The notes under the pieces: generated by a model
What the model was told of the DNA's origin: nothing
Seen by the model: only the letters and a program-made list of their open reading frames with translations
Database searches by the model: none
Source of the DNA: a virus
Virus record (IMG/VR): IMGVR_UViG_3300025229_000001
Strand: one strand, 5' to 3'
DNA: 64,000 bases
Shown: positions 1 to 64,000 of the stretch, piece by piece
Layout: every line of letters begins with the position of its first letter
Position numbering within the stretch: position 1 is the stretch's first letter
Position numbers and translations under genes: made by a program

Positions 1-224
1 CTCGAGCCAGCAGAGCAAACGGCAGCCACAATCGGCGCTGCGTCGGCGAGCTTGGCCTTGGCATCATCGCTGAGACCGACGACGGCTTGCAGAGAGGCAA
101 TTGCGGTTTGCGTCGGGGGGCATACCTGCGCAGCGATTTGAGCGGGAGTTTTGACGGTGCCAGTGGTAGCGCAGCCGGAGACGAGCGCGACAAGGCCTGC
201 CGCGAGCAGCATGAATTTACGCAT
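1..224 (-). CDS. Lipoprotein, 3'-truncated by window edge (spanin-like or accessory lysis)
   Basis: Not in ORF track. Manual translation MRKFMLLAAGLVALVSGC-ATTGTVKTP: K/R n-region, hydrophobic core, VSGC lipobox; starts 10 nt after the upstream stop. Confidence 0.7.
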   Translation of the reverse strand, partial: MRKFMLLAAGLVALVSGCATTGTVKTPAQIAAQVCPPTQTAIASLQAVVGLSDDAKAKLADAAPIVAAVCSAGS

Positions 225-234
225 GGTGATGTCC

Positions 235-537
235 TTACTTGAGGATTTTGGCGGCTGAGATAGCCGTGTTCGAGATAGCGCCGGCGACGTCCGATGCGAC
301 AGCGCTTGCTTGAGCCTGACCTTGAAACGCGGTCACACCGGTTTCTTGGAGGGTGATGACGTAGCCTGTTGGTGTCTGCGCAAACATCGCATTGACCGAT
401 TGCGCCTCTTTGCCGCTATGGATCGTGATCTCAACTCCGTCCGTCAGAGTGACTCGGTAGTCGGACTCGCCGGCATACCAGATGGAAGCGCAGCCGCTGA
501 GTGGTACGCACAGTAGCGCCGCGGCTAGGGCTTTCAC
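235..537 (-). CDS. Lipoprotein, candidate unimolecular spanin
   Basis: LSGC lipobox, beta-rich middle, small-residue helical C-terminus; in lysis cassette. Confidence 0.55.
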   Translation of the reverse strand: MKALAAALLCVPLSGCASIWYAGESDYRVTLTDGVEITIHSGKEAQSVNAMFAQTPTGYVITLQETGVTAFQGQAQASAVASDVAGAISNTAISAAKILK

Positions 538-728
538 GCTGCGGGCGGCGTTGATGCCGAAGGCTTCAGCGTGTGATACAGGCCCAGGCCGATCAGTCCG
601 TCCTTGATGTAGTCAACGAACGAAGTCGCATCGGCCTTGCCCGTATAAACGAGGTATGCCCACGCGCCAAACAGGACGGCGCCAATCAGCATCTTTTGGG
701 TCGCGGGGGAAAGGTTGCCGAGGGTCAT
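534..728 (-). CDS. Small membrane protein, holin/antiholin-like
   Basis: 64 aa, hydrophobic segments MLIGAVLFGAWAYLVY and GLIGLGLY; GAGG RBS; overlaps next gene by 4 nt. Confidence 0.55.
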   Translation of the reverse strand: MTLGNLSPATQKMLIGAVLFGAWAYLVYTGKADATSFVDYIKDGLIGLGLYHTLKPSASTPPAA

Positions 729-743
729 AGGTGAGGCTCCAAT

Positions 744-768
744 AAAAAACCCCGCACGGGGCGGGGTT
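744..768 (-). terminator. Intrinsic terminator after HNH gene
   Basis: CCCCGC/GCGGGG stem with A-tract on + strand (U-tract on -). Confidence 0.7.
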
Positions 769-775
769 CGGGGGA

Positions 776-1813
776 TTAGACGGCCAGAATCTTTTCGGGA
801 GGCCAGCCCTGTTTGACGCCGTAGTACATGCGGCTAGCATTGAGACCAAGTTCAGCGGCCCACTGCGAAACAGTCATGCGACGCCCTTCGTGCTCGATGA
901 AGACATTGTTCCGTTTATTGATGGATTGTTCGGCCGCGGTTGCCCACCGACAGTTTTCCAACGAATATCCTTCGTTGACCCGGTCGCGCTCTAGCGTCAT
1001 ACCGGCAGGGCTCTCGCCCATGTCGGCAAGAAAGTATTCAAAACCTTGCCGCCAGCGTTCGCACACAGTGATGCCGCGCCCGCCGTACAAGTGAAACTCT
1101 GCGTAGTTCGGATTCTCGCAGCGGGTCCGCATGTCGCGATAAATCTGATAGGTGCGACTGCGCGATCCTTTGCGGCTATGCCCATGCCTTGTACGGGCGG
1201 CGGATGTCAAAGCCTTCTGGCATCCGCACGAAGTGGTGTGTCCCGTCCTGAGATTATTTATGGATACGACTGCGGTTTTTCCACAATCGCATTGCGCCTC
1301 TACCATCCGGTGATTTGCGGTGCGCCTGTCAATACCTCGCATGACCGTCAACTTTCCGAACTTTTCACCTAATGGAAGGGCGTGCATTTGCCGTTGCACT
1401 TCGCCAACCAGGCAACCACAAGAACGGGTTCCCCGCTTAGTCCTTAGTTGCCCGATGGCTACCAAACATTCGGTGCCGCAATCGCACAAGCATTGAATCT
1501 TGCGCCCGCTTCCCGATCCAACGGCCTCGGCACTCATTACAACCAGCTTGCCGAAGCGCGATCCAACATCGACAGACTGAACTGCGCCAGAAAGCACCTG
1601 CTTTGCGGCGTAATCGCGAGCTGCGTCGCGCCGCAAACAACCGCAAGATTTCTTGATGCCATTCACAAGCTGCTGGCAACTAGCCTCAGTCTCTTTGCCG
1701 CAGTCGCAGATGCAGCGAACGCGCTTGATGTGGAATTTGTCGCGCCAATATGCACTAGTCACGACGAGACGGGAGAACCGCGCTCCGATTGGAGTAAAAT
1801 CACAGGCAGCCAT
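776..1813 (-). CDS. HNH-type homing endonuclease with three Cys-rich N-terminal repeats
   Basis: Three CxCDCG...SCGC units, then YGGRGITVCERW...TLERDRVNEGYSLENCRWAT...QSIN; AAGGAG RBS. Confidence 0.8.
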   Translation of the reverse strand: MAACDFTPIGARFSRLVVTSAYWRDKFHIKRVRCICDCGKETEASCQQLVNGIKKSCGCLRRDAARDYAAKQVLSGAVQSVDVGSRFGKLVVMSAEAVGSGSGRKIQCLCDCGTECLVAIGQLRTKRGTRSCGCLVGEVQRQMHALPLGEKFGKLTVMRGIDRRTANHRMVEAQCDCGKTAVVSINNLRTGHTTSCGCQKALTSAARTRHGHSRKGSRSRTYQIYRDMRTRCENPNYAEFHLYGGRGITVCERWRQGFEYFLADMGESPAGMTLERDRVNEGYSLENCRWATAAEQSINKRNNVFIEHEGRRMTVSQWAAELGLNASRMYYGVKQGWPPEKILAV

Positions 1814-1834
1814 CGTGTGCTCCTTGTAAGCAGA

Positions 1835-1888
1835 TGGTGGTTAGAGGCCCGCAAGGTGTTAGCGCACCGAGTGGGCCTCGCCATTATA
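1835..1888 (-). promoter_or_regulatory. Putative -10 box and leader hairpin of HNH gene
   Basis: TATAAT followed by GAGGCCC...GGTG-CGCTAA-CACC...GGGCCTC stem-loop before the RBS; -35 weak. Confidence 0.45.
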
Positions 1889-2395
1889 CTACGACTGCTT
1901 AGTACCACGAAGCTTATTGTCCTCGTTCTTCGCGTGGCCGATCGCCTTGGTAATTTCGACGCCATGCTTTGCTGACTTCAGTGCCAACCACGTGGGCATG
2001 CTGAGTTCGTGAACGCCAAGATTGACACCACGGTGATGGCCACCAGGGACTTCGACACCATCCAGAACATGCGATCCGCAGAGCACGACCAGATTACGAA
2101 TGTCATCCGGCGTTTCGATCGGCTGCTCTCCCATCTTGTGCGTGTAGCCGTATGGGTCGAAGACGTGTAGCGTATCGAGCACCTTCTCTGCGTCAAGTGC
2201 CGGCCACAGAGACCATTCGTGCAGATGGTGAACCTCGCGCGCGTCACGTGATCCGCAAATCCAGCATGGCAGATCGAGTTGCTTCACGAGAATCCGCTTA
2301 TTCTTGCGGAATTCAGACGACTCGGTGCGATCGGCGTGAGTCGGGAATTCGACGACCTCGTGAAAGCTGTGTGATTGTTCGTGCGCTTGGGTCAT
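1889..2395 (-). CDS. HNH-like zinc-binding protein
   Basis: CWICGSRDAREVHH ... NLVVLC...HH resembles an HNH/His-Me finger. Confidence 0.55.
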   Translation of the reverse strand: MTQAHEQSHSFHEVVEFPTHADRTESSEFRKNKRILVKQLDLPCWICGSRDAREVHHLHEWSLWPALDAEKVLDTLHVFDPYGYTHKMGEQPIETPDDIRNLVVLCGSHVLDGVEVPGGHHRGVNLGVHELSMPTWLALKSAKHGVEITKAIGHAKNEDNKLRGTKQS

Positions 2396-2406
2396 GTTTT
2401 AGGCGT

Positions 2407-2428
2407 AAAAAAAGCCGCTAGGCAGCTT
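2407..2428 (-). terminator. Possible intrinsic terminator after endolysin
   Basis: A7-AGCCGC-TAG-GCAGCT, imperfect stem. Confidence 0.45.
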
Positions 2429-2470
2429 ATGCGTGAGACGAATAAAAGGCAGATATTCGCGTGGCGAATA

Positions 2471-2926
2471 TCAGACTGCGGCCATGTCCAGCGCGCTGAG
2501 CCCGTGCGCCTTGATGATTGAGACGATCTTCTGCGCGTAGAGAGGATCAGTTGCGTAGCCGGCGGCGGCCACAGCCTGTGCGAAGAGCGCACCAGTCGTG
2601 TAAGCGAACGCCGGCTGATACCGCTTGTTCGTCAACAGGAACTGCGCGTGATCCGTGATCGATCCAAGCCAGTCGGTATAGGCTCGAAACTTTGCCGTGA
2701 TCGTGATGGTTTTGCCGCCGACGACCTCGTGGGTGATCTGCGAAGTGACCGGTCCTTTCCACGACGGATCAGCCTTGATGCCGAACAGATTAAAGCCTGG
2801 GCAATGCGCACCCCATGCAGACTCGAGCGCGGCCTGTGCGACTGTGAAACTGGCGGGGATCTTGGTCGATTTGGCCGAGGTCTTTGCGGCCGGACCGATA
2901 GCGGCGATGAAGTCCTGCGGTGTCAT
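2471..2926 (-). CDS. Endolysin, GH73 glucosaminidase/FlgJ-like
   Basis: AQAALESAWG, FNLFGIKA, KFRAY, AAAGYATDPLYAQK; start moved to MTPQDF. Confidence 0.9.
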   Translation of the reverse strand: MTPQDFIAAIGPAAKTSAKSTKIPASFTVAQAALESAWGAHCPGFNLFGIKADPSWKGPVTSQITHEVVGGKTITITAKFRAYTDWLGSITDHAQFLLTNKRYQPAFAYTTGALFAQAVAAAGYATDPLYAQKIVSIIKAHGLSALDMAAV

Positions 2927-2938
2927 GTGAGCACCCAT

Positions 2939-2961
2939 AAAAAAAGCCCGCATAAGCGGGC
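2939..2961 (-). terminator. Intrinsic terminator between holin-like gene and endolysin
   Basis: A7-GCCCGC-ATAA-GCGGGC perfect stem. Confidence 0.7.
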
Positions 2962-2963
2962 AG

Positions 2964-3293
2964 TTACTTGTCGGCTTTCGTATCGATCTTTCTGTGCATC
3001 TCAGCGAAGCCGTCCCGCGTTTCTTTTGAATTGAGGTTGACGGCTTCGATCAGACGTTCAATAGATCGCTCGAGACTCCCAACAGCTTTCGTCAACTCCG
3101 TCTGTGTGACGTAGTGCTCGGCGACATACAGGCGATGGCCCTCAAGCGCCTTGGAGACCTCTTTGATAGCCTCGCCCTGCTCTTGAATTACCTTGTCTCG
3201 TGCTGTCTCCGATCGTTGCCAGAGCCATGCAAATACACCGCTAACCGCAGCGAATCCCGCGCACCCAACCTCAACAACGGCGGTGTAGTCCAT
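2964..3293 (-). CDS. Holin-like protein (one N-terminal TM plus coiled coil)
   Basis: MDYTAVVEVGCAGFAAVSGVFAWLW then charged helix; directly upstream of endolysin. Confidence 0.55.
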   Translation of the reverse strand: MDYTAVVEVGCAGFAAVSGVFAWLWQRSETARDKVIQEQGEAIKEVSKALEGHRLYVAEHYVTQTELTKAVGSLERSIERLIEAVNLNSKETRDGFAEMHRKIDTKADK

Positions 3294-3304
3294 TCGAATC
3301 CCGG

Positions 3305-3333
3305 AAAAGAAAAAAGCCACTCGAAGGCGGCTT
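3305..3333 (-). terminator. Possible intrinsic terminator upstream of lysis genes
   Basis: A-tract then AGCC...GGCT stem. Confidence 0.5.
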
Positions 3334-3387
3334 AGTTGGTCATGTTGTTAGCGCGGTCTTTGCCGCAAAAAATTCACACTCAAACAC

Positions 3388-3417
3388 TTGACGGAACAAA
3401 CCCTAGGGGGCTAATAT
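3388..3417 (+). promoter_or_regulatory. Sigma70-type moron promoter with flanking inverted repeat
   Basis: TTGACG-N18-TAATAT; GGAAC...GTTCC inverted repeat overlaps it (possible operator of the adjacent HTH). Confidence 0.6.
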
Positions 3418-3470
3418 CCGTTCCAGAGGTAGCGCACCGCGCGACCCGAACAACCCGATAGGACGATCCA

Positions 3471-4565
3471 ATGAAAATCAGCTTTCGCTCGCGCGTCGAC
3501 CGCGCACCCAGAAGACATGCCAATCCAATTCAGCGAACCATCGACAGAAGATCTGGCGGAACTCAAGCGCCGTCGCAATGCGACCGGCAAGGAGATGGCC
3601 GAGGCATTCTGGCTGGGAAGCGATCAGCAGTGGCGCAAATATACGGGCGGCAAGGAACCGCGGAAGATGGGACCGCACGTTGCGTTCGTGGGCGCGGCTC
3701 GTATGGCTTTGACAGCAGAAGAGTTCAACCGTGTGCTGCAGTTCATGGAGACGTTCGGCGCACACGTTCGGCAGGACATCTCTGGAGAAGAGGGGCAATC
3801 GCAGCCCTGACGGCCTGCCTTGCTGCATGCGGTGGCGGAGAGAAGCCGGCTGACACGGCGATCGTCAAAGCGATCGTTCCAGTGGCTGTTTTGCCAGCCT
3901 CGGCAGCATCGGAGGTGTCCGCGTCGCGGCCAGCATCGACGCCGATCGTCAATATCGACGTCTACGGCGACGATGCGGCGATGGGTCTTTCGTCCTATGG
4001 CTTCGGCATTCCGGTCATCGTTAAACCAGCTTCAGCCAGCCTGCAAGACGCGCTGCAGAGGGAGTTCAACGATACCGGCATAACGGTCGCTAACCATGCG
4101 ACTGGCGGGACGTCAGCGAGTCTGATGAACCTCCTCGACGGCATGGATGGCGGCGGTGCTCCGTTCGCTCAACGACTTGCGTCAACGCAATCGACGATAG
4201 TCGTGATTAGCTACGGCCTGAACGAGCAATACGGCGGCGAAACAGTCTTCGATTTCTCGGGCTACCTTGGGCAAGCCATTCAGACAGTGCGAGATGCAGG
4301 CAGAAGACCAATTCTTGAGACTCCGCCGCCAACGTGCGACAGCGATCATCCGTTCACGGCAAGCTACGCCGCTGCAATCAAAGCGGCCGGTGCGACCTAC
4401 AACGTGCCGGTGGTCGATAACTACGCTGCGATTTCTGGTCTGGCCGATTGGCGGTCGCACATGGATGCGATGTGCATATTGCCGGATGAGGCATTGCAGG
4501 CGTTTAAAGCTCAGCAGGAGTTGACAGTCATCGGACCAATCATTAAGGCCCAATTCGGCGAATAG
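3471..4565 (+). CDS. SGNH/GDSL-fold lipoprotein, predicted inactive; true start unclear
   Basis: LAAC-GGG lipobox (Cys codon 3828-3830); blocks GDD, GLNE, ETP, DAMCILP. No ATG/GTG/TTG close to the signal peptide. Confidence 0.6.
   Translation: MKISFRSRVDRAPRRHANPIQRTIDRRSGGTQAPSQCDRQGDGRGILAGKRSAVAQIYGRQGTAEDGTARCVRGRGSYGFDSRRVQPCAAVHGDVRRTRSAGHLWRRGAIAALTACLAACGGGEKPADTAIVKAIVPVAVLPASAASEVSASRPASTPIVNIDVYGDDAAMGLSSYGFGIPVIVKPASASLQDALQREFNDTGITVANHATGGTSASLMNLLDGMDGGGAPFAQRLASTQSTIVVISYGLNEQYGGETVFDFSGYLGQAIQTVRDAGRRPILETPPPTCDSDHPFTASYAAAIKAAGATYNVPVVDNYAAISGLADWRSHMDAMCILPDEALQAFKAQQELTVIGPIIKAQFGE
3517..3810 (+). CDS. XRE-type HTH regulator
   Basis: PSTEDLAELK...GKEMAE...QQWRKYTGGKEPR, a recurrent phage regulator pattern. 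Confidence 0.75.
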   Translation: MPIQFSEPSTEDLAELKRRRNATGKEMAEAFWLGSDQQWRKYTGGKEPRKMGPHVAFVGAARMALTAEEFNRVLQFMETFGAHVRQDISGEEGQSQP

Positions 4566-4665
4566 ACGCCTACTGCGCAAGCAAGTCGCAAGATCCGGCG
4601 CAATTCGCCCGAGTCCAGTTCTCAATTGCGCTATGATGCGCCCAAACAATTCAGGAATAAGGGCA

Positions 4666-6003
4666 ATGAATTCGCTGCGTCAATGGACAATTGCGTTTTT
4701 TTCCATCGTCATCATCGGCAGTTTTCTTTCAGCAATCATACCGCCGATGCAGTCGCCAGATGAAAACGACCATATCAAGCGCGCATATCTGCTTTCTGTG
4801 CTATCGCCAACCGTAACAGAGCCGGGGCGCTCGACTGGCGGTTATTTCGACGACGCTTTGCAACAGTACCAGGTGCTGAACTTTCAGGCGCTTTCTACTA
4901 AGCCCAATGCCCGATTTGATGCGAAAACAGCAGAGGCTGGCGCAGCTATAAAATGGAGCGGCGCGCGGAGTTACGTGGATATGGCCGGCGCTGCGCCATA
5001 TTTCCCGCTAGGCTACCTCCCACAAGCTGTGGGACTGCGGATTGGCGAATCTTTGCACATGGGTGTGGGCGCATCTTATCGGCTTGCCCGCGCGACAACT
5101 CTGATTGCTGTCGCCGTTATCATCGCTTACGCATTCACGGTCTTCCCGCCGAACGCGCTGGTGATCTGCCTCCTAGCGCTGCCAATGACGATGTTCCAGT
5201 TATCGAGCGCTTCGGCGGATGGTATGTCGTTCGCATGGACAGTGCTGGCCGCTAGTCTGTTTCGACGCGGCTTGGAGCAAGACCAGCCGTTCCCGCTTCT
5301 GTGGTCCGTGCTGCTGATCGTCGCGCCGTTCATGATTGCCACGAGCCGGCCGCAACTGATCGCGATCCTGATACTGGCGCCAGTGGTTTTCTTCGTCCGA
5401 AAAGACCGCCGCGCGCTGGCTGCCTCTATCATCGCGGCGTTGCTCGCTGTGGGGTGGGTGATGTATGGAGCGTCACATACCGTCGACCTGCGGTGGCCAC
5501 GCTCGATTACGACCGGTCAGGCTGTCTCTTTCTACATTCATCGTCCCATCGAACTGATAGGAGTCATCTGGCGAACGCTGTCGAACCCGGCAGTCATCGA
5601 TTCGTACTGGCGTCAGTTCGTCGGCGTCCTTGGTTGGCTCGATCGGCCCATGCCGCCCGCTACCTACATATTAGCGGGTGTTGGCTTGCTCATTGCATTG
5701 ATGATCTCGTGCTCCCGCAGGGTGGGAGCGCTGGCTCGGACGGTGCCGTTATTGGTCGCCGCAGCCGCCGTAATGCTTACCCTCGTCGCGCTGCTTGTCA
5801 CTTGGACGGATCTTCACGCCCAACTTATCATCGGTGTGCAAGGTCGATATTTCACCGCGCCGGCCATCCTCGCTGCTTATGCCCTAAGTGATGCAGAGCC
5901 CATGAAGCGGCGATCGTCGGTGACCATGATCGTTTGCGGCGTTTTTCTCGCATTCTCAATGTCGATGACTGTGTCGACGCTGATCTGGAAATACTATTTG
6001 TAG
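4666..6003 (+). CDS. DUF2142-like polytopic membrane protein (GT-C glycosyltransferase-like)
   Basis: PPMQSPDENDH motif after TM1, SASADG, QGRYF, many TM segments. Confidence 0.8.
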   Translation: MNSLRQWTIAFFSIVIIGSFLSAIIPPMQSPDENDHIKRAYLLSVLSPTVTEPGRSTGGYFDDALQQYQVLNFQALSTKPNARFDAKTAEAGAAIKWSGARSYVDMAGAAPYFPLGYLPQAVGLRIGESLHMGVGASYRLARATTLIAVAVIIAYAFTVFPPNALVICLLALPMTMFQLSSASADGMSFAWTVLAASLFRRGLEQDQPFPLLWSVLLIVAPFMIATSRPQLIAILILAPVVFFVRKDRRALAASIIAALLAVGWVMYGASHTVDLRWPRSITTGQAVSFYIHRPIELIGVIWRTLSNPAVIDSYWRQFVGVLGWLDRPMPPATYILAGVGLLIALMISCSRRVGALARTVPLLVAAAAVMLTLVALLVTWTDLHAQLIIGVQGRYFTAPAILAAYALSDAEPMKRRSSVTMIVCGVFLAFSMSMTVSTLIWKYYL

Positions 6004-6056
6004 ATCCCAGAATCCGCTAAGGCTGCGATTTTATAGACACAAAGAAGGCGAACGCG

Positions 6057-7265
6057 GTGCGTGATATATCCATTTTTTCGGTATGGCCCATGATGGCCAT
6101 TGTCGGCCTGGTTGTAGTCGCGCTTTCCGGGCGATCCCTCCGGTTTCTGGACGTCAGTCCGACTGTAGTCGCGCACCGACTAGATTCTATCGACGGCCTG
6201 CGTGGATTCCTCGCAACAGCCGTTGCGTTCCACCATTTTGTGCTGCATGGATATGGCGCGAAGTTTGGAGTGGCTGCGCCCTCCCACTTTTATATGTCTC
6301 TCGGACCCGCAGCCGTAGCTATATTCTTCATGATTACCGGCTACCTGTTCTGGGGTCGACTTCTTGCTAAAGCCGATTCCGTGAACTGGGCGGAGTTATA
6401 TGTCAACCGGTTCTTCAGGATCTATCCACTGTATCTTTTCCTGATTGCGTCGTACTTCGCAGTGGTTTTGTGCCGCGTCCACTTTGAGATCGACCAACCG
6501 TTCAAGCAAACTGTCTTTCAAATTGCCCAATGGCTCGCACTTGGAGTCGTCAAGAATCCAGCGCCTTTTTTGAACATGGATGCTGCGATGTCGGTAGTGG
6601 GACCTGTGTGGAGCTTGCGTTATGAGTGGTTGTTCTACGCAAGCCTACCGATATTGTCTATCTTTGCTCGCCTCGGACGCCCGGTCGCATTGACGGCATC
6701 AGCACTGTTTCTTGTTCTAGCAGTCGACGGTCTGATCGCGGAGCCGTTCAGGTCGTTTCTTGCCGAATTTCTGTGCGGAATGCTCGCGTCATCGATCATG
6801 CGCACGCGACCGGCCCTCAAAGGAGATGGAGCCATACGGTCCATCATCGCTTGCGCCTTGATCGTCGCCGCGTTTCGTGTTCCGGACATCATCTATTCGC
6901 CGGTCGGCACGTTGCTTCTCGGTGGATTTTTCATGATGGTAGTTTCGGGAACGTCAATCTTCGGAGTGCTTCAAACGCGGGGCGCGCATCGCCTGGGTAA
7001 CATGAGCTACAGCGTGTATCTGCTTCACAGCCTCGTCATTACGATAGTGATGACCCGTCCCGCTATTGTTTCCTATGCCCTCGGGAACAATTCCGCATTC
7101 TGGATCATCTGCGCCTTCATGTATGTCATCACCGTTGCAATGTCCATTGCAACGTTCTCGGCGATTGAACGGGTCGGAATCTCAGTCGGAAAAGCCGCGA
7201 TTACGCGGCTCAAACGGGCATCAGACGTTCGCCCAGGTACTGGAGTTACGACCGGGCAGCCGTGA
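6057..7265 (+). CDS. Acyltransferase-3 family (OafA-like O-acetyltransferase)
   Basis: IDGLRG...FHH, FFMITGY, RFFRIYP, WSLRYEWLFY, GNMSYSVYLLH. Confidence 0.92.
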   Translation: MRDISIFSVWPMMAIVGLVVVALSGRSLRFLDVSPTVVAHRLDSIDGLRGFLATAVAFHHFVLHGYGAKFGVAAPSHFYMSLGPAAVAIFFMITGYLFWGRLLAKADSVNWAELYVNRFFRIYPLYLFLIASYFAVVLCRVHFEIDQPFKQTVFQIAQWLALGVVKNPAPFLNMDAAMSVVGPVWSLRYEWLFYASLPILSIFARLGRPVALTASALFLVLAVDGLIAEPFRSFLAEFLCGMLASSIMRTRPALKGDGAIRSIIACALIVAAFRVPDIIYSPVGTLLLGGFFMMVVSGTSIFGVLQTRGAHRLGNMSYSVYLLHSLVITIVMTRPAIVSYALGNNSAFWIICAFMYVITVAMSIATFSAIERVGISVGKAAITRLKRASDVRPGTGVTTGQP

Positions 7266-7266
7266 C

Positions 7267-9030
7267 TTACTGCGAGCCGCCGCCGAGCGTATTGCCTGTC
7301 CCGCTGTTCGAAATGTTTGTCGTGTTAGCGAAGTAGACATTCGACTGCACATTGACAGACTTGGAGCCCGACCCGAGGAGGATGCCCGTTGTCATTTCCT
7401 GAATCGCATTAGCCGTAATCACACCGGCGCTCGACGCCCAGGTGTCGATATATATGCCGCGAGTGCCAGTCGGAGATGCAACGGCGGGGTTGAATGTGTT
7501 ACCGATGATGCTGAATGCGCTGTAGTTCTGCAACGAAATCCCGTTGCTGTTGTTCTGGACGAGAAAAAAATTGTTGGCGATCATGATGACACCAACGTTC
7601 GACTGGGTAAGGATGCCGTTGTTGTACGTGTTGAACTGACTATTCGTCACGCTCAACTGGTCGAGCCCTGCCTGGCCAGTCGGAACAACGATCCCGTTGG
7701 TGTCGCCAGTGAAGTTGCTCTGGTTGACAGTAACTCCTTGCACATAGGCCGCGTAGTAAAGGCCAATGCCAAGATAGTTGAAGGTACAGCCCTGGAAGTT
7801 GTACACGACGCCCAAAGCGGTTGCCGTACCGTTCAGAATGACCCCATACGATGCGGTTGATGGGCCGATCGTAGTGACGTTCGTGAAGTTGATGTTGGAT
7901 ACGCTCGCGACATTTACGCCATTGGACCACCCGTCAGTGGCAACGTACCCGTCAGCGCCACGGGTCGTGACATTTGTGATATCCGAGAGAGCGGAGTTGG
8001 CCGGATTGGCGATGGTGCTCTGCTGCTGCGCCAGGTTGATTGCAACCCCAGTCGGCGTTGATGCCGTCGTGGTGACTGATAGATCCCTGATGTGGATACC
8101 GGAAAACGGACCGTTTGCTGCGATCGAAATTCCGAATGATGTGGCATTGAATTTCAGAATCGACGAGTCGGCTGCAACGCCTTTGATGGTGATCGAATTG
8201 GGGTTGGTGTTCGGGAAGGTATATCCGATGCTCGATGCGAAGTAATACGTGCCTTGCGGAAAAAATACGCACACGTTGCCCGTCGACTGGGCGGCTACTG
8301 CATTCGTCCAAGCGGCATTGTTCGATACGACGCCGCCGTTGTTGCCACCGTAGTCAAGTATCGACGGGCAGGGCGAGTGGGCGGCGACAAATGCCGCGTT
8401 GGCTGCCGCAGTGCTGTTCGTGCCTACTGCCGGCGTCGGAACGGTAGGCACGCCCGTTAGGTTGGCATTGGAAATCGTAGGTGCCGTGCCTAGGACGATC
8501 CCTCCTGACGACCCAGTCACTGTTGCCCCCAATGCGGAGGCAACTCCACTGCCGAGGCCTGTCAGACCCGAGATCGGAAGACCCGTGGCGTTAGTAAGCG
8601 CGACTGAGGACGGCGTACCGAGGTTCGGGGTAACAAGAGTAGGACTAGTTGCGAGAACTGCCGAGCCTGAACCTGTTGCCGTCGACGCTCCCGTCCCGCC
8701 TTGAGAGACGGACAGCGGCGTGGTCAAACCGGAGAGCGAGGTAATGTTGCTGTTAGCTCCTGCGGTAGCCCCACTGGAGCTGTTCAGCAGGGTTCCGCTG
8801 GTCGGCAACGTGATATTAGTGGAGCCCGTCGTGTTCAGCACGAGGGAGTTGCCGCCAGTGGTCGAAAAATTTCCTCCAAGCGTGATCGTTCCCGAGTTCG
8901 CGACGCCGGTTCCGCCATTGGCCGGCGTCAACGGATTCTGAAGCGTAACGCTGTTGAACGTGGGTGATGGGTAGGTCTGGGCGAGCGCCGCCAGCGGCGC
9001 AAACAGCGCCGTGATGATGATTTTCTTCAT
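7267..9030 (-). CDS. Tailspike/fibre with beta-helix (pectate lyase 3-like) depolymerase domain and signal-peptide-like N-terminus
   Basis: GGTG shaft repeats; SILDYGG...AWTNA...VFFPQGTY; Asn-rich coils; MKKIIITALFAPLAALA-Q. Confidence 0.8.
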   Translation of the reverse strand: MKKIIITALFAPLAALAQTYPSPTFNSVTLQNPLTPANGGTGVANSGTITLGGNFSTTGGNSLVLNTTGSTNITLPTSGTLLNSSSGATAGANSNITSLSGLTTPLSVSQGGTGASTATGSGSAVLATSPTLVTPNLGTPSSVALTNATGLPISGLTGLGSGVASALGATVTGSSGGIVLGTAPTISNANLTGVPTVPTPAVGTNSTAAANAAFVAAHSPCPSILDYGGNNGGVVSNNAAWTNAVAAQSTGNVCVFFPQGTYYFASSIGYTFPNTNPNSITIKGVAADSSILKFNATSFGISIAANGPFSGIHIRDLSVTTTASTPTGVAINLAQQQSTIANPANSALSDITNVTTRGADGYVATDGWSNGVNVASVSNINFTNVTTIGPSTASYGVILNGTATALGVVYNFQGCTFNYLGIGLYYAAYVQGVTVNQSNFTGDTNGIVVPTGQAGLDQLSVTNSQFNTYNNGILTQSNVGVIMIANNFFLVQNNSNGISLQNYSAFSIIGNTFNPAVASPTGTRGIYIDTWASSAGVITANAIQEMTTGILLGSGSKSVNVQSNVYFANTTNISNSGTGNTLGGGSQ

Positions 9031-9040
9031 TGTTTTCGAA

Positions 9041-9256
9041 TCAGGAGATGGAGACTACGCCGCCGTTATTCCACACGACGCCGGAAACAGAAGGGCGGGC
9101 TGTTGGAAGACTGGACGCGAGGGCCGTAAGCGTGATGATCGAGATGAGGGAGGACAGCGGCATGGTGCAAAGAGCAGATTGCCCGTTTTGCACCTGTCGG
9201 ATGGTTACCGTTTCACTCCCGGTAATAGGCTGAGGAAGTCCAAACACGTCGTCCAT
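9041..9256 (-). CDS. Small tail-associated protein ending in LPT...WNNGG motif
   Basis: 71 aa; C-terminal motif shared with the wedge protein at 9985-10884. Confidence 0.7.
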   Translation of the reverse strand: MDDVFGLPQPITGSETVTIRQVQNGQSALCTMPLSSLISIITLTALASSLPTARPSVSGVVWNNGGVVSIS

Positions 9257-9979
9257 TTAATAGCCTATCGCCATGAAGTTGACCTGAGCGAGGTTGACCG
9301 GCGCACCGTTACTCGTCACGACGGCAACCAGATTGAATCTTGTCGACGAATTGGAGAAGGACGCCTGGTTGTTGGTGACCGTTGTGCCGTTGTTCAGATA
9401 GTTCGCGACCCCAGATAGCAGTGCGTTGGGGAATGGCAAGTCTAGTGGCAGGGTCGCAATCCCCGAGGCATTTGAGACTGCCTGCCCCCACTGGAACACT
9501 AGCGGGACAAGAACGCCAGCTACTGAGCATGGGACTACAAGGTGGCCTGTAACAGTGGTGTCCGCTGAGAACTGCCCGAGATTCACCGCTTGTCCGGCCG
9601 AGGCGGCCGCAGCTACAGCTACGGGATCGTTGAAGGTGTTTGGCCCTGACCAGGTATTCGTCGACGCTAGCTGACCAAACGACGCTTGCTGACCCGCGGT
9701 CGGAGGGCTGTAGGCGTAGTCTCCGGTTAGCCACGAAAGCGCTGCGGTACCCTCTTGCCCCCGCAATACTGTTAGTGTGGATCCGGTCCTCTCCGTCGCA
9801 TATACGACCTCGTAATTCTGGCGGGTCGCGACGTCGTTCAGCGTTATGGCCAAAACCTGTCCGGAGGGGATGGACGCCGGCAGATTCGCTGTGTTCGAAA
9901 GGGTAATCGTGGTTGCGTTGGACGCGACCGGTCCTGCCAACGTCGTATTAACGTTGTTCGCGAACGTGAAGATTGTCAT
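9257..9979 (-). CDS. Short tail fibre / fibre adaptor
   Basis: FANNVNTTLA...LTVLRGQEGT anchor; C-terminal FQWG...PFPN domain; follows baseplate wedge genes. Confidence 0.75.
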   Translation of the reverse strand: MTIFTFANNVNTTLAGPVASNATTITLSNTANLPASIPSGQVLAITLNDVATRQNYEVVYATERTGSTLTVLRGQEGTAALSWLTGDYAYSPPTAGQQASFGQLASTNTWSGPNTFNDPVAVAAAASAGQAVNLGQFSADTTVTGHLVVPCSVAGVLVPLVFQWGQAVSNASGIATLPLDLPFPNALLSGVANYLNNGTTVTNNQASFSNSSTRFNLVAVVTSNGAPVNLAQVNFMAIGY

Positions 9980-9984
9980 TGTCG

Positions 9985-10884
9985 TCAGGCGATCGAGATG
10001 ACGCCGCCGTTATTCCAGAGTTGACCGGTTGAGCCCGGATTGGCAAGGGGGAGATTGCCGCCCCCAAGTGCGAGGAGACCCGCGGCGGTGACAGTTCCAA
10101 AATACACAGGCGGGGCTAAAGGATCCGGAGTAATGCCGGGAATGACAGAAACCGTCCCTCCGTTGTACCAGACAGAGCCGGCGGCCAACCCTGCTGGGCT
10201 AGTTGGATAGTTCAGAGGCGCCGTCATCCACAGAACACCTCCATCGTTGAAGAAACCGATGTTGACGAACGCAAATGTGTACTGGAACGGGAACGCGAGA
10301 ACGCCGTTGTTGAGGCATTCTTGGAGACTGGTGAAAGTGGCGTCTTGAAACGAGGTGATAGTGAACACGTTTCCCGACACCGTTATGGAGGGCGGGCTGT
10401 CCAGCACTGCGTAGTCTGATCCATTCGCGCCATTCAAGAACCGGTTGACCCTGTTCTTCAGCCACCCAAGATTGAACACCTGGCCGTCGCCGCGGTACAA
10501 GTTCCACGTCATCACGCGTTTGTAGATGTCGTCCGATGCAATCTCCGCCGCTCCGGAAGATGAGTGGCTCAGGCCGTTGTACGGCACTGTGTTGTACGGT
10601 GCGGTGTTATAGCCCGCTATCGTTGATGACGTTTGTGTGGATAGGACCGGGCGGGGTATTCCGTAAACCCCGTTACCTATCCAATCCAGCAGCGGACCAG
10701 TAACGTTTGGAGACGTGTAGAGTCCCAACGGGGTCTGGTTGTACCAGTTGAGATACCCTTGCGTGATCGAGTTGAACGCGTCAACAAACGCCTGCAGGTC
10801 CTCGTCGTCACTATATTGCTGATAGAGATAGCTCGGAATGATGTTCTGAAGCGGCAACGTCGAGAACGATTCGATATTGCCCAT
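9985..10884 (-). CDS. Baseplate wedge protein (gpI/DUF2612-like)
   Basis: Follows baseplate J; LLDWIG..YGIPRP, DDIYKR pattern. Confidence 0.7.
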   Translation of the reverse strand: MGNIESFSTLPLQNIIPSYLYQQYSDDEDLQAFVDAFNSITQGYLNWYNQTPLGLYTSPNVTGPLLDWIGNGVYGIPRPVLSTQTSSTIAGYNTAPYNTVPYNGLSHSSSGAAEIASDDIYKRVMTWNLYRGDGQVFNLGWLKNRVNRFLNGANGSDYAVLDSPPSITVSGNVFTITSFQDATFTSLQECLNNGVLAFPFQYTFAFVNIGFFNDGGVLWMTAPLNYPTSPAGLAAGSVWYNGGTVSVIPGITPDPLAPPVYFGTVTAAGLLALGGGNLPLANPGSTGQLWNNGGVISIA

Positions 10885-10886
10885 GG

Positions 10887-12302
10887 CTACCCCTGAGTGA
10901 CTGTAATCGCCGTCGCACTGGCTGAAAAATATCCTTCAGGGTCGCCAGCGATAATGCTCGTGCCGGCGCCCGGCGAGACTGGCGATCCATTGATAGTCAC
11001 GGCGAATTGCAGCGTAGTGATGTTGGAGGCTGCTATCACCGATGACACCGCGTTCTGAAACACTGCGGTCATTTCCAGTTCGTTGATTGGCTGGCCGACG
11101 TAGATCGAATTGATGTAGGACTGCAGAGCCGGCGCGGCTAACTGGTTGACCGATGTTCCTGCCGTGAAACTCGGCAGAGTGGTATTCCAGGTGACCGCGA
11201 CCGTCACAACCTGTTGAGTGGGATTGACGAACGTGATCGAATAGGTGTCCGGATTCTGGAACAGCGAAACACTTACGGTACGCGGATTCGGCGTTAACTT
11301 CGCGCCGCTCACGTATGCCCCAAAACCACTACCATTGGTCGTTGTCGTGATCGTCGTGGGCGTGACAGACGCGATCGTATAGGTGAGGTTGTAGGCGCTT
11401 GGCGTAGCTCCCGACACGGTCACCGTAGCGCCCGCAACATAACCATGGTTCAGGTTTGTCGTAATGACCACAGGATTTGCCGCGGTCATTGTCGTAATGG
11501 CGAGTTGCGACCCTTTCAGCAGTGCGATGTCGCCGGCACCTTGCAATATGGCATTAGCCACGGCATATGCATCGCCGCCACCGCAGATAACCTGCCACCC
11601 GCCTGAAACAGCGTTGACAGAAACCAGTTGCTGCTGGACTCCAGTGATTTTGTAGAGCAACGTCTTAAGGTAGGCGGGCGTGCCAATTGCAGCCACTAGA
11701 CCGGCCTGCAACACCTGGGCGCGATAGTCCTGAACGCTTTGGGTCGTCGTTGCGGCTGTTCCGGCTTCCGGGTTAGTCACGGTAACGGCATATGCGCTGG
11801 GGACAGAGGTCACCAACTGGTTAACGGTGTTCGCAGGAATCGCGAAACTTCCGCTTGTAGTCGCGACTGCATAGAGCAGGGGGCTCAGGCCGCTGGACTG
11901 GATGACTCCGCCGTCCTGAAGAGCATATTGATTGGTGCCATCGGAGACCGTGAATCCTGGCTGGAATACATAACCCGCTGGGCCTGCAAACTGCACATAG
12001 ACGCTGCCATTCGCGCCAACTCCTTGACGGACGCCGAATTGAGCGCCGAGTTGTGCAAGCACAAAGGCGTTAGCGCCATACGGGCTCACGCTGTTGATGG
12101 CGTCGACTCGAGCCTGATCTATCGCAACAAGTGCACCCGTGTCCGTGCCTGCGACGTCGTCAATCAAAGAGCCCGGCAAATTGGCCGTATAGCCAGGGAC
12201 CTGAGTCGAAACATAATTGATCAGGCTGTCGTACAGTGTGGCCACCGGAGTCGCCTGCGGCCCTGCCGTCGTCATAATCAGTGGGATAGACGTTGTGCTC
12301 AT
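10887..12302 (-). CDS. Baseplate J-like protein with inserted beta domain
   Basis: LPGSLIDD, GANGSVYVQFAG, QSVQDYRAQVL. Confidence 0.8.
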   Translation of the reverse strand: MSTTSIPLIMTTAGPQATPVATLYDSLINYVSTQVPGYTANLPGSLIDDVAGTDTGALVAIDQARVDAINSVSPYGANAFVLAQLGAQFGVRQGVGANGSVYVQFAGPAGYVFQPGFTVSDGTNQYALQDGGVIQSSGLSPLLYAVATTSGSFAIPANTVNQLVTSVPSAYAVTVTNPEAGTAATTTQSVQDYRAQVLQAGLVAAIGTPAYLKTLLYKITGVQQQLVSVNAVSGGWQVICGGGDAYAVANAILQGAGDIALLKGSQLAITTMTAANPVVITTNLNHGYVAGATVTVSGATPSAYNLTYTIASVTPTTITTTTNGSGFGAYVSGAKLTPNPRTVSVSLFQNPDTYSITFVNPTQQVVTVAVTWNTTLPSFTAGTSVNQLAAPALQSYINSIYVGQPINELEMTAVFQNAVSSVIAASNITTLQFAVTINGSPVSPGAGTSIIAGDPEGYFSASATAITVTQG

Positions 12303-12369
12303 GCGGCGTAGTGGTCAGTTCAGCGATGGAATGGGCCGCCACAAAACCTGCGGCGTTGATATGCATGTC

Positions 12370-13752
12370 TTAGCGACGGCGCGCCTGAATGTTTCCGTAC
12401 GCCGCCATCGTGCCCCCGGAGAACGTCACGGAGCCGGATAGATAAAGTGTGGTGGTTGCTGAAACATTGATCCGACCCATGCCGGTTTGTACGGCGGTCC
12501 CCTGACTGGCAGTGAAGGCAGTCGACATGAAGAACCACGGTTTCGCCGGATCAGAATCCGTTGGCATCGTCGCGGACGTGGTGCTAAGCCATGCGGAAAT
12601 CAGGGCAATGGAGGTCACACTGCTGGGCTTGGTAATAAATTGCCCCCAGATGTCCCAGTCGCCCGGTGTCAGCGTGATCGACGTAACGTTCGTTGCTGTC
12701 TGGTTGGCAAAAGCTACTGCCGAAGCCTGAGGGACGTTCGATGAAATCGGTTCGCCAACACTGCCGGCCGTCACGTTGCTGCCGGTTGCGTTGCCCACGA
12801 TGCCAGCGGGATACGCCGGCGTGATAGCACTGGTAGCCTGAAGCGTCGAGAATTTGCCGGCTGCAGCAGTCGTTGTGCCGATTGCCGGAGGCGATGCGAG
12901 GTACGTGCTGAATCCGGCGCCGCTTACCGTGCTGGATGCAGACAGAGTAGTGAAGGATCCAGCCGCCGCCGTAGTGCTTCCGATGGCTGGCGGTGACGCA
13001 AGATAGTTGCTGAAGCCCGTGCCACTAACCGTGCTGCTCGCCGCGAGTGTCGTGAACGATCCTGTACTGCCGCTGACCGGAGCGTTGGTGATCGTCCCGC
13101 CCGAGATGGTCGGTGAATTGATCGTCGGGGATGTTCCGAAAACCGCCGAGCCGCTGCCCGTCTCGTCAGACAGCACTCCGGCCAATTGCGCCGATGTCGT
13201 CGCTGCGAACTGCGCAAGCGTGCCGGTCGTCGTGGCCGAACTGGCGTAGCACGTGAAGCCAGTGCCGCTCGTGTACTGCAGCGCGCTCGTTGAAGTGCTG
13301 CAACTCGGCATCGCGAACGCAGTCGGCGATGCGCTTAATGCAGTGACATTTGCAAGCACGCTATTTGCCGCCTGAGCAGCCAGCGACGAAGGAGAAACCA
13401 GTCCGGGAGCCGTGAGCGATCCAGTTACAGTGAGGCCGGAAATTGTCGGCGACGCGGCGAGCACGACATTGCCCGAGCCGGTAGAGGCCGTCGCTCCGGT
13501 GCCGCCTGACGCGACTGGCAAAGGCGAGGTAAGACCGGAGATTGTGCCGCCAGTAATGGCGGTTCCCGACATCGTGCCGCCGGTAATCGTAGCGTTGCTG
13601 ATCGATCCGCCGGTGATAGCTGCAGCCGAATTCGACGTCTTGGACGCTAGGGCGCTATTCAACTGCGCGGCGGTAAGAATCTGGCCGGGCGTAAACTGGG
13701 CGTTCGCGGCCGAACAGACGAACAGCAGGAAGGGAAGTAGACGTCGAATCAT
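12370..13752 (-). CDS. Tail fibre with signal-peptide-like N-terminus
   Basis: Start at 13752 makes an ATGA overlap with the upstream stop; MIRRLLPFLLFVCSAANA-QFTPGQILTAAQLN; PVASGGTG shaft; SITLTPGDWDI C-terminal domain. Confidence 0.8.
   Translation of the reverse strand: MIRRLLPFLLFVCSAANAQFTPGQILTAAQLNSALASKTSNSAAAITGGSISNATITGGTMSGTAITGGTISGLTSPLPVASGGTGATASTGSGNVVLAASPTISGLTVTGSLTAPGLVSPSSLAAQAANSVLANVTALSASPTAFAMPSCSTSTSALQYTSGTGFTCYASSATTTGTLAQFAATTSAQLAGVLSDETGSGSAVFGTSPTINSPTISGGTITNAPVSGSTGSFTTLAASSTVSGTGFSNYLASPPAIGSTTAAAGSFTTLSASSTVSGAGFSTYLASPPAIGTTTAAAGKFSTLQATSAITPAYPAGIVGNATGSNVTAGSVGEPISSNVPQASAVAFANQTATNVTSITLTPGDWDIWGQFITKPSSVTSIALISAWLSTTSATMPTDSDPAKPWFFMSTAFTASQGTAVQTGMGRINVSATTTLYLSGSVTFSGGTMAAYGNIQARRR
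12845..13070 (-). repeat. Tandem ~35-aa repeat in fibre (two copies plus a partial)
   Basis: GSFTTLxASSTVSGxGFSxYLASPPAIGxTTAAA twice, then GKFSTLQA. Confidence 0.85.
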
Positions 13753-14153
13753 GCGAGAGCCGATTGATTGAGAATAAACGTGCTGTCCAGTTGCGGAGCA
13801 GTGATCGAGGAGTCGACGTAATCGGTCAGTACGGCGCCGCTGTGGCAGGTGATGCTGACGTTGTAGACGGGTGGAGACGTGGCCTGCTCCCGCGCGATGG
13901 TCAGAGACGCGAAGTATTGGGCGAACTGCGTCTGGGTCTGCATGACGTAGTAGTCGGGCAGAACCTGCGTGACGATCGTTTGATACTGGGGAATTCCGTA
14001 GTTTGCGTAGATCGGCGATTCGCCAAGATTCAGTTTGAGACATTGCGCGAGCGTGGTCATATAAACCGAGTCGTTGTAGCCGTTTGCATCGGTTTCAACG
14101 ACGACCCACGTCTTCGTACCATCCGCGTTAGAGATTCGTCCGTAAGTTCGCAT
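13749..14153 (-). CDS. Baseplate wedge initiator (gp25-like)
   Basis: Position between spike and J; LKLNLGESPIYANYGIP. Confidence 0.65.
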   Translation of the reverse strand: MRTYGRISNADGTKTWVVVETDANGYNDSVYMTTLAQCLKLNLGESPIYANYGIPQYQTIVTQVLPDYYVMQTQTQFAQYFASLTIAREQATSPPVYNVSITCHSGAVLTDYVDSSITAPQLDSTFILNQSALA

Positions 14154-14177
14154 TCAATTGACCATTCCGATTTATCT

Positions 14178-14831
14178 ATGCCAGAAACCTATCCGCCGAA
14201 CTTCTTCACGCACGACAACCTGCTGACGCTGTCTCGCGACTATCTGGTGCTCGTGCTTTTCCTGCGGAGTCGTTCCGAGGTGTTTCCGTGGGCCATTGAG
14301 GTAGCGAAGAGCGCCCCCTTATTTGCGGTGCGAGACCTTGAGACGCTCAAGGTTCACGTGGCCGGGTTCGCTGCGACTTTTGATGGCGCCACGCGCGCGA
14401 TGGATCTGATTCATTACGTTCGCGGTTGGCGAGGAACGCATTTCTATGCGCAGGGGCGCATGGTCATTGGCGAAATGGAGCCGGCGTTCGAGATAGAGGC
14501 AGTACTAAAATGCTTCGCCGATTCGTGCGCTGCGCGAGACCATCGGGCTCACTGTTTCCGGCTGATTGATGACCCGTTCAATCCACTGGCGCCATATCGC
14601 GCGTTCGACCACGTTGCGCCGAACTTCAGGCACTTCGAAGCGGCATCAATTGACGGAACATATGTCTTCCCGTGTCGACACATGCTGCAGTGGTTCAGGC
14701 CGCAAATGACTCACCCTGCATCAATACCAGACCAGATACAGGCCGAGGGCGTCGCGCACTATTGCGATGTCTGCCCACGGTTCGCGCCCGACGATTTCGG
14801 GATTAACACAGGGAGTGCCAAGAAATGCTGA
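14178..14831 (+). CDS. Moron, cytoplasmic hypothetical protein (217 aa, Cys/His clusters)
   Basis: Start moved to MPETYP, since the ORF-track extension overlaps a real minus-strand gene; CFADSC..RDHRAHC, FPCRH, HYCDVC. Confidence 0.65.
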   Translation: MPETYPPNFFTHDNLLTLSRDYLVLVLFLRSRSEVFPWAIEVAKSAPLFAVRDLETLKVHVAGFAATFDGATRAMDLIHYVRGWRGTHFYAQGRMVIGEMEPAFEIEAVLKCFADSCAARDHRAHCFRLIDDPFNPLAPYRAFDHVAPNFRHFEAASIDGTYVFPCRHMLQWFRPQMTHPASIPDQIQAEGVAHYCDVCPRFAPDDFGINTGSAKKC

Positions 14832-15163
14832 CTCGTTGGATCGTGCTGACCGCAGCCCTGTTGCCATCGCTTGTCCATGCCGTTGACCTTTCCGGAATTC
14901 CTCAGAACTGCCAGGCCCCGCTCGCGCACGACATGGAAATGGCCAATATCCCTTACTTACTGGAACTTGGCGAGAACGCCGCTCGGATCACATCCATACA
15001 AACGCTTGGCGGAACGCCAGCTTACGAGTACTACCCCGGCCTCTATCGAATCGACTGCTATATCACCGTCCACTGGAGCAATGGAACGGTTGATTACGCC
15101 CACAAGTTCAGCATGTGGCAGGACAAATATGGCGACCTGAAGGGCTCGTATTCGCAGCGCTAA
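14825..15163 (+). CDS. Moron, secreted/periplasmic small protein
   Basis: MLTRWIVLTAALLPSLVHA-V signal peptide; two Cys; overlaps upstream gene by 7 nt. Confidence 0.7.
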   Translation: MLTRWIVLTAALLPSLVHAVDLSGIPQNCQAPLAHDMEMANIPYLLELGENAARITSIQTLGGTPAYEYYPGLYRIDCYITVHWSNGTVDYAHKFSMWQDKYGDLKGSYSQR

Positions 15164-15864
15164 TTGATCGGTGGATCGGTCTGCGTTTTTGTTCCTGTGC
15201 CAGGGAAGTAGCCGTGAGTGTGGTTCTCGTAGCTCTCGCCGTTAATGCTTAGCCCTGAGCCATCCAGGACGATGGTGTTTGTCCCAAACATCATAGTGAT
15301 TCCGCTAGCGTTCAACACGAGGGATGTCGAGCCATAGTTCAATGCCGTTTCGGTGGCATTGATCACCACCGTGTTGGAGCCGAACGTGACAGTGGTTCCA
15401 CTGGTGTCCGTCACGATCTGGGAGGTGGGACCTTCCGTCGTGCGAATAATGGCGCCGTTGGGACCCTGAACCTGCGCCGCGTTTTGATCAATCGGCGGCG
15501 ATCCCGAGTTGCTGATCGGAACGAACACCAGGGCGCTCAGATTGCCCGGCCTGGTCAGTGTCGCGACTCCACCACCCAACCCCGAGACCCCGCCAAGATA
15601 TGCGTCCGCGGGCATCGTTACGCCCTTGTCGCCTACCTGCGTCGGCATCCGGACCCACGTGCTTTCAGCCTTTGGGATCGTAATGTTGGGCAGTGTGAAC
15701 GGTGCCGCATTAACCTCAAAGGCAACCGTGACGATCGATCCGCTGACCTTTACAACCCGGCACGGTAGAGCACGGCCCAGATTCTCGATTGCCTGTTGCG
15801 CTCGGTTGATCGCCGTCTGGTTAGCGCTTCGCTGTACCCACAGTTTGGCGTAGTTTTCAGACAT
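15160..15864 (-). CDS. Baseplate central spike (gpV-like)
   Basis: OB-fold start (LPCRVVKV), beta repeats, terminal NHTH metal-binding HxH. Confidence 0.85.
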   Translation of the reverse strand: MSENYAKLWVQRSANQTAINRAQQAIENLGRALPCRVVKVSGSIVTVAFEVNAAPFTLPNITIPKAESTWVRMPTQVGDKGVTMPADAYLGGVSGLGGGVATLTRPGNLSALVFVPISNSGSPPIDQNAAQVQGPNGAIIRTTEGPTSQIVTDTSGTTVTFGSNTVVINATETALNYGSTSLVLNASGITMMFGTNTIVLDGSGLSINGESYENHTHGYFPGTGTKTQTDPPIN

Positions 15865-15867
15865 CGA

Positions 15868-16827
15868 TTAACTCGGGATGATGATGCAGTTCGCTATCGT
15901 CGACCATTGCGCCGCGTCGGGTGATCGGAAGTTTCCGATTTGCCGCAACTCGTTGATGATGAAGTTGCTCTGGAAGGTCGTCTGGTACTTGATGCTCGCG
16001 GGGTACGCGCTCGCACTGGTCTTGATGTAACCGGGAGCATTTTGAAGCCCCTCCGGCATCTTGACTATCGCGCCCATTTGCAGATCCGCTCGAGCGACCA
16101 TCTTCGTCTGGATCGTATTGACACCGATCCACGTCGGTTGGCCCACGAAATCATTGAAGTTCAGCTGGATCGGGTTCGGCTTGTATGTACTGTCATAGAC
16201 GACGATCTGTCCCGCCTGAATGCCGATGGTCACCCGGTTGTCAAAGACGCCTTCGGTGATGTCCCCTACGATTTGTGCGAGTTGATCCAGCGTCCCGCAA
16301 ATATGCGGCTCATCGTGGCTTTGCACAAAATCGCCACTGATGTTCATCGACACCTGAAAGCCTGGGTACGCCACTGAAAACGTCTGCTTCAGCGCATCGG
16401 CGAGCGACATGCCCGCGCTCCAGTCAAGCAGGATGTTGGCCGGGTTGTCGACCGTGTAGACGCCAGGAATCACGACGAAGTCGAGCGTTTGGTCTACGCC
16501 CTCCCAGTTGCCGAACGATTGAAAGATCGTCCCCTTCAGGATCGTGCCCGCTTGCGCAGGGTTGACCAGCGGCAGGCCAGCGCGCATGCCCGCCTTGAGC
16601 TCCAGCGTCATGCCCGCGAACTGCTGGGCCTGCGTCAAATCCTGGAGCGGAATGCCGTAGATCGTGACGGTTGATGCGCCGCTCGGCGTACCGTACGGCC
16701 CGACCAGCGCGTCATATTCGATATTGAGAGCCGCAGGGTCATAGATGTTGTTCGGATGCGAGGTGTAAGTCCGAAACGGCGTCGTGCTGCCCTTTGGCGT
16801 GATGGTCAGGGAATAGTATCTGCTCAC
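15868..16827 (-). CDS. Baseplate hub protein
   Basis: Position upstream of spike; size and pattern typical of hub proteins. Confidence 0.7.
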   Translation of the reverse strand: MSRYYSLTITPKGSTTPFRTYTSHPNNIYDPAALNIEYDALVGPYGTPSGASTVTIYGIPLQDLTQAQQFAGMTLELKAGMRAGLPLVNPAQAGTILKGTIFQSFGNWEGVDQTLDFVVIPGVYTVDNPANILLDWSAGMSLADALKQTFSVAYPGFQVSMNISGDFVQSHDEPHICGTLDQLAQIVGDITEGVFDNRVTIGIQAGQIVVYDSTYKPNPIQLNFNDFVGQPTWIGVNTIQTKMVARADLQMGAIVKMPEGLQNAPGYIKTSASAYPASIKYQTTFQSNFIINELRQIGNFRSPDAAQWSTIANCIIIPS

Positions 16828-17105
16828 GAACTGACCTCGAAGTTTCCAGTGTCAGCCCGGTAAAGCAGGGTGCTCGACGTGAAGATCCCAGGCGCCAGCA
16901 GTATGTCGTAGCCAAGCGGTGAACCAATGAGCGCACCGGACCAGATCGCCGTTCCAGACTGATCCTGCAACGAAGCAAACCATCGCTGTCCAGAAATGTT
17001 CCATGTCACGATGAGTTGATAGCTGACGCTATCGAGCGTCACCGTAGTGGAGAAGGGCGGCGACGCTGAGTTGTTCGGCGAGAATGCAATCAGCGTGGTG
17101 GTCAT
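16824..17105 (-). CDS. Baseplate plug-like protein
   Basis: TVTLDSVSYQLIVTWNISGQRWF pattern; position. Confidence 0.7.
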   Translation of the reverse strand: MTTTLIAFSPNNSASPPFSTTVTLDSVSYQLIVTWNISGQRWFASLQDQSGTAIWSGALIGSPLGYDILLAPGIFTSSTLLYRADTGNFEVSS

Positions 17106-17842
17106 AGTGGCGACGAGAGGTATTGATTGACGACGCCAGTCAGGTTTGTGATGTTCGAAACGGCGTTCTGCGCCGCGGACCCGACCGCTGTTGCAGCGCT
17201 AGACCAGATTGACGTTCCGGCCGTGGTGGACGGTGTAATCTGAGCGCCGGAGGACAGCTTGCTCATCAGCGAGTTGTATGCGCTGTTAGCCTGCATCTGC
17301 GTGACCAACGGCTGGACAAAATCCCACTGCGCCATGATTTGCTGTTGTCGGCCTTCGCCACCCGTCGTGTCGGTGATGCTTTGCAGGAGGCAGTTCGTGT
17401 AGATGTACCAGGGCGTGGCAATGTGATACAGGCCGCCAGCCGCGTTGTGCGCGACCAGTGAATTTTGCAGCGAGGTCCAAATTGCTAACTTGGTGAGGTA
17501 GCCGGCGGTGTCTTTCACCGGCGCGATCATCCTCAGCGAGATCGTGAGCGGCTGCTGGATAGTCGAATTCGCCGCCACGGCCTGGTTGGCGAACGGATAC
17601 GTGGCGATCTGCTGATTAATCAGCGTCGAGCCGGGAATCGGTACGTAGGTGGCGAAGAAGTCGTCTGTCGAAATCCCATTCGTCAACGCTCCTTGCACTG
17701 CTCCCAATGCTTGTCCTCCCAGCGCGACGATGGGCAGCATGCCTCCCAAGGTGTTCGCTGCGATCCCGCCGACCAGAATGATGGGGCTTTTCTGGAAGGC
17801 GAGGTCGTAGACGTTTCGGAACGCATCGGAAATTATGGCCAT
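17102..17842 (-). CDS. Tail tube initiator-like protein
   Basis: Directly after tape measure; function inferred from position. Confidence 0.55.
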   Translation of the reverse strand: MAIISDAFRNVYDLAFQKSPIILVGGIAANTLGGMLPIVALGGQALGAVQGALTNGISTDDFFATYVPIPGSTLINQQIATYPFANQAVAANSTIQQPLTISLRMIAPVKDTAGYLTKLAIWTSLQNSLVAHNAAGGLYHIATPWYIYTNCLLQSITDTTGGEGRQQQIMAQWDFVQPLVTQMQANSAYNSLMSKLSSGAQITPSTTAGTSIWSSAATAVGSAAQNAVSNITNLTGVVNQYLSSPL

Positions 17843-17843
17843 A

Positions 17844-19442
17844 TCAATGCTGGGCTGCGTTCATCGAGGTCGCCACGCGGGCTGGAGTCGAATTGGTAAT
17901 ATTGATGTTGACGTTCTGGTTCTTGCGCAGCATCAACTGGGTAATTTTTGCAATGTAGTCCTGAGTCTCGCGGGGCGCATGCGATTCCCAGTTTTCACCG
18001 TTCTTGGCAATGTCCTTATCCAGGTTACCCATGCCCCAGTTGTATGCGGCAAGAGCCTTACGAACGTTGCCGCCGTAACGGTTCAGCAGGAACGAGTCAT
18101 ACCGGCGCGCGGCGTCTTGGGAGTCCTTGAGACTGTTGACGTCGCCATGTCCCCAATCCTTCCACGTGTCCGGCATGAACTGCATCGGTCCTCGCGCACC
18201 TTTAGGCGATAGCAAATTCTTTCCGCGCGCGGACTCGACGCTGTATTGGGAATCCACGATTCCCGCGAGCGTAGGCGTGCCAAGTGTGCCGCCATCGAAT
18301 GATTGGGCGGCAGACGAGGCGTTGCCGCGGAGCCAGTTACCGAACTTCCGTAGACCAGATGTAACGCGGCCCTCGTTGGGCTGAACAACTCCGGGGTTCT
18401 CGATAGCATCAAGAAGGCTTTTTGCCTCTGGTCCTGCCACTTTCAAAAGATTGACTGCGGCTGCGGCTGCGGCGTCGCCCATCGCCTTCAGTTCCGGTGA
18501 CATTTGAGCCAACTGCCCGTTGAACTCATTCATCACCTGAGCCCAATCAGACTTCAGCGCTGCCTTAACATCGGATGCTTGATCCGCGGTGCCTTGGTCG
18601 ATCTCATTGCGTTTGGCATCTGCGATTTCCTTCTGCTGAGCCTTGGCCCAATCAGTGTCGTTGTAGCTGGCGCCGGTACGCAATTGCTGCAGTGACAGCA
18701 TGTCCGTGAAGCCGTATGCCTGCGCCAGCGAAGCCGCTGGCATGCCTGACTTCTGCCATTCCCGATACTTCCCGCTTGCGGCGCGCGCGAAGTCATACGT
18801 TAGTTGCTCAGCATCTTCGTTCTGGATCTGCTGCGGCGTGAGGCCGGCGGCCATGAAAGCGCGCCATTTGCTCACGTCGCCTTGAGCGTTCGCGACGTTG
18901 CCGAGATCGGAGGCACCGAGGCCAAACTTTTCGAAGTTCGCGCCGAATGCTTGCGTCTGACCGATTCGGAGACCTAGGCCGCGTGCCTGGAGGTTCTGGC
19001 CTGCTACGGTATTGGTGGCACCGTAAATCGCACCCAGCGCCGCCGCTATACCACTGGTCCCGACTGAGCCGAGCTTGAGTAGAACCGAGCTCATGCCGGC
19101 GATCGATTTATGCATTGTCGCAGACGCCTTCTGCATCCGCGTCATCTGGATGGCGCCGTCCTTGACCTTGACGTTGAACTTGTCCTGCACGCCTGTGGCG
19201 CGAGCCATCCCCTTCGAGATCGCATCGGCCTGAATCGCCGCGATCATCAGGAATTCTTTGGACAGCTTCGACGACTTGGAGAAGTCTTCCATGCCAACGC
19301 CGGCATCGTCGATCGACCCAGTGACCTTGGCCCAATCTTCGGGCATCGATTCGAGCTTCTTCTGATAGTCACTGAAGAGAGCATGGAACTCGCGGAACTG
19401 CGAGTCGTTGATCTCAATATCGACGATTGCTTTTTGCGTCAT
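17844..19442 (-). CDS. Tape measure protein with C-terminal lytic transglycosylase (SLT)
   Basis: Helical Ala-rich body; VES...GARGPMQFMP...ALAAYNWG SLT motifs. Confidence 0.88.
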   Translation of the reverse strand: MTQKAIVDIEINDSQFREFHALFSDYQKKLESMPEDWAKVTGSIDDAGVGMEDFSKSSKLSKEFLMIAAIQADAISKGMARATGVQDKFNVKVKDGAIQMTRMQKASATMHKSIAGMSSVLLKLGSVGTSGIAAALGAIYGATNTVAGQNLQARGLGLRIGQTQAFGANFEKFGLGASDLGNVANAQGDVSKWRAFMAAGLTPQQIQNEDAEQLTYDFARAASGKYREWQKSGMPAASLAQAYGFTDMLSLQQLRTGASYNDTDWAKAQQKEIADAKRNEIDQGTADQASDVKAALKSDWAQVMNEFNGQLAQMSPELKAMGDAAAAAAVNLLKVAGPEAKSLLDAIENPGVVQPNEGRVTSGLRKFGNWLRGNASSAAQSFDGGTLGTPTLAGIVDSQYSVESARGKNLLSPKGARGPMQFMPDTWKDWGHGDVNSLKDSQDAARRYDSFLLNRYGGNVRKALAAYNWGMGNLDKDIAKNGENWESHAPRETQDYIAKITQLMLRKNQNVNINITNSTPARVATSMNAAQH

Positions 19443-19582
19443 GCCGGTCGCTTAAGCGCCTCAATGAGGTATCTGTGGCGGAACTGCTGCGCCGTCCGAT
19501 ACGGGCTGTCGTATCGCTCGAACACTTCGCCGAATCCCTCATTGGCGATGTAGTTCAGGATGGAATCGACGATGGTGTCTTT
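19439..19582 (-). CDS. Tail assembly chaperone frameshift extension (T-like segment)
   Basis: -1 frame relative to the chaperone; ends in ATGA overlap with tape measure; 5' boundary uncertain. Confidence 0.5.
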   Translation of the reverse strand, partial: KDTIVDSILNYIANEGFGEVFERYDSPYRTAQQFRHRYLIEALKRPA

Positions 19583-20217
19583 GTCGTAGGCGCGGCCTGC
19601 GTCAATGTCGGCAAAGAGGCGAGGAATTCCGTAGGCGTGGATGATGTGATCGACCCCGACAGAACGGATGCTGTTCCCTTCGCTGCCGTCTCGCGGTCCG
19701 CCTTTTTCGCCATCGCATAATGACAGGTAAAAAAAGTGACGGCGGCGACCGTTTCCTCCCAATCCTCAGAATCGATCTTGCCGCTGGAAATTGCCGTCTC
19801 TACAGGGAGCATGTCCCAACCATTCGGGCCAGGACATAGAATGGTCGTGAGGCGCTTGAACTCGGCGAAGAGGGCATCAGTGGCCTCGTCGTGAACATTT
19901 CCGCGGTCGTCGACCATGCCAAGGCTGATCGCCTCTTTACGGCCCTCGTCCTTCAGCGTCAGAGCGGCAATGCGCGGCCCAGCGCCCATCAGGTAGTGCG
20001 CCCCCTTGCTGGAGAGCGACGCCTTGGTGGCGGCCAGAACACGGTAATGCTGCTCGAAGATGATGCGTGATACTGGTGTATGGAAGGCATAGATTCGCAC
20101 TACGTCTTCAGTCACATCCTCGGTCACGTCTTTGCCGTCAACCTGTTTCGTGACTTTCCGCGTGACCTTTTCAGTCACGACAGGCAGAACCAGATTCCGC
20201 CGTTCGTCGATTTTCAT
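19555..20217 (-). CDS. Tail assembly chaperone (G-like)
   Basis: Between tube and tape measure genes. Confidence 0.7.
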   Translation of the reverse strand: MKIDERRNLVLPVVTEKVTRKVTKQVDGKDVTEDVTEDVVRIYAFHTPVSRIIFEQHYRVLAATKASLSSKGAHYLMGAGPRIAALTLKDEGRKEAISLGMVDDRGNVHDEATDALFAEFKRLTTILCPGPNGWDMLPVETAISSGKIDSEDWEETVAAVTFFTCHYAMAKKADRETAAKGTASVLSGSITSSTPTEFLASLPTLTQAAPTTKTPSSIPS

Positions 20218-20307
20218 CTCAATCCCTTTAACTGAGCCTTATGAGGTGCCACGGCAACCGGTAAGGTGCCGGCGTTCGGGTCGCGTCCCTAGCCGTGGCG
20301 TGAGGTG

Positions 20308-20751
20308 TTACGTGAAAGACCAGAGCGAAGAGTTCGCGTTGAACGATCCGCGGAGCGTGAGGCGGACTACCGGGTCGGTGCCGTCAAACGCGCCGGGCGA
20401 AATCATGCGAATGCCCGTGTCGTTCAGCGTGATCGCCGGGAACGCGGATGTGTCGCTGTGAATCGTCACATCGCCGAGAACGCTCGTGTCCTGAGCCTGC
20501 GCCAGCCAGTTGGCCGCGAGCGCCTGCGAGCGCAAGAGGCCCACAGTGATGGTCGCCATCACGTACGGCTCCGGCGAATTGACGACACCGGTCGCAGTTT
20601 CAATCTGCTGGTTGAAATCACCCTCGAATTCAATATGGGCGAACGACTTGCCCATGTACTGAGAGATGATGTTCAGCGAAGGAAAGGCGGCGATAACTAC
20701 CGAGCACCGGACGCGGTTTAGCGGACCCGCATTGAGATAGGGATTTGCCAT
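20308..20751 (-). CDS. Tail tube protein
   Basis: 147 aa beta-rich, directly after sheath. Confidence 0.75.
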   Translation of the reverse strand: MANPYLNAGPLNRVRCSVVIAAFPSLNIISQYMGKSFAHIEFEGDFNQQIETATGVVNSPEPYVMATITVGLLRSQALAANWLAQAQDTSVLGDVTIHSDTSAFPAITLNDTGIRMISPGAFDGTDPVVRLTLRGSFNANSSLWSFT

Positions 20752-20760
20752 GTTGCGTCC

Positions 20761-22086
20761 TTAAGCGACAAACTGCGTCGCGTCGAGGTTGAAGGTCAGG
20801 GTGAGGAATGCGTTCTGACCAACCACCGTCGCCGAAAAGCCGTTGTAGATGCCAGCGTTGTAGTCGTTCGGGTTTTCCGTCGTGTAAGTCGAGAACGGGA
20901 CGGCGCTTACCACGGCACTTAACGCGCAGCCGAACTTGACGGCCGAGTTGGCAACGTTCTGCGCGACGGCCAGAAGCGTGTTGATGCCGTTCTGGTCATA
21001 GAGCAGCGGCGGGTTGCTATTCGATCCGTTGATGATTGCTGCGGCGAGAGCCTGCTTGACCTGGATACGGAACCAGTCAATCCCGTACCACCAGGCCGCC
21101 TGCTCACCGTCCATCGTCGTGCCCTTGAAAACGCACGCGGTGGATATGCCGCCTTCGGCACCAGTTAGGATCAGGTTGCCGTAGTTGGTCAGCACTGTGT
21201 TGATGTTCGTCTGATTGCCGACTTGGGCCCACGGCGTTACGCCATAAGCGTATCGGTACGACATCGGCGCGAGCGGATTCGACGAGCCCGGCTTGTTCGC
21301 GAGCCAGTTATAGAAGTCAACCGACAGTTGATGCTCAGTCGATGCCTTCGTCGGGCTCGGAACCTGCGCATAGACCGCCTTGTTGACGACGTAGTTCGGC
21401 AGGTTCGCAACGGTGGTGGTGACGAAGAAGTACGTCTGGCCGCTGGGGCTGTCGTAGTTCGACGTCATCGTGTTCAGAGCCGCAGACGATGCTGCGTCCC
21501 ACGAGGCCGGCAGCAGGTACGCATAGAACACCTGCGGATTGCTGTTCGCCGTGATCCACGTTTGCAGCGCCGTGATGGCGGATGCTGCGGTGGTCTGCGC
21601 TCCGAGCTCAAGCACGTACACGCCTACCGCATTTCCTTGCGCGAAGAACGTCGTCGCCGCGTTGCTCAGAAAGCCAGCATTCGACGGGAGATACGTGCCG
21701 GGCACGGTCTCAGTGCCGGGATTCGTCGCGAGTGCGAAAGTGAATGTATTCGCACTTGCCACCGTAGCCACGTACGTGCCGTTATAGGCGGCAGGCGTTG
21801 CGCCGGCAATGGTCGTGGTGAACGTCTGGCCGGTCGCCAAGCCGATGGTTGCGGCAGTTGTCGCGGTGACGGTGCCGCTCGACCAGACCATGCCCGTCAG
21901 TGCGAGAGGCGTAGCGAGCAGCGCCTGTACCGCGGACAGCGTGCCGCAATACTGATAGGTGCCAGCAGTGAGGGTGGTGCCGCCCGCCGACACAATCGCA
22001 CCACTTTGCTGGAGCTGCGAGACGGTCGGCGCGCGCGTCACGGTCGTGTTGACCGTTACGATCGTCGGTGTGATTGTAGTCGCCAT
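20761..22086 (-). CDS. Tail sheath protein (DUF3383-like) with inserted beta domain
   Basis: WYGIDW...LAAAIING...LLYDQNGI C-terminal sheath pattern. Confidence 0.8.
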   Translation of the reverse strand: MATTITPTIVTVNTTVTRAPTVSQLQQSGAIVSAGGTTLTAGTYQYCGTLSAVQALLATPLALTGMVWSSGTVTATTAATIGLATGQTFTTTIAGATPAAYNGTYVATVASANTFTFALATNPGTETVPGTYLPSNAGFLSNAATTFFAQGNAVGVYVLELGAQTTAASAITALQTWITANSNPQVFYAYLLPASWDAASSAALNTMTSNYDSPSGQTYFFVTTTVANLPNYVVNKAVYAQVPSPTKASTEHQLSVDFYNWLANKPGSSNPLAPMSYRYAYGVTPWAQVGNQTNINTVLTNYGNLILTGAEGGISTACVFKGTTMDGEQAAWWYGIDWFRIQVKQALAAAIINGSNSNPPLLYDQNGINTLLAVAQNVANSAVKFGCALSAVVSAVPFSTYTTENPNDYNAGIYNGFSATVVGQNAFLTLTFNLDATQFVA

Positions 22087-22104
22087 GTGGGCGGGCTCCA
22101 GCTA

Positions 22105-22479
22105 TTAATCGAACGAGACAGCGACTTGACCACCGGTACCCGGATCGACAACGATCCCGGCGAGGCAGGGGAAATCGAGAGAGATGACAGTGCCGACCGC
22201 CGGCCACGAAGCGGTGTATTTGAGAATGGCGTTCGCTGTTGCCGCGGCGCCGGTCGTTGCAACGTCGTACACGGCGAAGTTGCCAGCGGTGGCGGCGGCG
22301 ACCACTGTCACCTTGCAAACGCGACCGGCACCGGCCTTCACGAGGTTGATGGCGGTAACGTTCAGCTTGTTGGACGATCCGTTGCCGACGAGCAGATTGC
22401 CGCTGCCGTCCATCTGGAGTTGCGAACTCTTGTTTGCTGCGTTGAGTGCTACGTTTGCTTGAAGCGGGGCCTGGGGCAT
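22105..22479 (-). CDS. Small beta-rich virion protein
   Basis: GGAG RBS; Gly/Ala/Val-rich strands; located before sheath. Confidence 0.65.
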   Translation of the reverse strand: MPQAPLQANVALNAANKSSQLQMDGSGNLLVGNGSSNKLNVTAINLVKAGAGRVCKVTVVAAATAGNFAVYDVATTGAAATANAILKYTASWPAVGTVISLDFPCLAGIVVDPGTGGQVAVSFD

Positions 22480-22496
22480 TTAAAGCTCCTGAAAAG

Positions 22497-22519
22497 AAAA
22501 ACCCCGCTCGCGGCGGGGT
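22497..22519 (-). terminator. Intrinsic terminator between neck and tail genes
   Basis: A-tract-CCCCGC-TCGCG-GCGGGG. Confidence 0.7.
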
Positions 22520-22543
22520 GGAATGACTAGTCGGGGTGCCCCG

Positions 22544-23491
22544 CTAGGTGTTGATAGAAGAGAAGCCCGCCGAGAGAATCAGTCGGCGCGCGATCGCATC
22601 GGAGGTTGTCTGGAAATACCAGGCGTCGATGTCGAGCGTCTTTTTCATCGCAATGACGGTCAACTCCGACTGTGTGCGCTTGGCATCCTTCAGAACCGGC
22701 GAATTGCCGAATCCGAAGTTGTCGGTGTTCAACGAATAATCGATCAGCGATGCATAGAACTGGATGGCCTGCTGGTTAGTCAGGCCGTAGAGGGTCAACC
22801 GGACGCGATCTTTGGCGAGCTGTGAACTCGGCATGTCATGCAGCGGTGATGCCCCGGAATTTGGAACAGTCGTGCCCGGCCACACGTAGATCGGGAATGA
22901 CGGCGCCTCGGTCTGATCGGGTTCAACATGTGCCACCACGTAAGGGGGCACAACGTTCGCTGGCACAAGGTACGACGCATAGACCGGCAGCGTCGGCGTG
23001 CTTTGCGCGAGCCAGATCGGCAGGCTGTTAGAAACGATCGGGCCTGTCGGCAGATCAGCCGCGCTGTCAATCAGCTGCGATGTGAGCGCTGGATAAACCG
23101 CGTTCCCAACGTAGTGATAGAGGTTCGCCTGCTTGTAGAACGCTCCTCGAGCATTGAACGAGAAACGTATTCCGTCGATGATGCCGACAAACAGATCGGT
23201 AGGCGCTGCCGTGTTGAATACGTCGATCTGGCTTAGCGCGGTGAAGATGATCCGGTTGACATCAATCGTTTCGTCTTCGTTTTGCTGCTGATCGGTCACA
23301 AGGTGCAGAGACCCTTGGACCGTTTGAGTGACACCAGTGTTCACCCAGAAGACGTAGCCGTCAGCCGGGAGAATTGACTGGCTGTATTTCGTGAACGTGA
23401 CCGTCTGGCTTTGCGAGATCTGATCAACACCGGCCGCCAGCGTGCTCGCCAACTGGCTTTGTGACCCTAGCGATTCGGCGATAGATGGCAT
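22544..23491 (-). CDS. Neck / tail completion protein
   Basis: Position between head and sheath; function inferred. Confidence 0.55.
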   Translation of the reverse strand: MPSIAESLGSQSQLASTLAAGVDQISQSQTVTFTKYSQSILPADGYVFWVNTGVTQTVQGSLHLVTDQQQNEDETIDVNRIIFTALSQIDVFNTAAPTDLFVGIIDGIRFSFNARGAFYKQANLYHYVGNAVYPALTSQLIDSAADLPTGPIVSNSLPIWLAQSTPTLPVYASYLVPANVVPPYVVAHVEPDQTEAPSFPIYVWPGTTVPNSGASPLHDMPSSQLAKDRVRLTLYGLTNQQAIQFYASLIDYSLNTDNFGFGNSPVLKDAKRTQSELTVIAMKKTLDIDAWYFQTTSDAIARRLILSAGFSSINT

Positions 23492-24042
23492 TAATCAAAC
23501 CACGCGATGAGCGTTGACCAGTAGAGTGACGTGTCGATGAACGAGGGGCGCCGGGGATTGCCCTTGGCATAGGGATGCTTCAGACGGTGATTCACGCCAT
23601 TCATTGCGGCCTGCGTCGGAACGGCCTCAATGCCCATGTGCTCGATCTCCTGCAACGAGATGAAGCTTTTCATCATCGTCGTGATGGATGACTCAGCGCC
23701 GGCGAGTGGATTCCCGGAAGGGTGGCCGCCCATCATCATGGTTTCGAGTTGCCCAGCGATCGAGTCTTCCAGTGCTTTGGTGATATCGGGGAGGCGAGCG
23801 AACGCGAAGGTATCCAGCACGCCGTACTTTTCTTCGAGGATCTCGGCGACCTCGCCGGTTGTCTTCGTGGCCGCGCTCTTCTTGCCTTTCTTTCCCTTCG
23901 ATCCGCCGTCTACGTACGGAACGTCAATCACGCCCAGATGCAACGTGATGCGTCCTGGCGGCGCAGTCGTGGTGCCGACGTGAACGGGGGAATAGCTTCC
24001 GCCGCCTTCCGCCATCGGAACGCCGAAGTCTTTTGCCGCCAT
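23491..24042 (-). CDS. Neck protein (HK97 gp10-like position)
   Basis: HLGVIDVPY, RRPSFIDT; position. Confidence 0.55.
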   Translation of the reverse strand: MAAKDFGVPMAEGGGSYSPVHVGTTTAPPGRITLHLGVIDVPYVDGGSKGKKGKKSAATKTTGEVAEILEEKYGVLDTFAFARLPDITKALEDSIAGQLETMMMGGHPSGNPLAGAESSITTMMKSFISLQEIEHMGIEAVPTQAAMNGVNHRLKHPYAKGNPRRPSFIDTSLYWSTLIAWFD

Positions 24043-24050
24043 GATTTGCC

Positions 24051-24554
24051 TTAGCTAATGCCCCAGATGTTTCCGAGGTCCTGCTGCATGCTCAACCACT
24101 GGCGCCCATACGGGTCCTTCAGTGACTGCAACTGGCCGAGCGTGAGGCCCTTCAGAAAGTCGGGCGACAGCAGGGAATCGGACGTTCCTTGGTCCGCAGC
24201 GGAATTTACGACACCCGGCGTGAAGCTCGTTAGCTTCATGCTCGAGCGCGCGTCAGCGAAGAAAGTCTGACCAGATTGGTCCGGACACCAGTTCAGCAGG
24301 AACGATGTCGCAAGGCAATAGACCCCGAAGCAGTAGTAGTCCTGCCCGATGGCATACAGCACTCGCAGCGTCTGTTCCTCTGCATAGCTGAGAGCCCACG
24401 TGATGTAAGGGCTGTTCGACGGTAACGCGGCAGTCGGAACGCCGGCCACCGTCGTCAGGAAGGTGTACAGGTCAGTCGCATTGGGAGCCGGCTGCGTTTG
24501 CCACGGGGCGAGCACGCCCATGCCGGGAAGCGGAGGAAAGCAGGGCGTGCACAT
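24051..24554 (-). CDS. Head-tail adaptor (DUF4054-like)
   Basis: AGAGG RBS; GVVNSAADQG, DPYGRQWL pattern. Confidence 0.6.
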   Translation of the reverse strand: MCTPCFPPLPGMGVLAPWQTQPAPNATDLYTFLTTVAGVPTAALPSNSPYITWALSYAEEQTLRVLYAIGQDYYCFGVYCLATSFLLNWCPDQSGQTFFADARSSMKLTSFTPGVVNSAADQGTSDSLLSPDFLKGLTLGQLQSLKDPYGRQWLSMQQDLGNIWGIS

Positions 24555-24562
24555 ATTGCCTC

Positions 24563-25075
24563 TTAGGTGCGGCGGCGACCGCGACGACGCTCGGATTGTT
24601 GCGGCTTCTCGTCGCCGACTGTGATGACTTCGTGGACCTGCGACTCGACGCCTTTCTGATCCACCTCTTCGATCTCAACCTCGAACGACGCGATCTTTGA
24701 GTCGGTTTCCTGAGCGGCCCGGCGCATCAGATCGTCCGACGATGCGGCGGCTTCCTTGCGGCGCTCGGCGGCTTCGTCGTACAGGACGTCCTCGTTGTTC
24801 GTCATCGTGTTGTACAGACGGTCCAGCGGGATCGGCGTGTCGAACTGATAGCACTGGCCGACGAATCCCTTGGCGCGATCGATTTCCGACACCGGCAACA
24901 TGCCGTACATCTTGTGCTGGTTCACGATGCTTTCGTGATCTGCCCGTGATCCTTCGGGATAGATGCTCTTCTGTTGTCCCGGCGGGATCTCGACGAAGAT
25001 CGGGCGCTGCGTGCGCTCAGTCCAGAAGTGCAACTGGAAGTTGTGTTTGGTGAGATTTGCGACGAATAACGGCAT
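24563..25075 (-). CDS. Head morphogenesis hypothetical protein
   Basis: Clean ORF just after major capsid gene. Confidence 0.6.
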   Translation of the reverse strand: MPLFVANLTKHNFQLHFWTERTQRPIFVEIPPGQQKSIYPEGSRADHESIVNQHKMYGMLPVSEIDRAKGFVGQCYQFDTPIPLDRLYNTMTNNEDVLYDEAAERRKEAAASSDDLMRRAAQETDSKIASFEVEIEEVDQKGVESQVHEVITVGDEKPQQSERRRGRRRT

Positions 25076-25170
25076 GATATTCCCTGTTAGTTAGTCCCTG
25101 TAATGGTGCCCGCGGAAGCACGACAGGGGGCGTGCGTGTCAGTTGCGCAACCTATCCGCGGGCTGACCGT

Positions 25171-26190
25171 TTAGAAGCCGGCGCTGACGAGCGTGATGGC
25201 TTCGGGGCGCGGCGCCCAGCCCGACGTCGAACGCAGTTCCGACACAACGTCAACGGCACCAGCAGGAAGCGGTGCGATGATTTCAGTCGGAGCGGCGCGG
25301 TCGACGAGCTGGAGCGAGCATGCGTCGAGACCCGGCGTCAGTTCGGCAAACACGTTCGTGTTGATCTTGTTCACGCGGTTCTTCTTCACCTCCGGCATGG
25401 AGATGATGATCAGGTCGGTGCCGCCTGCGCCCTTGCCGATGAGCGTGTCATCGCAGGTCCAGGTGATCTCATCCTTGTTCCAGCCAGCGACGTCGTCCAC
25501 GAGACCGCGGATCGACTTCGAGCCCGCGCCTTCACGCTGGAATTGCGTGAGCTGGACGATGCCGTAGTAGCTGATCGCCTGCATGATGCGCTGGGTCGTC
25601 AGCACCGTGAAACGGGCCGGGACGCCAACCGTCATCGTGCGCGTCTTGATCGCAGCGATCTGCTGTGCGAGGAAGAACGCCAGCGCGCCGTTGTCGTACG
25701 TCGAGATGGTCGTGTTGCCATTCGGGTCGGCCGGCAGGTTCAGTGCCGTGGCGCCGTTCGCGTTCAGCAGGCCTTCGCCGTTCGCCGGGTTTGCGCCGTA
25801 CAGCAGCAGGTTCCGTTGTTGCTGGAACGTGCCCTGACGCATTGCCAGGCGATGGGCTTCCACGGTCGATGCGCCAACGCGGCCGAGAGCAGCCGTGTCG
25901 TGATGATCGTATTCAGCGCGCGAACGGATCATGTACGTCGGCGTGCTGATTTCGTTGTACACGACCGTGCACGACGGCAGCGCATTGGCCACGAACTGGC
26001 CGGTCTGCACTTGCGTGCGGACGTCGAGGCGCTTGATGTAGACGGCTAGGTCGCCCTCACCGAGACGCACGAGCGGGTCGCCAGTTGCGATCGTGTCGAA
26101 CGCGCCCGATGCCTGTTGATACTGCAGGAGAAGTTCGGGAACCACGTACGACGGGTTGACCCGGATTTGTGCCGGTACGATATTGGCCAT
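25171..26190 (-). CDS. Major capsid protein (DUF2184-like, HK97 fold)
   Basis: 339 aa; LLYG...GEGLLN; follows decoration gene; AGGA RBS. Confidence 0.85.
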   Translation of the reverse strand: MANIVPAQIRVNPSYVVPELLLQYQQASGAFDTIATGDPLVRLGEGDLAVYIKRLDVRTQVQTGQFVANALPSCTVVYNEISTPTYMIRSRAEYDHHDTAALGRVGASTVEAHRLAMRQGTFQQQRNLLLYGANPANGEGLLNANGATALNLPADPNGNTTISTYDNGALAFFLAQQIAAIKTRTMTVGVPARFTVLTTQRIMQAISYYGIVQLTQFQREGAGSKSIRGLVDDVAGWNKDEITWTCDDTLIGKGAGGTDLIIISMPEVKKNRVNKINTNVFAELTPGLDACSLQLVDRAAPTEIIAPLPAGAVDVVSELRSTSGWAPRPEAITLVSAGF

Positions 26191-26199
26191 GTTCTGTCC

Positions 26200-27084
26200 T
26201 TAGATCTGGATAAGGGCCGCGTAACCTTGACGATTCCAGGTAGCTGCGCCGGTGGTTGCGTTGTAGGAGACGGTCATGCTGTTGCCAGCGCTGATGTCCA
26301 GGATCTTGACGGGGAGGGCGCCCGTGCCGTAGTTCAGAACGATCGTGCCCGCCAGAGCGCCCGTCGCGATCGCGCCCGATGCGGCCGTGATCTGAATCGA
26401 GAAATGCTGGTTGTCGGTGAATGCCGACACGGTCTGGTTGCCGTTCACGAGCGCTGCGCCCGTGCTGGTCACGCCGCTGATGTTGATGAGGTCGCCCACA
26501 CCAGCCACCGGCGAAGCCGCAGCCATCACGATGGCGATCGTGTAGACGCCATTGGCATACGACGAAGTTGCCGACGTGACCGAGTAGGTCGCCGTGGCTG
26601 CGTCATACGGTTGCAGAACCTGGTTGTTGAAGTCCCACGACACCTGGCTGGTGATGAGGCTGCCGTCCAGCGATACGAGCGACGGGTCCATTGCGACCGG
26701 AATTGCGATGCCCGAACCGAGACGGAAAAACGGCACCGTCATGCCTGCAGCGCCAGCTGTCGGAACCGGGCTCGACGGCGAGCCAACCCATGCGTATGCG
26801 TTGTTGAACACCGTGAAGCCGGTGATGTTCGCAACGGCCGATGCTTCCACAATCGTGCCGCCCAGCGTGCGGTCGTAACCCGATGCCGGAGCGATGCTTT
26901 CCGAGATGGCCATGCCGCCCCAGATGGGACGCGTCGCGCTTGCCGACACCGTGCCGACTGCGAGCGAGTAGCGCGTGGCCGGAGCGTCCTGATAGACGCC
27001 CTGAACGTAACCAGCGCTTTGTACCGAGAACGAACCTTGAGCATTCGTAGTCGCGTACGGGTAGAAAGGCGTATTGAGTGCCAT
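26200..27084 (-). CDS. Capsid decoration/cement protein with inserted beta domain
   Basis: Between scaffold and capsid; PIWGG.AI, VPFFRLGSG pattern. Confidence 0.7.
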   Translation of the reverse strand: MALNTPFYPYATTNAQGSFSVQSAGYVQGVYQDAPATRYSLAVGTVSASATRPIWGGMAISESIAPASGYDRTLGGTIVEASAVANITGFTVFNNAYAWVGSPSSPVPTAGAAGMTVPFFRLGSGIAIPVAMDPSLVSLDGSLITSQVSWDFNNQVLQPYDAATATYSVTSATSSYANGVYTIAIVMAAASPVAGVGDLINISGVTSTGAALVNGNQTVSAFTDNQHFSIQITAASGAIATGALAGTIVLNYGTGALPVKILDISAGNSMTVSYNATTGAATWNRQGYAALIQI

Positions 27085-27103
27085 GTTTTCCTATCCTGAA
27101 ATG

Positions 27104-27127
27104 AAAAAAGCCCGCTCAGTGGCGGGC
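27104..27127 (-). terminator. Intrinsic terminator after protease/scaffold gene
   Basis: A6-GCCCGC-TCAGTG-GCGGGC. Confidence 0.65.
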
Positions 27128-27149
27128 CTCGTGTTGGCGACTACTGCGG

Positions 27150-29906
<2,757 letters not shown>

Positions 29907-29907
<1 letters not shown>

Positions 29908-31322
29908 CAGGAGCGGCCAGAGAATGGAGGCGGGGCTTCGGGGTTTTCCGGAGGCGTGGGCGGCACGTAGCTCCTCAGATCATCGTAATCAAGCTCCAGC
30001 GGATTCGAGAACAGGTGCTTCGACTCGTTGATGTTGCTGGCCGCCCATTCGATCAACCGGGCCTTGTTGTCCGGATCGAGAGTGGGTAGAAGCACTTCGA
30101 TCGCCGCGATGATGCTTTTCAGCTTGATGTCATCGACTTCGACCAGCTTCGATTCCGGCTCAACGAGGAGAGAAGGCCACTCAGCCTCGAAAGCATTCGC
30201 CCAGTCGTAGAACGCCTTTTGATACGGGACGTTCTTGTATTCCGGAACTTCTGCCTGGATCGTCTTGTAGAACTCTTCGGTCCACGCGAGCCGCATCACA
30301 ATCCGATCGAAGAACGTGAAGATCGGTTTGACCGTCTGCTGCTCGTGCTCGATGTATCGAACGATGTCTTTGGCGTCTTCTGTGCCTTCACCAAAGCCTT
30401 CCGCGTATGACTCGGAGTTGAGTAGTTTGGCTGGCTGCGGGACAGCAGCTGCGATGTTCTCGAGGATGTTTTTACGAGCCGTGGTCAGCGCGCCGTCAGC
30501 GTTCAGCAGATTGAGCGTCTCAATGCCTTCGTCGGGCATGATGTTGATGACGTTGTTGGTCTGCGCTTCCTTGACGACGTTTCGCTTGATGCCTTGAAAT
30601 ACAGCCATCGCCCGGTCAGCGATCGACCCGGCCTGTTTCATCTTGGCCACGATGACGCCAACCTTGCGGCTGACCATGTCGTCGGCCACCATCGTTTGCA
30701 CGAACGACTTCAGCGGGAAAAGGGCGCGCTGATAGACCGAGCGGCCGGTGTAGCCGTAAGCCGAGTTCGTGTATTCGATGTAGAGCGGGTCTTCGTTGAA
30801 AAAGACAAGCGACCGGGACGGGTGATATGTCTGGCCGGCGGCTGTTATGATCGTCGGCTTCTGAAAGTCCGGCGCGTTAGGGTCCTGATTCAGCACCAGC
30901 GACCCGGCAGTGTTCAGCGGGTCCAGCGCATTGAAGTACAGATCCTTCTTCGCGAGGTCTTCTGGTTTGATTAGCGTGTTGGTATCAACGCCTTTAGCGC
31001 CAAAGACCAGAGCCGCGGCGCCATAGATTTTAGCGAGGCGCCACGTGTTGGCGATGTACTTGTTCGCGCCGATCTCATCCCACTTGCGCTCGAAAGCCTC
31101 ACGAATCCTTTCCTCCGGGCTGTTCGGAATCGAGATCGTTCGCTTCTGGCTCATCGCCAGTTTGATCGGCTGATCCACGATCTTCGAGCCCAGCGGATGG
31201 AACGCGTAAATCGTCTTGCACAGCTGGTACGACGGCTCAGCACCTGGAATGATGTCATCCGCCATGAGCAGATCACTCAGGCTCGATGAGAGCGTCGACC
31301 CTGTGATGTTGATTTCTGCCAT
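29907..31322 (-). CDS. Portal protein (DUF1073-like)
   Basis: 471 aa after terL; KIYGAAAL, YHPSR, PAKLL pattern. Confidence 0.85.
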
Positions 31323-31335
31323 GTGGTTTTGTCAG

Positions 31336-32880
31336 TTACAGGCCGTCAGAATCTCCTAGGCCAATTGCGATGCCGTAGACGCCCGTGTCGTACAGGTCGT
31401 CCGCCTGGTTGGGAATGCCCAGCCGATAGCCAAAGAACTGGCTAAGGAAGTGGTTTTGCGCTCGCCCTTTGTATTCAACAATCTTGTTGTAGGCGTGTTC
31501 GCTAATCTTCACGTCGCCGTGATGGACAAAGTCGGACACGCCGGTACCGCGCGCATCCTTGCTCATTGAGGTCAACTTGCTGTCGATCGCCTGAGCCGGC
31601 CAATTGCTACGAGCCGCCCGCTGGAGCAGGGTGATACCGCTGCCCTTGTCCTCAACGAAGCTGCCTGCGCTTCCCATGCGAGCCCCACAGAGCCGCGCGA
31701 GTTCTTCAACGCGAGACATGACGTTAGGGAACCACTCAGCGATCAGGTCACTCTCGATCTGGGTGATGTCCCAGTCCAGAATGATCAACTTGTGCCCGAT
31801 GTGACGATTGCGCGCGAAATACGTCACGCCCGTCCCGTCGTTCTTATCGCCCGGCTTGAGCGCCGAATCGAGGATGGCGAACACATAGTCGCAGCGTTGT
31901 GGCCATGGCACTGGTGCGCCGTCTACCAGAACGTTCTCGACCTTGAATAGCGTGCCTTCGAGCGGACGCGGCAACTGCTGATAGAGCGATGCCCATGTGC
32001 GAACGTTGTTCTGAAACTGTGACCAGTGCTTTTCCGTGAACCATTGCGGCCACAGATACTCGCCAATCTTCCGGCCAAGCGGATCGTTCTGAACCTCGCA
32101 TCGCGCCTGCAGACAGACGACTTCCCAGACGTTGCCGTCGCGGCACATGATCGGGCCGCTTTCTCCCTTCCAGTCTTCGGGAAGGATGCGGCCGGCGAGG
32201 TCATCTTCGTGCCAGCGAGTCTGGATGATGACGACCCATCCACCGGGAATCAGGCGGGTCTTCAGGTCGTCGTTATATGCGTCCCACGTCTTGTCGCGGA
32301 TCGTTGGCGAATCAGCCTGCTCGCGGCCTTTCACCGGGTCATCAATGATGATGCCGTTGGCGCGATTGCCCGTTACACCACCGAGAATACCGGTGGCAAT
32401 GTATTCGCTGCCGTTCGTCAGGGAGAACTCTTGTGCGGCCGACGATTCGGTCGTCAACTCACAATTGAAGATGCCCTTGAACCGTTTCTGCTTGATGATC
32501 GAGCGCGTACGCCGACCCATCTTGCGCGCGAGATCATCGCCATAGCTGGCGAGAATGACCTTGCGATTCTTCTCCGCGCCGAGATAGCGCGAGGGGAACA
32601 CAACCGATGCGTAGGTGCTCTTCGCGCTGCCCGGCGGCATGAAGAACATGGCCCGACCGTGAGGCGTCTTGCTGACACGCTCCATCGTCTCGAGGATGAG
32701 CCGATGATGCTGCGCCATCGTGGTTTCGATGGGCTCGAAGAACTCCGTGTCCGGATCTTCGCCGGCGGGTTTGCCGGGAATCTCGATCGCCTGAGCGTAG
32801 GAAAGTACGTCTTCTCTAGCCCTTCGGCGAATCCACAGCTCTTGCGCCGCTTGCTCCAATGTAGGCGGCGAGTTCGTCAT
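31336..32880 (-). CDS. terL: Terminase large subunit
   Basis: MPPGSAKST Walker A, IIIDDP Walker B, IQTRWHEDDLAG, C-terminal RNase H-like DSA...DD. Confidence 0.93.
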   Translation of the reverse strand: MTNSPPTLEQAAQELWIRRRAREDVLSYAQAIEIPGKPAGEDPDTEFFEPIETTMAQHHRLILETMERVSKTPHGRAMFFMPPGSAKSTYASVVFPSRYLGAEKNRKVILASYGDDLARKMGRRTRSIIKQKRFKGIFNCELTTESSAAQEFSLTNGSEYIATGILGGVTGNRANGIIIDDPVKGREQADSPTIRDKTWDAYNDDLKTRLIPGGWVVIIQTRWHEDDLAGRILPEDWKGESGPIMCRDGNVWEVVCLQARCEVQNDPLGRKIGEYLWPQWFTEKHWSQFQNNVRTWASLYQQLPRPLEGTLFKVENVLVDGAPVPWPQRCDYVFAILDSALKPGDKNDGTGVTYFARNRHIGHKLIILDWDITQIESDLIAEWFPNVMSRVEELARLCGARMGSAGSFVEDKGSGITLLQRAARSNWPAQAIDSKLTSMSKDARGTGVSDFVHHGDVKISEHAYNKIVEYKGRAQNHFLSQFFGYRLGIPNQADDLYDTGVYGIAIGLGDSDGL

Positions 32881-33313
32881 CCGTCATTTCCTGGGCGCTC
32901 TTGGTTGGAATCAGTGGAGCGCCATCCTTGCCGGTCATCTCTCGACGGTTGGTGAATGTGCCGCCTGATTCCTTGGCAGCCTGTTCAAGCAGTTGAGCGG
33001 CGAGGGCGGCATTCCCGCGGCTCGCGGCATTTTGGTAAAGGCGATCGAGGGCACGCAGCCGGAAGTTCTGGTTGGCAATCGGAATAGATGCCTGGTCTTC
33101 AAGGAAAGCCTTCCGCGTCGCGTCGAAAATCTCGCGCCACTTCTTGGACAGACTGCGCCCTGCAAACTTGGTCGGGTCATACGCTGCGACCTGCATCCGT
33201 TCAATCGCGATGCCGTATTCCTCTTTTACTGCGTTCGCCACCTGCGTCGGAGTGTCAAAGCACGCCAACGCTTGTACGACGAACGCTTTCACGTCGTCGG
33301 TGAGCGTTGCCAT
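32816..33313 (-). CDS. terS: Terminase small subunit (DUF2280-like)
   Basis: VQALACFDTPTQVA...YDPTK...IPIAN..FRL..L; EMTGKDGAP tail. Confidence 0.88.
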   Translation of the reverse strand: MATLTDDVKAFVVQALACFDTPTQVANAVKEEYGIAIERMQVAAYDPTKFAGRSLSKKWREIFDATRKAFLEDQASIPIANQNFRLRALDRLYQNAASRGNAALAAQLLEQAAKESGGTFTNRREMTGKDGAPLIPTKSAQEMTDDELAAYIGASGARAVDSPKG

Positions 33314-33344
33314 GTTTGATATATCTGTAGTGGTACTGTACTGG

Positions 33345-34001
33345 TTATGCCGCTCTTAACAGGCACGTCCCGCAAGCCTGCGCGATGTTGAGTGCGCCGA
33401 CCTCGGGAGCCTTGTTCGCCGCGGCAATCAGCTTGGCTGTCTCGCCTGCTCCAATGCCGTACCGGCGCACGATGCCGACGAACTCTTCAACGTCGTGGCT
33501 GCGGATCCCAAGCTTTGGCAATCCGTCTTTGGTAAACGCCGGCGCACCGAACTCGTCGGCTTTCTGCGCTATGTGATAAAGCTCGTGCTCGATTAGCGCA
33601 CACCATTCGACGTCCGAGCATTCATTCGCGTACATGGCGTCAAGTGTGATGAGGTAGGTCGGGACGCGCCCGAACCACTCATGCATCTGCTGCTCTTGGC
33701 GACCTTTCTGCCAGGCGCCGCAGCGAAACGTCACTTCCTCACACTGGCCAACGACTCTGCGCATCTGCCGGCTGTTCTCTTGCGCGGCCCAGAGGAATTC
33801 AACGTCGGCGTCCTTGAGATGCTGGTGATCGACGTTATAGAGCGGTGAACTCTCGCTGTGCAGCGTCTTCGATACCCACTCGGCCACGCCCTCGGCTGGC
33901 ATGAAACGACGAAACCAACTCCCCGCATCAAACAGCGAAGAGGGAGGCCGTGGGCGTTGTGCGAAAGGCTCTAACTCAACTTTAGGTTTGCGCGTTGCCA
34001 T
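33345..34001 (-). CDS. Phage putative metallopeptidase
   Basis: ALIEHELYH (HExxH), HDVEEF. Confidence 0.8.
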   Translation of the reverse strand: MATRKPKVELEPFAQRPRPPSSLFDAGSWFRRFMPAEGVAEWVSKTLHSESSPLYNVDHQHLKDADVEFLWAAQENSRQMRRVVGQCEEVTFRCGAWQKGRQEQQMHEWFGRVPTYLITLDAMYANECSDVEWCALIEHELYHIAQKADEFGAPAFTKDGLPKLGIRSHDVEEFVGIVRRYGIGAGETAKLIAAANKAPEVGALNIAQACGTCLLRAA

Positions 34002-34039
34002 TCATTTCTTCCAGGGGCGCGCCTCATGAGAAGAATTCT

Positions 34040-34399
34040 CTAATTCACGCGCCAAACCGGAATAGCGCCACCGGCCTTGTTCTGTGCGTTGGGGTAGGTC
34101 GCTGCATGCGCAGGCAAACTCGTTGCGTCCCATATCGGGATCGCTCCGCCGTTCTGGCCTTGGTCGCTCGGAAACGGACCATTGCCCGCAGGAGCACTTA
34201 CCACTCGAACGGGAATCGCGCCCGCAGCCTTCGATTGATCGTTCGGCCACTGCCCTGATCCGGGCTGCGCGACGAACACGACCGGGATTGCGCCGTTCGC
34301 CTTGCTTTGGACGCTGGGCCACGGTCCGCTGTTCGGTTGCGAGACCAGATAGACGGGAATCGCCCCTGCTGCCTGATTTTGCGAGTTAGGGTAGGTCAT
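34040..34399 (-). CDS. Five-repeat protein of unknown function (119 aa)
   Basis: Five ~24-aa units [YWF]PxxQxxxxGAIP[VI]; start moved to MTYPNS. Confidence 0.75.
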   Translation of the reverse strand: MTYPNSQNQAAGAIPVYLVSQPNSGPWPSVQSKANGAIPVVFVAQPGSGQWPNDQSKAAGAIPVRVVSAPAGNGPFPSDQGQNGGAIPIWDATSLPAHAATYPNAQNKAGGAIPVWRVN

Positions 34400-34501
34400 C
34401 TCAATGTCCCGGCGGCACAATCACGCAAATTTGCTTGCGCCATAATCTTTGCCTTGCGTCAGGCTGTTCGCCGGACGTCCAAAATTCGAGGAGATCGAGC
34501 T

Positions 34502-35029
34502 ATGACTACGCCGTCAGCGAAGCCATCCACGTTGCGCAGAATGCGCGAGTCCGCCATGTCCCGCATCCGCGATGCGAAGACCCTTCGACAGTCAGATCCA
34601 CTGGGAGATCGGTCGGATTCCGATATCCTGCTTGACTTGCTGGCGCTGGAACTTCTGTTGAAGTGCGTTCTGCTGCTCAACGGTGCGAAGCCCGGCAGGT
34701 TTGGACACGCGTACGAGAAGTTGTTTGATCAGCTTCCCGCGGGAGTACGCGCCGATGTGCTCACGAAGGCGAAAACTCGGATCGGTCCCGGTAGCGGATT
34801 GGATGCCGACTATCCCGGCGTACTTGAACGCCTCGGCAGGAACTTCATTGAACTGCGTTATCCCTACGAGGCATATGAAGATGTAACTGATGGAGAATAT
34901 GTCGAAATGGGTGAAGAGTGGATTGCACTTGGCGCTCCGCTTGAATCTGCCACCGTTACATATTACCCAAGCGAGCTTTTTGGCCTACTAGAAGCACTGA
35001 CGGACATGACCGCGTCGCTCGCAAGCTAG
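34502..35029 (+). CDS. HEPN-like domain protein (moron)
   Basis: LALELLLKC...GHAY..LF...FIELRYPYE helical HEPN-type pattern; start moved to MTTPS. Confidence 0.6.
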   Translation: MTTPSAKPSTLRRMRESAMSRIRDAKTLRQSDPLGDRSDSDILLDLLALELLLKCVLLLNGAKPGRFGHAYEKLFDQLPAGVRADVLTKAKTRIGPGSGLDADYPGVLERLGRNFIELRYPYEAYEDVTDGEYVEMGEEWIALGAPLESATVTYYPSELFGLLEALTDMTASLAS

Positions 35030-36198
35030 GCGGCTTCAAGCATTCCCACGTCGCACCGATGGCGCTCGATCTCACCATGCTCGCGGTGATGAACGATGCA
35101 GCACATATCGCGGCCAGCACGATAGCCGTGGCCGGCGGCGTAGGCGTCCTGTGCGGCGAGCGTCCGGAACGACTCGCAAACGACGCCGGGCAGTTCCTTC
35201 ACGCCCTTGGAGTGCACGTGGCCGGTGTACCAGTAGCGGTGCTTGGTTGTGCCCCAGTCTTCGGCGCGATCACATGCCATGATACCGCCGAGCTGCTCGT
35301 GCTTGGCGGTGTCGCCGTGCGTCGAGCCGATTAGTACCTTGCCGAACTTGAAATACCAGAACTTCGACGGACCAAGATCCACTTCAACGCGCGGCTCGCT
35401 TGAAAAGTAAGCGGCCAGTGTGAACGCTAGCGCCCAGATAGCCTGCGGATCGTGATTGCCAGGTACTGCCTTGACGATCACCCGCTTGTGTTTCTGCAAT
35501 GCGCGGAGAATAGCGTGCCGGTATGTCTCAATTCCTACCTGTAGAACCTTGACGAAGCGCGAGTCGACGTCGAGCTGGTGCCGATGTGCCGGCGTCTGGT
35601 TGGTCTGATCGTTCATGTGGTAGACGTCACCGAGAAGCAGCAGGATCGCCGTTTCCGCAGCGGGCGCCGATGCAACAAGACGGTCAACCGCACCTAGTGT
35701 CAACTTGCGGCCGATCTCTAGGTCAAAGTCATTGCCGCATTCTTTCGCCCACGTGTAGAGCCCAACGTGCGGGTCGCCAAAGGGATAAACGGCGAGGATG
35801 TCAGGCTGCGAATACGCCGGCGCGGCGATCAAAGGCGCGAGCCCTTGCACAGACTCCGTCAAGACGGCGATAGCCTCGCGGGCGATCTCTTCTGCCCGGT
35901 TGCCGTCGCGCTCGGTCTTGACCCACTGAATGGCGATGCCGTCTGCCGTATAGGCCGTCGACGTGCCCTTGACGCGAAATCCGTCAGGAACGGTATGCGT
36001 CATGTCGTGCGCGGGGCTATACCCCATCTTCGCCGCACGCTTCTCCAGATTACCCAGAGCGCGAATCAGGACGCTGTGGTGCAGCCCGAGAGCCTTGGCT
36101 GCGAGCGTGGGCTTGCCGTGCTTCTCGACGGCTTCGAGGAACGATATCTCGCGCGAATCAGCGAACTCACGTAACCGCGGGTCGTATTGTCGCGCCAT
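35026..36198 (-). CDS. HTH plus calcineurin-like metallophosphoesterase
   Basis: GDPHVG, GDVYH, GNHD, HGD, GHVH motifs; N-terminal AAKALGL HTH. Confidence 0.85.
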   Translation of the reverse strand: MARQYDPRLREFADSREISFLEAVEKHGKPTLAAKALGLHHSVLIRALGNLEKRAAKMGYSPAHDMTHTVPDGFRVKGTSTAYTADGIAIQWVKTERDGNRAEEIAREAIAVLTESVQGLAPLIAAPAYSQPDILAVYPFGDPHVGLYTWAKECGNDFDLEIGRKLTLGAVDRLVASAPAAETAILLLLGDVYHMNDQTNQTPAHRHQLDVDSRFVKVLQVGIETYRHAILRALQKHKRVIVKAVPGNHDPQAIWALAFTLAAYFSSEPRVEVDLGPSKFWYFKFGKVLIGSTHGDTAKHEQLGGIMACDRAEDWGTTKHRYWYTGHVHSKGVKELPGVVCESFRTLAAQDAYAAGHGYRAGRDMCCIVHHREHGEIERHRCDVGMLEAA

Positions 36199-36226
36199 TC
36201 GATTTCCCCTCAATAGTCCGTCTTGA

Positions 36227-36613
36227 TTATTTGACGGCAGCCTGAAACACAGGAAGCGCCTCCCGTGTCAGCCACCCTAAAACGTACGTGAACGACTCGT
36301 TGTCCTCGCCCGATGCGACAGGAATGCCAACGTCGCCTAGCAGGAAGAACGTCGCGTGCGCCAACTCGTGCACGAGAGTATCGACAGCCTTGTCGAATAC
36401 CCCGGCGGCGTAGACGCGACCATGTTCTTCGCTGTAATAGCGCATCGCTAGGCCTTTGCAGCCATCGGTCCCGGTCGCGTCACCGAACGCTGCGGCCAAT
36501 GCATCCCACTCCTGCGGCGCGGTGCAAAGCACCACTTTGCCGCCGAAGATTGGAACGGGAAAGGCCGGAATCCCGAGCAATTGCACCGATGCCGTCTTAG
36601 CTTTGCGCGCCAT
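36227..36613 (-). CDS. Small HExxH protein
   Basis: TLVHELAHA, NESFTY; start moved to MARKAK. Confidence 0.7.
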   Translation of the reverse strand: MARKAKTASVQLLGIPAFPVPIFGGKVVLCTAPQEWDALAAAFGDATGTDGCKGLAMRYYSEEHGRVYAAGVFDKAVDTLVHELAHATFFLLGDVGIPVASGEDNESFTYVLGWLTREALPVFQAAVK

Positions 36614-36627
36614 CGGTCGCACCAAAT

Positions 36628-36656
36628 AAAAAAGCCAGCAGCCTTTCGGCGCTGGC
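36628..36656 (-). terminator. Intrinsic terminator at end of RNA array
   Basis: A6-GCCAGC...GCTGGC. Confidence 0.6.
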
Positions 36657-36759
36657 AGACTAGCAGGGGTAGCTAGCGAGGAGATTGGGTGAAGGCTTGA
36701 CGCTTGCCCCGCATGGCGCAGTGGCCTCCTATCGGAGCGCGCGAGCAACTCTGCCTTAC

Positions 36760-36846
36760 CTTCGTGGCGGACGACTGAAACGGCCTGCATACCGTGATCG
36801 CCGTTCGAGCCCGTTAGCAGAACGGGATCAATCGTCCATCATGAAG
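36760..36846 (-). ncRNA. Three-way-junction structured RNA module (unnamed)
   Basis: Long closing stem TGATGGACGATTGA/TCAGTCGTCCGCCA with inner hairpins CCCGTT/AACGGG and ACGGC/GCCGT. Confidence 0.45.
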
Positions 36847-36896
36847 GCCCGAGCTTTGCACTCGGCTGCCGGCTTGCGTACCGGAGCTTTCCTCGT

Positions 36897-37020
36897 TGAG
36901 AGTGGCCGGCGCTGATCTCCGGCTTGCCACCACCATGCGCACGTCCCGTTAGGTCAGTGCCGGGAATCGAACCCGGTGGCATGTGATCAACATGCGCATC
37001 AGCCTGCGCATTCACTCTCA
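36897..37020 (-). ncRNA. C4-like phage antisense RNA, copy 1
   Basis: 8-bp closing stem TGAGAGTG/CACTCTCA; GCGC-AGGCTGAT-GCGC and GCCGG-AGATCAGCG-CCGGC hairpins; internal T-arm CCGGG-TTCGATT-CCCGG. Family name from memory of Rfam C4. Confidence 0.65.
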
Positions 37021-37092
37021 CGACTGGCGACTATCTGTCCTGGAGGATATTCGACGGGCTCCAGCGTCCGTCTAAATAATCGCCATGCGTGA
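37018..37092 (-). ncRNA. Long hairpin RNA module abutting the C4-like RNA
   Basis: TCACG/CGTGA plus TGGCGATTAT/ATAGTCGCCA stems. Confidence 0.45.
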
Positions 37093-37152
37093 AAGGGTTC
37101 CGCCGCCCGTATCAAACTGCTACGCCGACCGTAGCTGGCGGCGAAGCGGGGA

Positions 37153-37194
37153 TCATGGCTTGGGAAGCTTGTCCCTACGCGGACGAATGTCCAT
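37153..37194 (-). CDS. 13-aa micro-ORF MDIRPRRDKLPKP
   Basis: GAGGTG four nt before ATG; lies at the 5' end of the RNA array. Confidence 0.3.
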   Translation of the reverse strand: MDIRPRRDKLPKP

Positions 37195-37246
37195 GTCACA
37201 CCTCAATCAAGTTTGTCCATCGGATCACAGCACTGCCGCCCGTCGA

Positions 37247-37399
37247 TCAACTCTCGAGCGCACCACCAACAGCGAACGGCTCGAAGACATCGATCAGCCA
37301 CTCCGAATAGCCGGTAAGGGCGTGCGCGCATGCGAGGTGCCACGTTGCGGCCACCATCGGGCCAAAGGTGAGGATTGACTCCCAACCATCGAAAGTCAT
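37247..37399 (-). CDS. Small hypothetical protein (50 aa)
   Basis: ATGA overlap with GIY-YIG stop. Confidence 0.45.
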   Translation of the reverse strand: MTFDGWESILTFGPMVAATWHLACAHALTGYSEWLIDVFEPFAVGGALES

Positions 37400-38316
37400 G
37401 TCGCCTCTCGCTCCACGAATTCCCATCTGTATCCGTAAGCGCTTTTCCTGCGCCCGGCGCACACATGGCTCAGGTATGAAGACGTAGCCTTTGATATTCC
37501 CGAGTCTTTCAGCCAGATCACCGCATGCACCAGCGATTCAAACACCTTGCCGGTATCAACGATTCTGACGGGCTTTGCCCTTGCTGCGAATGATGCTGCA
37601 GCGGCTTGGGCCCTAGCTTCTGGTGATCGAGCGTTCATCGCCGCCGATAACTTCGCCCTGTGATCATCTGACAGGCGCTTGCCCATGCGGGCTGCGGACA
37701 ACTTAGCGCGCGTCTCTGCAGTCACAACCCGGTTCTTCAGCCGTTCAGACCTCCTGCGCCGCTCATCGGGAGATTGACCAAACAGTGTGCTCTTGGCGGA
37801 CAAGATTGCTTTGGTTTCGGCAGATAGAGGTTTCCCCCGCCTTGCTTGCGCGGACCTCGCTATCGCCTCGGTCGTCGGCGACTTTCCTTTGCGAATGGCA
37901 GATGCTTTCTCCCGCCACTCCGGAGTATCCCGGATCGCCCTCATAGCCGCCCTGGCAGCCGCGGACATCTTTCTGCCAGTCAAGGCAGCAGAAATCTTGT
38001 GGCATGTCGCCTCAGGGCGTTTCATGCCGAGATGACTGCCCGCAGTCTTGCAGATGTTGTAGCCCGGCACCAAGCAATCAATAGCTAGCTGCTCATACAT
38101 GAGCAAATCAGGCTTTCCGCAGATCAACAGGATCTCAAACCGCAACCCTGACTCGCCATGCTTTTTAAATGCCGATTGCAGATGCGGGTTATGGTGCGAC
38201 CCTACTCGAAGGTGATGAAGATGGACATGCCACCTTCTTCTGATATTAACCGCCGAGCCTACGTATTGCTTCCCAGACGCGCTGGTAATGGCATAAATGC
38301 CAGCAACGTTATTCAT
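37396..38316 (-). CDS. GIY-YIG homing endonuclease with NUMOD3 repeats and NUMOD1-like C-terminus
   Basis: GIY...YVGS..NIRRRW..H; repeated SxExRAKLS; YGYRWEF. Confidence 0.9.
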   Translation of the reverse strand: MNNVAGIYAITSASGKQYVGSAVNIRRRWHVHLHHLRVGSHHNPHLQSAFKKHGESGLRFEILLICGKPDLLMYEQLAIDCLVPGYNICKTAGSHLGMKRPEATCHKISAALTGRKMSAAARAAMRAIRDTPEWREKASAIRKGKSPTTEAIARSAQARRGKPLSAETKAILSAKSTLFGQSPDERRRRSERLKNRVVTAETRAKLSAARMGKRLSDDHRAKLSAAMNARSPEARAQAAAASFAARAKPVRIVDTGKVFESLVHAVIWLKDSGISKATSSYLSHVCAGRRKSAYGYRWEFVEREAT

Positions 38317-38410
38317 TCTTTACCTTGACTAGAGGTAGACCATTTGAGGGGCGCGGAAGATTGGCGGTCAAACCAACCGTGTCGGGAGCTACCCTATCCG
38401 CGCTCTGCAA

Positions 38411-38539
38411 TTATATCTGCTCCACGGCCTTCCTCAATTCATCCAGCCGGGCGATCATCGAAGCCCTCAGCGCCGGATCGATGTTTCGCATGCGCTCGAG
38501 ATCCAGTTCCAGGCTGTCGATTAGTTCTTGTGCGTTCAT
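38411..38539 (-). CDS. Small helical hypothetical protein (42 aa)
   Basis: Manual translation MNAQELIDSLELDLERMRNIDPALRASMIARLDELRKAVEQI. Confidence 0.45.
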   Translation of the reverse strand: MNAQELIDSLELDLERMRNIDPALRASMIARLDELRKAVEQI

Positions 38540-38557
38540 ATCGAATTCTCGCTGGCG

Positions 38558-38806
38558 TCAGTCGACCAGCTCGACCCTCATTGCAGAGGGAGTGGGGCAC
38601 CGGACGGCCGACACTGCACCGGCCCCAGCGGGGAGATCAAATAGGGATTCAGCACGTTTGCGTGCCTCGCTCCAGCCTTCGCGGACATGGAGCGTTCTCC
38701 GCTTCTCGGCGCGCTTCTCTGCGTTGGCCTGAGCCGCCTGCTTTTCCTCAAGGATGCGCTCGGGATTCCCGTACATTCGGGATTCGAGAGGAGAGGGAAA
38801 TCGCAT
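38558..38806 (-). CDS. Hypothetical protein, first late gene
   Basis: ORF right after the putative tR' terminator. Confidence 0.5.
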   Translation of the reverse strand: MRFPSPLESRMYGNPERILEEKQAAQANAEKRAEKRRTLHVREGWSEARKRAESLFDLPAGAGAVSAVRCPTPSAMRVELVD

Positions 38807-38822
38807 GACGGAGCCGGAAATG

Positions 38823-38858
38823 AAAAAGCCCCGCGCGGCTTTGGACCGGGCAGGGCTT
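38823..38858 (-). terminator. Putative tR'-like terminator
   Basis: AAGCCC...GGGCTT stem followed by U5 on minus strand. Confidence 0.55.
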
Positions 38859-38879
38859 CTGAAATTTATGTTGGCTCTA

Positions 38880-38906
38880 GACGTAACTCTAGGACCACGG
38901 TGTCAA
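38880..38906 (-). promoter_or_regulatory. Candidate late promoter pR'
   Basis: Exact TTGACA upstream of the terminator, but no well-spaced -10. Confidence 0.35.
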
Positions 38907-38921
38907 TACTGCCACAAACTT

Positions 38922-39323
38922 TTAGGGCTTGCAACAAATTTTGTATGCGCGATGCGACACAGCCTCTTTGTGTTGGTCGTCGCGTCCCCAGTACCGCTGG
39001 TCGCGCTCTTTCCGGGCTTGCTTGGCGGCATTTTGTGGGCCGTGGTAGTCGCGCGAATTCCCCAACTTGGTAGTCAGATAGACATTCCCCACCTTGTAGG
39101 GCCCGCTATCTTTTTCCCTAGCCATGCATAAGTCGTTAGCTCCACGCCCGCGCAAGTGAAAATGATCCTTCCAGATTCCCCACCATTCATCGAACGTCAT
39201 TTCGAAGGGTATTTCGCGTTCCTTGGCGCCATTGCGATGCGCTTGAAAGGCCTGCTTCGGGTTTCGTAAGCCCTTCTCTTTGCAGTACGCCCGTGCCTCG
39301 GCCAGCAAGATTTCGTCACTCAT
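38922..39323 (-). CDS. HNH-variant endonuclease (short form)
   Basis: REIPFEMTFDEWW.IW...RGRG...CMAR..D.GPY..GNV...T..GN; paralogous to the domain in 50031-51164. Confidence 0.65.
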   Translation of the reverse strand: MSDEILLAEARAYCKEKGLRNPKQAFQAHRNGAKEREIPFEMTFDEWWGIWKDHFHLRGRGANDLCMAREKDSGPYKVGNVYLTTKLGNSRDYHGPQNAAKQARKERDQRYWGRDDQHKEAVSHRAYKICCKP

Positions 39324-40048
39324 GCTGCCCACCCCAATTTCTTAGGCGTCGGCGGGACGGTTTCCAGCGTCGCCATGTCGATCAATGTGAAGTAGCCCTC
39401 ACGGAATACCGCGCCTGTATCGATGTGGTACACGTTGCCGAGCACGGCCGGGCGCTTGAGCGGTGTGTGGCCGACGATCAACGCACGAACATCAGGCACG
39501 CCTGAGACATCTTCCGACTGAATGCGATCGCGGCACCACAGCACATCTTGTGTGATTGCCTTGAGTTTATTGTTGCTGGTCACCCCAGCAAACCTAGCAA
39601 CCATCTCGCCCCACGATCCGCCAGACACATCGGCATGCACAATCCCAACAAGACCGTCAGCCGTTTCGACTTCAATGGCATAGGGCAGAGCGGCCAGCTC
39701 GATCGCGTACTCCTGCTGTTCGGGCATAGTCTTGCCGATCAGCCATGCGCCGCCGTTCGAGGCATAGTGGTATGGATCGCGGTTGCCTGGCGTGACGTAC
39801 CGAATCGCCATGTCCTCGTGATTCCCTTGGACGGCATGAAACCACGGCTTCGAGATCCACTCAAGCGCGAGCTCGGAGTCTGGCCCACGGTCCACCAAAT
39901 CGCCGACCGAGAACAACCTATCAGCCTTAGAGTCGAAGCCCATGCTGTCGAGCGTTGTTTGCAACAGCTTAAACATGCCGTGAATATCCCCTACGGCGAA
40001 GTCTCGGCCGATCATGTTCCGACCATAGTGGTGGACGAATGCGTTCAT
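39320..40048 (-). CDS. ninI: Ser/Thr protein phosphatase (lambda NinI-like)
   Basis: GDIHG, VGDLVDRG, GNHE, GHTP, IDTG motifs. Confidence 0.9.
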   Translation of the reverse strand: MNAFVHHYGRNMIGRDFAVGDIHGMFKLLQTTLDSMGFDSKADRLFSVGDLVDRGPDSELALEWISKPWFHAVQGNHEDMAIRYVTPGNRDPYHYASNGGAWLIGKTMPEQQEYAIELAALPYAIEVETADGLVGIVHADVSGGSWGEMVARFAGVTSNNKLKAITQDVLWCRDRIQSEDVSGVPDVRALIVGHTPLKRPAVLGNVYHIDTGAVFREGYFTLIDMATLETVPPTPKKLGWAA

Positions 40049-40452
40049 GCTGCGGCCTCCATCACCTTGATCAGCCTGCGCGCCGTGAACTTTGGCAGGA
40101 GCAACTCCTTCGATTCCTGATAGTACTGATGCGACTCTTCAGCACTCAGACGCGGATTTGAGAACACTGAGTATCCGGCTCGTTTATTGGCCATAGACAT
40201 CTGAATCGACGCTCTGTGCTGCCAGGTCGGCAGAGCATCGACACAGGCGTCCACAGTCTCGCCGTTCCGTTTAAATAGTTTCGCATCCACCGCCTCGGAT
40301 CTCTCCTGATCCGTCATGTGCTTCGCCGGGATCTCGTACTCACGGCACGTCGGCGAGCAGCGCGGGGCTCCAAGTGCAGGAGTGTACGAATCCTGCCAAC
40401 GGTGCCATTGGATCAAGAGTTCTTCAACTTGCTCGGATTGGTCTTGCGTCAT
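40045..40452 (-). CDS. Probable late antiterminator (Q-like)
   Basis: Position after nin genes and before late promoter; LLIQW.RW start, C-terminal helical DNA-binding-like segment. Confidence 0.55.
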   Translation of the reverse strand: MTQDQSEQVEELLIQWHRWQDSYTPALGAPRCSPTCREYEIPAKHMTDQERSEAVDAKLFKRNGETVDACVDALPTWQHRASIQMSMANKRAGYSVFSNPRLSAEESHQYYQESKELLLPKFTARRLIKVMEAAA

Positions 40453-40504
40453 TTAGAACCCCGCGCACTATCTGTTGTGGAAAACAACGCTTGTTAGCGT
40501 ATAT

Positions 40505-40533
40505 ATTGTACTTCAAATCAGTTCGCACTACAA
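40505..40533 (-). promoter_or_regulatory. Sigma70-type promoter upstream of Q-like gene
   Basis: TTGTAG-N17-TACAAT in an AT-rich gap. Confidence 0.55.
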
Positions 40534-40565
40534 ATTAACGGTACTGTCAATCACCCTTTTTGCGA

Positions 40566-40769
40566 TTATTCTTCGAGCCCTGTAACGCCGTACATGTACA
40601 TTGGCTCTGCCGGCTTCTCTACCTCTGTAACTGGCACACCCCGATACTTCCTCCGCTTCGTCGGCGCGACGTAGCGTGGACGGTGGAGGAGGTATAGGCC
40701 AACCAGACCACACATTGATACAACGCCAAGGGTGTAGCCAACCACTAGGCCGGGGACGAATGGGCTCAT
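40566..40769 (-). CDS. Small membrane protein
   Basis: N-terminal hydrophobic helix; ATGA overlap. Confidence 0.55.
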   Translation of the reverse strand: MSPFVPGLVVGYTLGVVSMCGLVGLYLLHRPRYVAPTKRRKYRGVPVTEVEKPAEPMYMYGVTGLEE

Positions 40770-40957
40770 GGATGCTCCCTTGATATGTTTTGTGCTGCCA
40801 GATCAATGACGTCCTGAAAGGTCGCATCACGCCAAACGGTGATCCACGGCTGCGACTCGGGAAGATGGCCGACCACGAATCGCCGCCGCCATTCGGATAC
40901 CTGCAACACCATTGTTTTGCGCCAACCGAGCCGATAGCGGGTGAGTCCGGTCAACAT
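40766..40957 (-). CDS. Hypothetical protein
   Basis: Coupled ORF in nin-type string. Confidence 0.55.
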   Translation of the reverse strand: MLTGLTRYRLGWRKTMVLQVSEWRRRFVVGHLPESQPWITVWRDATFQDVIDLAAQNISREHP

Positions 40958-41292
40958 GCTTTCTCCTTGCGTGCAACGATCGCGGCCGCGTTATAAAGAT
41001 CAATGGCACCCATTCCGAACTGCGCGAATAGCCCTTCGCACCGGCTCCGGAAAAACGCGTGAAACTCCCTAAGCGCCCGCACCTCTGCGATCAGGTCAAG
41101 GACTGCTTCGGGGTTCGCGGCGGCGATATACGATGCGTTCTGAGCGTATCCGTCATACATCCCCGACTTCGTGAGTGCCGTCACGATAGATCCGCCACGC
41201 CCAATCGGATGCACCCCGCCGTATGCGCTTGCTTCCCATGGCCCCGGCGTCGCCGCCTTCGCCAGCGCTTCAAGTTTGTCGATGTCGATCAT
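40951..41292 (-). CDS. Ead/Ea22-like protein
   Basis: DKLEALAKAATPGPW...NASYIAAANP. Confidence 0.8.
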   Translation of the reverse strand: MIDIDKLEALAKAATPGPWEASAYGGVHPIGRGGSIVTALTKSGMYDGYAQNASYIAAANPEAVLDLIAEVRALREFHAFFRSRCEGLFAQFGMGAIDLYNAAAIVARKEKAC

Positions 41293-41564
41293 TGCTGCAC
41301 CTTTGCGTCCAGCTCATGTTCCTTCTTCTCGCCGTAGTAGGCCGTCACTTTCTTGCCGCGCTTCAGTGCATCTTCGGCGACTTCTTCACTCCATCCGTCG
41401 ATCATGGTCGATTCCAGTGGCGACCATTTGATCTTCATGGCGATCGGTGTTTCGAGTTTTTCCCGAAGTGCCCGCACCTCAGCCTCCAGCGCCGCATAGT
41501 CCTCAAACTTCACAAAGCATCCATCATCACGCTCTGCGCACGACGTTCCGTATCGCTGAACCAT
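41289..41564 (-). CDS. Hypothetical protein
   Basis: AGGAG RBS before MVQRY; DGCFVKFEDY pattern. Confidence 0.6.
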   Translation of the reverse strand: MVQRYGTSCAERDDGCFVKFEDYAALEAEVRALREKLETPIAMKIKWSPLESTMIDGWSEEVAEDALKRGKKVTAYYGEKKEHELDAKVQQ

Positions 41565-41614
41565 GGTTGCTCCTATACCTTGCTGTTTGTTGTTAAGGGA
41601 TAGATGGGCGGGTT

Positions 41615-42196
41615 TCATGCTGCCTCCTTTTTGAGTTGACGGACTTGCTCTCTGTAGAACGCTTTCATTTCCAAGATCTCCGGCAAGGTGAGCTTTAACG
41701 GGAGATGAGGACCCTCGAGTCGCTCGACCTCTGCCAGGCCGATTTTCTTGATGAGATTGATGCGGTACAAAACCAGGTTTCCCGACAAATGCACGTTGCA
41801 CGGATCGCATTGTTTATTTACGTTGGCCGGATCGAAGCGACTGGCGGGGTTGGAGCCAACACTGCGGTAATGTCCGGCGTCCCATTGCCCTCGCCATGAC
41901 GCCGGCCGTCCACAAGAGATACACGGCAAGCCAGCGTCCCGCATCCGGATCCAAGCATTGAATGCCGCCTGCAATTCCTTCAGATGGGCGCCTCGCGTTT
42001 TCGCTTTCTCCAATGCCTCACGCAGCGACTTCCGCTCATCCCGTTTTGCGCGTGCTGCTTTTTGCTCTGCCAGCTTCCTCGCCCACTCGAGCGAGCAGGG
42101 CACGCTGCAGACCTTGCTCATACTCCGGATTGGCGTGTAGACGCGCTTGCACACGTGGCACTTCTTTGGCTTGAGCGACGGTTTGCCGAACGTCAT
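41615..42196 (-). CDS. ninG: NinG/Rap structure-specific endonuclease
   Basis: KKCHVC; CISCG...WDAGHYRS...NVNKQCDPCN..LSGN. Confidence 0.9.
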   Translation of the reverse strand: MTFGKPSLKPKKCHVCKRVYTPIRSMSKVCSVPCSLEWARKLAEQKAARAKRDERKSLREALEKAKTRGAHLKELQAAFNAWIRMRDAGLPCISCGRPASWRGQWDAGHYRSVGSNPASRFDPANVNKQCDPCNVHLSGNLVLYRINLIKKIGLAEVERLEGPHLPLKLTLPEILEMKAFYREQVRQLKKEAA

Positions 42197-42651
42197 GCAA
42201 ACTCCTTCGCCAGCGTCTCGTACCCATGCGCCGCCGTTTCCGACCACAGAACCTCGTTCTCGGCGCCAAAGGCAAACAGCCACTCAATAAAGGCGCTGGC
42301 CTCGGCCTTCCGGAATCCACGCGTCTGAACGCCAAGCTGCACGATGCCGGTCCCGTCGAGACTCGGCACCACGGATCCGCTGTTGTGTAGTGGGGTGCCT
42401 GCGACCTTCATATCGCGCACGAACTGATCGACCAACAGGCGCTTCATGTCTTCGCGATCCCACTGGCGGCCAAGCAATGGCACCTGTGCTGCGATGTCAC
42501 CGATCATCGCGTGATAGCGGGCTTCCTGATCGCGGGACTTCGGTGCGGGCTTCACCTCGCATACGAACCCGTCAGGCGCATTGATGACAGCACGGCTTGC
42601 CATCTGGCGGGCTGTCGCATGGACGAGACGGAAAAGCTGTCTGTCACTCAT
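42193..42651 (-). CDS. ninB: NinB recombination protein
   Basis: KSRDQEARYHAMIGDIA, EDMK, FIEWLFAFGAE. Confidence 0.88.
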   Translation of the reverse strand: MSDRQLFRLVHATARQMASRAVINAPDGFVCEVKPAPKSRDQEARYHAMIGDIAAQVPLLGRQWDREDMKRLLVDQFVRDMKVAGTPLHNSGSVVPSLDGTGIVQLGVQTRGFRKAEASAFIEWLFAFGAENEVLWSETAAHGYETLAKEFA

Positions 42652-42937
42652 CGCAGTCAATCCCCCGGTTCATGCTCTGCATCCATTCTTCGTCGGCTTT
42701 CCGATAAGCCTTCCGAATCGCCTCATCGGAATGCACGACTGCGGCGGCCACAAGAAAGATTGAAACGGGATATGTCACCATTGCCAACGCCCAGAGAGCC
42801 AGTTGCGCCGCCACATAAACGAACTCACCGACCGCTCGGCGGATCTCGTCCGGGAAGTCGCCACGGAAAGGACCGAGCGGGAGGCCGATTGCAGACTCAC
42901 GGAGTGCTGCGAGATATCTTTTCGTTTTATCGCTCAC
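42644..42937 (-). CDS. Hypothetical membrane protein
   Basis: Central hydrophobic segment; coupled ORF. Confidence 0.55.
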   Translation of the reverse strand: MSDKTKRYLAALRESAIGLPLGPFRGDFPDEIRRAVGEFVYVAAQLALWALAMVTYPVSIFLVAAAVVHSDEAIRKAYRKADEEWMQSMNRGIDCDE

Positions 42938-43437
42938 GCTGCCTCCCGATTCGACGTTTCGATATGTCTCGCGTCATCCTCGCGTGCAGCGTGTTCGGTC
43001 ATGCCGGCGCTGTCTGCGATCGTGTAATGCCGCGGATCTTTACTGGCGTGCAGCGCCTTCAATCGAGCGACGTGCGGCGTGAGCGCATCGAGCATCGCGT
43101 GATAGCCACCGGACACCATGCGATCGTCATTGAGCTTGCCTGCGGCCTCCGCGTCTACCAGGATGGCGAGGCAGGCGAGGGCGTGAGCAAAGTGGGGAAG
43201 GCCGCTGTCGACATCGTTGTCTTGCCCTTCGAACCACTTGTCAAGATGACGCTTGGCTGCGTCGACATAGATCGACGCGCGGACACCGGCAACGCGCCAG
43301 TTTGAGCGGCCATATTTGAGCATTCCGTCCAACAGACCCAGGGAGCCGAGCGCGGTTGCGGTCGCCGGCCACAGATGCAACGGCAATTTCCCGGACCCGA
43401 TAGCGTCTTTGGGATTGGTGTTCTTAAGTTCGCTCAC
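42934..43437 (-). CDS. dATP/dGTP diphosphohydrolase domain protein (DUF5664-like)
   Basis: NPKD...K.PLHL...GMLKYGRSNWR...AAKRH...D.DSGLPH.AHA.AC. Confidence 0.85.
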   Translation of the reverse strand: MSELKNTNPKDAIGSGKLPLHLWPATATALGSLGLLDGMLKYGRSNWRVAGVRASIYVDAAKRHLDKWFEGQDNDVDSGLPHFAHALACLAILVDAEAAGKLNDDRMVSGGYHAMLDALTPHVARLKALHASKDPRHYTIADSAGMTEHAAREDDARHIETSNREAA

Positions 43438-43628
43438 GCGGCCTCCTTCTTGTCCATGTACTCGCGCGTAGCCTCGTTTTCGAGTTCCTCTACCTTGTGG
43501 CCAAGTTCGTAGATCAAACGGATCACGGCACCGTCCTTGAAGCCCTTTGCCGAAGCCTCTTCGATCTGCTGCGATAACTGGCGAACGCGCACGATCAGTT
43601 CGGACGCGGTAGTGGATGTGTAGGTCAT
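43434..43628 (-). CDS. Small coiled-coil hypothetical protein
   Basis: Coupled ORF. Confidence 0.55.
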   Translation of the reverse strand: MTYTSTTASELIVRVRQLSQQIEEASAKGFKDGAVIRLIYELGHKVEELENEATREYMDKKEAA

Positions 43629-43939
43629 GCTTCCTCCGGGATCAGATCAGCCAAGTGGAAAACCTTGAGCCCCATCCTGTCGGCGGCCATTCGTTCAATC
43701 TTTGCGCCGTATGAATTGGTCCAGCCGGGCAATAAGCAAATAGCCGTGCAACCTCTCATCGCGAGAAGGTCAGCAGCGATGCAATCGAGCCAATCAGCGC
43801 TTTCATCCGGATTGATCTCGACGGGATTTACAACTTCCCAGCGAAGATTGCGCAGTCGTACAGCGACGCGATTGAACAACGGGAAATTGAGGCGGGGCAG
43901 CCCCGTCATCGGCCCGGAGATGTAGATTCGACCTTTCAT
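43625..43939 (-). CDS. DUF4406 / nucleoside deoxyribosyltransferase-like protein
   Basis: IYISGPMTG...NF..F...VVNP...LLPGW..S.GA..E. Confidence 0.85.
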   Translation of the reverse strand: MKGRIYISGPMTGLPRLNFPLFNRVAVRLRNLRWEVVNPVEINPDESADWLDCIAADLLAMRGCTAICLLPGWTNSYGAKIERMAADRMGLKVFHLADLIPEEA

Positions 43940-44118
43940 GCATGTTCCTTTTGATTGTTGTCGTTCTGTGCCGCGATCGCCCGGCGCTGTGCTTCCTGAA
44001 GCCGACGTGCGTACTTATCCGGCGAGCAAAACACGCCATCCTCAGCCATCCAGTCAAGCATCTGGCGGTGCGTTAGCCCGATGACGAGTTGGGTGGGCTC
44101 TTTGAGTTCAGTGCTCAT
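43936..44118 (-). CDS. Hypothetical protein (60 aa)
   Basis: Start moved to MSTELK for ATGA overlap. Confidence 0.5.
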   Translation of the reverse strand: MSTELKEPTQLVIGLTHRQMLDWMAEDGVFCSPDKYARRLQEAQRRAIAAQNDNNQKEHA

Positions 44119-44510
44119 ATGAAATCTCTCCGACGTGCCGTCCGGCAGCACAAGTAATCCAACGAGGTGTTCAGTTGTTTTGCGAGTTCGATTAATTGCC
44201 AATAGTGCGGAAGCTTCTGATCGGCTTCGTAATTCCAGATGCTCCGAGCGCTTACGCGTGCTTGCTGAGCCAATTCCTCTTGCGATAGCTTCAGTCGCTT
44301 GCGCAGCTTGGCGAGGCGCTTGCCAAAGGTCTCGCTAGACATGGGAGGCGCCGATTTGCGCTTGATCGTGCGATGGCATTCGACGCAATTCATGTTGCAC
44401 ACGAACCTCGGTGCGATATGTCCGCGCTTGCATGGGACGCCTGTTTCGTATGTGGATTTACCCGCAGCTTGAGCAGCTTTGCGAATATCAGCGGCGTTCG
44501 CGGCTCTCAT
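44115..44510 (-). CDS. Zn-ribbon plus XRE HTH protein
   Basis: PCKRGH...CVEC, then RLAKLRKRLKLSQEELA...WNYE. Confidence 0.75.
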   Translation of the reverse strand: MRAANAADIRKAAQAAGKSTYETGVPCKRGHIAPRFVCNMNCVECHRTIKRKSAPPMSSETFGKRLAKLRKRLKLSQEELAQQARVSARSIWNYEADQKLPHYWQLIELAKQLNTSLDYLCCRTARRRDFI

Positions 44511-44890
44511 CGACTGCCTCCATGGGCATGTCCCGATCGCACCATCGCGTTGATGGTCTGGACAAGCAGGGCATCTGCTTTCGGAAACCATGAGCCATCG
44601 TCGCGAAACAGGTTGTCTGAGATTCGCTCGTATTCTTCGTCCGAGACTCCAAGTGATTCGGCGGTCAGGTAAAAGAGTCGAGGCTTGGAGCCGTTCATCA
44701 GCCCGCGCTCCTGCTCTTGCACTTGCTCAAAGAGAACGCCAAGGTTCAGCATCAACTCAACACGAATGGATTCCTGGCCCCAATCCAACATCTGAGCTAG
44801 CGCCTGGATGGTCAGCGGGCCATTGGCTTTCAGCGCCTCGATCATTGCCTTGCGGCGCTTTTCTTTGTGCAGGTTGCCTTTGCGGTTCAT
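44507..44890 (-). CDS. Winged-HTH-like hypothetical protein
   Basis: EALKANGPLTIQALA; ATGA overlaps. Confidence 0.55.
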   Translation of the reverse strand: MNRKGNLHKEKRRKAMIEALKANGPLTIQALAQMLDWGQESIRVELMLNLGVLFEQVQEQERGLMNGSKPRLFYLTAESLGVSDEEYERISDNLFRDDGSWFPKADALLVQTINAMVRSGHAHGGSR

Positions 44891-45222
44891 GCGACCTCCC
44901 AATCGCTACCGAGCGAACGATATTCAACGGTCTTGCCAGCGCCCTTTGCCGCTGCAATGCCGTAATCCATGCCCTTGCTAATGCCCCGGTCGGTGTAGAC
45001 GACGGAGCCGTGAGCGACGGCGCGCCATGCGAGCCCAGCATCAATGCCGTGCTGGCGCTCCGCAGGGATGTCGTCGTTCAGCACACCCGGTTGGGTGTAA
45101 AGCAAGTGCGATGCAATCGGCGCTTCGCCGCGAAGGAGCGAATCACGCACGCACGCGCGGGCATATTCGATGTTCTTTTCAACGTCGCCCGCAAACGGGC
45201 TTTCCAGAATGACCAGTTTCAT
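44887..45222 (-). CDS. Second NDT-like/Rossmannoid small protein
   Basis: VILESPFAG...APIASHLLY...GISKGM pattern. Confidence 0.7.
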   Translation of the reverse strand: MKLVILESPFAGDVEKNIEYARACVRDSLLRGEAPIASHLLYTQPGVLNDDIPAERQHGIDAGLAWRAVAHGSVVYTDRGISKGMDYGIAAAKGAGKTVEYRSLGSDWEVA

Positions 45223-46379
45223 GCGACCTCCAATTGAAGCCCCGGCTGGCGCAGTCGGTCGCGCTGCAACGGCTCATAGTCTTTGTTAAGTTCCGTTCCG
45301 ATGAAGTGGCGGCCAAGGTTTTGCGCAACTTGGCCTGTCGTGCCGCTGCCGAAGAAGGGGTCGAAAACGATGTCGCCAACACGCGAACCAGCCAGTACAC
45401 ATGGCTCGACGAGAGCAGACGGGAACGTGGCGAAGTGCGCACCAGGATAAGCCTCGGTCGCTATCGTCCAGACGCTGCGACGATTCGCCGTGTCGAGATT
45501 CATGGCGACCTCAGTTACATCTCGCCCTTCGCGGTTAGCGCGGCCCGTGCCTTCCGGGCGGCTTTGTCCTTGACCGCGCATTGCATTACGCCCCGCCTTT
45601 TTTCCTTTCTCGCGTCCGCTGGGATGAAATGAACCGTGCGCGCCCGGGCCGGTATTCCAGCCATCAGGCATCTTGTATTTGTCGCGCGCCTTGAAATCCA
45701 TCGTTTCGAAGGATTTCAATTTCGTCTCGACGCTAACTGGCGTGCGGATAGCTGCTTGATCGTAGAAATATCGTTCGCTTTTGGAGAGCAGGAAAACGTA
45801 TTCGTGCGCCTTCGTGCACCGATCCTTGATCGACTCCGGCATCGGATTGGGCTTGTGCCAAATAATGTCTTGGCGCAGATACCAGCCGGCGTCCTGCAGC
45901 GCGAACGCGAGGCGCCACGGTTGGCCCATCAGATCCTTTGGCTTCAGCCCTTCGTCGCGGATTGTTCCCGTCTGTGTCGCTTTGCGCTGCGATGCCGCCA
46001 CTTGGCGGGCGCTCAGTGCCGACACACCGACGCCGGAGTACTCGCGCCCCTGGCTGCCCCATGAGCCAGCGTATGCGTCTCCCATGTTGACCCAAGCCGT
46101 ACCGTCTTCGGCGAGCAGCTGGCGGCAGAGTTCGAAGACGTCGACCATCGTCGCGATGAATTCTTTAAGCGTAGGCTCACTGCCGAGCTCATGCCCTTTA
46201 TCTTCGTGGCCTTCCGGCAGGTACGACCGCAAGCCCCAGTAGGGCGGCGACGTCACAATCGTCTGCACCTTCACGCCGTCAGCGATCATCGCGCGCATCG
46301 TTTCGCGGCAATCGCCGAAGTGGCAGTTGTCAAGCCACTTAGTACTACTACCTACGGTCAACTCAATTCTCTTCGTCAT
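45219..46379 (-). CDS. Amino-DNA methyltransferase (N4C/N6A, beta class)
   Basis: TSPPYW before DPFFGSGTT; IIWHKPNPMP, HFATFP. Confidence 0.92.
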   Translation of the reverse strand: MTKRIELTVGSSTKWLDNCHFGDCRETMRAMIADGVKVQTIVTSPPYWGLRSYLPEGHEDKGHELGSEPTLKEFIATMVDVFELCRQLLAEDGTAWVNMGDAYAGSWGSQGREYSGVGVSALSARQVAASQRKATQTGTIRDEGLKPKDLMGQPWRLAFALQDAGWYLRQDIIWHKPNPMPESIKDRCTKAHEYVFLLSKSERYFYDQAAIRTPVSVETKLKSFETMDFKARDKYKMPDGWNTGPGAHGSFHPSGREKGKKAGRNAMRGQGQSRPEGTGRANREGRDVTEVAMNLDTANRRSVWTIATEAYPGAHFATFPSALVEPCVLAGSRVGDIVFDPFFGSGTTGQVAQNLGRHFIGTELNKDYEPLQRDRLRQPGLQLEVA

Positions 46380-46390
46380 CTCGCCACCCC

Positions 46391-46549
46391 TTACCGTTTT
46401 CTCTTTTCCCAGAGGGTCAACAACCCCGCCTTTACCTGCTGCGCTTCCTCGGCATTTGTCATCGCCAAATTCGCGATGTATGCTCGACGCGCCTCAAGGG
46501 TCCATCCGGCGATTTCCTCGAGCACTTCAGCCGGTTGGGCGGGAGTCAT
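46391..46549 (-). CDS. Small hypothetical protein (52 aa)
   Basis: Not in ORF track; MTPAQPAEVLEEIAGW..., ATGA overlap with dnaB stop. Confidence 0.6.
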   Translation of the reverse strand: MTPAQPAEVLEEIAGWTLEARRAYIANLAMTNAEEAQQVKAGLLTLWEKRKR

Positions 46550-47955
46550 TCGAAGCCTCGCTTGGATCTCTTCGGCTGCTCATCGCCCGGCTGTTCCCCG
46601 AACCTGGTTCCCGGCATCAGGTCGGCGAACAATGTGCGCTCGCCGATGTAGGCCGCCGCAACCGTTCCGGTCGGCCCGTTCCGTTGCTTGGCTATGTTTA
46701 TCTCGCCAATTCCGCGGTCTCGTGTGTTGGGGTTGTAGACTTCATCCCGGTACAGAAAGAGGACGATGTCAGCGTCCTGCTCGATTTCGCCGGAGTCGCG
46801 CAAGTCGGAGAGCATCGGGCGCTTGTCATGCCGTTCTTCGAGCTTCCGGTTCAACTGGGCCAGCAAGACAACCGGCACTTCCAATTGCTTCGCCAGCGCC
46901 TTAAGGCCTCGGCTGTTGGCGCCGACCTTTTCATTGCGGGTGTTGCCTTCGCCGTCAGCCATCAGGCCCAAGTAGTCGATAACGATCAGGCCGAGACCGT
47001 GGCGACGCTTCACGGTGCGGGCGCGGCTGCGGATTTCGTTAAGGCTCAGCGCCGGCTGCTCGTCGACCAGCAACTCAAGTTCCGAAACTTTCAAAGTGCC
47101 GACCGTCAGACGATCGAAGTCGCCTTCGTCGTCGTTGAATTTCTTTCCATCGAGAATCTTGTCCAGCGGCAGGCCCGAGGCGCGAGCGATAGCACGGTTC
47201 GCCAGTTCCTCGCCAGGCATCTCCTGCGAGAAGAACAGCGTGGCGCCACCGGCGTGCGCCGCAGCTTCGGCCACTCCCAAGGCGATCGCCGTCTTTCCCA
47301 TTGCGGGACGGCCGGCGATCACGATCAGCTGACCGGGGCGCATTCCGCCGCCGAGTTTCTCATCGAGGTCACGCAAGCCGGTCGACAAGGAGCGAACCTT
47401 GGTTTCCTTGCCGTAATATTGCGCGTCAATGCGTTCGATAACCGGAGACAGGAAGGCCCGGATGTATTGCGCGTCTTTCGTCGTGGTGACGACCAGCGGT
47501 TCGAATTTGGCCTGAGCTTCGTTCAGGATCTGCTCGACGGTTTTGCCTTCGCGGTTGTAGGCCATCGCGGCAATCTCATCGGCTGCGGAAATGATCCCGC
47601 GCAGCTTCCAGCGATCGATCACAATGTCGGCCCAGCGAGTGATACCAGCGGCGCCAGGGGCGTTCGAAACAAGGCTGTTCAGGTACGACAAGCCACCAAC
47701 CTGATCGGCAACGCCGGCGGAATTGAGCGCCTCGAAGACCGTGATCATGTCCGCACGGCGGTTTGAAACGATCAGCTTCTGGATCGCGTCGAAGATCTGC
47801 CGATGGTCGAAGCGGAAGAAGTGTTCACCGCGCAAATGGCCGACGCGGTCGAAGCCATCGTTGTCGGACATGAGCGCGCCGAGAATTGTCTGTTCGGCTT
47901 CGACGGACGCCGGCACTTCGCGCGCTGTCTCGATGAATCTATCAGGTGCGTTCAT
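46546..47955 (-). CDS. dnaB: Replicative DNA helicase
   Basis: AGRPAMGKT, IVIDYLGL, LAQLNR, SGEIEQDAD, KQRNGP; start MNAPDR by ATGA overlap. Confidence 0.95.
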   Translation of the reverse strand: MNAPDRFIETAREVPASVEAEQTILGALMSDNDGFDRVGHLRGEHFFRFDHRQIFDAIQKLIVSNRRADMITVFEALNSAGVADQVGGLSYLNSLVSNAPGAAGITRWADIVIDRWKLRGIISAADEIAAMAYNREGKTVEQILNEAQAKFEPLVVTTTKDAQYIRAFLSPVIERIDAQYYGKETKVRSLSTGLRDLDEKLGGGMRPGQLIVIAGRPAMGKTAIALGVAEAAAHAGGATLFFSQEMPGEELANRAIARASGLPLDKILDGKKFNDDEGDFDRLTVGTLKVSELELLVDEQPALSLNEIRSRARTVKRRHGLGLIVIDYLGLMADGEGNTRNEKVGANSRGLKALAKQLEVPVVLLAQLNRKLEERHDKRPMLSDLRDSGEIEQDADIVLFLYRDEVYNPNTRDRGIGEINIAKQRNGPTGTVAAAYIGERTLFADLMPGTRFGEQPGDEQPKRSKRGFE

Positions 47956-48953
47956 TGTTCTTTCCTGTTGAATTGGCCACCCGAGACTTTCGAGAATCCG
48001 TCGCGGCCAATTAGCCAATCAAAACCGCAGTGGGGCGGCACGTCCACGCTGTCAGCAACCCAAGGGAAGTACCGCTGCCAGAACGTCGGATCTTTTGGAC
48101 GGAATCCGAGGAAGTCGGTAATCGCGTCGGCGCGGTCCTTGCTGAATACTTCGTGACTGGCCTCTCCAAGGGAATCCCCAAGCGACTCGTTGAACGCGTT
48201 CATTACCGAAATCTGCTCAGCGGTATAGGCGGCCGGCGTGTAGTCATCCATCCATCCGCCATCGTTCAGCCAGGAGGCCGGGTAGGGGATGTAGGTCTTG
48301 TCGAGCCATTCAACCGAAGTCTTGGCCTTCTCCAAGCCGGACATGATGTCTGCAAGGAGTTGCTCGTTCGGTTTCAGCTTGGCAAGTGCCTTTTCAGCCG
48401 CGGTCTTCGATTTCTTTCTCGGATAGGCAGTCCAGAAGGAATCAAAGCGTTCGCGAAGCGAGCGCGAAAGATTGTCTTTTGGAGTTGTCTTTTGAGTTGT
48501 TTTTAAAGACGTATATTGTGGTTGTTGATTTGACAACCCCTCAATGGTTGATTTGACAACCCCTGAGTTGTCGTTTTGACAACCTTTCTGTTGTTGTTTC
48601 GACAACGGTTGCTGTTTCGACAACTGGGGTTGTTGATTTGACAACCCCCATTGCTTGTGATGCTTGTTGATGCTGAGTGTGTGGCCGTGGGTGCCGCCGC
48701 TACGATGGATCACTTTTGCGATTTCAAGTTCGCGCACGGTTCTGCTCAGGTTCGACTTGTCGAGACCAGTCATGGCAGACAACTGCGACAGCCCGATCTC
48801 GTCGGATGTCTTGTTGAAGCCGTACGTTTTACGAATGATCGTCATTACGACCGCCCATTGCCTTGCTGTTAGTCCTGCACAAATGAGTGCGTCCAGAAGC
48901 TCGTTAGCGAGCCTCGTATATCCGTTTTCGAGTTGCGGTGACGCTTCTTGCAC
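47952..48953 (-). CDS. O: Replication initiator (lambda O-like)
   Basis: ENGYTRLANELL...RKTYGFNK; FDSFWTAYPRK; internal iterons. Confidence 0.9.
   Translation of the reverse strand: MQEASPQLENGYTRLANELLDALICAGLTARQWAVVMTIIRKTYGFNKTSDEIGLSQLSAMTGLDKSNLSRTVRELEIAKVIHRSGGTHGHTLSINKHHKQWGLSNQQPQLSKQQPLSKQQQKGCQNDNSGVVKSTIEGLSNQQPQYTSLKTTQKTTPKDNLSRSLRERFDSFWTAYPRKKSKTAAEKALAKLKPNEQLLADIMSGLEKAKTSVEWLDKTYIPYPASWLNDGGWMDDYTPAAYTAEQISVMNAFNESLGDSLGEASHEVFSKDRADAITDFLGFRPKDPTFWQRYFPWVADSVDVPPHCGFDWLIGRDGFSKVSGGQFNRKEQ
48470..48648. repeat. Replication origin: six 17-bp iterons plus AT-rich flank
   Basis: GTTG(T/C)NG(A/T)TT(T/C)GACAAC-type units near 48521, 48545, 48567, 48590, 48608, 48629; T-rich tract at about 48470-48520. 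Confidence 0.88.
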
Positions 48954-48962
48954 ACTTCCGCC

Positions 48963-49202
48963 TCAAGATCTCGATTGCTTGGACAGGTACGCCCGCAACT
49001 TGCGAATAGCCTCACCAGCCATGCGCGTTGCCGGCGTGTCTTCCTGACACACAGTCATGCGATGCAGCAGCTCGGATAGCGCTGCGAGGTCCGGATCAGC
49101 GATCGGGAAGACGTCGACCGGTAGGCTCTTAACAAGCGAATCCAGCGCCCTGTTAATGCGCAACTCAGCACTGGAGACCCGACGAGTTCCGCGGGCGCTC
49201 AC
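48963..49202 (-). CDS. Hypothetical protein
   Basis: GTG start overlapping upstream stop. Confidence 0.55.
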   Translation of the reverse strand: MSARGTRRVSSAELRINRALDSLVKSLPVDVFPIADPDLAALSELLHRMTVCQEDTPATRMAGEAIRKLRAYLSKQSRS

Positions 49203-49369
49203 AGCGGCCTCCGATGCTTCGGCTTCTCAGTCATCCGCGCGAGCGAATCACACAGAAGGGTGACGAGTTGATGCTTCTCGGCCTTCTTGCGCGCATGTGC
49301 GATCTTCTGGGCCAGCTCGTCCTGGTCGCGCCACTTGGCCGGTTCCCGATTCAAACGGTCTCGCTTCAT
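49199..49369 (-). CDS. Hypothetical protein (56 aa)
   Basis: Start MKRDRL just after upstream stop. Confidence 0.55.
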   Translation of the reverse strand: MKRDRLNREPAKWRDQDELAQKIAHARKKAEKHQLVTLLCDSLARMTEKPKHRRPL

Positions 49370-49370
49370 C

Positions 49371-49544
49371 TCAACCCCTAAGACAAACAATCACTGCCAC
49401 CACCGGCAGCGCACACAGAGCAGCCAGGCAGACTCCGAACGTAACGGGCGATGCCATCAGACGGTCGATCAGCGGTTCGTTCTGACGGGCCCTGTATGCG
49501 TCCCATTGGGCGCGCTGTAATTGGTCTCGGTGGTGGAAAGTCAT
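49371..49544 (-). CDS. Small membrane protein (57 aa)
   Basis: Not in ORF track; MTFHHRDQ...FGVCLAALCALPVVAVIVCLRG; ATGA overlap with cII stop. Confidence 0.6.
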   Translation of the reverse strand: MTFHHRDQLQRAQWDAYRARQNEPLIDRLMASPVTFGVCLAALCALPVVAVIVCLRG

Positions 49545-49939
49545 GCTGCCCTCGATGAATTAAGCATTGCTGCCAGAGCGCCCTCAAGGGCAGCTACCTT
49601 TTCCTTCAGCGCGGCGTTCTCGGCTTTCGCGTCGACCACCGTTTCGTCTACGTCTCCCAACCCGATCTGCATCACCTCGTACTGGACTGGGGCGCGGTTT
49701 CCACAAAGGCGCATTAGTTTCAGGCGCTTGTGAGTCGGAAAGCCGACCGAACCCGACATGATTCGCGAGAAGTGCCCCTTGTCGATCGACAGTTGCTTAC
49801 CGATGTATTCGTTGGTAAGCGAACTGAGTTGGATGCACAGTCGCACCGCGTCGAGTTCGTCGTCACACATACTCAGCAACTCCTCCGACACGTTCTTAAG
49901 CTTCCTTGGCTCTCCGAGAGCCGTGATTTCGCGTTGCAT
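49541..49939 (-). CDS. cII: CII-like transcriptional regulator
   Basis: HTH (IGKQLSIDKGHFSRIMSG) plus C-terminal coiled coil; position after cro. Confidence 0.65.
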   Translation of the reverse strand: MQREITALGEPRKLKNVSEELLSMCDDELDAVRLCIQLSSLTNEYIGKQLSIDKGHFSRIMSGSVGFPTHKRLKLMRLCGNRAPVQYEVMQIGLGDVDETVVDAKAENAALKEKVAALEGALAAMLNSSRAA

Positions 49940-50030
49940 GGTCTTTTCCTTGAGGGTTCTTGCAGGCAGTTAAATTGAGTTGCAAGTCCTCAGGAAATCA
50001 AAATGGCGTCAAATCATCGCCATCCGTGAC

Positions 50031-51164
50031 CTACAACTCATGATTCACTGCTTCCGTTGTTCCGGTGAACTTCTTGTTCTCGCTCGTTGCGCCGAGCGGA
50101 GCGGTGTTCGTCGTATTTCTCAATCTATTTTTCAGTTCAAGTTGGCGTCTATTGCATTCTTCGATGTACGCGGACCTCGCTTCCTGCTCTGTTGCGAAAT
50201 AGCCAACGGTCTCGCGTCCGACCTTCACCTGGTAGGGCCGGGATTTGCACTTCTTCAAGTACGTCCATCCGCGACCACGGCCGAGGCCAAGGCCGGCCAA
50301 ATGGTCATACCCCTTCGCGGCCATCGTTACGGCTCGTTTAGCCGTGCGAATGCTAGCCGGAGTCTTGATATAGCTATCCTTCGAGTTCTGGCTCTGAGTG
50401 CAGATGTAGACATTCCCGACCGAGTACGATCCAACATCGCCGGTCCGCGCCATGACATAACCTTGTCCTCGACCGCGCTGCTCCCACTTGCCGGATTTCT
50501 GCCAGACCGCCCACCATTGCGGGAAGGTCAACGAGAACTCAATCCCTCGTTTGTCGCTGTTTCGCTTCTGGTGGACATAGGCCTTGGCAGCCTTGTTGGA
50601 CGTAAGCTGAACGCCTTTTCCAAGCAATGTTTCAAGGCCGGAATAAAGGCAGCCATAGACGCGCATGCAGCGTTCGTCACGGTTAGCCACGATTCGGAAT
50701 GTGCGGGCGGCCTTTTTAGCTTCCGCGCGAATCGACGAACCGCCATCAAATCTCGTCACGCCGCGTTTCGAGATGATCTGTCGGACACGCTCACGCGTGA
50801 CTCCGTGGATCTCGCCGATCTTTTCGAGACTCAAACCGGCCGAATAGGCATCGATCATTTGGCGGGCGCGGGATTCGGCGTCGGGCGATTGCATAGGGCC
50901 GCGCTTTCGCGTAGTCCCAGCCGCCTTGGAGGCCTTGTATATGGTCGCCGTGCACACGCCGTATTTGGCCGCAATCTGCTCAGTCGGCATTCCGGCGTTC
51001 CAATCGTCTGCGAACTTCTCGAAGGAGAACTTTTCGCGAGCCAGCGGACGACCGGCTTTACGCGCGCACTCAAAACAGCGCATGCGCCGACCATGACGAG
51101 GAACGGGCAGCGGTCCGCGACAATCAGCGCAGATTCCGGGCTCTGTAATGTTGAGGTAAGCCAT
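50031..51164 (-). CDS. Multidomain endonuclease: Zn ribbon, two HTH, HNH variant, AP2-like
   Basis: CADC..CFEC; EQIAAKYGV; EKIGEIHGVTRERVRQI; RGIEFSLTF.QWW...GNV...QN; VGYFATEQEARSAY. Confidence 0.75.
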   Translation of the reverse strand: MAYLNITEPGICADCRGPLPVPRHGRRMRCFECARKAGRPLAREKFSFEKFADDWNAGMPTEQIAAKYGVCTATIYKASKAAGTTRKRGPMQSPDAESRARQMIDAYSAGLSLEKIGEIHGVTRERVRQIISKRGVTRFDGGSSIRAEAKKAARTFRIVANRDERCMRVYGCLYSGLETLLGKGVQLTSNKAAKAYVHQKRNSDKRGIEFSLTFPQWWAVWQKSGKWEQRGRGQGYVMARTGDVGSYSVGNVYICTQSQNSKDSYIKTPASIRTAKRAVTMAAKGYDHLAGLGLGRGRGWTYLKKCKSRPYQVKVGRETVGYFATEQEARSAYIEECNRRQLELKNRLRNTTNTAPLGATSENKKFTGTTEAVNHEL

Positions 51165-51455
51165 TTACAACACCGACCGCATTTCTTTCGTCTTGCGGCT
51201 CGAACTACCGCCGGGGTTCGGCTGAGCGTCGTCGCGTGCTGCGATGGCATCTATACCGTTACCCCAGATGTCTGGGCGAAGCTCCGCGAGAGTGAAACGT
51301 GGATCAGCTTCGACAAGCTCTTTGCAGAGTTTGGCGCCAGGCTTACGTCCCGGTCGCGTGCAAAGATAGAGGTACTCGACCGACCTGCCGATCTTCGCGG
51401 CAAGCGCACGGCGCTCGTCAGGCTTGGTAGTGAGGAACCACGTTCGAAGATCCAT
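51165..51455 (-). CDS. cro: Cro-like repressor
   Basis: ALAAKIGRS.EYL...LRPDIW; divergent from cI. Confidence 0.85.
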   Translation of the reverse strand: MDLRTWFLTTKPDERRALAAKIGRSVEYLYLCTRPGRKPGAKLCKELVEADPRFTLAELRPDIWGNGIDAIAARDDAQPNPGGSSSRKTKEMRSVL

Positions 51456-51488
51456 TTAGTCAGCACCGAGAAATCATGTAGTGCTGCC

Positions 51489-51517
51489 AGCATAGATCAA
51501 AACGATGTGCGACTCAA
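51489..51517 (-). promoter_or_regulatory. pR promoter with operator in spacer
   Basis: TTGAGT-N17-TATGCT; ATC-N5-GAT palindromic core between the boxes, repeated near 51554. Confidence 0.7.
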
Positions 51518-51588
51518 GCTTTTTGCTTTGCTAAATCAAATCTTTTTGCACGTTGATCAAAATGATTGATCCAATCATCATTCGCACC

Positions 51589-52347
51589 ATGAAAACGGTG
51601 AAAGAGATCCGGTTAGAGAACGCGCGCGCGCTCGCACACGAGGGCCCGGCTGAGTTCGCGCGTCGAATAGACAGCAGCACTCAGCAGGTCAATCAGTTCA
51701 TGGGCCCGTCGCCAACTCGCAACATCGGTGACAAGCTGGCGCGCCGTATCGAGGCAGCGTTTGGCAAGCCAGAAGGGTGGCTTGATGTCGAGCACATAAC
51801 AGGCAGCACCGATGCATCAATCAGCGGAACAAGGTCGGCCGTACTCGAGAAATTGCTGCCAGAAGGAAGCGGTAACTTAGTCACATGGGAGACCCCGGAA
51901 GATCTCGAGCCCGACGACGACCGGGTGTGGATCGACCGTTATGACTATCGTTACTCAGCGGGGAATGGCGTGATTCAATGGGAAGTACGACAAAAAAAGG
52001 CGCTGCCGTTTGATATCGGTTTCTTCAAGGCCCTTGGTGTGCGCCCACAGGATTGCAGGTTGGCCCAGGTTCACGGTCGGAGCATGGAGCCGTATCTGTT
52101 CAATAAAGACATGATGATGATTTGCATGGCGAAGAACCGGGTGAAGGACGGTCTGATTTACGCCGTGACGTTTGAGGATGAACCGCTGGTGAAGCAGATC
52201 TTTAAGGAGCCGGAAGGCGCTCTGAGGCTGCATTCCTACAATCCAGAGTTTCCCGACAAGATCATCGCCGCGGACCAGCTGGAAGGGCTTCAGATCGCCG
52301 GAGAGGTTGTGTATCGATCCGGTTCAGGCTTGGCCGGCGGTAATTAA
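51589..52347 (+). CDS. cI: CI repressor (HTH plus S24 autopeptidase)
   Basis: AEFARRID...RNIGDKLARRIE; VHGRSMEP (Ser) and LVKQI (Lys). Confidence 0.93.
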   Translation: MKTVKEIRLENARALAHEGPAEFARRIDSSTQQVNQFMGPSPTRNIGDKLARRIEAAFGKPEGWLDVEHITGSTDASISGTRSAVLEKLLPEGSGNLVTWETPEDLEPDDDRVWIDRYDYRYSAGNGVIQWEVRQKKALPFDIGFFKALGVRPQDCRLAQVHGRSMEPYLFNKDMMMICMAKNRVKDGLIYAVTFEDEPLVKQIFKEPEGALRLHSYNPEFPDKIIAADQLEGLQIAGEVVYRSGSGLAGGN

Positions 52348-52420
52348 GACCGCTAAAAACCACAAATACGGGGTAGCCGATGGCGGTCGATCTGACTGAC
52401 CATCTTTGCAGCACTGAACG

Positions 52421-52447
52421 ACCCGGCCTCGGCCGGGTTTTTCATTT
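52421..52447 (+). terminator. cI terminator
   Basis: ACCCGGCC-TC-GGCCGGGT followed by T-tract. Confidence 0.75.
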
Positions 52448-52642
52448 CCGCCTCTGCTCGAAGCCCTCCCGCCATAACGTAGCACCGACCGACGTCAACA
52501 CGGCCAGGTCGTCTCCCCCGAATCTCTCCCAGTTCTGCGCAAGCCAGCCTGCGAAGCCGGCGCACGCGTAGTCAATCGGTACGTCTGCTCGGCCCTCGAC
52601 GTTCAATCGCTCGAAAACCGTTATCACGTCGTCTGCGGTCAT
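52442..52642 (-). CDS. Hypothetical protein in immunity region
   Basis: GAGG RBS; convergent with cI. Confidence 0.65.
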   Translation of the reverse strand: MTADDVITVFERLNVEGRADVPIDYACAGFAGWLAQNWERFGGDDLAVLTSVGATLWREGFEQRRK

Positions 52643-52692
52643 CTCAGCCTCCTAGTACCCACCTTCAGTCTAGACGGCGATCCCTCTATCTG

Positions 52693-52805
52693 AGCAAATC
52701 TTTATGATCTATTGAAGCTATGCAGGCGATAGAAATAATTGTTCGCTCCGAGCAAATCTTTTTGCGACATAGCGCTTGGCAAAGCAAATCAAATTGATCT
52801 ATGAT
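52693..52805 (+). promoter_or_regulatory. OL operators and pL promoter
   Basis: AGCAAATC-N5-GATCT at 52693 and 52783, degenerate copy at 52751; TTGGCA(52776)-N18-TATGAT(52800). Confidence 0.7.
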
Positions 52806-52851
52806 TCTCTCCATACCGCAACACAACGCAACGACGGAGAAGGGGATTGAA

Positions 52852-53058
52852 ATGAGCCCGAACAACCTTAATGCATTCCGCGCGATTGACGAAGTCTTCG
52901 ACGGAACTTTCATGTTGACGTTTGGCGGCCCGCTCGACGCACCGGAGATGATTCCGAACGGCTCGATGGTCGCGCATGAATGCCACACGATCCTCGCCGG
53001 TTCAGCACTTCGCTTGGGCGCGCACAACAAACCGTGCATATCGTTCCAGGTGCGCTAA
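52852..53058 (+). CDS. First pL gene, hypothetical (68 aa)
   Basis: Purine-rich RBS before MSPNNL; stop abuts the ribozyme. Confidence 0.6.
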   Translation: MSPNNLNAFRAIDEVFDGTFMLTFGGPLDAPEMIPNGSMVAHECHTILAGSALRLGAHNKPCISFQVR

Positions 53059-53113
53059 CAGGTCGAAACCGCTTCGGCGGTCTGAGCGTAAGGCGCTCAC
53101 TGACGAGACCGTG
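53059..53113 (+). ncRNA. Hammerhead ribozyme, type II
   Basis: GGTC-GAAA-CCGC(TTCG)GCGG-TC|TGAGCG(TAAGG)CGCTCA-CTGACGA-GACC: full core, G10.1-C11.1 pair, GUC cleavage after 53082. Confidence 0.92.
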
Positions 53114-53363
53114 AATTACCCGCAGTAGAAGCACCCGCCCCGGCAGAGCCGGATCGCGGAACGCACATTAACAATCGAAGTTTGCGGCCTCCCTCGGGAC
53201 TCGCCGCACGGTCTGATCTAGTCGACCGATACGCAGCACAGACCAACCGCGCTAGGCCGATGTATGGCTACCGGATAGAAGTCTGATTGAAGGCTGCGAG
53301 ACGATCAAAACCACGCGGCAGCTGGAGCCGGCTAGGCCGGGAGTTGTCAGCGTCGCGTGGATA

Positions 53364-53497
53364 GCAGTTCTCAGTGTTGGCGGTTGGTAACACGCATAGA
53401 CCATCGAGCCTTGCGAACCCCGCGTGTCTGGCGAATCCGGCGCGGGCGGCGGAAGAAGATGAACTAGCTAGGCCCAGCCGCCAACACTGAGAACTGC
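53364..53497 (+). repeat. 24-bp inverted repeat (RNase III-type stem)
   Basis: 53364-53387 pairs with 53474-53497 with one G-U. Confidence 0.85.
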
Positions 53498-53500
53498 AAG

Positions 53501-53623
53501 CGTTTTTAGTGGAAGGGTAGCGCAGTGGTGATGCGCGCTGAAGTGCACAGGTGGTGCGGGCGGCGATGTAGTCGTAACCGTTCCAAGCCGGAAATTCACC
53601 CCCGGCGCCTTCCCCTAAAGACG
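53501..53623 (+). ncRNA. C4-like RNA, copy 2 (divergent)
   Basis: Closing stem CGTTTTTAGTGGAAGG/CCTTCCCCTAAAGACG; GCGC-AGTGGTGAT-GCGC and GCCGG-AAATTCACCC-CCGGC hairpins. Confidence 0.6.
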
Positions 53624-53714
53624 TTTCGAGTCCCCTAGCCGCGGCCGATTCGCTGAGTCGGCGGCGGTTAGCGGGCTCTTGAGAGATTAGGACAACTACT
53701 CGCTGGAGACATTC

Positions 53715-54029
53715 ATGAGCGAAAAATCGGCCATCAGATGCGAGACGCCGCGTTGCATCAACGACATAGCGAAGTACGGCCCGCAATACCACATGGTCTA
53801 CGACCGCAAGGAAGGCCAGTGCTGTGAGCGTTGCGGTGGAAAGTTCGACGGGGCCGCATGGCGCCATGCCTGCAAGCACTGTGAAACCGAAGTGCAACCC
53901 GGCGAGCTTGTTGGCCTGTTCGTGCCGCACTCGTGCAAGGCGTGTCACGAGAAAGTTGTCGCCGACCAAGTCAAACGCGGCGCGGTCTGCGGTGGATGCA
54001 AATCGGCCTTCGCACTTTGTTGCTGCTAG
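53715..54029 (+). CDS. Cys-rich multi-zinc-finger protein
   Basis: 14 Cys in 104 aa, CxxC pairs, CCC terminus; GGAG RBS. Confidence 0.75.
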   Translation: MSEKSAIRCETPRCINDIAKYGPQYHMVYDRKEGQCCERCGGKFDGAAWRHACKHCETEVQPGELVGLFVPHSCKACHEKVVADQVKRGAVCGGCKSAFALCCC

Positions 54030-54040
54030 AGGAGCCAATC

Positions 54041-54229
54041 ATGAACTGGCACCAAGACATGACCGTCATCGACGGCAGACTGTACGCGGGCGACAGGTGG
54101 CTGGGCAATTTCACCTCGCACTCTGCGGCGATGGCGGGGATTCAGATCATGCGCAACGGCGGCAGCGATGTTGCTCTCGCCGAGGATGACCGCGATCTTC
54201 TCGCGGCGATTGATGCGGACGAGGTTTGA
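54041..54229 (+). CDS. Hypothetical protein (62 aa)
   Basis: GAGGAG RBS before MNWHQD. Confidence 0.65.
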   Translation: MNWHQDMTVIDGRLYAGDRWLGNFTSHSAAMAGIQIMRNGGSDVALAEDDRDLLAAIDADEV

Positions 54230-54251
54230 GGATACTTGCTGGAGATTTGTG

Positions 54252-54710
54252 ATGCACAGAATACCGCTAACCAGAGGAATGTTTGCGCTGGTCGATGACG
54301 AAGACTTTGATGCTTTGTCCAAATACAAATGGTGTGTGAGCCACTTTGGCTATGCCGTGCGGAACGAAGGCAGCAAACAAGTTCGAATGCACCGTCAGAT
54401 CATGGGCGTGGATGACAGATGGATTTTGGTCGATCACGTCAACATGAACAGGACGGATAACAGAAGGAAAAACCTTCGCACGTGCACCCAAGCAGAGAAT
54501 CTGAGGAATCGACCATCCGCCAACAATAAGTCTGGTTACAAAGGTGTGACGCACTGCGCGAAAACAGACAGTTGGTGCGCAAAGATTGGCTACAAGGGCC
54601 GGTGTAAGAACCTCGGGTATTACGAAACGGCACAAGAGGCGCACGAGGTCTATTGCCTGTGGGCCGACATGCTTCACGGCGAATTCGCACATTACGGGGT
54701 GAAATCATGA
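54252..54710 (+). CDS. HNH-AP2 homing endonuclease
   Basis: VDHVNMNRTDNRRKNLR; SGYKGV...LGYYETAQEAH...HGEFA. Confidence 0.9.
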   Translation: MHRIPLTRGMFALVDDEDFDALSKYKWCVSHFGYAVRNEGSKQVRMHRQIMGVDDRWILVDHVNMNRTDNRRKNLRTCTQAENLRNRPSANNKSGYKGVTHCAKTDSWCAKIGYKGRCKNLGYYETAQEAHEVYCLWADMLHGEFAHYGVKS

Positions 54711-54850
54711 GCTTCTACACCGACTTCGGATTCCGGGCCTACGTGCCGAGAGTCTCCAACTACATCCTGACGTTCGCCAGACACTTCGACGTCTATTCCA
54801 ATTCACGGCTGGTCATGTCTGTGGACTACAGCCAGATCGCTTGGTGCTGA
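54707..54850 (+). CDS. Small hypothetical protein
   Basis: ATGA overlap. Confidence 0.45.
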   Translation: MSFYTDFGFRAYVPRVSNYILTFARHFDVYSNSRLVMSVDYSQIAWC

Positions 54851-54851
54851 A

Positions 54852-55115
54852 ATGAAATACATCGTCACTCTGATCGACGGCAAAGAGTCGATCTTCGTGT
54901 TTCCCCGGAGCATCAATCACGACCGCTTTCATGAGTCGCTCGCAGCGATCCGATTCGGGTCGGAGCAGAACTGGCGGCGACACGTTCTTGGCGATCCCAG
55001 CGATTTGGTGTCAGCCGGGTTCGTGGACGACGGATTCTGTCACGGACATAGCGAGACGCTCCGCCTGAAGTCGCGAGGCGACGCTGACACGGTGCTGTTG
55101 AGGGGATGGAAATGA
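54852..55115 (+). CDS. Hypothetical protein
   Basis: Coupled ORF. Confidence 0.65.
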   Translation: MKYIVTLIDGKESIFVFPRSINHDRFHESLAAIRFGSEQNWRRHVLGDPSDLVSAGFVDDGFCHGHSETLRLKSRGDADTVLLRGWK

Positions 55116-55765
55116 CAACCGAACAGTGGGCGCCACCCCGAATCTGGCTACAACGCGAGCAAGGCGACCACGGCATGCACACGTGGTGTGAGGATTCCGT
55201 AGGCGACGGCGACATTATCGAGGAGGCTGAGTATGTGCGGGTTGACCGAAAGGCGACCGACACGAATGCCGCGTCTATCGCCTTCGAGAACTCCAAGTAT
55301 TACTTCACCGGCGAAAGCCCGGTGCGTCGCATCGAAGATTGGCGGGTGTGGATCGACGCGTGGAACGCCGCACTATCCGCCAGCCAGCCGAAAGCACTTC
55401 CGAATCTCGCCGTCTGGTACGGACCCATGCCCGAGAGCAACGGCAAAACGAACTGGACGGCGATCTTACACGCAGGCGAGATCTGGAAGGGAATCACGAT
55501 CGACCGCTCAGAATACCCAGATCGCGTGCGCTATGAAGCCGATCGCATGCGCTGGATGATCGGCGAACTGGATAAAGAACCGTCCACTCTAGACTACGAC
55601 GCGGACAAGCATAGCGGGTATGTGCCGCCTGTCAGCCAGCCGAAAGCGCTGACGGACGAAAAGATCGACGCCGCGATCCTTGAATGGTTTTCATACGAGC
55701 GCAATCAGGACGATTTTCGAGCCCGCATGCGCGCTGCAATCATTGCTGCCACGGAGGCCAAATGA
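55112..55765 (+). CDS. Modular hypothetical phage protein
   Basis: Contains VWYGPMPESNGKTNWTAILH...DRVRYEADR block; ATGA overlap. Confidence 0.65.
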   Translation: MTTEQWAPPRIWLQREQGDHGMHTWCEDSVGDGDIIEEAEYVRVDRKATDTNAASIAFENSKYYFTGESPVRRIEDWRVWIDAWNAALSASQPKALPNLAVWYGPMPESNGKTNWTAILHAGEIWKGITIDRSEYPDRVRYEADRMRWMIGELDKEPSTLDYDADKHSGYVPPVSQPKALTDEKIDAAILEWFSYERNQDDFRARMRAAIIAATEAK

Positions 55766-55881
55766 ACGCCTGGTATTTCGCTCTGGGCGCATGGTGTGGC
55801 GCCGTTACGGTGTGCATCCTGTTCATCCGCGGCGCCAATCCGCCGGAGCAAGTCGGTCAACGTAGGGAGTGTGAGCAATGA
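55762..55881 (+). CDS. Small membrane protein (39 aa)
   Basis: Hydrophobic N-terminus; ATGA overlaps on both sides. Confidence 0.5.
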   Translation: MNAWYFALGAWCGAVTVCILFIRGANPPEQVGQRRECEQ

Positions 55882-56123
55882 GCACAGTCGCAACGAGCAT
55901 TGAAGATCGGGTGAAGACGATTCTCACAGCACAGTTCGCCTTGGGCTGTGAGGTGCAGATGGACGCGCTGCTAGACGGCGAGTACGGCATGGACGACATA
56001 GACCTTCTGGAAATCACGATGTCAGTCGAAGACGAGTTCGGCATCGAGATCGACGACGACTCCATGAACGCGCTCAAAACGGCGCGGAACATTGTTGACT
56101 GTGTGACGGCGAGGGTGAGATGA
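55878..56123 (+). CDS. Acyl carrier protein-like, lacking the attachment Ser
   Basis: IEDRVKTIL...GMDDIDLLEITMSVEDEFGIEI...KTARNIVDCV aligns with the AcpP pattern; DSLD is DDID. Confidence 0.85.
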   Translation: MSTVATSIEDRVKTILTAQFALGCEVQMDALLDGEYGMDDIDLLEITMSVEDEFGIEIDDDSMNALKTARNIVDCVTARVR

Positions 56124-56251
56124 AAACCGCACTAGACGACTGGATCGAATTCACCCGTGCATCGATTGACGAGCAGTTGGCGGAGCAGCGGGCAAGGGAT
56201 GAGGCCGCATGGTTGCGGTTTCGAGCGGCGGCGTTTGGGCCGCTGGACTGA
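56120..56251 (+). CDS. Small hypothetical protein (43 aa)
   Basis: Not in ORF track; ATGA overlap with ACP-like stop. Confidence 0.5.
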   Translation: MKTALDDWIEFTRASIDEQLAEQRARDEAAWLRFRAAAFGPLD

Positions 56252-56470
56252 TTCCCCGAAGCCAGCGCGGCTCCAACAGCGCCAAGTCAGGTGGGAAGCC
56301 TGGCGCCCTGCGTGATGGTGATTGGCCTCTAAGGGTTGTACCGGCGAGCCAATGTCCCCTTAAAAGGACTGCCAGTCGCTATCGCTCAGGGCAAAAGCGG
56401 ATTCTGCGCGGAAGGCAGTACGAGTAAGCGCAGTGCAGCGAGTAGCTCTGACAAATTATCAGGAGTCCAT

Positions 56471-56656
56471 ATGGGGCAGCATGCAAATCAACGTGCTTGG
56501 GCCGAATTCGAGCGCAAGCAGCGCAAGGCGCAAGACGACTACTTCGAGGCCGAGCCGCCGATTACAGATGACGAGCTGGCCGAGATTGCAAGCGACAAGC
56601 ACTTCGAGCGGATCGACTACCCGCGCACGAATCGGCAGTGGGGAGGATGGCAATGA
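56471..56656 (+). CDS. Hypothetical protein (61 aa)
   Basis: AGGAG RBS before MGQHAN. Confidence 0.6.
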   Translation: MGQHANQRAWAEFERKQRKAQDDYFEAEPPITDDELAEIASDKHFERIDYPRTNRQWGGWQ

Positions 56657-57033
56657 GCGAGGTCAAGCATACGCCGGGGCCGTGGAAGCTCATGCCCCGC
56701 GAAGTGTTGGAAGACGACAGCGTTTATTCCACGCACATCGTCGGCGGCCCCCGCGAGGTTCAAGTCTGCCTCCTAGAGTCATTCGAATCCGCGAAACGAG
56801 CACATGACAACCCGGAAATGAAATCCGCAGTGTTCGAAGCTAACTGCCGCCTGATAGCCGCCGCGCCTGACCTCTACGAAGCGCTCGAAAGTATCCGCCG
56901 ATACGGGCTGGACACCCTCTCAGGGCGAGCAGACGGCGGAGAAGATGACCGTCAGTGGCAGCGCGAAGCAGTCAACGAAATGACCAAGCGTGCTCGAATC
57001 GCAATCGAAAAAGCCACCGGGAGCCAGTCATGA
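56653..57033 (+). CDS. HTPGPW-type phage protein
   Basis: KHTPGPW...ANCRLIAAAPDLYEAL. Confidence 0.75.
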   Translation: MSEVKHTPGPWKLMPREVLEDDSVYSTHIVGGPREVQVCLLESFESAKRAHDNPEMKSAVFEANCRLIAAAPDLYEALESIRRYGLDTLSGRADGGEDDRQWQREAVNEMTKRARIAIEKATGSQS

Positions 57034-57203
57034 GCGCCACATACGAGATACACGACGGCTGCACGACATGCATATCTGATGCCGGTCGCGACCGCTTGGC
57101 AGAAGAGCAACGCCAGCGCCAAGCAGAAATCCTGATGTGGACCACGGCCGGATCTATCGGAGCGATTGCTGCGCTGGTGCTTAAACAACTACTCGGAGCC
57201 TGA
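57030..57203 (+). CDS. Small protein with C-terminal TM
   Basis: ATGA overlap. Confidence 0.5.
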   Translation: MSATYEIHDGCTTCISDAGRDRLAEEQRQRQAEILMWTTAGSIGAIAALVLKQLLGA

Positions 57204-57205
57204 AG

Positions 57206-57400
57206 ATGACCGACTACAACGAACAGCAACGCAAAGCAGCGATTCGCCAGATGGTGGCGCAAGCGGACAACAACATCGAGGCTCAGCGCAAGCGGGCCAT
57301 TGATGCGCTTGGCGAGCGTTGGGTGTGTCATCCGAAGCACGCGCCGAAGCGTGCGCGGTACAACCCGATGACTGGCGCATACCTTGGAGAGGCGGCATGA
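57206..57400 (+). CDS. Hypothetical protein
   Basis: ALGERWVCHPKH; coupled. Confidence 0.6.
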   Translation: MTDYNEQQRKAAIRQMVAQADNNIEAQRKRAIDALGERWVCHPKHAPKRARYNPMTGAYLGEAA

Positions 57401-57597
57401 AACCGCTCGCTGGCAAGCGCTGGTTCTACTCACTAGGGTGGCGCATGTTCGTCAATCACCACGGCTGCCGAATCGATTCCAACGTGCCGATGTGGGCTAT
57501 TCGTGCATTCGAGCGCGGTTATGAGGACGCGCGCTGGGCTGGCGCTGTTCATACCGTCAAGCAATGGCCCGTCAGCAAACTCGCGGGTGCGGCATGA
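57397..57597 (+). CDS. Hypothetical protein
   Basis: GGAGG RBS, ATGA overlap. Confidence 0.55.
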   Translation: MKPLAGKRWFYSLGWRMFVNHHGCRIDSNVPMWAIRAFERGYEDARWAGAVHTVKQWPVSKLAGAA

Positions 57598-57788
57598 CCC
57601 AGCATTACGACAACGCCATCCACATGATGGAAGCGCAAGGCGGCTCTTTCGTTCAGTCATTGGCCCACTGCTACCTGATGGCCGATCCAGTCAACAAAAC
57701 AAAGCTTCGCGACACGTTCGCCGGTTACTTCGAAAACTACGAGCACCGGTTTGATCTGTGGAAGCAACAACAGAGGGAAGCAGCATGA
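57594..57788 (+). CDS. Hypothetical protein
   Basis: GGSFVQSLAHCY..AD..N pattern; ATGA overlap. Confidence 0.6.
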   Translation: MTQHYDNAIHMMEAQGGSFVQSLAHCYLMADPVNKTKLRDTFAGYFENYEHRFDLWKQQQREAA

Positions 57789-58837
57789 GCACAGCACTTT
57801 CAGTACGCCAGGAATTCGGCGCACAAGAGACGACCAACGCACTGGTCGAAACCGCCTCGACGGCCATTGCGGCCAAGGCGAAGGCAATGGTTGAAGCCCG
57901 GTACGTGATGGCGATGCGCCAGCCGCGTAACTGGGATCAGGTTCGGCAAGATCTGATGAGCGAATGCAAGCGCCCATCCTTTGCACACAACAAGAGCGCC
58001 TACTACCGCAAGCCGATCGGCCAAGGCGTAGAGGGCCTGGGAATTCGCTTCGTGGAAGTCGCGTTGCGTTGCATGAAGAACGTTCTGGTCGAGACGTCCA
58101 TGACCTTCGAGGACGACGCGAAAGAGATTCATTGCGTCAGCGTAACGGACCTCGAATCGAATCTGACCTATCCGCTGGATGTGCGGGTGTCGAAGACGGT
58201 CGAGCGCTCGAAGCCGGCAGACGATGGCTCGTATATCTCGGTCCGAAAGAATAGCTACGGGAAGATGGTCTACACCGTTCCGGCCAACGATGACGACTTG
58301 CTCAACAAGCGCGGCGCCCTGATTTCCAAAGCTGTACGGACGCTTGGTCTGCGGATTATTCCGGGCGATCTACAGGACGAAGCAGAGGAAATCATCAAGG
58401 CGGTCCGAATGAACGAAGCCGCCCGCGATCCGGGAGCGGAACGGAAGCGCATCGCCGATGCATTCGCTGAAATCGGCGTGAAAGTCGAAGACCTAACGAA
58501 GTATCTTGGCCACGCGCTTGATACGTGCTCGCCCGCAGAACTGGTAGATCTGCGCGGCATCTATGGCGCGATCAAGGACGGCGAGGCCACCTGGAAGCAG
58601 GTTGTCGAAAACAAGGCCGAGCAGGGCGGGGAGAGCAGCGAAAGCGGCTCAACGAGCGCCAAGGTGATTCCGGTCTGCACTGCCGATGACTTCGAGAAAA
58701 AGTCACCTGAATGGCGAAAGCTGATCGTCGATAAGAAAAAGACGCCCGCCGAGTTGGTCAAGATGATCGAGACGAAGACCAAACTCAGCGAAGAACAGAA
58801 ACTGACGCTGGACTCATGGAGCCACGAGAATGACTGA
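57785..58837 (+). CDS. Probable ssDNA-annealing recombinase
   Basis: AYYRKPIG..VEGLGIRFVEVA; directly upstream of YqaJ exonuclease; family inferred from context. Confidence 0.6.
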   Translation: MSTALSVRQEFGAQETTNALVETASTAIAAKAKAMVEARYVMAMRQPRNWDQVRQDLMSECKRPSFAHNKSAYYRKPIGQGVEGLGIRFVEVALRCMKNVLVETSMTFEDDAKEIHCVSVTDLESNLTYPLDVRVSKTVERSKPADDGSYISVRKNSYGKMVYTVPANDDDLLNKRGALISKAVRTLGLRIIPGDLQDEAEEIIKAVRMNEAARDPGAERKRIADAFAEIGVKVEDLTKYLGHALDTCSPAELVDLRGIYGAIKDGEATWKQVVENKAEQGGESSESGSTSAKVIPVCTADDFEKKSPEWRKLIVDKKKTPAELVKMIETKTKLSEEQKLTLDSWSHEND

Positions 58838-60437
58838 CCGCATAACTCACGACCTGATTCAAGGCTCGGATGAATGGGCACAGTTCCGCCTGACGAAGTT
58901 CGGCGCCAGCGAGGCCGCTGCCATGCTCGGAATCTCGACGAAGGCCAAGCGGACAGAGTTGCTGCACATGAAGCACACCGGCAACCCGAAGGAGTTCAGC
59001 GAGTGGGTTCAAAAGAACATTCTGGACTACGGTCACGAAGTAGAAGCGCTGGCCCGGCCCATCATCGAAGAACTGATCGGGCAGGACTTGTATCCGGTGA
59101 CGCGTTCGCTGGGCGTGCTTTCGGCATCGTGCGACGGCCTAACGCTCGACGACGAGATTGCATTCGAGCATAAGCAGTGGAATGCAGCGCTAGCTGAATC
59201 GGTGCGCAATAGGGTGCTGCCGGAAGAGTATCAGCCGCAGTGCCAGCAAATCATGCTGGTGGCCGGCGCGCAGAAGGTCATTTTCGTTTGCTCAGACGGC
59301 ACGCGAGACAACATGGAGTACATGGAGGTCTACCCGGATCAGGCTTGGTTCGAGCGGATCATCGACGGCTGGGTGCAGTTTGAAAAAGACCTGGCCGCCT
59401 ACGTGCCGCAAGTCATCGAAGAAAAGCCGATCGGCCACACGCCTGAAACGCTTCCTGCGCTGCACATCGAACTCAGCGGCGTTGTCAAGCATAGCAACCT
59501 CCGCGATTTCAAGGCTCACGCACTGGCCGTCTTCGCAGGTATCAACCGTGAACTGACGACCGACCAGCATTTCGCCGACGCCGAGAAGACCGTCAAGTGG
59601 TGCGAAGACGTCGAATCACGACTCAAAGCGGCGAAGGAGCACGCGCTGAGCCAGACGCAGAGCATCGACGAATTGTTCAAGACCATCGACGACATCGGTG
59701 CCGAGGCTCGCCGCGTCCGGTTGGATCTCGACAAACTGGTGACGAAGCGCAAGACCGAAGTCAAGGATTCGATCATCGCCGGCGGCCGCAAGAAATTTGC
59801 TGATCACTGCGCGGCACTCGTGGCAGACCTAGGCTTGGGCGACGTTCGGCTTGAAGTGGCGCCGCCCGATTTCGTCGGCGCAGCGAAGAACAAACGGACG
59901 ATGGCAAGCCTGCATGATGCGATCGACACAGCGCTGTCGAACGGCAAGATTGCCGCCGATGCTGCTGCCCGCGATCTACGCGCGAAGCTCGACTGGTACA
60001 AGCCGCACGGCGAAGCTCATGGCTTCCTGTTCCGCGATCTGCAAACACTGATCCAGAAGCCGACTGAGGACTTCCAGTTGGCCGTCACGACTCGAATCGA
60101 GCTTCACAAGCAGGCAGAAGCGGAGAAGGTAAAGGCGGCGGCGCCGCCCACACCCGCAGTCGTGGCGCCAGCACCGATCGCCACGAAGCCAGTTCAGGTC
60201 GCAGCGCCTTGGATTGGCACTACGCCGACCGGCGCTCCGACACTGCGTCTTGGCCAGATTAACGAACGGCTGGCGCCGATCGCTCTGACAGTCGAAGGCT
60301 TAGCGGCCCTCGGATTCAAGCACGCAGCCACCGACAAGGCCGCCAAGTTGTACCACGAGGAAGTCTTCCCGAAGATTTGCGCAGCACTGATCGAGCACAT
60401 CGATACGGCGGCTCGCGGGCTTGCTCACGCAGCCTAA
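58830..60437 (+). CDS. YqaJ/lambda-exonuclease family protein with long helical C-terminus
   Basis: QGSDEW..FR...GASEAA, SASCDGL, FEHK, QCQQIM. Confidence 0.9.
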   Translation: MTDRITHDLIQGSDEWAQFRLTKFGASEAAAMLGISTKAKRTELLHMKHTGNPKEFSEWVQKNILDYGHEVEALARPIIEELIGQDLYPVTRSLGVLSASCDGLTLDDEIAFEHKQWNAALAESVRNRVLPEEYQPQCQQIMLVAGAQKVIFVCSDGTRDNMEYMEVYPDQAWFERIIDGWVQFEKDLAAYVPQVIEEKPIGHTPETLPALHIELSGVVKHSNLRDFKAHALAVFAGINRELTTDQHFADAEKTVKWCEDVESRLKAAKEHALSQTQSIDELFKTIDDIGAEARRVRLDLDKLVTKRKTEVKDSIIAGGRKKFADHCAALVADLGLGDVRLEVAPPDFVGAAKNKRTMASLHDAIDTALSNGKIAADAAARDLRAKLDWYKPHGEAHGFLFRDLQTLIQKPTEDFQLAVTTRIELHKQAEAEKVKAAAPPTPAVVAPAPIATKPVQVAAPWIGTTPTGAPTLRLGQINERLAPIALTVEGLAALGFKHAATDKAAKLYHEEVFPKICAALIEHIDTAARGLAHAA

Positions 60438-60600
60438 CCTTCCCGCGTCCACCCAGCATTGGATAGAAGCCTACCGGCGTAAATCTCCGCGTAAGTCTGG
60501 GATGGACGCGCCTATACCAGTCGCGCAGACAGCACAGTCTGCGGCGTGTTTGGGGCGGCCGGTCTGGCGCCTCCTTTTTGCAGAGACAGACAGAGAGACG

Positions 60601-61356
60601 ATGAATGAGCTTTCACTCTTCACAGGCGCTGGCGGCGGAGTGCTTGGAACCCGTTTGCTCGGATGGCGCCCTGTCGGATATGTCGAATGGAATGACTACT
60701 GTCAGCGCGTCATTGCAGCGCGAATCCGAGACGACATGTTGCCTGCCGCCCCAATCTTCACTGACGTGCGTCAGTTCGCACAGTCCGGTGCAGCCGACCA
60801 GTACCGAGGAATTGCGGAGGTGGTTACAGCAGGCTTCCCCTGCCAGCCGTTCTCGCTCGGAGGAAAGCAGCTCGGAGAAGCCGACGAGCGAAACATGTGG
60901 CCCGCAACGGCAGATGTCATTCGCCGTGTTCGACCGCGATGCGTGCTGCTGGAGAACGTCACAGGGCTCATTGTTTCTGGATACCTCGGAACAGTGCTCG
61001 GTGATCTGGCCGCGATGGGGCTGGATGCGCGATGGGGAGTGCTGGGAGGCAACCACATTGGAGCCGCCCAGCGTCGAGAACGAATCTGGATTCTTGCCTA
61101 CGCCAAGGGCGAGCGTTGGAACGCACGGAATCTGTTGGAAGCGGGCCAAGAGTGGCGATCACCGCAGTCAGATCGAGGATTACCTCGCCTGGCTAAGCCT
61201 CAATCATGGAGGCCAAGTAGTTTCGGGGCGCACAGTGAATGCGGAATTCCAGGATTGGCTGATGGTGTGGCCGCCAGCGTGGACCGACTTAAAGCCTCTG
61301 GCAATGGACAAATTCCAGCAGTGGCTGCGGCAGCATTCACCATCCTCTCACGCTGA
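60601..61356 (+). CDS. C5-cytosine DNA methyltransferase, alpha-type polypeptide
   Basis: LFTGAGG (I), GFPCQ (IV), ENV (VI), QRRERI (VIII), RLKASGNGQ (X); motif IX not apparent. Confidence 0.9.
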   Translation: MNELSLFTGAGGGVLGTRLLGWRPVGYVEWNDYCQRVIAARIRDDMLPAAPIFTDVRQFAQSGAADQYRGIAEVVTAGFPCQPFSLGGKQLGEADERNMWPATADVIRRVRPRCVLLENVTGLIVSGYLGTVLGDLAAMGLDARWGVLGGNHIGAAQRRERIWILAYAKGERWNARNLLEAGQEWRSPQSDRGLPRLAKPQSWRPSSFGAHSECGIPGLADGVAASVDRLKASGNGQIPAVAAAAFTILSR

Positions 61357-61366
61357 AGCGGCGTGA
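60605..61366 (+). CDS. Nested alternative-frame MTase beta-type polypeptide
   Basis: 253-codon +1 frame ORF with LPTP and NAEFQDWLMVWPPAWT (motif IX-like); ends EAA-stop like neighbouring genes. Confidence 0.65.
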   Translation: MSFHSSQALAAECLEPVCSDGALSDMSNGMTTVSASLQRESETTCCLPPQSSLTCVSSHSPVQPTSTEELRRWLQQASPASRSRSEESSSEKPTSETCGPQRQMSFAVFDRDACCWRTSQGSLFLDTSEQCSVIWPRWGWMRDGECWEATTLEPPSVENESGFLPTPRASVGTHGICWKRAKSGDHRSQIEDYLAWLSLNHGGQVVSGRTVNAEFQDWLMVWPPAWTDLKPLAMDKFQQWLRQHSPSSHAEAA

Positions 61367-61383
61367 TCTAACCGAGCTAAACC

Positions 61384-62145
61384 ATGACGACAAACGACAG
61401 CAAAGACCAGGGACGCGAGGCGTTCGAAGCGTGGAACGATAGCCAAACAGTGCTCGAATTCGAAGACGCGGAAGCCGAAAATCACGCTCTCACCATTTTC
61501 AGGGCCGGCTTTGCGACCGCCCTCGCTACCAGTGCATCCGCTCTCGCTCGCGATGAGGCGAGTGTGGTGATGTCCGGCGGTGCGCAGAACTTCGCCTGCT
61601 TCCTGATCGATAAGTGTGAGGGCGAAACGATCACTGAGGAATCGGTTTTGCACTGGCTCGGCAAGATGCTCGACAACCCACAGTACACATCCCCTGCCGC
61701 CTCTAGCGCAGCCACTGTTAGCGATGCCGCGAGTGTGCAGGACGAGCGAGCGGCGTTTGAGGAACTGCGCGGGCAGATGGCCTATATCGCTGCTTACTCG
61801 CCCGACGAAGCTGACAGCATGAGCAAGGATCGGCTTGCTGGCCGCTTGCGAGCGATCATTGATCGAGCGCGCATCGCCGTGAGCGCTGCCCGCGCAGCAT
61901 CATCAGCCACGGCTCCCCTGACGAGCGATAGCGATGCAGTGCAGTCGATGGATGCTGCCGAGATTGCCGAGTTCGAACGCACCGTAGAGGAATTCATCGA
62001 TGACGGAGAAACGTCGACTGACTACGAAATATTGATGGGTTGGGCGCGACGCGGGCTCCTCGAATGCACTCACTTCACAGTCACAAAGACCGCGCGTGAC
62101 CTGATCGACCGCGCCCAATCCACTAACGGAGAGGCGAAATCGTGA
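61384..62145 (+). CDS. Modular hypothetical phage protein
   Basis: REAFEAW and DERAAFE modules with Ala/Ser linkers. Confidence 0.65.
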   Translation: MTTNDSKDQGREAFEAWNDSQTVLEFEDAEAENHALTIFRAGFATALATSASALARDEASVVMSGGAQNFACFLIDKCEGETITEESVLHWLGKMLDNPQYTSPAASSAATVSDAASVQDERAAFEELRGQMAYIAAYSPDEADSMSKDRLAGRLRAIIDRARIAVSAARAASSATAPLTSDSDAVQSMDAAEIAEFERTVEEFIDDGETSTDYEILMGWARRGLLECTHFTVTKTARDLIDRAQSTNGEAKS

Positions 62146-62657
62146 GCAAGCGACCGAATAACGTCAGCGCTGCGGGTGTGCTGTTGCCGTGCCCGTTTTG
62201 CGGGGAACACCTTGAAGCATGGGGCGTGAATTATCGGCACTCGATCGACAGCAATTGTTTGCTGGCTTTCGCATCGGTTCGAGTGTCGCCTACTGAAGTG
62301 AAAGCATGGAACCGCCGCGCCGCTGCCAACACTCAGGCGATGGGGCAGGCAGTGCAAGAGCCAGTGGCGTGGACGACCGCTGAGCGTCTCGAAACACTAC
62401 GCCGTGACGGGAGCCGCGCGCGCACGATGTGGGGCGCAGACTTGGCCGGCCCTCACGACGTTCCGCTGTACGCCGCACCCTCTCCCGCCGCGCGCGAAGC
62501 CGGGGACGGGGTGATGCTTACGGATGAGCAGCGCACGACCATCCAGCATGCAGCCGACAAGCTGCGCACGGTGTGGGCAAATCATACCGGCTACAAAGAA
62601 TCACGCGAGCTTTGCCACAAGCTGGAAGACTTGCTACGCGAAGCGGGGAGCCGGTGA
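62142..62657 (+). CDS. lar: Lar-like restriction alleviation domain protein
   Basis: LLPCPFCG...C...KAWNRR, then QEPVAW module. Confidence 0.65.
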   Translation: MSKRPNNVSAAGVLLPCPFCGEHLEAWGVNYRHSIDSNCLLAFASVRVSPTEVKAWNRRAAANTQAMGQAVQEPVAWTTAERLETLRRDGSRARTMWGADLAGPHDVPLYAAPSPAAREAGDGVMLTDEQRTTIQHAADKLRTVWANHTGYKESRELCHKLEDLLREAGSR

Positions 62658-63076
62658 TGAGCGATGAACTGATTAAGCGCCTGCGCGAACGTTCACAAGG
62701 CCGAATCAAGTGGTTCGCGATGAACCGGACTGAGACGGCTTACTTCATCGACTTCCAGAGCACATGGGAAGCCGGTGAGTGGATGGAACGCCAGAAGAAG
62801 TCGAGCCCCGAATGGATCGAGCGCGAAGGTGTGCATATCGTCGAGCAGCGCGTCTTCTCCGAACTGGAGACGCTCGCGGGCCAGGCGGCTGATGCCCTCG
62901 AATCCGCTTCGAAGGATGCGATACGGCGGGAGGCATTCACTGAGGCGGCGTTGCGCGCGTCGATCCACTCGCAATATCCAGCAACGACAGAGTATGACCG
63001 GGGCTATGCAAAAGCGCGCGAAGACGCGGCTGCGGCTATCCGCGCCCTGTCTCAAAAGGTAGGAGACCAGCAATGA
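62657..63076 (+). CDS. Hypothetical protein
   Basis: Start MSDELI at upstream stop. Confidence 0.6.
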   Translation: MSDELIKRLRERSQGRIKWFAMNRTETAYFIDFQSTWEAGEWMERQKKSSPEWIEREGVHIVEQRVFSELETLAGQAADALESASKDAIRREAFTEAALRASIHSQYPATTEYDRGYAKAREDAAAAIRALSQKVGDQQ

Positions 63077-63348
63077 GCGAATGCACCACATGCGGCAATG
63101 GCGAACTGCTCCCCCAATACGGCGTTGCTCCCCATGACTGCTTCTACAAGTTAGGAAAGTCGATCGGACAATCAGTGGTGCACCCGCGGCAGTCGTGGCC
63201 TAGCAACTTTGAACTCGACGCGGAGAGCAATGGCCAATGCGGGATTTTTCATTGCCCTGATTGCGGGCCTAAGTTTTCGGCCGGCTTGCCGATCAACCGC
63301 GAACCCGAGCGCGACACGAAGACCATCGACATGTTCTCGGAGGGATGA
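63073..63348 (+). CDS. Zn-binding hypothetical protein
   Basis: CTTC, HDC, CPDC; REPERDTKTIDMF tail. Confidence 0.6.
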   Translation: MSECTTCGNGELLPQYGVAPHDCFYKLGKSIGQSVVHPRQSWPSNFELDAESNGQCGIFHCPDCGPKFSAGLPINREPERDTKTIDMFSEG

Positions 63349-63551
63349 TGATCACCGTCTACAAACGTCGGTTCTGGTGGACAGAGCGCGATGGCACCCG
63401 CAATGAGATCGAGTGCGAGGGTTGGACGCGCGAAGAAGCTTGGCAGCGGGCGCTGACGTACGCGAAACAAAGCGGGTGGACCGTGCCGATATGGTGGCAA
63501 TGGTGGCGGTGGGGCGATGTGCCGCGATCTGAACTAATGGAGCGCCAATGA
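63345..63551 (+). CDS. Trp-rich hypothetical protein
   Basis: Coupled ORF; WWQWWRWGD. Confidence 0.55.
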   Translation: MMITVYKRRFWWTERDGTRNEIECEGWTREEAWQRALTYAKQSGWTVPIWWQWWRWGDVPRSELMERQ

Positions 63552-63748
63552 ACCACCTCAACAGCCGCCGAGCATTCGAAGAATCGCACCGGTCGTTCTC
63601 GCTGGCAAAGCAGCCCACGACGCATCAGGTGCATGACCTCTGCAGCAAGTTTGCACAGATGGTCGCCGATGATCGGCGGGACAAGGTATCCGTGGGGCTG
63701 TCTGCGGCGGGGATTAATGTGGTAAGGGAGCCGAGGACAGGGAAATGA
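63548..63748 (+). CDS. Hypothetical protein
   Basis: ATGA overlaps. Confidence 0.5.
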   Translation: MNHLNSRRAFEESHRSFSLAKQPTTHQVHDLCSKFAQMVADDRRDKVSVGLSAAGINVVREPRTGK

Positions 63749-64000
63749 GCAAATGGACATGCGCTCACGGCTTCGGCCTGAGCGAGCAGTGCAGGGAGTG
63801 TGACTTGGACAATGCGCGCGAGACGATCGCTCGATGGGGTGAGCGCGTCGATAGCGCAAGGAAGGTGGTTGCCGAAGCAGCCGGCCAGAGCGTCATGCTC
63901 AAAGTCGGCGGCAAACCATTCCGCTGTCAGTGCGGATGCAATGTGCTCCACCGCCTGTCAGGCGACCGCGATCTGTATGCATGCAATGCGTGCGAACTTC
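63745..64000 (+). CDS. Cys-rich protein, 3'-truncated by window edge
   Basis: Manual translation MSKWTCAHG...CREC...FRCQCGCNV...YACNAC. Confidence 0.6.
   Translation, partial: MSKWTCAHGFGLSEQCRECDLDNARETIARWGERVDSARKVVAEAAGQSVMLKVGGKPFRCQCGCNVLHRLSGDRDLYACNACEL

Follow-up and report, generated by a model that had tools for sequence, protein, structure and literature searches.

Leaders of the Sec type on two host-recognition proteins of a Burkholderia-type phage suggest maturation outside the cytoplasm and late joining to the virus

Tailed-phage particles are taught as cytoplasmic assemblies, and the locus described here raises the question of how two host-recognition proteins carried by a Burkholderia-type phage, P0001 and P0002, relate to this scheme, their N-termini being canonical Sec/signal peptidase I leaders that end in AxA followed by Q. 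Both genes belong to the whole stretch of DNA that we analysed, 64,000 nucleotides of the IMG/VR record IMGVR_UViG_3300025229_000001 (the window). The sequence evidence suggests that the two proteins reach their mature form beyond the cytoplasm and are added to the virus at a late stage. Their features are as follows.

7267-9030, minus strand: P0001, 587 aa, module A spike (leader, QTYPSPTF box, GGTG shaft and beta-helix)
8980-9030, minus strand: leader of P0001, 17 aa (n-region KK, hydrophobic core, ALA site followed by Q)
8905-8979, minus strand: conserved mature N-terminal box of module A (QTYPSPTFNSxTLQNPL..GGTG)
7294-7794, minus strand: right-handed beta-helix of P0001 (NosD/pectate-lyase-like)
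12370-13752, minus strand: P0002, 460 aa, module B fibre (leader, QFTPGQILTAAQLN box, GGTG shaft, Cys-flanked hairpin and TNF-like tip)
13699-13752, minus strand: leader of P0002, 18 aa (n-region RR, hydrophobic core, ANA site followed by Q)
13645-13698, minus strand: conserved mature N-terminal box of module B
13249-13302, minus strand: Cys151...Cys168 pair of P0002, flanking a predicted beta-hairpin (candidate disulfide)
12373-12765, minus strand: TNF-like or jelly-roll lectin-type tip of P0002 (residues ~330-460)

Read from 9030, P0001 begins with MKKIIITALFAPLAALA followed directly by QTYP, and P0002, read from 13752, begins with MIRRLLPFLLFVCSAANA followed by QFTP, as stated in the original prediction of Sec-type signal peptides on both genes. 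The same prediction had based the 13752 start on an overlap with the preceding gene, and the ATG of P0002 does share an ATGA with the stop of that gene (4-nt overlap); the fibre at 9257 (P0003) was also found to have no leader, as claimed. A home-made leader rule (n/h/c regions plus an AxA pattern) was run on the 85 ORFs of the window, and only four passed: a lipoprotein, a membrane acyltransferase, P0001 and the small secreted P0008. The script took P0002 from an upstream start only; read from 13752, this protein fits the pattern. The leader signal is far more than expected by chance. Wrong start codons or chance hydrophobic N-termini would be an alternative source of such leaders, and the ORF containing P0002 reaches upstream to 14043. 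However, a start upstream of 13752 is ruled out by the starts of the homologues and by the ATGA overlap, the start architecture is common to about 240 homologues, and few ORFs of the window passed the rule; an artefact of this kind has practically no probability and is effectively refuted.

The leaders belong to two N-terminal modules, A (leader plus QTYPSPTF...) and B (leader plus QFTPGQILTAAQLN), present in about 240 distinct sequences from phages and prophages of the Burkholderiaceae. The original prediction had proposed the conservation of the leader in homologues as a check, and the leader is kept across hundreds of them: 89 + 62 database proteins combine this leader architecture with the same mature start behind it, and a leader is present in 152/152 IMG/VR loci with a module motif. 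No full-length homologue without a leader was found among these database proteins and IMG/VR loci; three database entries begin within the leader and are probably miscalled starts. Of the 151 family leaders, 148 have K or R in the n-region and 8 contain D or E, and the median 9-residue Kyte-Doolittle mean is 2.7-2.9. At the cleavage site, alanine takes position -3 in 82-93% and position -1 in 92-95% of the sequences, and Gln+1 is invariant in the homology-derived alignments of both modules, together with P21, P23 and F25 in module A (Gln+1 being Q18) and G23, L26, A28, L31 and N32 in module B (Gln+1 being Q19). The leaders of both modules vary in sequence, with a length of 17-31 in module B, and their entropy is 1.79 bits in module A and 2.56 bits in module B, versus 0.69 and 0.73 bits, respectively, for the first 16 mature residues. 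A variable leader ahead of a conserved mature start is the usual pattern of cleaved signal peptides. The leaders thus combine a basic n-region, a hydrophobic h-region, small residues at -3 and -1 and free evolution, as for Sec/signal peptidase I substrates.

Other types of N-terminal signal were considered and rejected. Against a lipoprotein cut by signal peptidase II, the AxA site is not followed by Cys, and the lipobox L-[AS]-[GA]-C with Cys+1 is absent; the h-region of P0002 holds F-V-C, which is non-canonical as a lipobox. A minority of module B leaders carry L-[LF]-[AS]-C six residues ahead of the AxA site, so a few module B relatives could be lipidated. The Tat motif S/T-R-R-x-F-L-K is not conserved, the RR of P0002 being KK, KR or IK in relatives. 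The leaders are rich in Leu, Ile and Phe and have a canonical cleavage site, and are not the weakly hydrophobic, uncleaved segments rich in Gly, Ala and Ser that characterize SAR domains.

The leader might also serve no export at all, as a hydrophobic N-terminal element of a fibre assembled in the cytoplasm, for example buried in the baseplate or used against the host membrane when the phage infects. As far as is known, the tail components of tailed phages are without exception put together in the cytoplasm, and the tag-bearing neighbours described below themselves lack leaders, both of which would fit. However, a structural element should hold its length and sequence, and here the length ranges from 17 to 31, the entropy reaches 2.6 bits, and conservation is limited to what Sec and signal peptidase recognise (a basic start, a hydrophobic core, small -3 and -1 residues). 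We therefore consider this reading improbable, and P0001 and P0002 are probably exported and cleaved.

The cysteine content of the mature proteins provides a modest signal. None of the 121 mature module A and B proteins is free of cysteine, versus 124 of 673 other ORFs on the same strand, and an even cysteine count was found in 61% of them, versus 44% of the other same-strand ORFs. A PSC..C motif is confined to leader-bearing proteins. Cys151 and Cys168 of P0002 are co-conserved; P0001 has three cysteines.

With respect to function, both proteins combine a position in the baseplate operon with a C-terminal domain of receptor-binding or depolymerase type, and the best explanation is that they are receptor-binding proteins (RBPs), P0001 as a beta-helix spike and P0002 as a lectin-tipped fibre. 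P0001 matches the Pfam family NosD over residues 413-579 (E 2.6e-6), its homologues bear PF12708, PF13229 or PF05048, and the beta-helix region is likely to be the glycan-binding or depolymerase part. P0002 matches phrog_11393. In an AlphaFold2 monomer model of P0002, only the tip (pLDDT 84-95) and the Cys hairpin are usable; the shaft is of low confidence, which is usual when a trimer is modelled as a monomer. Foldseek matched the tip to the BC2L-C N-domain, the PLTL lectin and the carbohydrate-binding domain of the cyanophage A-1(L) fibre, a Klebsiella phage tail fibre was a structural match in BFVD, and tblastn matched the tip to fibres of the isolated podophages BcepC6B, KL4, BF25/12 and Kp2. 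The P0001 gene sits after a fibre gene in the baseplate operon, with a gap of 10 nt to P0007, and the P0002 gene is placed between the phrog_7986 gene (P0006) and the baseplate J gene. A surface-modification module adjoins the fibre region. The neighbouring genes and their tags are:

9041-9256, minus strand: P0007, 71 aa, small protein with tag A at its end; the gene stops 10 nt ahead of P0001
9044-9082, minus strand: tag A of P0007, C-terminus, GVVWNNGGVVSIS
9257-9979, minus strand: P0003, 240 aa, leaderless fibre with a Gp53-like_C tip
9985-10884, minus strand: P0004, 299 aa, DUF2612/phrog_8212 baseplate-module core (~208 aa) and an extension of ~90 aa with WxNGG repeats
9988-10026, minus strand: tag A copy of P0004, C-terminus, GQLWNNGGVISIA
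10144-10182, minus strand: internal tag-A-like repeat of P0004, GSVWYNGGTVSV
10887-12302, minus strand: P0005, baseplate J-like wedge protein (phrog_6, E 6.8e-23; the homologue in phage vB_Sb_QDWS is annotated as baseplate J)
13749-14153, minus strand: P0006, 134 aa, phrog_7986 baseplate-module protein (core of 115 aa and C-terminal extension)
13752-13823, minus strand: extension at the C-terminus of P0006, with tag B LDSTFILNQSALA (13752-13790) as its last part

Each module is accompanied by its own short C-terminal tag on the gene directly upstream, WNNGGVVSIS for tag A and LDxTFxLNxSxL for tag B, and the carriers are mutually unrelated baseplate-module proteins. This pairing of tags with modules A and B is new here. 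In 61 of 78 module A loci, the gene directly upstream codes for a protein with tag A at its end, and about half of these proteins are of 70-90 aa and similar to P0007; for module B, an upstream tag B is present in 52 of 73 loci. No cross-pairing was observed in these 78 module A and 73 module B loci, and the background of the tags is below 1% of 4311 ORFs. Tag B is carried by at least five unrelated proteins, including Mu gp48, directly behind which a module B gene lies at one locus (L004). Among 30 P0006-like proteins, a module B gene comes next after 8 of the 9 with a tag and after none of the 21 without, so that extension and module B gene are gained and lost together (Fisher p = 1.5e-6, a statistic that ignores phylogeny). 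The DUF2612 core occurs without the tag A extension in phages with no module A match, and the enterobacterial phage homologues of P0004 cover residues 12-205 only; the independence of tag A was judged against these enterobacterial DUF2612 proteins, the fetched loci themselves having been picked for module A. The tag coupling could in part reflect shared recombination junctions. A complex prediction with three copies of mature P0002 residues 19-110 and P0006 gave a score of 0.01, with P0006 poorly folded. The original prediction had taken the mature N-terminus of P0002 for a fibre anchor; the conservation of the mature N-termini of both modules and their coupling to tags on upstream baseplate-module proteins agree with an anchor role, and binding is a candidate function.

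On the best explanation, P0001 and P0002 would be made with genuine Sec-type leaders cut by signal peptidase I, would cross into the periplasm unfolded and be trimmed to an N-terminal Gln (probably pyroglutamate), and the mature proteins would fold and trimerise in the periplasm, possibly with disulfides. The conserved mature N-terminus would dock on the C-terminal tag of a baseplate-module protein made in the cytoplasm (P0002 on tag B of P0006; P0001 on tag A of P0007 and P0004), and would do so only after holin lesions or lysis join the two compartments. Physical attachment of the two proteins to virions is fairly likely. The original prediction, by which the exported proteins either join particles at or after lysis or act as released depolymerases or receptor blockers, is thus partly supported. 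The complete sequence of Sec export, periplasmic folding and tag docking after holin action or lysis is tentative, and it is doubtful overall that the virion-attached pool is the exported pool. The topology is awkward, with tags on cytoplasmic proteins and fibres that would be periplasmic until lysis, and infectivity can be explained without the leader-bearing proteins, since the phage also encodes the leaderless fibre P0003.

A division of the product would be one way around this topology: export might be partial, with a cytoplasmic fraction docking on the tags in the ordinary course of assembly as the RBP of the virion and the exported fraction being a soluble by-product or accessory enzyme. 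Many phage depolymerases occur both bound and free, and such a division squares the tag coupling with cytoplasmic assembly. However, an uncleaved hydrophobic leader would then stand right before the conserved docking box, there is no conserved internal start or leaderless isoform (P0001 has no Met ahead of residue ~550), and the cysteine enrichment points to a functional form that folds in an oxidising compartment. We regard partial export as rather unlikely.

The exported proteins may also never join the virion, acting instead as late periplasmic, or further secreted, lectins or depolymerases on the envelope glycans of the producer, where they could keep new virions from being caught on debris, mask receptors or loosen exopolysaccharide; in that case, the tags would be recombination scars or serve some other purpose. 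The leader evidence fits such free enzymes equally. At one locus (L005), the module B gene lies away from the tail operon, behind morons and with its own upstream gap, and at another (L003) it belongs to an island in which no virion genes can be recognised; in addition, the phage owns the leaderless P0003, and a surface-modification module is adjacent. Exported tailspike-like proteins are known in bacteria: the MAT fibres of Bdellovibrio are trimeric and bear signal peptides, the leader being followed by a conserved domain and the exchangeable tips including lectin domains of the TNF-like type (PMC10769870), and WceF of Pantoea is reported to be an exported tailspike-like protein with a signal peptide (PMC7949094). 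These proteins, likened to ours by description, share the combination of a signal peptide with a trimeric fibre or tailspike-like protein, but they are encoded by cellular genes outside any phage baseplate operon and lack paired docking tags. However, a free enzyme does not obviously need a strongly conserved mature N-terminus, and both the pairing with C-terminal tags on baseplate-module proteins and the translational coupling within the baseplate operon would be left unexplained. Free enzymes are, in our assessment, unlikely; if they are what these genes encode, they would be envelope effectors that phages express late, in a large class so far unrecognised.

If late docking of exported fibres holds, tailed phages would have a two-compartment assembly route in which fibre attachment is a post-holin step, and infectivity would then depend on Sec, signal peptidase and Dsb as host factors. 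With the tag-plus-fibre cassettes, RBPs could be added to a baseplate in a simple and portable manner, which would help in engineering the host range of laboratory phages and tailocins. That a class of Burkholderiaceae phages, including cultured virulent ones, uses Sec-routed RBPs with pyroglutamate ends, periplasmic oxidation and trimerisation, and docking on 13-residue tags at holin opening is conceivable, if somewhat unlikely. We found no description of exported tail fibres in the literature on signal peptides of tail fibres and tailspikes, and no virion proteomics in the literature for phages with module A or B.

Known systems share parts of this arrangement. In the branched RBP systems of G7C and CBA120, extra spikes are attached via short docking modules that serve this purpose and move together with the genes of the spikes, as the tags appear to do here; unlike P0001 and P0002, these spikes have no leaders and assembly is entirely cytoplasmic, and the tags described here are 13-residue C-terminal peptides rather than domains. 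Sec-exported and SAR endolysins (fOg44 Lys44; P1 Lyz and R21) are likewise late phage proteins that use the host Sec system, and they remain in the envelope up to the moment of holin triggering (PMC6116005), but they are lysis enzymes, not virion parts, and SAR domains remain uncleaved, in contrast with the canonical AxA sites here.

Module B is also present in cultured virulent phages of the Bcep781 group (Bcep781 gp49, Bcep43 gp48, Bcep1 gp51 and the BcepNY3 tail fibre), so the question is open to direct bench testing. Bcep781 gp49 has a module B N-terminus with a leader end AFA followed by QFAPGQVLTAAQLN, and directly upstream lies the 129-aa gp50, which ends in tag B RLDIDFVLDKSILG. These phages differ from ours in being virulent myophages with a different backbone, and gp49 has a C-terminal pectate-lyase-type beta-helix in place of the lectin tip of P0002. 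The original prediction had put the arrangement forward as the strongest candidate for an undescribed assembly route; the leader-bearing fibre is itself not undescribed, since the GenBank record of gp49 already carries the annotation 'possible tail fiber; possible signal peptide domain', and we found no mechanism in the literature that builds on this remark.

Phage vB_Sb_QDWS (OK094664) has the same tail module order and a 687-aa protein with a module A N-terminus, to which residues 1-43 of P0001 are 79% identical; an 87-aa protein ending in tag A precedes it and an O-acyltransferase follows. Unlike our phage, vB_Sb_QDWS has no module B gene, and its phrog_7986 homologue, of 115 aa, lacks the C-terminal tag B extension. 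The gene for the 687-aa protein is mis-annotated in the record, and the recorded host, Shewanella, is doubtful.

The two leader-bearing genes lie in the baseplate and fibre end of the tail operon, in a source IMG/VR virus record of 68.5 kb that is rated complete. In transcription order, this region contains:

7267-16827, minus strand: baseplate and fibre end of the tail operon in the window
minus strand: a 319-aa, then a 234-aa baseplate protein, first in order
13749-14153, minus strand: P0006, a phrog_7986 protein, third, after the 234-aa protein
12370-13752, minus strand: P0002, the fibre with a lectin-like tip, directly after P0006
minus strand: P0005, baseplate J (phrog_6), after P0002
minus strand: P0004, phrog_8212, after P0005
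minus strand: P0003, a leaderless fibre with a Gp53-like_C tip, after P0004
minus strand: P0007, 71 aa, after P0003
7267-9030, minus strand: P0001, the beta-helix spike, last in order

The P0001 leader has 17 residues and ends in ALA before Q, and that of P0002 has 18 residues and ends in ANA before Q. Both leader sequences, as quoted in the original prediction, are exact in the DNA, the P0002 start at 13752 does overlap the P0006 stop as ATGA, and the third fibre, P0003, is leaderless as described. Homologue searches seeded with the first 110 residues of each protein recovered 181 and 173 proteins, nearly all from Burkholderia, Paraburkholderia, Caballeronia and related metagenomes, and their N-termini sorted into module A (leader, then QTYPSPTFNSxTLQNPL..GGTG) and module B (leader, then QFTPGQILTAAQLN). 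Among species-representative genomes, module B was confined to Burkholderiaceae. The leader preceded the mature motif in 152/152 IMG/VR loci in which this motif could be located. The signal-peptide observation is solid and, being family-wide, broader than first noted; three database entries beginning within the leader look like miscalled starts.

In a sample of 89 module A and 62 module B proteins, K/R was present in the n-region of 148, and an acidic residue in just 8. Alanine occupied position -3 in 93% of A and 82% of B proteins, and position -1 in 92% and 95%, respectively. Gln+1 was invariant in the alignments made from homology matches for both modules, and module B leaders ranged from 17 to 31 residues. 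Positional entropy in the leader core was 1.79 bits for module A and 2.56 bits for module B, compared with 0.69 bits (A) and 0.73 bits (B) over the first 16 mature residues. A variable leader in front of a -3/-1 site and a mature start that both stay constant looks like the pattern of cleaved signal peptides, and would not be expected of a structural N-terminal element; a non-export role for the leader appears quite unlikely, and an artefact very improbable. Lipoprotein, Tat and SAR signals were each rejected for the P0001 and P0002 leaders. Within module B, a minority of leaders (L011, L018-L020, L026) contain a lipobox-like motif, L-[LF]-[AS]-C, six residues ahead of the AxA before Gln, and some of these relatives might be lipidated instead of cut by signal peptidase I.

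All 121 distinct mature proteins of the two modules contained cysteine, whereas 124 of 673 controls (the other ORFs of >=200 aa on the same strand of these loci) had none. Cysteine density was also greater than in the controls (Mann-Whitney p = 8e-7), and the count was even in 61% of the mature proteins versus 44% of the cysteine-containing controls. A PSC-x(14-22)-C motif was found in 39/151 leader-bearing proteins and in one only of the remaining matches, likewise leader-bearing. The two mature cysteines of P0002 (151 and 168), for the most part conserved together, lie on either side of a predicted beta-hairpin. This pattern would be a modest sign of an oxidising folding compartment; some of the control ORFs are spurious, and the cysteine count of P0001 is three. 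Based on the leader statistics, the lack of any form without a leader and the cysteine pattern, P0001 and P0002 are quite probably exported and cleaved.

Both proteins resemble receptor-binding proteins. In P0002, the C-terminal 130 residues have a confident predicted fold (pLDDT 84-95), a jelly-roll structurally similar to two trimeric TNF-like lectins, BC2L-C (N-domain) and PLTL, to the binding domain in the short fibre of cyanophage A-1(L) and, in BFVD, to Klebsiella phage tail fibres. At the sequence level, this tip matches phrog_11393 and resembles the fibre C-termini of the isolated podophages BcepC6B (gp19), KL4, Dickeya BF25/12, PPWS1 and Kp2. A basic C-terminus is conserved on the lectin-type tip (12373-12390: ..IQARRR in the window; IRARRVR, IRARRIR and HCRRPR in relatives). 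P0001 is a NosD-type beta-helix, with pectate-lyase and beta-helix domains in its relatives. In each module, the conserved N-terminus is joined to a freely exchanged C-terminal part (beta-helices, SGNH esterases, Gp53-like tips, glycine-rich domains), the usual pattern of host-range proteins. Context and C-terminal domains place P0001 and P0002 in the tail fibre/tailspike class, as putative virion proteins.

The protein just upstream of module A ends in a short peptide, tag A (...LPTxxPxxxGVVWNNGGVVSIS), in 61/78 loci (52/65 distinct), the carrier being mostly a 70-90-aa protein like P0007 and at times P0004-like. Upstream of module B, the protein ends in tag B (...LDxTFxL(N/D)xSxL) in 52/73 loci (34/52 distinct), and the module B start codon mostly overlaps the stop of the tag B gene by 4 nt. 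The tags were never cross-paired, and occurred 39 (A) and 27 (B) times among 4311 other ORFs of the same loci. Tag B has at least five carriers that are unrelated to each other: phrog_7986 proteins such as P0006, Mu gp48 (PF10076), 170-aa Cys-rich proteins, 248-aa proteins and the 129-aa gp50 of Bcep781. A ~20-residue extension ending in tag B is present in 9/30 distinct P0006-like proteins, and a module B gene immediately follows 8/9 tagged versus 0/21 untagged ones (Fisher p = 1.5e-6); by identity, the two sets interleave. Phage QDWS is a clean case, with a matching tail module, a 115-aa untagged P0006-like protein and no module B gene. In L091 (about 3300-3420), baseplate J comes directly after a P0006-like protein with the tag B extension, the fibre gene being either lost or elsewhere in that phage. 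P0004 consists of a DUF2612/phrog_8212 core of ~208 residues and a 90-residue extension, in which the WxNGG repeat is clear twice and matched more weakly a third time. Its enterobacterial phage homologues align to residues 12-205 only, and the module A N-terminus search gave no match in those phages; in locus L120, a module A gene lies directly after a P0004-like protein.

We read the tags as predicted docking peptides for the mature N-termini; shared recombination junctions could contribute to the coupling. This tag-cassette coupling is the new element of our analysis and shifts the odds towards virion attachment, which is reasonably likely given also the operon position, translational coupling, conserved mature N-termini and fibre-type tips. 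The export and particle joining first proposed are partly supported. Attachment would be favoured by the mature N-termini and tags, and loading from an exported pool is tentative and less likely than not: holin or lysis would join the two compartments, and exported P0001 and P0002 would then dock on the tags. Such a system would resemble branched receptor-binding-protein systems, in which extra spikes are hung on adaptor modules. The leader, conserved N-domain and swappable tip recall the architecture of Bdellovibrio MAT fibres (PMC10769870), and the mode of action would be most like that of Sec-exported and SAR endolysins, late proteins that wait in the envelope for holin triggering (PMC6116005). 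Two pools, of which the cytoplasmic one would supply the virion, are an unlikely alternative. That the proteins act on the envelope as free exported lectins or depolymerases is somewhat unlikely beside the tag coupling; this reading gains support from the phage having the leaderless P0003, from the gene behind morons in L005, and from L003, where the island carrying the gene has no recognisable virion genes. That island encodes the module B protein P0131 (L003 9001-10449), with no tag upstream, together with AlpA, pRha, PriCT_2/Toprim primase-helicase (satellite-like) and PyocinActivator genes, and may be a satellite bringing its own fibre.

Module B also occurs in the virulent Burkholderia myophages Bcep781, Bcep43, Bcep1 and BcepNY3, in BgManors32 and in three Ralstonia phages. 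The gp49 N-terminus and gp50 tag of Bcep781 conform to the module B/tag B pattern, and a possible signal peptide of gp49 is already noted in GenBank ("possible tail fiber; possible signal peptide domain"). In the isolated podophage BcepC6B, gp19 (L002 3470-4543), encoded between tailspike and holin genes, has a third leader type, MKKLIAILLAVPALALG before ATLAP, and shares the Cys motif and lectin tip sequence with P0002. We found in the literature no paper accounting for these leaders and no virion proteomics for module-carrying phages. In a P. xenovorans LB400-type Mu-like prophage, the module B gene (L004 9001-11319) lies between a tagged gp48 and a canonical leaderless 'MFRIDD...' fibre with a small chaperone-like gene, so the leader-bearing fibre adds to the existing one and does not replace it. 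A contig of a divergent, probably short-tailed phage (L049 6492-9883) has tag B on a 170-aa Cys-rich (zinc-finger-like) protein, then, following the module B fibre, a 161-aa protein that likewise starts with a leader, here ending in GHA before QTFPVSN, and, farther along, a 442-aa leaderless tailspike.

Records OK094664.1 ('Shewanella phage vB_Sb_QDWS') and OP650936.1 ('Hujiaoplasma phage zrk29-1') are equal at 47,902 bp with identical matches, and their host labels look unreliable because the tail module is Burkholderiaceae-like. The 687-aa QDWS spike also carries a Klebsiella pneumoniae label in NCBI, and the QDWS record has an antisense 'hypothetical protein' annotated in place of the spike ORF. 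In the window, P0008 (14825-15163, plus strand), a 112-aa ORF antisense within the baseplate operon without a match in Pfam and PHROG searches, has its own Sec-type leader, MLTRWIVLTAALLPSLVHA before VD. Right after the spike gene P0001 lies a surface-modification-like module (3471-7265, plus strand) of a GDSL-family protein, a DUF2142 membrane protein and an acyltransferase-3; QDWS has an O-acyltransferase in the matching position.

Follow-up and report, generated by a model that had tools for sequence, protein, structure and literature searches.

The window considered here is a 64,000-nt stretch of viral DNA (IMG/VR record IMGVR_UViG_3300025229_000001), and its minus strand carries, at 34040..34399, a complete gene for a 119-residue protein (P0001) built of five tandem units. 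The reading frame opens with an ATG at 34399 and closes with a TAG stop at 34042-34040; a weak Shine-Dalgarno-like GGGA lies within 34400..34412 on the same strand, 8-11 nt upstream of the ATG. The Met at 34399, not the upstream TTG (34420), is the start in all homologues. The protein has a mass of 12.1 kDa and a pI of 9.3, and its composition includes 19 Ala, 16 Pro, 13 Gly, 3 Lys, 2 Arg, 3 Asp, and no Glu. The units are 24-26 residues long, follow the consensus [YWF]PxxQxxxxGAIP[VI], and each combine an aromatic-Pro-x-x-Gln loop with a G-A-I-P-V/I strand. Unit 1 (residues 1-24; 34328..34399, minus strand) is N-terminal, and its single-tag form is known from sister phages. Unit 2 (residues 25-48; 34256..34327, minus) consists of a WPxxQ loop and the strand AIPVVFV, and unit 3 (residues 49-73; 34181..34255, minus) contains the strand GAIPVRVV. 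Unit 4 (residues 74-99; 34103..34180, minus) includes the loop FPSDQG and the strand AIPIW, and unit 5 (residues 100-119; 34043..34102, minus) ends the protein, its strand AIPVWRVN being the C-terminus.

Successive IPV/IPI cores lie 24, 24, 25, and 26 residues from one another. Pairwise local alignment of the five segments gives a summed score of 557, as compared with 167 ± 13 (maximum 217) in 1000 composition-preserving shuffles (z ~30). At the DNA level only four copies are detectable, and these are just 62-73% identical, so the repeat is held at the level of the protein. The first-pass annotation had described five such repeats at a spacing of about 24 residues, with diverged DNA copies, almost no acidic residues, and no signal peptide, and all of this is borne out; for the last point, inspection of the N-terminus by eye finds no hydrophobic signal-like stretch. 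In 105 pairwise comparisons among 15 orthologues the median dN/dS is 0.08 (range 0.017-0.18; dS is saturated), a degree of purifying selection that supports coding and excludes the reading of 34040-34399 as a spurious open reading frame (ORF). The gene is real and under strong purifying selection, and each complete genome examined has one copy of it.

Downstream of the five-unit gene and on the same strand are genes for a PF18894 phage metallopeptidase, which begins after 38 nt, a DUF2280 (TerS-like) protein, and TerL. The gene had been placed in the late operon just before the terminase genes; it is indeed co-oriented with them and upstream, but it stands two genes ahead of the terminase pair and is not directly adjacent to it. 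Upstream lies a gene for a phrog_704 metallophosphoesterase, and the interval between the two contains a lone plus-strand ORF of 175 codons (34502-35029) whose product has no match in Pfam, PHROGs, or PADLOC. In most related loci (e.g., L001 and L006) the phosphoesterase and repeat genes are separated by only about 120 nt, and this ORF therefore looks like an insertion specific to the window phage and a few others. The head module of the window comprises the portal, a Nudix-protease-scaffold fusion, the family encoded at 26200-27084, the major capsid protein (MCP; 25171-26190, minus strand), and two head-completion proteins. The 26200-27084 product, encoded between the scaffold and the MCP, has no sequence match in NCBIfam, Pfam, or the PDB, and no homologue of a head-spike base is found. 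Residues 1-61 of the 641-residue scaffold fusion (28893-29075, minus strand) are 43% identical to the product of a small ORF at locus L020 (8379-8570), which is free-standing and lies just downstream of the repeat gene there; this N-terminal segment is thus a separate gene elsewhere and is fused in the window.

The five-unit protein had been called unrecognised, and it matches nothing in Pfam (E <= 0.01), PHROGs, NCBIfam, or PADLOC, nothing by tblastn in 50,697 phage records, and only noise in a sequence profile search of the PDB. Scores in the ESM Atlas are 0.84 or lower, which is chance level, and a literature search for the GAIPV motif returned nothing relevant. A profile search of 1.84 billion representative sequences recovers only 61 clusters, four of which are spurious matches to LRR proteins. 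Relatives are encoded on 22 viral contigs, 4 bacterial assemblies, and 23 metagenome contigs; on 17 viral contigs the orthologue is 78-91% identical. A search of 185,579 species genomes yields four GAIPV loci only: a prophage of Paraburkholderia phenoliruptrix LMG 22037 (L027, 87% identical) and three contigs of metagenome-assembled genomes (MAGs) assigned to Solibacteraceae, Rhodoblastus, and Pseudomonadota. The window-type MCP has 14 relatives in cultured phages, all at 54% identity or less (Klebsiella phages Chronis and RothC/D, Yersinia vB_YenM phages, Pantoea phage PdC23, and a few others), and none of these 14 carries a five-unit protein.

Judged from the aligned sequences, the GAIPV family is a fixed five-strand domain rather than a variable-number repeat. 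The variation in repeat number that had been anticipated among relatives is not seen; five strands are kept across the family, and variation is limited to the loops. Across 73 non-redundant members, conservation of the Pro is 93-100% at every one of the five A-I-P-V positions; that of unit 3 (Pro63) does not vary in the alignment of 96 sequences, and the Arg after it is nearly invariant in the short forms. The best-conserved loop of the family is FPSDQG of unit 4. About 60-70% of members lack the aromatic-Pro-x-x-Gln loops that precede strands 3 and 5, the one ahead of strand 2 is partly missing, and the long loop before the strand of unit 5 gives way to a turn of 4-7 residues in about two thirds of relatives. 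Minimal forms are 81-85 residues long, with only 4-6 residues between strands 1 and 2 and between strands 4 and 5, and strand-to-strand periods fall to 9 residues in some relatives.

AlphaFold2 models of the five-unit protein reach a pLDDT of 71 with 22 aligned sequences and of 93.6 (pTM 0.84) with 96. The latter model consists of five 5-residue strands with a helical turn before each. Comparison of this model with the PDB by Foldseek gives a best E-value of 2.9 and TM scores of 0.13 or less, and VIA-align, in which models without a match typically reach Z 7-8, places none of 48,161 chains at Z >= 2. The first, weaker model was likewise without a match in fold searches of the PDB; a search of BFVD with this first model retrieved three uncharacterised phage proteins at E ~0.2. 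AlphaFold2 may yield confident yet unrealistic models of repeat proteins (PMC11795689). As far as these searches tell, the predicted fold lacks a PDB neighbour and may be new. The symmetric small fold proposed in the first-pass annotation survives in part, in that the prediction is a small, defined fold to which each repeat contributes one short strand; the accompanying suggestion of a mini-propeller or lectin-like protein does not, since neither Foldseek nor VIA-align finds any resemblance to a propeller or lectin, nor to a beta-trefoil, beta-prism, or similar fold. A confident model without any PDB neighbour makes the family a good target for structure determination.

That the protein might instead be a degenerate member of a known repeat class, such as the plant-type 24-residue LRR, a curli-like repeat, or another beta-solenoid, is suggested by its 24-residue period, by the G-A-I-P segment (GxIP in the LRR), and by Asn/Gln-rich repeats that recall asparagine ladders. 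The family profile also matches four bacterial proteins with 24-residue LRR (NxLSGAIPxxL). These proteins (P0088, P0094, P0095, and P0099) are long arrays of the repeat NxLSGAIPxxLGNLxNL and score up to E = 8e-9 against the family profile; they were rejected as relatives, the resemblance being a coincidence of repeat pattern, with LxxLxL absent from the GAIPV proteins and a different spacing. None of the five units of the window protein contains an LxxLxL segment or LxxLxLxxN, and the spacing from Asn/Gln to Gly differs from that of the LRR. No Pfam match to the N-terminal five-unit domain is found in the 96 aligned members, even at E <= 1 for LRR and curlin, and neither Foldseek nor VIA-align finds a solenoid or LRR neighbour. 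The features of a CsgA-like curli amyloid are lacking as well: there is no PF07012 match, and no signal-like N-terminus is seen by eye. Periods as short as 9 residues in relatives do not suit a regular 24-residue repeat, and the 4-residue links that join their strands 4 and 5 speak against a simple parallel solenoid. Membership in a known repeat class is accordingly an extremely unlikely explanation. False positives among LRR proteins are to be expected of any HMM built for the GAIPV family.

The slot that the gene occupies upstream of the terminase genes was inspected in a scan anchored on the MCP, which covered 80 loci at 58-100% MCP identity; in 28 of these the MCP is at least 70% identical and the slot is covered. 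The five-unit protein is present in 12 of the 28. In nine, the slot encodes a protein of about 111-122 residues that shares only unit 1 with it, and in the remaining seven there are other small Gly/Ala/Ser/Thr-rich proteins or an Ig-containing protein. The single-tag proteins (L056:471-821, L057, L068, L076-L078, L081, L082, L088, and L091) begin with unit 1 at residue 3-6, which is followed by a Gly/Ser-rich linker and an unrelated beta body of about 75 residues. At two of these loci (L056 and L057) the MCP is 100% identical to that of the window; the five-unit and single-tag proteins are therefore allelic to each other, and the gene is accessory. The five-unit gene is absent from many phages with near-identical capsids, and its product is therefore not needed for assembly. 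Two more bodies stand behind a unit-1 tag at L030 and L053, and a tag-like start occurs at L083. In all, at least four types of body in this slot begin with unit 1. One small beta body, the third, with the motif IYDG[TL][ST]AAG, occurs with a GAIPV-type tag (L030:9532-9855 and L083:1985-2311) and without one (L104:3047-3328), indicating that tag and bodies assort independently. The alternative slot bodies have no relative in the PDB or, by tblastn, in the 50,697 phage records. The slot is hypervariable, and the five-unit gene within it is accessory.

A locus of unrelated small proteins that share only a short N-terminal sequence resembles the internal protein (IP) locus of phage T4, whose proteins carry a shared capsid-targeting sequence. 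Unit 1 could by analogy be a capsid-targeting sequence, and the slot proteins could be packaged in the head and ejected with the DNA; the prohead protease/scaffold fusion of the window phage would suit such a scheme. Set against it are the Ig-like, LamG, and glycoside-hydrolase domains of relatives, which act outside cells, and the occurrence of the tag five times within one protein, for which a cleaved targeting peptide would have no need; no protease site was identified either. Packaging within the head is thus very unlikely.

The same head module, of one soil myovirus lineage, is present at every GAIPV locus with enough flanking sequence, with the exception of L029, which has a scaffold-like gene only. 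The GAIPV gene is always co-oriented with late or structural genes, but its position varies among five contexts. In context (a), which is that of the window, the order is phosphoesterase, repeat gene, metallopeptidase (present or absent), TerS, and TerL; in context (b) a long form lies between TerL and portal (L051). In context (c) the gene follows the second head-completion gene and precedes the neck and sheath genes, encodes an Ig-bearing protein, and is followed by a gene for a small fibre-like protein (L021, L022, and L046-L049). Context (d) is a tail-fibre cluster, beside a Gp77-like fibre adaptor (L020), and in context (e) the gene overlaps a scaffold-like gene downstream of a primase-helicase gene (L029). 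Neighbouring proteins range widely in identity across loci (phosphoesterase 32-100%, TerL 37-97%). In a mirror-tree comparison, divergence of the repeat protein follows that of the portal and MCP (Spearman rho 0.72-0.73) and of TerL (0.67), and does not follow that of the phosphoesterase (-0.006). Co-divergence nevertheless says little about a physical partner, since the value for TerL is nearly as high and phages with an identical MCP carry another slot protein. The phosphoesterase was rejected as a partner of the repeat protein, both for the rho of -0.006 and because the repeat gene is also found away from the phosphoesterase gene.

These contexts bear on whether the product is part of the particle at all. 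A late accessory protein outside the virion, such as one that aids assembly as a chaperone or scaffold helper, takes over the host, or counters its defences, might be expected in a slot between replication/regulatory and packaging genes, a typical "moron"-like place, and the gene is non-essential and missing from sister phages. At L012 its start and the stop of the phosphoesterase gene overlap, and at L029 it runs into the scaffold-like gene. The Ig-like, LamG, and GH43 fusions of relatives are, however, hard to square with a cytoplasmic role; PADLOC gives no matches, and divergence that tracks portal and MCP but not the phosphoesterase speaks against this explanation as well. We regard a role outside the virion as distinctly unlikely.

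Several loci show rearrangements of their own. At L029 (2711-10965, the end of a Rhodoblastus MAG contig), genes for a primase-helicase and a DNA-binding protein precede the five-unit gene, the end of which overlaps by 16 nt a gene for a 210-residue protein homologous only to the C-terminal scaffold part of the Nudix-protease-scaffold fusion. This contig has neither a terminase nor a portal gene within reach, and it may represent a satellite-like element with capsid-modifying genes or merely another gene order. Among the relatives L008 and L009 (9701-10500), L015 (11544-12745), and L018 (2451-3411) the match to TerL is interrupted by about 0.8 kb; in L015 the match to the portal has a gap of about 1.2 kb, and in L018 TerL and portal are about 1 kb apart. 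An intron, intein, or homing endonuclease seems to have been inserted in these places, much like the TerL/HNH arrangement of a Brucella phage. In Pantoea phage PdC23 (L055) a small gene directly after the MCP gene (7292-7534) is annotated as an OB-fold Dec decoration protein and has no counterpart in the window, so accessory capsid decoration is variable in this head-module lineage.

Just over half of the full-length family members (48 of 88) consist of the five-unit domain only. A further 20 have about 100 additional residues, 10 have about 200, eight are 361-399 residues long in all, and two exceed 600. Apart from the insertion forms, the extensions are C-terminal to the five-unit domain, behind a Pro-rich linker. 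In 16 longer proteins the N-terminal five-unit domain is followed by one to three Ig-like domains, which are sub-threshold for Ig_3 and He_PIG; their best sequence matches in the PDB, although weak, are to the decoration protein pb10 of phage T5 (5lxk_A, E = 0.006; 8zvi_a, E = 0.019). The domain is followed in P0096 by Laminin_G_3 (2.4e-14) and in P0080 by a LamG-like domain and a GH43-like propeller (4qqs_A, 9e-8). A foreign domain interrupts the series of strands in three members; in two of these (P0045 and P0071) it follows unit 1, and the strand count is still five. The insert of P0045, between unit 1 and units 2-5, is homologous to Rcc01080, the head-spike fibre of the gene transfer agent RcGTA (NF048003, E = 7e-25; 6tb9_F3, E = 3.9e-9). 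P0045 stands alone, a protein from one short contig; a search for another of this architecture found none. NF048003 also matches 6 of 14 control genomes, and the domain is thus not head-specific; it is absent from the five-unit protein and from the whole 68.5-kb genome of the window phage.

Aromatic residues combined with Asn, Asp, or Gln are common in sugar-binding sites, and each loop of the five-unit protein pairs an aromatic residue with Asn/Asp/Gln. The five-unit domain could itself be the working head, similar to a lectin or carbohydrate-binding module (CBM), binding a host surface polysaccharide through its aromatic-Pro-Asn/Asp-Gln loops and anchored by unit 1 or by nothing. Fusions to LamG, GH43-like, and Rcc01080-like lectin domains are the usual company of a CBM, and in sister phages units 2-5 take the place of the other small beta bodies behind the unit-1 tag. 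Yet three of the motif-bearing loops are lost in most members while the strands stay, and selection is strongly purifying, with no sign of the diversification usually seen on receptor-binding surfaces. The constant N-terminal part is always the five-unit domain, whereas the carbohydrate domains vary, and no likeness to a lectin or CBM, in sequence or structure, emerges from the PDB profile search, Pfam, Foldseek, or VIA-align. Direct glycan binding by the five-unit domain is unlikely on balance.

Phage attachment proteins usually combine a conserved N-terminus with an exchangeable distal part. The constant N-terminus of the GAIPV proteins and the extracellular type of their exchangeable parts (Ig-like, LamG, GH43, and Rcc01080-like) lead us to read GAIPV as a docking element. 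We tentatively propose, at a little under even confidence, that the five-unit protein is a virion-surface docking module that in the window phage is without cargo. It would be a small accessory protein of the particle surface consisting of five tandem docking units of about 15 residues, [YWF]PNxQxxxxGAIPV, with one beta strand each. The GAIPV unit would dock the protein to a conserved virion site, more likely on the capsid than on the tail, and variable C-terminal parts, where present, would be displayed outward to bind or cut polysaccharide. The window protein would then be the cargo-less form, either a small decoration or cement protein or an adaptor; its lack of cargo means that reading it as an anchor requires this further assumption. 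The virion decoration considered possible in the first-pass annotation would agree with this proposal, and as a reading of sequence it fits the domain fusions and gene contexts. The head is favoured over the tail by the gene positions in contexts (b), (c), and (e), by the pb10-like Ig domains, by the Rcc01080-like insert, and by the restriction of the family to one head-module lineage; context (d), at L020, runs counter to this and points to the tail.

Known attachment and decoration proteins share some of these features. As in T5 pb10 and T4 Hoc, a small N-terminal domain is joined by a linker to one to three Ig-like domains in the long GAIPV relatives, and the gene is non-essential and accessory. 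In contrast to those proteins, the GAIPV N-terminal domain is unrelated in sequence and, as far as searches tell, in fold, and the window protein ends after unit 5 without an Ig domain. Tail fibres and receptor-binding proteins offer a parallel in the conserved N-terminus and in distal parts that are swapped between near-identical phages, and one GAIPV locus (L020) lies among tail-fibre genes, beside the Gp77-like fibre adaptor. Unlike tail fibres, GAIPV proteins are about 110-120 residues long, are mostly encoded near packaging and head genes, and have no trimeric-fibre features. The likeness to T4 internal proteins lies in a short shared N-terminal unit 1 on unrelated proteins of one variable locus.

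A more specific parallel is provided by RcGTA, in which one fibre chain per capsid vertex is fixed to the pentamer by residues 2-10, I-A-L-G-L-G-L-G-L, forming a "five-point star" whose five Ile/Leu side chains fit five pockets (PMC7296036; PMC10218006). The fibre Rcc01080 (PDB 6tb9; Bardy et al. 2020, PMC7296036) resembles the GAIPV proteins in combining a five-fold N-terminal repeat and a carbohydrate-binding body in one chain; the body of P0045 is homologous to it, and the number five is fixed. The systems differ in that the RcGTA anchor is nine residues long with a period of 2, whereas GAIPV units are 9-26 residues long, have another motif, and form an array predicted to fold; moreover, the window protein lacks a lectin body, and no homologue of the pentameric base Rcc01079 was identified. 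By analogy, a GAIPV unit might dock to one subunit of a five-fold capsid vertex, with five tandem copies filling all penton sites. Single-tag sister proteins would then bind one site each, and one five-unit chain would resolve the 5-to-1 mismatch in symmetry while offering cargo one point of attachment, as an independently evolved, folded counterpart of the RcGTA five-point star and probably with a new fold. This extension to the vertex is improbable, since the loops are not conserved five-fold, NF048003 is not head-specific, and P0045 is a single case.

If true, the proposal that the five-unit protein is a surface docking module would describe a very compact new phage attachment module, either a tag of about 15 residues or a 12-kDa five-tag domain, with which nature already attaches Ig-like, lectin-like, and glycosidase domains to a single capsid lineage. 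Docking at the five-fold vertex, if it occurs, would provide a second example from nature of a chain whose internal repeats match a five-fold symmetry. Such a module could serve as a natural display handle for phage engineering, and it would explain a hypervariable accessory locus in common soil (Burkholderia-type) phages.

Follow-up and report, generated by a model that had tools for sequence, protein, structure and literature searches.

Two divergent elements of a viral genome belong to a widespread phage RNA family with kissing hairpin loops and hypervariable middles

Two structured elements, encoded on opposite strands of a single viral genome, are real and both belong to a single large family of phage RNAs, widespread yet absent from every catalogue searched and without an entry in Rfam 15. 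Copy 1 (minus strand) and copy 2 (plus strand) lie some way apart in the window, the whole 64,000-nt stretch of DNA that was analysed, and their features are collected in Table 1. On the reading that we prefer, at a probability of roughly 0.6, both are genes or transcript domains of one uncatalogued family of phage RNAs, distinct from C4, CI and CA, in which a tRNA-like frame is excised by tRNA enzymes and the middle is the working part. The original prediction placed both copies correctly to within about 7 nt, and all the sequence features that it listed were found as claimed; its view that the two RNAs share one scaffold has also stood up, both copies matching the family covariance model and the scaffold pattern.

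Table 1. Positions of the two family members and their parts within the window
Feature	Position	Strand	Sequence and remarks
Copy 1, whole RNA	36894-37022	-	covariance model R1: 81.1 bits, E 1e-20, full-length match (training-set member)
Closing stem, 5' strand	37013-37020	-	UGAGAGUG; partner 36897-36904
Linker	37010-37012	-	AAU, after closing-stem 5' strand
H1	36994-37009	-	GCGCA-GGCUGA-UGCGC; D-arm-like position
Variable middle	36926-36993	-	68 nt; contains T-arm-like hairpin
T-arm-like hairpin	36960-36976	-	CCGGG-UUCGAUU-CCCGG
H2	36905-36923	-	GCCGG-AGAUCAGCG-CCGGC; loop UCAGC pairs with H1 loop GCUGA
Closing stem, 3' strand	36897-36904	-	CACUCUCA; adjoins H2 without gap
Conserved 3' module	36848-36896	-	AACGAGGAAAG plus hairpins A and B
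Hairpin A	36869-36884	-	CCGG-UACGCAAG-CCGG
Hairpin B	36848-36866	-	loop U-GCAAA-G
Copy 2, whole RNA	53508-53617	+	covariance model R1: 49.3 bits, E 1e-11, full-length match (training-set member)
Closing stem, 5' strand	53500-53516	+	GGAAGG 53511-53516, extension 53500-53509; paired with 53608-53613 and 53615-53624, respectively (RNAfold z = -3.56)
H1	53520-53536	+	GCGCA-GUGGUGA-UGCGC
Variable middle	53537-53584	+	48 nt
H2	53587-53606	+	GCCGG-AAAUUCACCC-CCGGC; loop UCACC pairs with H1 loop GGUGA
Closing stem, 3' strand	53608-53624	+	CCUUCC 53608-53613, extension 53615-53624

A shared fold and its distribution

From 5' to 3', the family fold consists of a closing stem (6-12 bp), a linker AAU, hairpin H1, a variable middle of 38-98 nt, the dinucleotide AA and hairpin H2, with consensus hairpins GCGCA-GGCUGA-UGCGC for H1 and GCCGG-AGAUCAGCA-CCGGC for H2, the latter abutting the closing stem that unites the two ends of the RNA. 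Both copies possess this frame, with a closing stem of variable sequence, an AAU-type linker, 5-bp stems in H1 and H2 and an abutting H2, though copy 2 departs from it slightly through its linker GUA and an unpaired G (53607) that separates H2 from the closing stem. The H1 loop of either copy is complementary to its H2 loop over at least 5 nt.

Covariance model R1 was built from 50 family members, copies 1 and 2 among them, and because both were in the training set their matches arise partly by construction; it matched nothing else in the window. Independent support comes from the match of both copies to the scaffold pattern and from members outside the training set, which score similarly (P1 67.7, HK633 78.6 and a third locus, L183, 75.2 bits). 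The scaffold pattern matches at least 119 IMG/VR contigs. R1 gives 103 matches across 100 loci and, among 121 genomes from one bacterial family, finds the RNA in 8; blastn places the family in 252 phage records of GenBank, P1 and HK633 among them, nearly all without annotation. These records span phages of Klebsiella, Pseudomonas, Escherichia, Salmonella, Erwinia, Aeromonas, Xanthomonas, Burkholderia and Ralstonia.

Covariation of the hairpin loops as a kissing pair, as first proposed from the two copies, extends across the family. In a 50-sequence alignment 95.8% of cells in the loop-loop helix are paired, with compensatory changes at three positions, a signal in which intramolecular and two-molecule pairing look alike; none of 500 shuffles attained the observed values, and sliding the partner columns lowered pairing to about 30-46%. 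About seven kissing variants occur (GCUGA:UCAGC, ACUGA:UCAGU, GGUGA:UCACC, UGCGA:UCGCA, GUCGA:UCGAC, GGCGA:UCGCC and UUGC:GCAA), the family-wide pairing amounting to 5-7 Watson-Crick pairs. Double changes affect all nine pairs of the closing stem in the same alignment, and members that the model alone detected show covariation in both hairpin stems, H1 and H2. H1 stem variants include GCACA/UGUGC in P1, GCGUA/UACGC (locus L052) and GAGCA/UGCUC (locus L186), but variation in both stems is under-sampled because the patterns that retrieved most members fixed them, leaving loop 2 free throughout and loop 1 free in some scans. Among core pairs G-U exceeds A-C only modestly (22 versus 10), so the assignment of strand leans mainly on co-orientation with flanking genes.

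Such covariation also bears on whether these are RNAs at all. Flanking inverted repeats of variable sequence with conserved inner ends, an interior that is swapped wholesale and a GIY-YIG homing endonuclease gene adjoining copy 1 could indicate a DNA-level element, with inverted repeats belonging to a small mobile element or to a recombination site and a closing stem produced by insertion into palindromic targets. We regard this as very unlikely: compensatory change between loops 60-100 nt apart has no rationale at the level of DNA, G-U pairs are commoner than A-C, orientation is always that of the surrounding genes, no transposase or integrase is associated, and tRNA genes abut the element at the spacing of tRNA clusters.

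Exchangeable middles

The middles are hypervariable: 102 distinct sequences fall into 83 clusters and are nearly entirely different between related phages, which upholds the exchangeability suggested by the original prediction, and those of copies 1 and 2 are indeed unrelated to each other. The perfect T-arm-like hairpin reported within copy 1 is genuine, and Burkholderia phage CSP3, whose homologue of copy 1 shows compensatory changes, keeps it as CCACG-UUCGAUU-CGUGG, with three compensatory pairs. The copy 1 T-arm together with its downstream flank is absent from 121 sampled genomes of one bacterial family. Conservation continues beyond the RNA itself: the 3' module behind copy 1 recurs in 9 IMG/VR contigs, one Burkholderia MAG, CSP3 and Bordetella phage PHB04, its hairpin B displaying 3 compensatory pairs among 11 sequences. 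This module reaches to about 36848, past the span first described.

The middle of copy 2 is conserved although its scaffold changes. It recurs under other closing stems at two further loci (L092 and L142) and at a prophage locus (L184/L200), in each case combined with the standard loop 1, GGCUGA; in L092 and L142 both loops are the standard ones. Inside it a single compensatory change (n = 1) converts UGG/CCA to UGA/UCA. Another middle (locus L063) resembles 16S rRNA in the sense orientation, at about nt 243-282. Neither copy's middle yielded a host look-alike or target beyond the T-arm-like hairpin, and neither has complementarity of more than 12 nt to 150 sampled genomes of the host family. 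That the middles are guide-like segments is a guess.

Relation to C4-type RNAs, tRNAs and other structured RNAs

Identification of the two elements as C4-like was the part of the original prediction that failed. The C4 model RF01695 (45-bit criterion) has no match near either copy or anywhere else in the virus record, even at E <= 10, its positive controls P1 c4, P4 CI and N15 CA scoring 68.8, 74.9 and 78.8 bits; R1, in turn, has no match at the P1 c4, P4 CI and N15 CA genes. There is a general likeness, in that both kinds are phage-encoded small RNAs embedded in operons, with a closing stem that pairs their ends and encloses GC-rich hairpins, and with a specificity-determining sequence borne on a conserved frame, and known C4-family members are reportedly matured by RNase P. 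The architectures differ, however: in C4 a closing stem of 17 bp encloses two hairpins side by side and a single-stranded UUGCCAA segment, with no long middle, whereas the window copies have a closing stem of 6-8 bp or an interrupted one and hairpins parted by 48 or 68 nt. Antisense immunity RNAs of the C4/CI/CA type would be RNase P-processed repressors that pair, via loops or middle, with the leader of an antirepressor operon; C4 loops pair with the a1/b1 and a2/b2 boxes of mRNA, but those of the family pair with each other, and the window contains no site complementary to either RNA over more than 12 nt. Nor does the window contain the C4 target motif RF03163 (c4-a1b1), even at E <= 10, and no ant- or icd-like gene lies downstream of either copy, where we find phrog_1365, an exonuclease-like gene, a 104-aa ORF and an HNH gene. 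P1 possesses both kinds at different loci, a true c4 and a separate family member 21 kb away. We therefore give an antisense immunity role of this type almost no credence, and membership of the C4/CI/CA family is ruled out by the reciprocal model tests together with the differing architecture.

At the level of secondary structure only, the topology of the family RNA and its loop-loop pairing resemble the acceptor/T-arm stack of tRNA with its elbow. H2 abuts the 3' strand of the closing stem as the T-arm abuts the acceptor stem, and H1 follows a 3-nt linker like the D-arm. Unlike tRNA, the family RNA would build its elbow from 5-7 Watson-Crick pairs and not from D-loop/T-loop contacts; it lacks an anticodon arm and carries a hypervariable middle of 38-98 nt where the anticodon and variable arms would be. 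Physical association with tRNA genes is frequent: a tRNA gene lies within 200 nt on the same strand in 13 of 60 loci, and in 7 of the 60 the tRNA starts 1-4 nt past the family RNA, matching the spacing inside tRNA clusters. The P1 member sits after tRNA-Asn and tRNA-Thr in the ban operon. CCA or NCCA immediately follows the closing stem in 23 of 104 distinct 3' flanks; the window copies have no such tail, ending in ACGA (copy 1) and CCUA (copy 2).

This topology, the nearby tRNA genes and the perfect T-arm of copy 1 might also be expected of decayed or intron-bearing tRNA genes, an explanation that is nonetheless barely credible. ARAGORN and the Rfam tRNA model detect neither copy, nor any tRNA gene in the window; the H1 and H2 loops are maintained as a Watson-Crick pair and not as D- and T-loops; the T-arm-like hairpin, present in only 3 of 102 middles, lies within the middle and not beside the closing stem; and purifying selection acts strongly on the scaffold in hundreds of phages.

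Other structured RNAs offer partial parallels. Phage tRNA clusters are known to encode small stable RNAs (T4 species 1 and 2, rnaC/rnaD), and the family RNA likewise lies inside or adjoining such clusters. YrlA has canonical T- and D-loops, in place of which the family RNA has Watson-Crick kissing loops. Bacterial Y-like RNAs such as YrlA, which mimic tRNA, are also non-coding, bear a tRNA-like module, occur in some phages and accompany an orthologue of Ro60 (PMC4201824); no protein family, by comparison, is consistently linked to the RNA described here. STnc100 (RF02076), an sRNA of enterobacterial prophages, is reportedly related to PasD, and the preprint that links the two reports distinct seed regions carried on one common fold (bioRxiv 10.64898/2026.05.13.724894). 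Judged by eye, its Rfam consensus has a family-like topology and junction, with a closing stem UGGUG/CACCA, a linker AAU(C), a 5-bp hairpin and middle hairpins, and its 5-bp hairpin CCGGG/CCCGG abuts the 3' strand of the closing stem as H2 does; like the family, it is prophage-borne. It differs in extending further at both its 5' and 3' ends, with an intrinsic terminator, in its hairpin sequences and in showing no clear loop-loop complementarity of 5 bp. No match to this family is given by the STnc100 model, nor to the window copies at E <= 10 (N15 positive control 72.5 bits), and R1 gives none to the STnc100 of N15.

Genomic setting, proposed maturation and meaning

The proposed early and late placement of the two copies is supported by their surroundings, copy 1 lying in the leader of packaging and structural genes and copy 2 downstream of a cI-like gene on the side of the recombination genes. 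In HK633 the RNA is flanked by PR'/qut and the holin gene. Across about 105 loci, no neighbouring protein family recurs in more than 13. Since every element is embedded in an operon on the strand of its neighbours, and no dedicated promoter or terminator adjoins either window copy, the domain might simply stay in the long transcript as a cis-acting leader element, for example to punctuate processing or stability or to modify the transcribing polymerase in the manner of put or nut, with the middle as little more than a spacer. The window copies occupy long, highly structured, gene-free leaders (53040-53730, z = -6.4; 36760-37420, z = -2.6), one in each of two divergent transcription units, just as putL and putR of HK022 lie one per divergent unit, and the conserved module after copy 1 includes a hairpin with a boxB-like GNRNA loop. 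Even so, we judge such a cis-acting role unlikely. A spacer would not stay at 38-98 nt and yet be swapped wholesale among close relatives, the copy 2 middle is conserved, with its compensatory pair, under a changing scaffold, some members lie within tRNA clusters at tRNA-like spacing and far from promoters, and CCA-like tails are enriched.

Under the preferred reading of an excised RNA with a working middle, copy 1 would belong to the leader of the late (packaging) operon, copy 2 to that of the leftward early operon. The loop-loop helix would form a tRNA-like elbow. Host tRNA-processing enzymes would cut the RNA from long phage transcripts, presumably RNase P at the 5' side with 3' trimming, and the excised RNA is expected to be metabolically stable. 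Its middle would do the work, whether as a guide or antisense stretch or as a decoy mimicking a host RNA. The differing kissing sequences of copies 1 and 2 may keep each RNA self-folding, although different loops are not required, because phages with two copies often have identical ones.

A bolder proposal, which we put forward tentatively and as a minority possibility, is that the family is a natural RNA display frame, in which a scaffold shaped like tRNA and held by a programmable Watson-Crick elbow would let host tRNA enzymes excise and stabilise swappable decoy or guide cargos directed against host RNAs or RNA-targeting defences. The look-alikes of 16S helix 11 and of the T-arm are cargos that would fit such a frame. 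If true, phages across the Proteobacteria would share a modular, RNA-based means of taking over the host or countering its defences.

Hundreds of well-studied phages, among them P1, HK633 and many phages of Klebsiella, Pseudomonas and Burkholderia, would on the preferred reading hold an unannotated structured RNA at loci that are blank in GenBank or covered by doubtful ORFs such as plp/upl of P1. An Rfam entry for the family is warranted and would put many annotations right. Excision by tRNA enzymes would be a third phage use of the host tRNA-processing machinery, besides tRNAs and C4-type RNAs, as well as a natural counterpart of the engineered tRNA scaffolds used for RNA expression, and a covarying kissing helix in place of the tRNA elbow would make a clear structural case. 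The hypervariable middles, finally, are candidates for new phage-host RNA interactions.

Two copies of one scaffold and their surroundings

The original prediction described two RNAs in this phage that share a hairpin frame with kissing loops and carry different middles, and the evidence supports the common scaffold, the kissing of the loops and the interchange of middles. Both stretches read as described at the checked coordinates, and their parts follow an identical order of closing stem, hairpin H1, variable middle and hairpin H2 (see table). Folded individually, both sequences take up the closed multibranch shape (z = -2.1 for copy 1 and -3.6 for copy 2), and R1, a covariance model of the scaffold family built from a 50-sequence alignment, scores them at 81.1 and 49.3 bits, respectively, and finds no third family copy in the window. 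The two loops are complementary within each RNA (GCUGA:UCAGC in copy 1, GGUGA:UCACC in copy 2), a pairing supported by covariation across the family.

Features of the two RNAs, their surroundings and the loci compared with them
Feature	Source	Position	Strand	Details
Copy 1	window	36894-37022	-	model bounds
Copy 1 closing stem	window		-	UGAGAGUG/CACUCUCA, then linker AAU
Copy 1 H1	window		-	GCGCA-GGCUGA-UGCGC
Copy 1 middle	window		-	68 nt, includes CCGGG-UUCGAUU-CCCGG; AA before H2
Copy 1 H2	window		-	GCCGG-AGAUCAGCG-CCGGC, abuts 3' strand of closing stem
Copy 2	window	53508-53617	+	model bounds
Copy 2 closing stem	window		+	GGAAGG/CCUUCC, extended by a further helix
Copy 2 H1	window		+	GCGCA-GUGGUGA-UGCGC
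Copy 2 middle	window		+	48 nt, unrelated to copy 1 middle
Copy 2 H2	window		+	GCCGG-AAAUUCACCC-CCGGC
3' module behind copy 1	window	36848-36896	-	AACGAGGAAAG, hairpin A, hairpin B
Hairpin upstream of copy 1	window	37015-37095	-	20 bp; 3' strand CGUGAGAG
GIY-YIG/NUMOD3 gene	window	37396-38316	-	homing endonuclease
cI-like repressor gene	window	51553-52347	+
Terminator-like site	window	52420-52439
Promoter-like site	window	52776-52805
Inverted repeat	window	53364-53387 with 53474-53497	+	24 bp, near-perfect, one G-U on the plus strand
Hairpin past copy 2	window	53632-53675	+	strong
int-alpA motif (RF02996)	window	20236-20299	-	44.7 bits
int-alpA motif (RF02996)	window	25096-25162	-	42.0 bits
Middle resembling 16S rRNA	L063	4597-4658	+
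Family member	L066, viral contig	1164-1268		includes 2 flanking nt
abiF RNA motif (RF03085)	L066, viral contig	1269-1305	+	55 bits
True c4	P1 (AF234173)	48337-48422
Family member (L161)	P1 (AF234173)	~69497-69601	+	67.7 bits
STnc100 (L194)	N15	19863-20048	+
Q-to-S interval	lambda	43800-45600		no R1 match
tR'-to-S interval (L182)	lambda	44840-44950		flanks cucuuuccguugugcugaau ... cagcacaacccaaac

The cI-like repressor gene separates two arms. On the minus-strand arm, copy 1 is preceded by an O-like gene and genes for DnaB, a methyltransferase, a NinI-like phosphatase and a GIY-YIG homing endonuclease, and followed by phrog_1365, exonuclease-like, metallopeptidase-like, terminase, portal, head and tail genes. 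On the plus-strand arm, the terminator-like and promoter-like sites both lie ahead of the copy 2 leader (~900 nt, gene-free and very structured), which leads into HNH, RecE-like and methyltransferase genes. Judged from this annotation, the proposal that one RNA belongs to an early and the other to a late transcript is reasonable. The homing endonuclease gene lies between a conserved 82-aa gene and copy 1, and looks like an insertion, because in four relatives (L006, L007, L010, L012) the 82-aa homologue sits much nearer the RNA.

Further structures flank both copies. The conserved 3' module, which lies beyond the span originally described, joins an invariant hairpin A (CCGG-UACNCAAN-CCGG) to a covarying hairpin B with a boxB-like loop, U-GNRNA-G, and usually ends in GCCUUCAUG. 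It is found in the window, L001, L002, L004-L013 and L054, and in other Burkholderiales phages it stands behind quite different upstream RNAs; 28 of 29 matches from a scan of genome contigs were discarded as chance hits in unrelated taxa. The 20-bp hairpin bordering copy 1 on its upstream side shares 6 nt with the 5' arm of the copy 1 closing stem, so that the two folds would compete. Ahead of copy 2, the inverted repeat ends 2 nt before the extended closing stem (53500), and the gene-free interval 53040-53730 folds far better than its shuffles (z = -6.4).

Covariation and reach of the family

Within the 50-sequence alignment, all nine closing-stem pairs change on both sides (9/9), and the loop-loop helix is paired in 95.8% of cells, with both-side changes at three positions (GC/GU/UA/AU, CG/GC/UA and UA/CG). 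Across 500 shuffles, no observed measure was ever reached, and sliding the partner columns by 1-3 lowers pairing to 30-46%. The kissing sequences comprise GCUGA:UCAGC (the majority), ACUGA:UCAGU, GGUGA:UCACC, UGCGA:UCGCA, GUCGA:UCGAC, GGCGA:UCGCC and UUGC:GCAA; two of the scans kept both loops free. The H1 and H2 stems were fixed by the search patterns, and their variation was read from members found by R1 alone, which carry compensatory stems in H1 (GCACA/UGUGC in P1, GCGUA/UACGC, GAGCA/UGCUC, GCCCG/CGGGC) and in H2 (GUCGG/CCGAC in P1, GCAGG/CCUGC). Two loci, L092 and L142, combine a middle near-identical to that of copy 2 with standard GGCUGA/UCAGC loops and other closing stems; copy 2 has therefore altered its loops recently, by a compensatory event on a conserved cargo. 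A rule that two copies in one phage need orthogonal loops does not hold, with identical loops in both copies of L043, L110, L128 and L052; they differ in L062 and in the window. The excess of G-U over A-C among core pairs (22 versus 10) and the co-orientation of flanking genes with the RNA favour the strands assigned here.

The scaffold pattern, with middle and loop 2 left free, matched at least 119 IMG/VR contigs, and blastn with one canonical member returned 252 GenBank phage records, from phages of Klebsiella, Pseudomonas, Escherichia, Salmonella, Erwinia, Aeromonas, Xanthomonas, Burkholderia and Ralstonia, where the matched positions are nearly all blank or lie under 'hypothetical protein'. 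R1 yields 103 matches across 100 loci and detects members in P1, HK633 and CSP3; in one bacterial family, at least 8 of the 121 genomes contain a match. CSP3, a Burkholderia phage linked to copy 1 by blastn, keeps both the closing stem, as GAGGGUG/CACCCUC, and the T-arm-like hairpin, as CCACG-UUCGAUU-CGUGG, through compensatory changes relative to copy 1. The family is not catalogued in Rfam 15, none of whose models matched at the RNA positions, under either gathering or E-value thresholds, in the window or in 17 family loci (14, plus 3 scanned at E<=10). E-value scans around both copies turned up nothing beyond chance fragments, one of them a tRNA/tmRNA T-arm match on copy 1. Literature searches by scaffold sequence and by description found no account of it. 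At gathering thresholds the whole window holds two int-alpA motifs alone, away from both copies; they lie within the structural module, a short way 3' of tail-like and capsid-like genes, and have no integrase or alpA gene beside them. On one viral contig, an abiF motif starts at the family member's 3' end.

The variable middles

That the middles are exchangeable is borne out by 102 distinct sequences falling into 83 clusters, and they differ even between phages with identical flanks. The copy 2 middle is kept in four elements, among which one pair has changed in a compensatory manner, and middles are therefore selected rather than filler. One middle, that of L063, resembles E. coli 16S rRNA in sense orientation around nt ~243-282, in the helix 11 region; over 40 nt the two are 87.5% identical, and their differences preserve the stem. 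Of the 102 middles, 3 contain a T-arm-like hairpin where 0.125 would be expected, so that such hairpins are a property of certain cargos and not of the family. The idea that the T-arm of copy 1 is left over from an att site, or is the 3' half of a host tRNA, was rejected, with no match at <=3 mismatches in 121 genomes, nor did any sampled host tRNA from these genomes match the T-arm plus flank.

Antisense sites for both RNAs within the window reach at most 12 nt, which is chance level, and a search of 150 genomes of one bacterial family for look-alikes or targets of both middles gave marginal short matches only, together with one prophage homologue of copy 2. Any partners of the scaffold RNA are probably host factors, because no protein family beside it is common to more than 13 of ~105 loci.

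Relation to tRNA, C4 and STnc100

The scaffold resembles a tRNA in having a closing stem that stacks on a 5-bp hairpin, another hairpin of 5 bp past a 3-nt linker, and loops that touch; it differs in that the middle replaces the anticodon and variable arms, and Watson-Crick pairs replace the D/T-loop contact. An ARAGORN scan placed a same-strand tRNA gene within 200 nt at 13 of 60 loci, and in seven of these (L052, L059, L062, L069, L072, L080, L088) the RNA ends, by the model, 1-4 nt before the tRNA starts, a gap like that between genes of a tRNA cluster. The HK633 member occupies the interval from PR'/qut to the holin gene, a slot in which other lambdoid phages have tRNAs. Flanks starting CCA or NCCA make up 23 of 104 distinct 3' flanks, neither window copy among them. 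The tRNA-like topology, the adjacent tRNA genes and the CCA-type flanks point to a release in which RNase P and 3' trimming would free the RNA from its transcript.

Lambda was rejected as a source of a family member: R1 is negative across the Q-to-S interval and only flanking, closing-stem-like sequences are alike, in the tR'-to-S interval, without H1 and H2. This locus has the look of a relative that diverged or decayed.

The original label of 'C4-like' did not survive reciprocal covariance-model tests, which are negative both ways. RF01695, the Rfam model of C4 antisense RNAs, recognises P1 c4 (68.8 bits), P4 CI (74.9) and N15 CA (78.8) and has no match at E<=10 over the whole 68.5-kb virus record, while R1 matches none of the three. 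In architecture the scaffold is unlike the C4 consensus, in which a 17-bp closing stem encloses two adjacent hairpins and no long middle, and neither a c4-a1b1 motif nor an antirepressor gene was found with copy 1 or copy 2. Besides its true c4, P1 holds a well-scoring family member in the ban operon, directly after tRNA-Asn and tRNA-Thr; the ORFs plp and upl, annotated antisense to it, may for that reason be spurious.

The Pas/STnc100 RNAs described in a preprint (bioRxiv 10.64898/2026.05.13.724894) are terminator-bearing Hfq sRNAs, and were set aside as different from the scaffold RNA. The Rfam consensus of STnc100 (RF02076), a prophage sRNA present in N15, is by eye the nearest Rfam topology, sharing the junction UGGUG-AAU-hairpin ... 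hairpin-CACCA, although neither covariance model connects the two. The likeness suggests that STnc100 and the scaffold family belong to a broader class of prophage RNAs sharing this frame.

What the first reader, a model, noticed from the sequence alone, without database searches (positions are those of the whole stretch)
53059..53113. Hammerhead ribozyme immediately after the first gene of the pL operon
Seen: every conserved core nucleotide (CUGACGA, GAAA, GUC, G10.1-C11.1) and three clean stems; it begins right after the TAA at 53056-53058. Known: hammerheads self-cleave to leave 2',3'-cyclic phosphate and 5'-OH and have been reported in prophages with unclear function. Inference: it uncouples the first cistron, and the 5'-OH end may protect the downstream RNA array and early genes from RNase E, or mature a small RNA.
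Basis: partly seen in the sequence, partly recalled or inferred. Interest (0 to 1): 0.85.

Follow-up and report, generated by a model that had tools for sequence, protein, structure and literature searches.

The report
Phage type II hammerhead ribozyme
The flagged bases are a genuine self-cutting hammerhead RNA placed two bases after the first gene of a phage early operon; it is a well-conserved example of a kind already known to be common in phages, and what it does there is still unproven.

Summary
Confirmed. Window 53061-53110 (+) is a canonical type II hammerhead with every core nucleotide and three helices; the predicted cut is after C53082.

It is not chance. My descriptor finds one hit in the window and none in 200 resampled windows. 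A scan of IMG/VR with the core and stem II fixed gave at least 120 loci whose stems I and III covary (99.4% of cells paired). Orthologous loci whose upstream gene is near saturation at synonymous sites keep the ribozyme, with four compensatory stem I pairs.

Rfam 15 misses it and its sister copies. This subclass has a 4-bp GGUC/GACC stem II, a conserved A before it, a U-N-A-N-G loop on stem I, and no loop-tail pseudoknot.

Across the family the ribozyme starts -1 to +4 nt from an upstream stop codon (72%) and ends 10-40 nt before the next start (81%). This copy differs: about 600 nt of highly structured non-coding RNA follows.

The lambda-pL-like setting is supported by a cI-like repressor, a terminator, three operator-like repeats, a promoter-like site and a RecE-like gene downstream.

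Most likely it cuts the early transcript, separating the first cistron from the leader and early genes. Cleavage and its effect are untested.

This scan has already reported phage type II hammerheads on other DNA (123 notes, at least 101 genomes). It is a new member of a known kind.

The parts
52693..52805 (+). pL-like control region. Three operator-like 20-nt repeats (52693-52712, 52751-52770, 52783-52802) overlap a promoter-like site, TTGGCA-18-TATGAT, at 52776-52805.
   Evidence: The same repeat motif occurs at 51491-51554, in the gap upstream of the cI-like repressor gene.
52852..53058 (+). ORF68, the first gene of the early operon. It encodes 68 aa of unknown function, has a GGAGAAGGGG ribosome-binding site, and ends with TAA at 53056-53058.
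   Evidence: dN/dS is 0.05-0.12 against two orthologues. No Pfam, PHROG or Atlas hit.
53060..53060 (+). Conserved A immediately 5' of stem II.
   Evidence: A at this position in 119 of 120 family members.
53061..53064 (+). Stem II, 5' strand, GGUC (positions 11.4-11.1).
53065..53068 (+). Core G12 A13 A14 and A15.1.
53068..53081 (+). Stem III hairpin ACCGC-UUCG-GCGGU, including the A15.1-U16.1 pair.
   Evidence: The helix covaries across the family.
53082..53082 (+). C17. The predicted cut lies between 53082 and 53083.
   Evidence: Placed by the hammerhead numbering applied. Cleavage itself was not tested.
53083..53099 (+). Stem I hairpin: 6 bp closed by G53088-C53094, with loop U-A-A-G-G that fits the family's U-N-A-N-G.
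   Evidence: Four compensatory pairs in orthologue L132.
53100..53106 (+). Core C3 U4 G5 A6 C7 G8 A9 (CUGACGA).
   Evidence: Position 7 is C in 38 and U in 82 of 120 family members.
53107..53110 (+). Stem II, 3' strand, GACC (positions 10.1-10.4).
53111..53159 (+). Conserved 3' tail, GUGAAU(U/C)ACC..CAGUAGA(A/G)G, plus a small hairpin. It travels with this ribozyme in relatives.
   Evidence: It is kept in the Paraburkholderia MAG locus L135, where the upstream gene is different.
53114..53714 (+). About 600 nt of structured, mosaic non-coding leader between the ribozyme and the next gene (ATG at 53715).
   Evidence: Folding z-score -8.7. No gene called in near-identical contigs. Modules are swapped between relatives.

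Best explanation
Window 53060-53111 encodes an active type II hammerhead ribozyme on the sense strand of a lambda-pL-like early transcript of a temperate phage.

As RNA polymerase passes, the motif folds and cuts itself after C53082. The cut leaves two products.
- Upstream product: a short message of about 270 nt for the 68-aa first gene. It ends 24 nt after the stop codon, with the G+C-rich UUCG stem III hairpin and a 2',3'-cyclic phosphate.
- Downstream product: it begins with a 5'-hydroxyl directly on the stem I hairpin. It carries the roughly 600-nt structured leader and the early genes (HNH, ACP-like, RecE-like and others).

The cut physically uncouples the first cistron from the rest, so the two parts can have their own stability and translation. 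This works like the synthetic RiboJ insulator.

Shown here: the motif, its conservation and covariation, and its placement rules.

Inferred: cleavage in vivo and the protective effect of the new ends.

My odds are about 0.9 that it is a functional ribozyme and about 0.6-0.65 that insulation or processing of the operon RNA is its main role.
For: - Core and helices: complete catalytic core and three helices.
- Chance: 0 descriptor hits in 200 resampled windows.
- Family: at least 120 IMG/VR loci match a pattern that fixes only the core and stem II. Their unconstrained stems I and III pair in 99.4% of cells, with covariation score 0.62 against 0.11 in shuffles.
- Orthologues: the 68-aa gene has pS 0.62-0.71 and dN/dS 0.05-0.12. 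The ribozyme core, stem II and tail are unchanged, and all four variable stem I pairs changed compensatorily in L132.
- Another relative: a contig from a sequencing run shows two further compensatory pairs.
- Placement across the family: the stop of a frame of at least 60 codons ends -1 to +4 nt from stem II in about 72% of 101 copies, against 0.4% for one such offset at random positions. The next ORF preceded by a Shine-Dalgarno-like motif starts 10-40 nt after the ribozyme in 70 of 86 copies.
- Flanking genes are small, with a median of about 92 aa. Those upstream of the ribozyme are mostly of unknown function.
- Strand and path: same strand as the operon; promoter-like site upstream; no predicted terminator in between.
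- Literature: clustered prophage hammerheads cleave in vitro and in E. coli (PMC3088659). Three Desulfovibrio type II hammerheads cleave in vivo (PMC8782182). Processing of polycistronic RNA is the suggested role (PMC6765202).
Against: - No cleavage data exist for this copy or this subclass.
- Rfam's Hammerhead_II model does not score it.
- The loop I to 3' tail pseudoknot, shown to be needed for fast cleavage in the published type II consensus, is absent. No loop-to-flank covariation was found. Activity at physiological Mg2+ would therefore rest on unproven contacts: U53089, A53091, G53093, A53060, G53111.
- Position +1 is G here, a minority variant (21 of 120).
- Near-isoenergetic alternative folds exist. 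CGGUC at 53078-53082 can pair with GACCG at 53107-53111. GACCGUG at 53107-53113 can pair with CACGGUC at 53210-53216.
- This copy is atypical in having no gene within 600 nt downstream, so the family's intercistronic logic may not transfer fully.
Confidence: 0.62

Rival explanations
1. The ribozyme's main job here is to make the 5' end of the downstream structured RNA leader. It would free a roughly 600-nt RNA-only regulatory array from the coding message, capped by 5'-OH and stem I. Separating two cistrons would be secondary.
For: - This copy is followed by 604 nt with no gene, and that stretch folds far better than shuffles (z -8.7).
- The ribozyme, its conserved tail and related downstream modules recur in a Paraburkholderia MAG behind a different upstream gene.
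- The scan's note e1-5335928 describes a similar hammerhead sitting before a structured RNA in other phages.
Against: - Phages that carry the conserved downstream module (phi644-2, QDWS, IMG/VR contigs) have no hammerhead of this subclass anywhere in the records searched.
- 81% of family members are followed directly by a gene.
- There is no second ribozyme or known processing signal to define a 3' end.
Confidence: 0.25
2. Cleavage is conditional. Either the ribosome terminating at TAA 53056-53058 or an alternative fold hides stem II or the core. The ribozyme would then act as a switch that links cutting to translation of ORF68 or to transcription of downstream sequence.
For: - The stop codon lies 2 nt from stem II, and family-wide it lies -1 to +4 nt away. 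A terminating ribosome would therefore cover the 5' half of the motif; this follows from the known size of the ribosome footprint.
- Competing pairings exist.
- A subset of the family has UCAG at +2..+6, which is complementary to CUGA of the core.
- Scan notes e1-5382503 and e1-5382490 report tail masking in another subclass.
Against: - Own tails pair no better with their own ribozymes than tails swapped between members do: -6.25 against -6.34 kcal/mol.
- There is no covariation between N2.1 and the tail's CAGN.
- The tail is conserved while stem I varies among the orthologues.
- Tight spacing is also expected from simple genome compaction.
Confidence: 0.1
3. The motif is a chance look-alike or an inactive relic with no present function.
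For: - Rfam models do not score it.
- The isolated fold is not unusually stable (z -1.56).
- The first-stage scan read very many windows, so rare chance matches are possible.
Against: - 0 hits in 200 resamples.
- All core positions are intact.
- It is conserved with compensatory changes beside a gene whose synonymous sites are near saturation.
- It matches family-specific features that were not part of any search pattern: A at -1 and the U-N-A-N-G loop.
Confidence: 0.03

Closest known systems
Type II hammerhead ribozymes clustered among prophage and phage genes (Perreault et al. 2011, PMC3088659; Rfam RF02276)
   Same: Same catalytic core. Same permutation, with stems I and III capped and stem II open. 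Same phage setting between small genes on the sense strand. Examples from Agrobacterium, Azorhizobium and Clostridium were shown to cleave.
   Different: The published consensus uses a pseudoknot between loop I and the 3' tail, and often a stem II of only 1-2 bp. This subclass has a fixed 4-bp GGUC/GACC stem II, a conserved A before it, a U-N-A-N-G loop and no detectable pseudoknot. RF02276 does not score it or its sister copies. Only one copy occurs in this phage, and non-coding RNA follows it.
Desulfovibrio vulgaris type II hammerheads, shown active in vivo by cyPhyRNA-seq (PMC8782182)
   Same: Type II topology, near phage-like genes. The expected products carry a 2',3'-cyclic phosphate and a 5'-OH.
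   Different: Those are 68-70 nt and fit the Rfam model, with a 39-nt 3' fragment that includes the tail. This one is 50 nt. No RNA-end data exist for it.
RiboJ-type synthetic ribozyme insulators (sTRSV hammerhead placed in 5' UTRs; from my own knowledge of Lou et al. 2012)
   Same: What it would work like: self-cleavage removes upstream RNA context and leaves a 5'-OH with a hairpin ahead of the downstream RNA.
   Different: RiboJ is engineered and type III-derived, and it sits just before a ribosome-binding site. Here the element is natural and type II, and in this copy it precedes a long non-coding leader.
Lambda pL leader processing and N/nut antitermination (textbook knowledge)
   Same: The position matches: the first gene after an operator-controlled early promoter, downstream of cI and in the same orientation, followed by recombination genes.
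   Different: No N-like protein or nut site was recognised. Processing would be by RNA self-cleavage rather than by RNase III.

Membership tests
Hammerhead ribozyme | Core C3 U4 G5 A6 N7 G8 A9 | tested here: met
   CUGACGA at 53100-53106.
Hammerhead ribozyme | Core G12 A13 A14 | tested here: met
   GAA at 53065-53067.
Hammerhead ribozyme | A15.1-U16.1 pair and a non-G at position 17 (NUH cleavage triplet) | tested here: met
   A53068-U53081; triplet G53080 U53081 C53082.
Hammerhead ribozyme | Three helices around the core, supported by covariation | tested here: met
   Stems I and III pair in 99.4% of cells, with 257 cells changed on both sides against 73.5 in shuffles. Stem II was fixed by the search pattern, so it is uninformative. 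Compensatory changes occur in orthologues.
Hammerhead ribozyme | Site-specific self-cleavage that yields a 2',3'-cyclic phosphate and a 5'-OH | not testable with these tools
   The only RNA run holding part of the region does not cover the ribozyme, and it is held as contigs.
Type II hammerhead (Perreault 2011 consensus; Rfam RF02276) | Stems I and III closed by loops, stem II open | tested here: met
   The order is 11.x strand, GAAA, hairpin III, C17, hairpin I, CUGANGA, 10.x strand.
Type II hammerhead (Perreault 2011 consensus; Rfam RF02276) | Pseudoknot between loop I and the tail 3' of stem II (present in the majority of published type II examples) | tested here: not met
   No mutual information between loop I and either flank in 128 members: at most 0.15 bit, against 1.3-1.7 bit for the stem pairs. 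The 4-bp GUAA/UUAC possibility in the window is not kept in the orthologues.
Type II hammerhead (Perreault 2011 consensus; Rfam RF02276) | Score at or above the RF02276 gathering threshold (37 bits) | tested here: not met
   No hit at the site at E<=10. No hit in six loci that together hold about 20 sister copies. I read this as a sensitivity limit of the model, not as evidence against the fold.
Lambda-like pL early operon | Repressor gene upstream in the same orientation, shared operators on both sides of it, a promoter, and recombination genes downstream | tested here: met
Lambda-like pL early operon | N-type antiterminator as the first gene, with nut sites | tested here: inconclusive
   ORF68 has no family hit and no arginine-rich N-terminus. 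No search for nut sites was made.

The most novel reading that the evidence does not exclude
In this phage lineage the hammerhead is the front-end cutter of a modular, freely recombining early-leader RNA array. The array includes an RNA module of about 160 nt that is absent from Rfam and shared with Burkholderia and Shewanella phages. The 5'-OH with the stem I cap would be what lets this RNA-only regulatory leader persist, while the first gene's message decays on its own schedule. A further step: the conserved halves of such ribozymes may serve as junctions where small phage gene or RNA cassettes are exchanged.
Probability: 0.2. Interest if true: 0.6.

Novelty: new member of a known kind. Interest (0 to 1): 0.3.

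Why it matters
The biological role of bacterial and phage hammerheads is still open (PMC6765202).

This copy offers a clean single-ribozyme test case. It sits in a defined, operator-controlled early operon, directly after a conserved small gene and directly before a long structured leader. One point mutation could therefore show what cleavage does to the two halves of the transcript and to the phage.

The family-level regularities may be useful to annotators. They are start at the stop codon, end just before the next ribosome-binding site, no pseudoknot, and invisibility to Rfam's model. They suggest that many phage hammerheads go unannotated.

The presence of a hammerhead in a phage is not new in itself.

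Tried and rejected
- Rfam scans of the window, of the local 2 kb at E<=10, of three related loci and of six sister loci gave no hammerhead hit. RF02276 on the whole phage record hit only two unrelated weak sites.
- A weak RAGATH-16 match over 53059-53125 (21.2 bits against a cut-off of 65.6; E 0.62) was judged chance.
- BLAST of the ribozyme plus tail against cultured phages gave no match.
- A protein-guided search of GTDB genomes for ORF68 found no relatives.
- Sequencing runs: five root-metagenome DNA runs hold the stretch but are possible sources of this DNA. The one RNA run covers only 53497-53671, as a contig in another context. Nothing can be said about expression or cleavage of the ribozyme.
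- Loop I to tail pseudoknot: no covariation.
- The 3' tail masking the core (idea from earlier scan notes): own tails are no better than swapped tails, and there is no N2.1/CAGN covariation.
- A second ribozyme that could make a circular or unit-length RNA: none found by descriptor or covariance model in the window or the whole record.
- The Rfam C4 model on the whole record gave no hit at E<=10, so the scan's 'C4-like' label for 53501-53623 is not backed by that model.
- tRNA scan: none in the window.
- The Atlas look-up for ORF68 was uninformative.
- A mini-ORF reading of the tail (GUG AAU UAC CCG CAG UAG) is not conserved in the orthologues and was rejected.

Full report
**What is there**

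The sequence reads UAA(53056-58)-C-A-GGUC-GAAA-CCGC-UUCG-GCGG-U-C-UGAGCGU-AAG-GCGCUCA-CUGACGA-GACC-GUG. In hammerhead numbering:
- Stem II: 53061-64 pairs with 53107-10, with G10.1-C11.1 as G53107-C53064.
- G12 A13 A14: 53065-67.
- Stem III: 53068-53081, including A15.1-U16.1.
- C17: 53082.
- Stem I: 53083-53099.
- C3-A9: 53100-53106.

This is the type II permutation, in which stem II is open. The free-energy fold of the isolated stretch gives exactly these three helices.

**Is it more than chance?**

A descriptor for type II hammerheads found one hit on both strands of the window and none in 200 Markov-resampled windows.

Rfam 15 gave no hammerhead hit, at gathering score or at E<=10, so I looked for relatives directly. 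In these loci the unconstrained segments form stems I and III almost without exception. On a 64-sequence alignment, 99.4% of cells pair and 257 cells changed on both sides, against 73.5 in shuffles. The covariation score is 0.62 against 0.11, and sliding the partners by 1-3 columns destroys the signal. A covariance model built from that alignment scores the window site at 68.4 bits, with the next best at 11.1 bits. It is the only copy in the 68.5-kb phage record.

**Orthologous evidence**

The 68-aa gene upstream has two homologues, at 74% and 69% identity. Synonymous sites between them are near saturation (pS 0.62-0.71) and dN/dS is 0.05-0.12, so it is a real gene and the loci are well diverged. 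All of these loci carry the hammerhead at the same place.
- In L132 the core, stem II, stem III and tail are identical to the window. The four variable pairs of stem I are all replaced compensatorily: UGAG/CUCA becomes AUCA/UGAU.
- L126 has a third stem I, CACA/UGUG. It also has a 34-nt insertion in stem III and a C-A mismatch at positions 15.2/16.2.
- A related prophage seen in a sequencing run shows two more compensatory pairs and one A-G mismatch.

**A subclass that Rfam misses**

Features that were not part of my pattern are nearly invariant:
- A immediately 5' of stem II: 119 of 120.
- A or G immediately 3' of stem II: 110 of 120. The window has the minority G.
- A 17-nt stem I made of 6 bp plus a loop U-N-A-N-G, with U in 110 of 111, A in 80 of 111 and G in 91 of 111.

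The published type II consensus relies on a pseudoknot between loop I and the 3' tail (PMC3088659). Here there is no mutual information between the loop and either flank. [quoted passage not shown] Rfam also finds none of about 20 sister copies in six other loci.

**Placement rules**

In 101 family copies, the stop codon of a frame of at least 60 codons ends -1 to +4 nt from the first G of stem II in about 72%. The conserved A often serves as part of the stop codon. In 70 of 86 copies, the next ORF preceded by a Shine-Dalgarno-like motif starts 10-40 nt after the ribozyme. The 3' flank is A-rich.

The flanking genes are small, with a median of about 92 aa. Among the 92 upstream genes scanned, 17 PHROG families matched and only one carries a function name.

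The family is therefore a compact intercistronic element, as described for prophage hammerhead clusters in PMC3088659. Earlier follow-ups in this scan reported it repeatedly on other DNA (123 notes in at least 101 genomes). I re-derived the spacing rules independently here.

**This copy's setting**

The window lies in a complete 68.5-kb IMG/VR phage record. Near-identical prophages sit in 140-740 kb bacterial contigs from root metagenomes. The nearest genome hit for the ribozyme plus tail is a Paraburkholderia MAG. The model hits 2 of 121 genomes sampled from that family.

The local order of features is:
- a cI-like repressor at 51553-52347 (+);
- a terminator-like hairpin at 52420-52449;
- three operator-like repeats, whose motif recurs upstream of the repressor gene;
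- a promoter-like site at 52776-52805;
- ORF68;
- the ribozyme;
- about 600 nt with no gene;
- an ORF at 53715, then HNH, ACP-like and RecE-like genes.

The analogy to lambda pL is therefore sound, although no N-like function was recognised.

**The downstream RNA**

The stretch 53114-53714 folds with z -8.7 and is mosaic between relatives. A tail of about 25 nt after the ribozyme is conserved, even where the upstream gene differs.

A module of about 160 nt (roughly 53139-53305, core CGCGCUAGGCCGAUG..GGCUACCGG) is shared with Burkholderia phages phi644-2, E192a and PL1, with Shewanella phage QDWS, and with seven IMG/VR contigs. In the annotated phage records examined, phi644-2 and QDWS, it lies in an unannotated gap. 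Its outer helix covaries. It has no Rfam match. Those phages lack this hammerhead, so the module does not depend on it.

**Mechanism**

The best reading is that the ribozyme cuts the early transcript 24 nt after the ORF68 stop codon.
- The 5' product ends in a stable UUCG hairpin with a cyclic phosphate. This end is a poor substrate for 3' exonucleases and for polyadenylation.
- The 3' product starts with a 5'-OH on a hairpin. Such an end cannot be converted to the 5'-monophosphate that stimulates RNase E.

These consequences follow from established RNA-decay biochemistry and were not shown here.

The rivals are not mutually exclusive. They are 5'-end maturation of the leader RNA, conditional cleavage, and a chance motif or relic.

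I tested the idea from earlier scan notes that the 3' tail masks the catalytic core. In this subclass own tails pair no better than swapped tails, and there is no covariation. Two competing pairings specific to this copy do exist.

**Verdict**

This is a real, well-conserved type II hammerhead, and a new member of a known kind. The functional inference is reasonable but untested, and the interest is moderate to low.

Noticed in passing
window 53139-53305 (+); also L004:2401-2580, L005:2488-2667, L136-L142: A conserved structured RNA module of about 160 nt, core CGCGCUAGGCCGAUG(N1-3)GGCUACCGG. It is shared with Burkholderia phages phi644-2, E192a and PL1, Shewanella phage QDWS and seven IMG/VR contigs, and in phi644-2 and QDWS it lies in an unannotated gap. 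Its outer helix covaries (GCAGC/GCUGC, AUCAGG/CCUGAU, GCCAAC/GUUGGC). It has no Rfam match.
   Followed up: partly
window 53111-53159 (+): The tail after the ribozyme, GUGAAU(U/C)ACC..CAGUAGA(A/G)G plus a small hairpin, is conserved in relatives while stem I varies. It is kept behind a different upstream gene in a Paraburkholderia MAG (L135). Its role is unknown.
   Followed up: partly
window 53364-53497 (+): A 24-bp, 96% complementary inverted repeat encloses 86 nt and is followed by GCGUUUUUAG. It could be a very long hairpin or a terminator-like element inside the leader.
   Followed up: no
window 53628-53671 (+): A long hairpin (CUAGCCGCGGCCGAUUCGCUGAGUCGGCGGCGGUUAG) is kept unchanged across mosaic variants of the leader. 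Several relatives diverge immediately after 53671.
   Followed up: no
window 52693-52802 and 51491-51554: Operator-like 20-nt repeats (AGCAAATC-N5-GATCTAT type) occur three times before the early promoter and again in the gap upstream of the cI-like repressor gene. The layout resembles lambda OL/OR.
   Followed up: partly
window 20236-20299 (-) and 25096-25162 (-): Two int-alpA RNA motifs (Rfam RF02996; 44.7 and 42.0 bits, both above the gathering score) lie just upstream of minus-strand genes.
   Followed up: no
window 54168-54710 (+) and 50031-51164 (-): Two HNH/AP2-type, homing-endonuclease-like genes flank the immunity region. The 377-aa one abuts a 96-aa ORF that matches only the C-terminal part of a repressor family.
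   Followed up: no
window 53501-53623 (+): The scan's 'C4-like RNA' label is not backed by Rfam's C4 model. There is no hit in the whole phage record at E<=10.
   Followed up: partly
L122, L108, L023, L087 (IMG/VR contigs): Arrays of 3-8 hammerheads of this subclass occur at spacings of about 300-500 nt, each behind a small ORF. None is detected by Rfam at gathering score.
   Followed up: partly
L126/L127/L129, region after the ORF68 homologue: This orthologue of the ribozyme carries a 34-nt insertion in stem III that looks like a local duplication of GGGAGU. It also has an AUC cleavage triplet with a C-A mismatch at 15.2/16.2, so it may be a weakened or variant copy.
   Followed up: no
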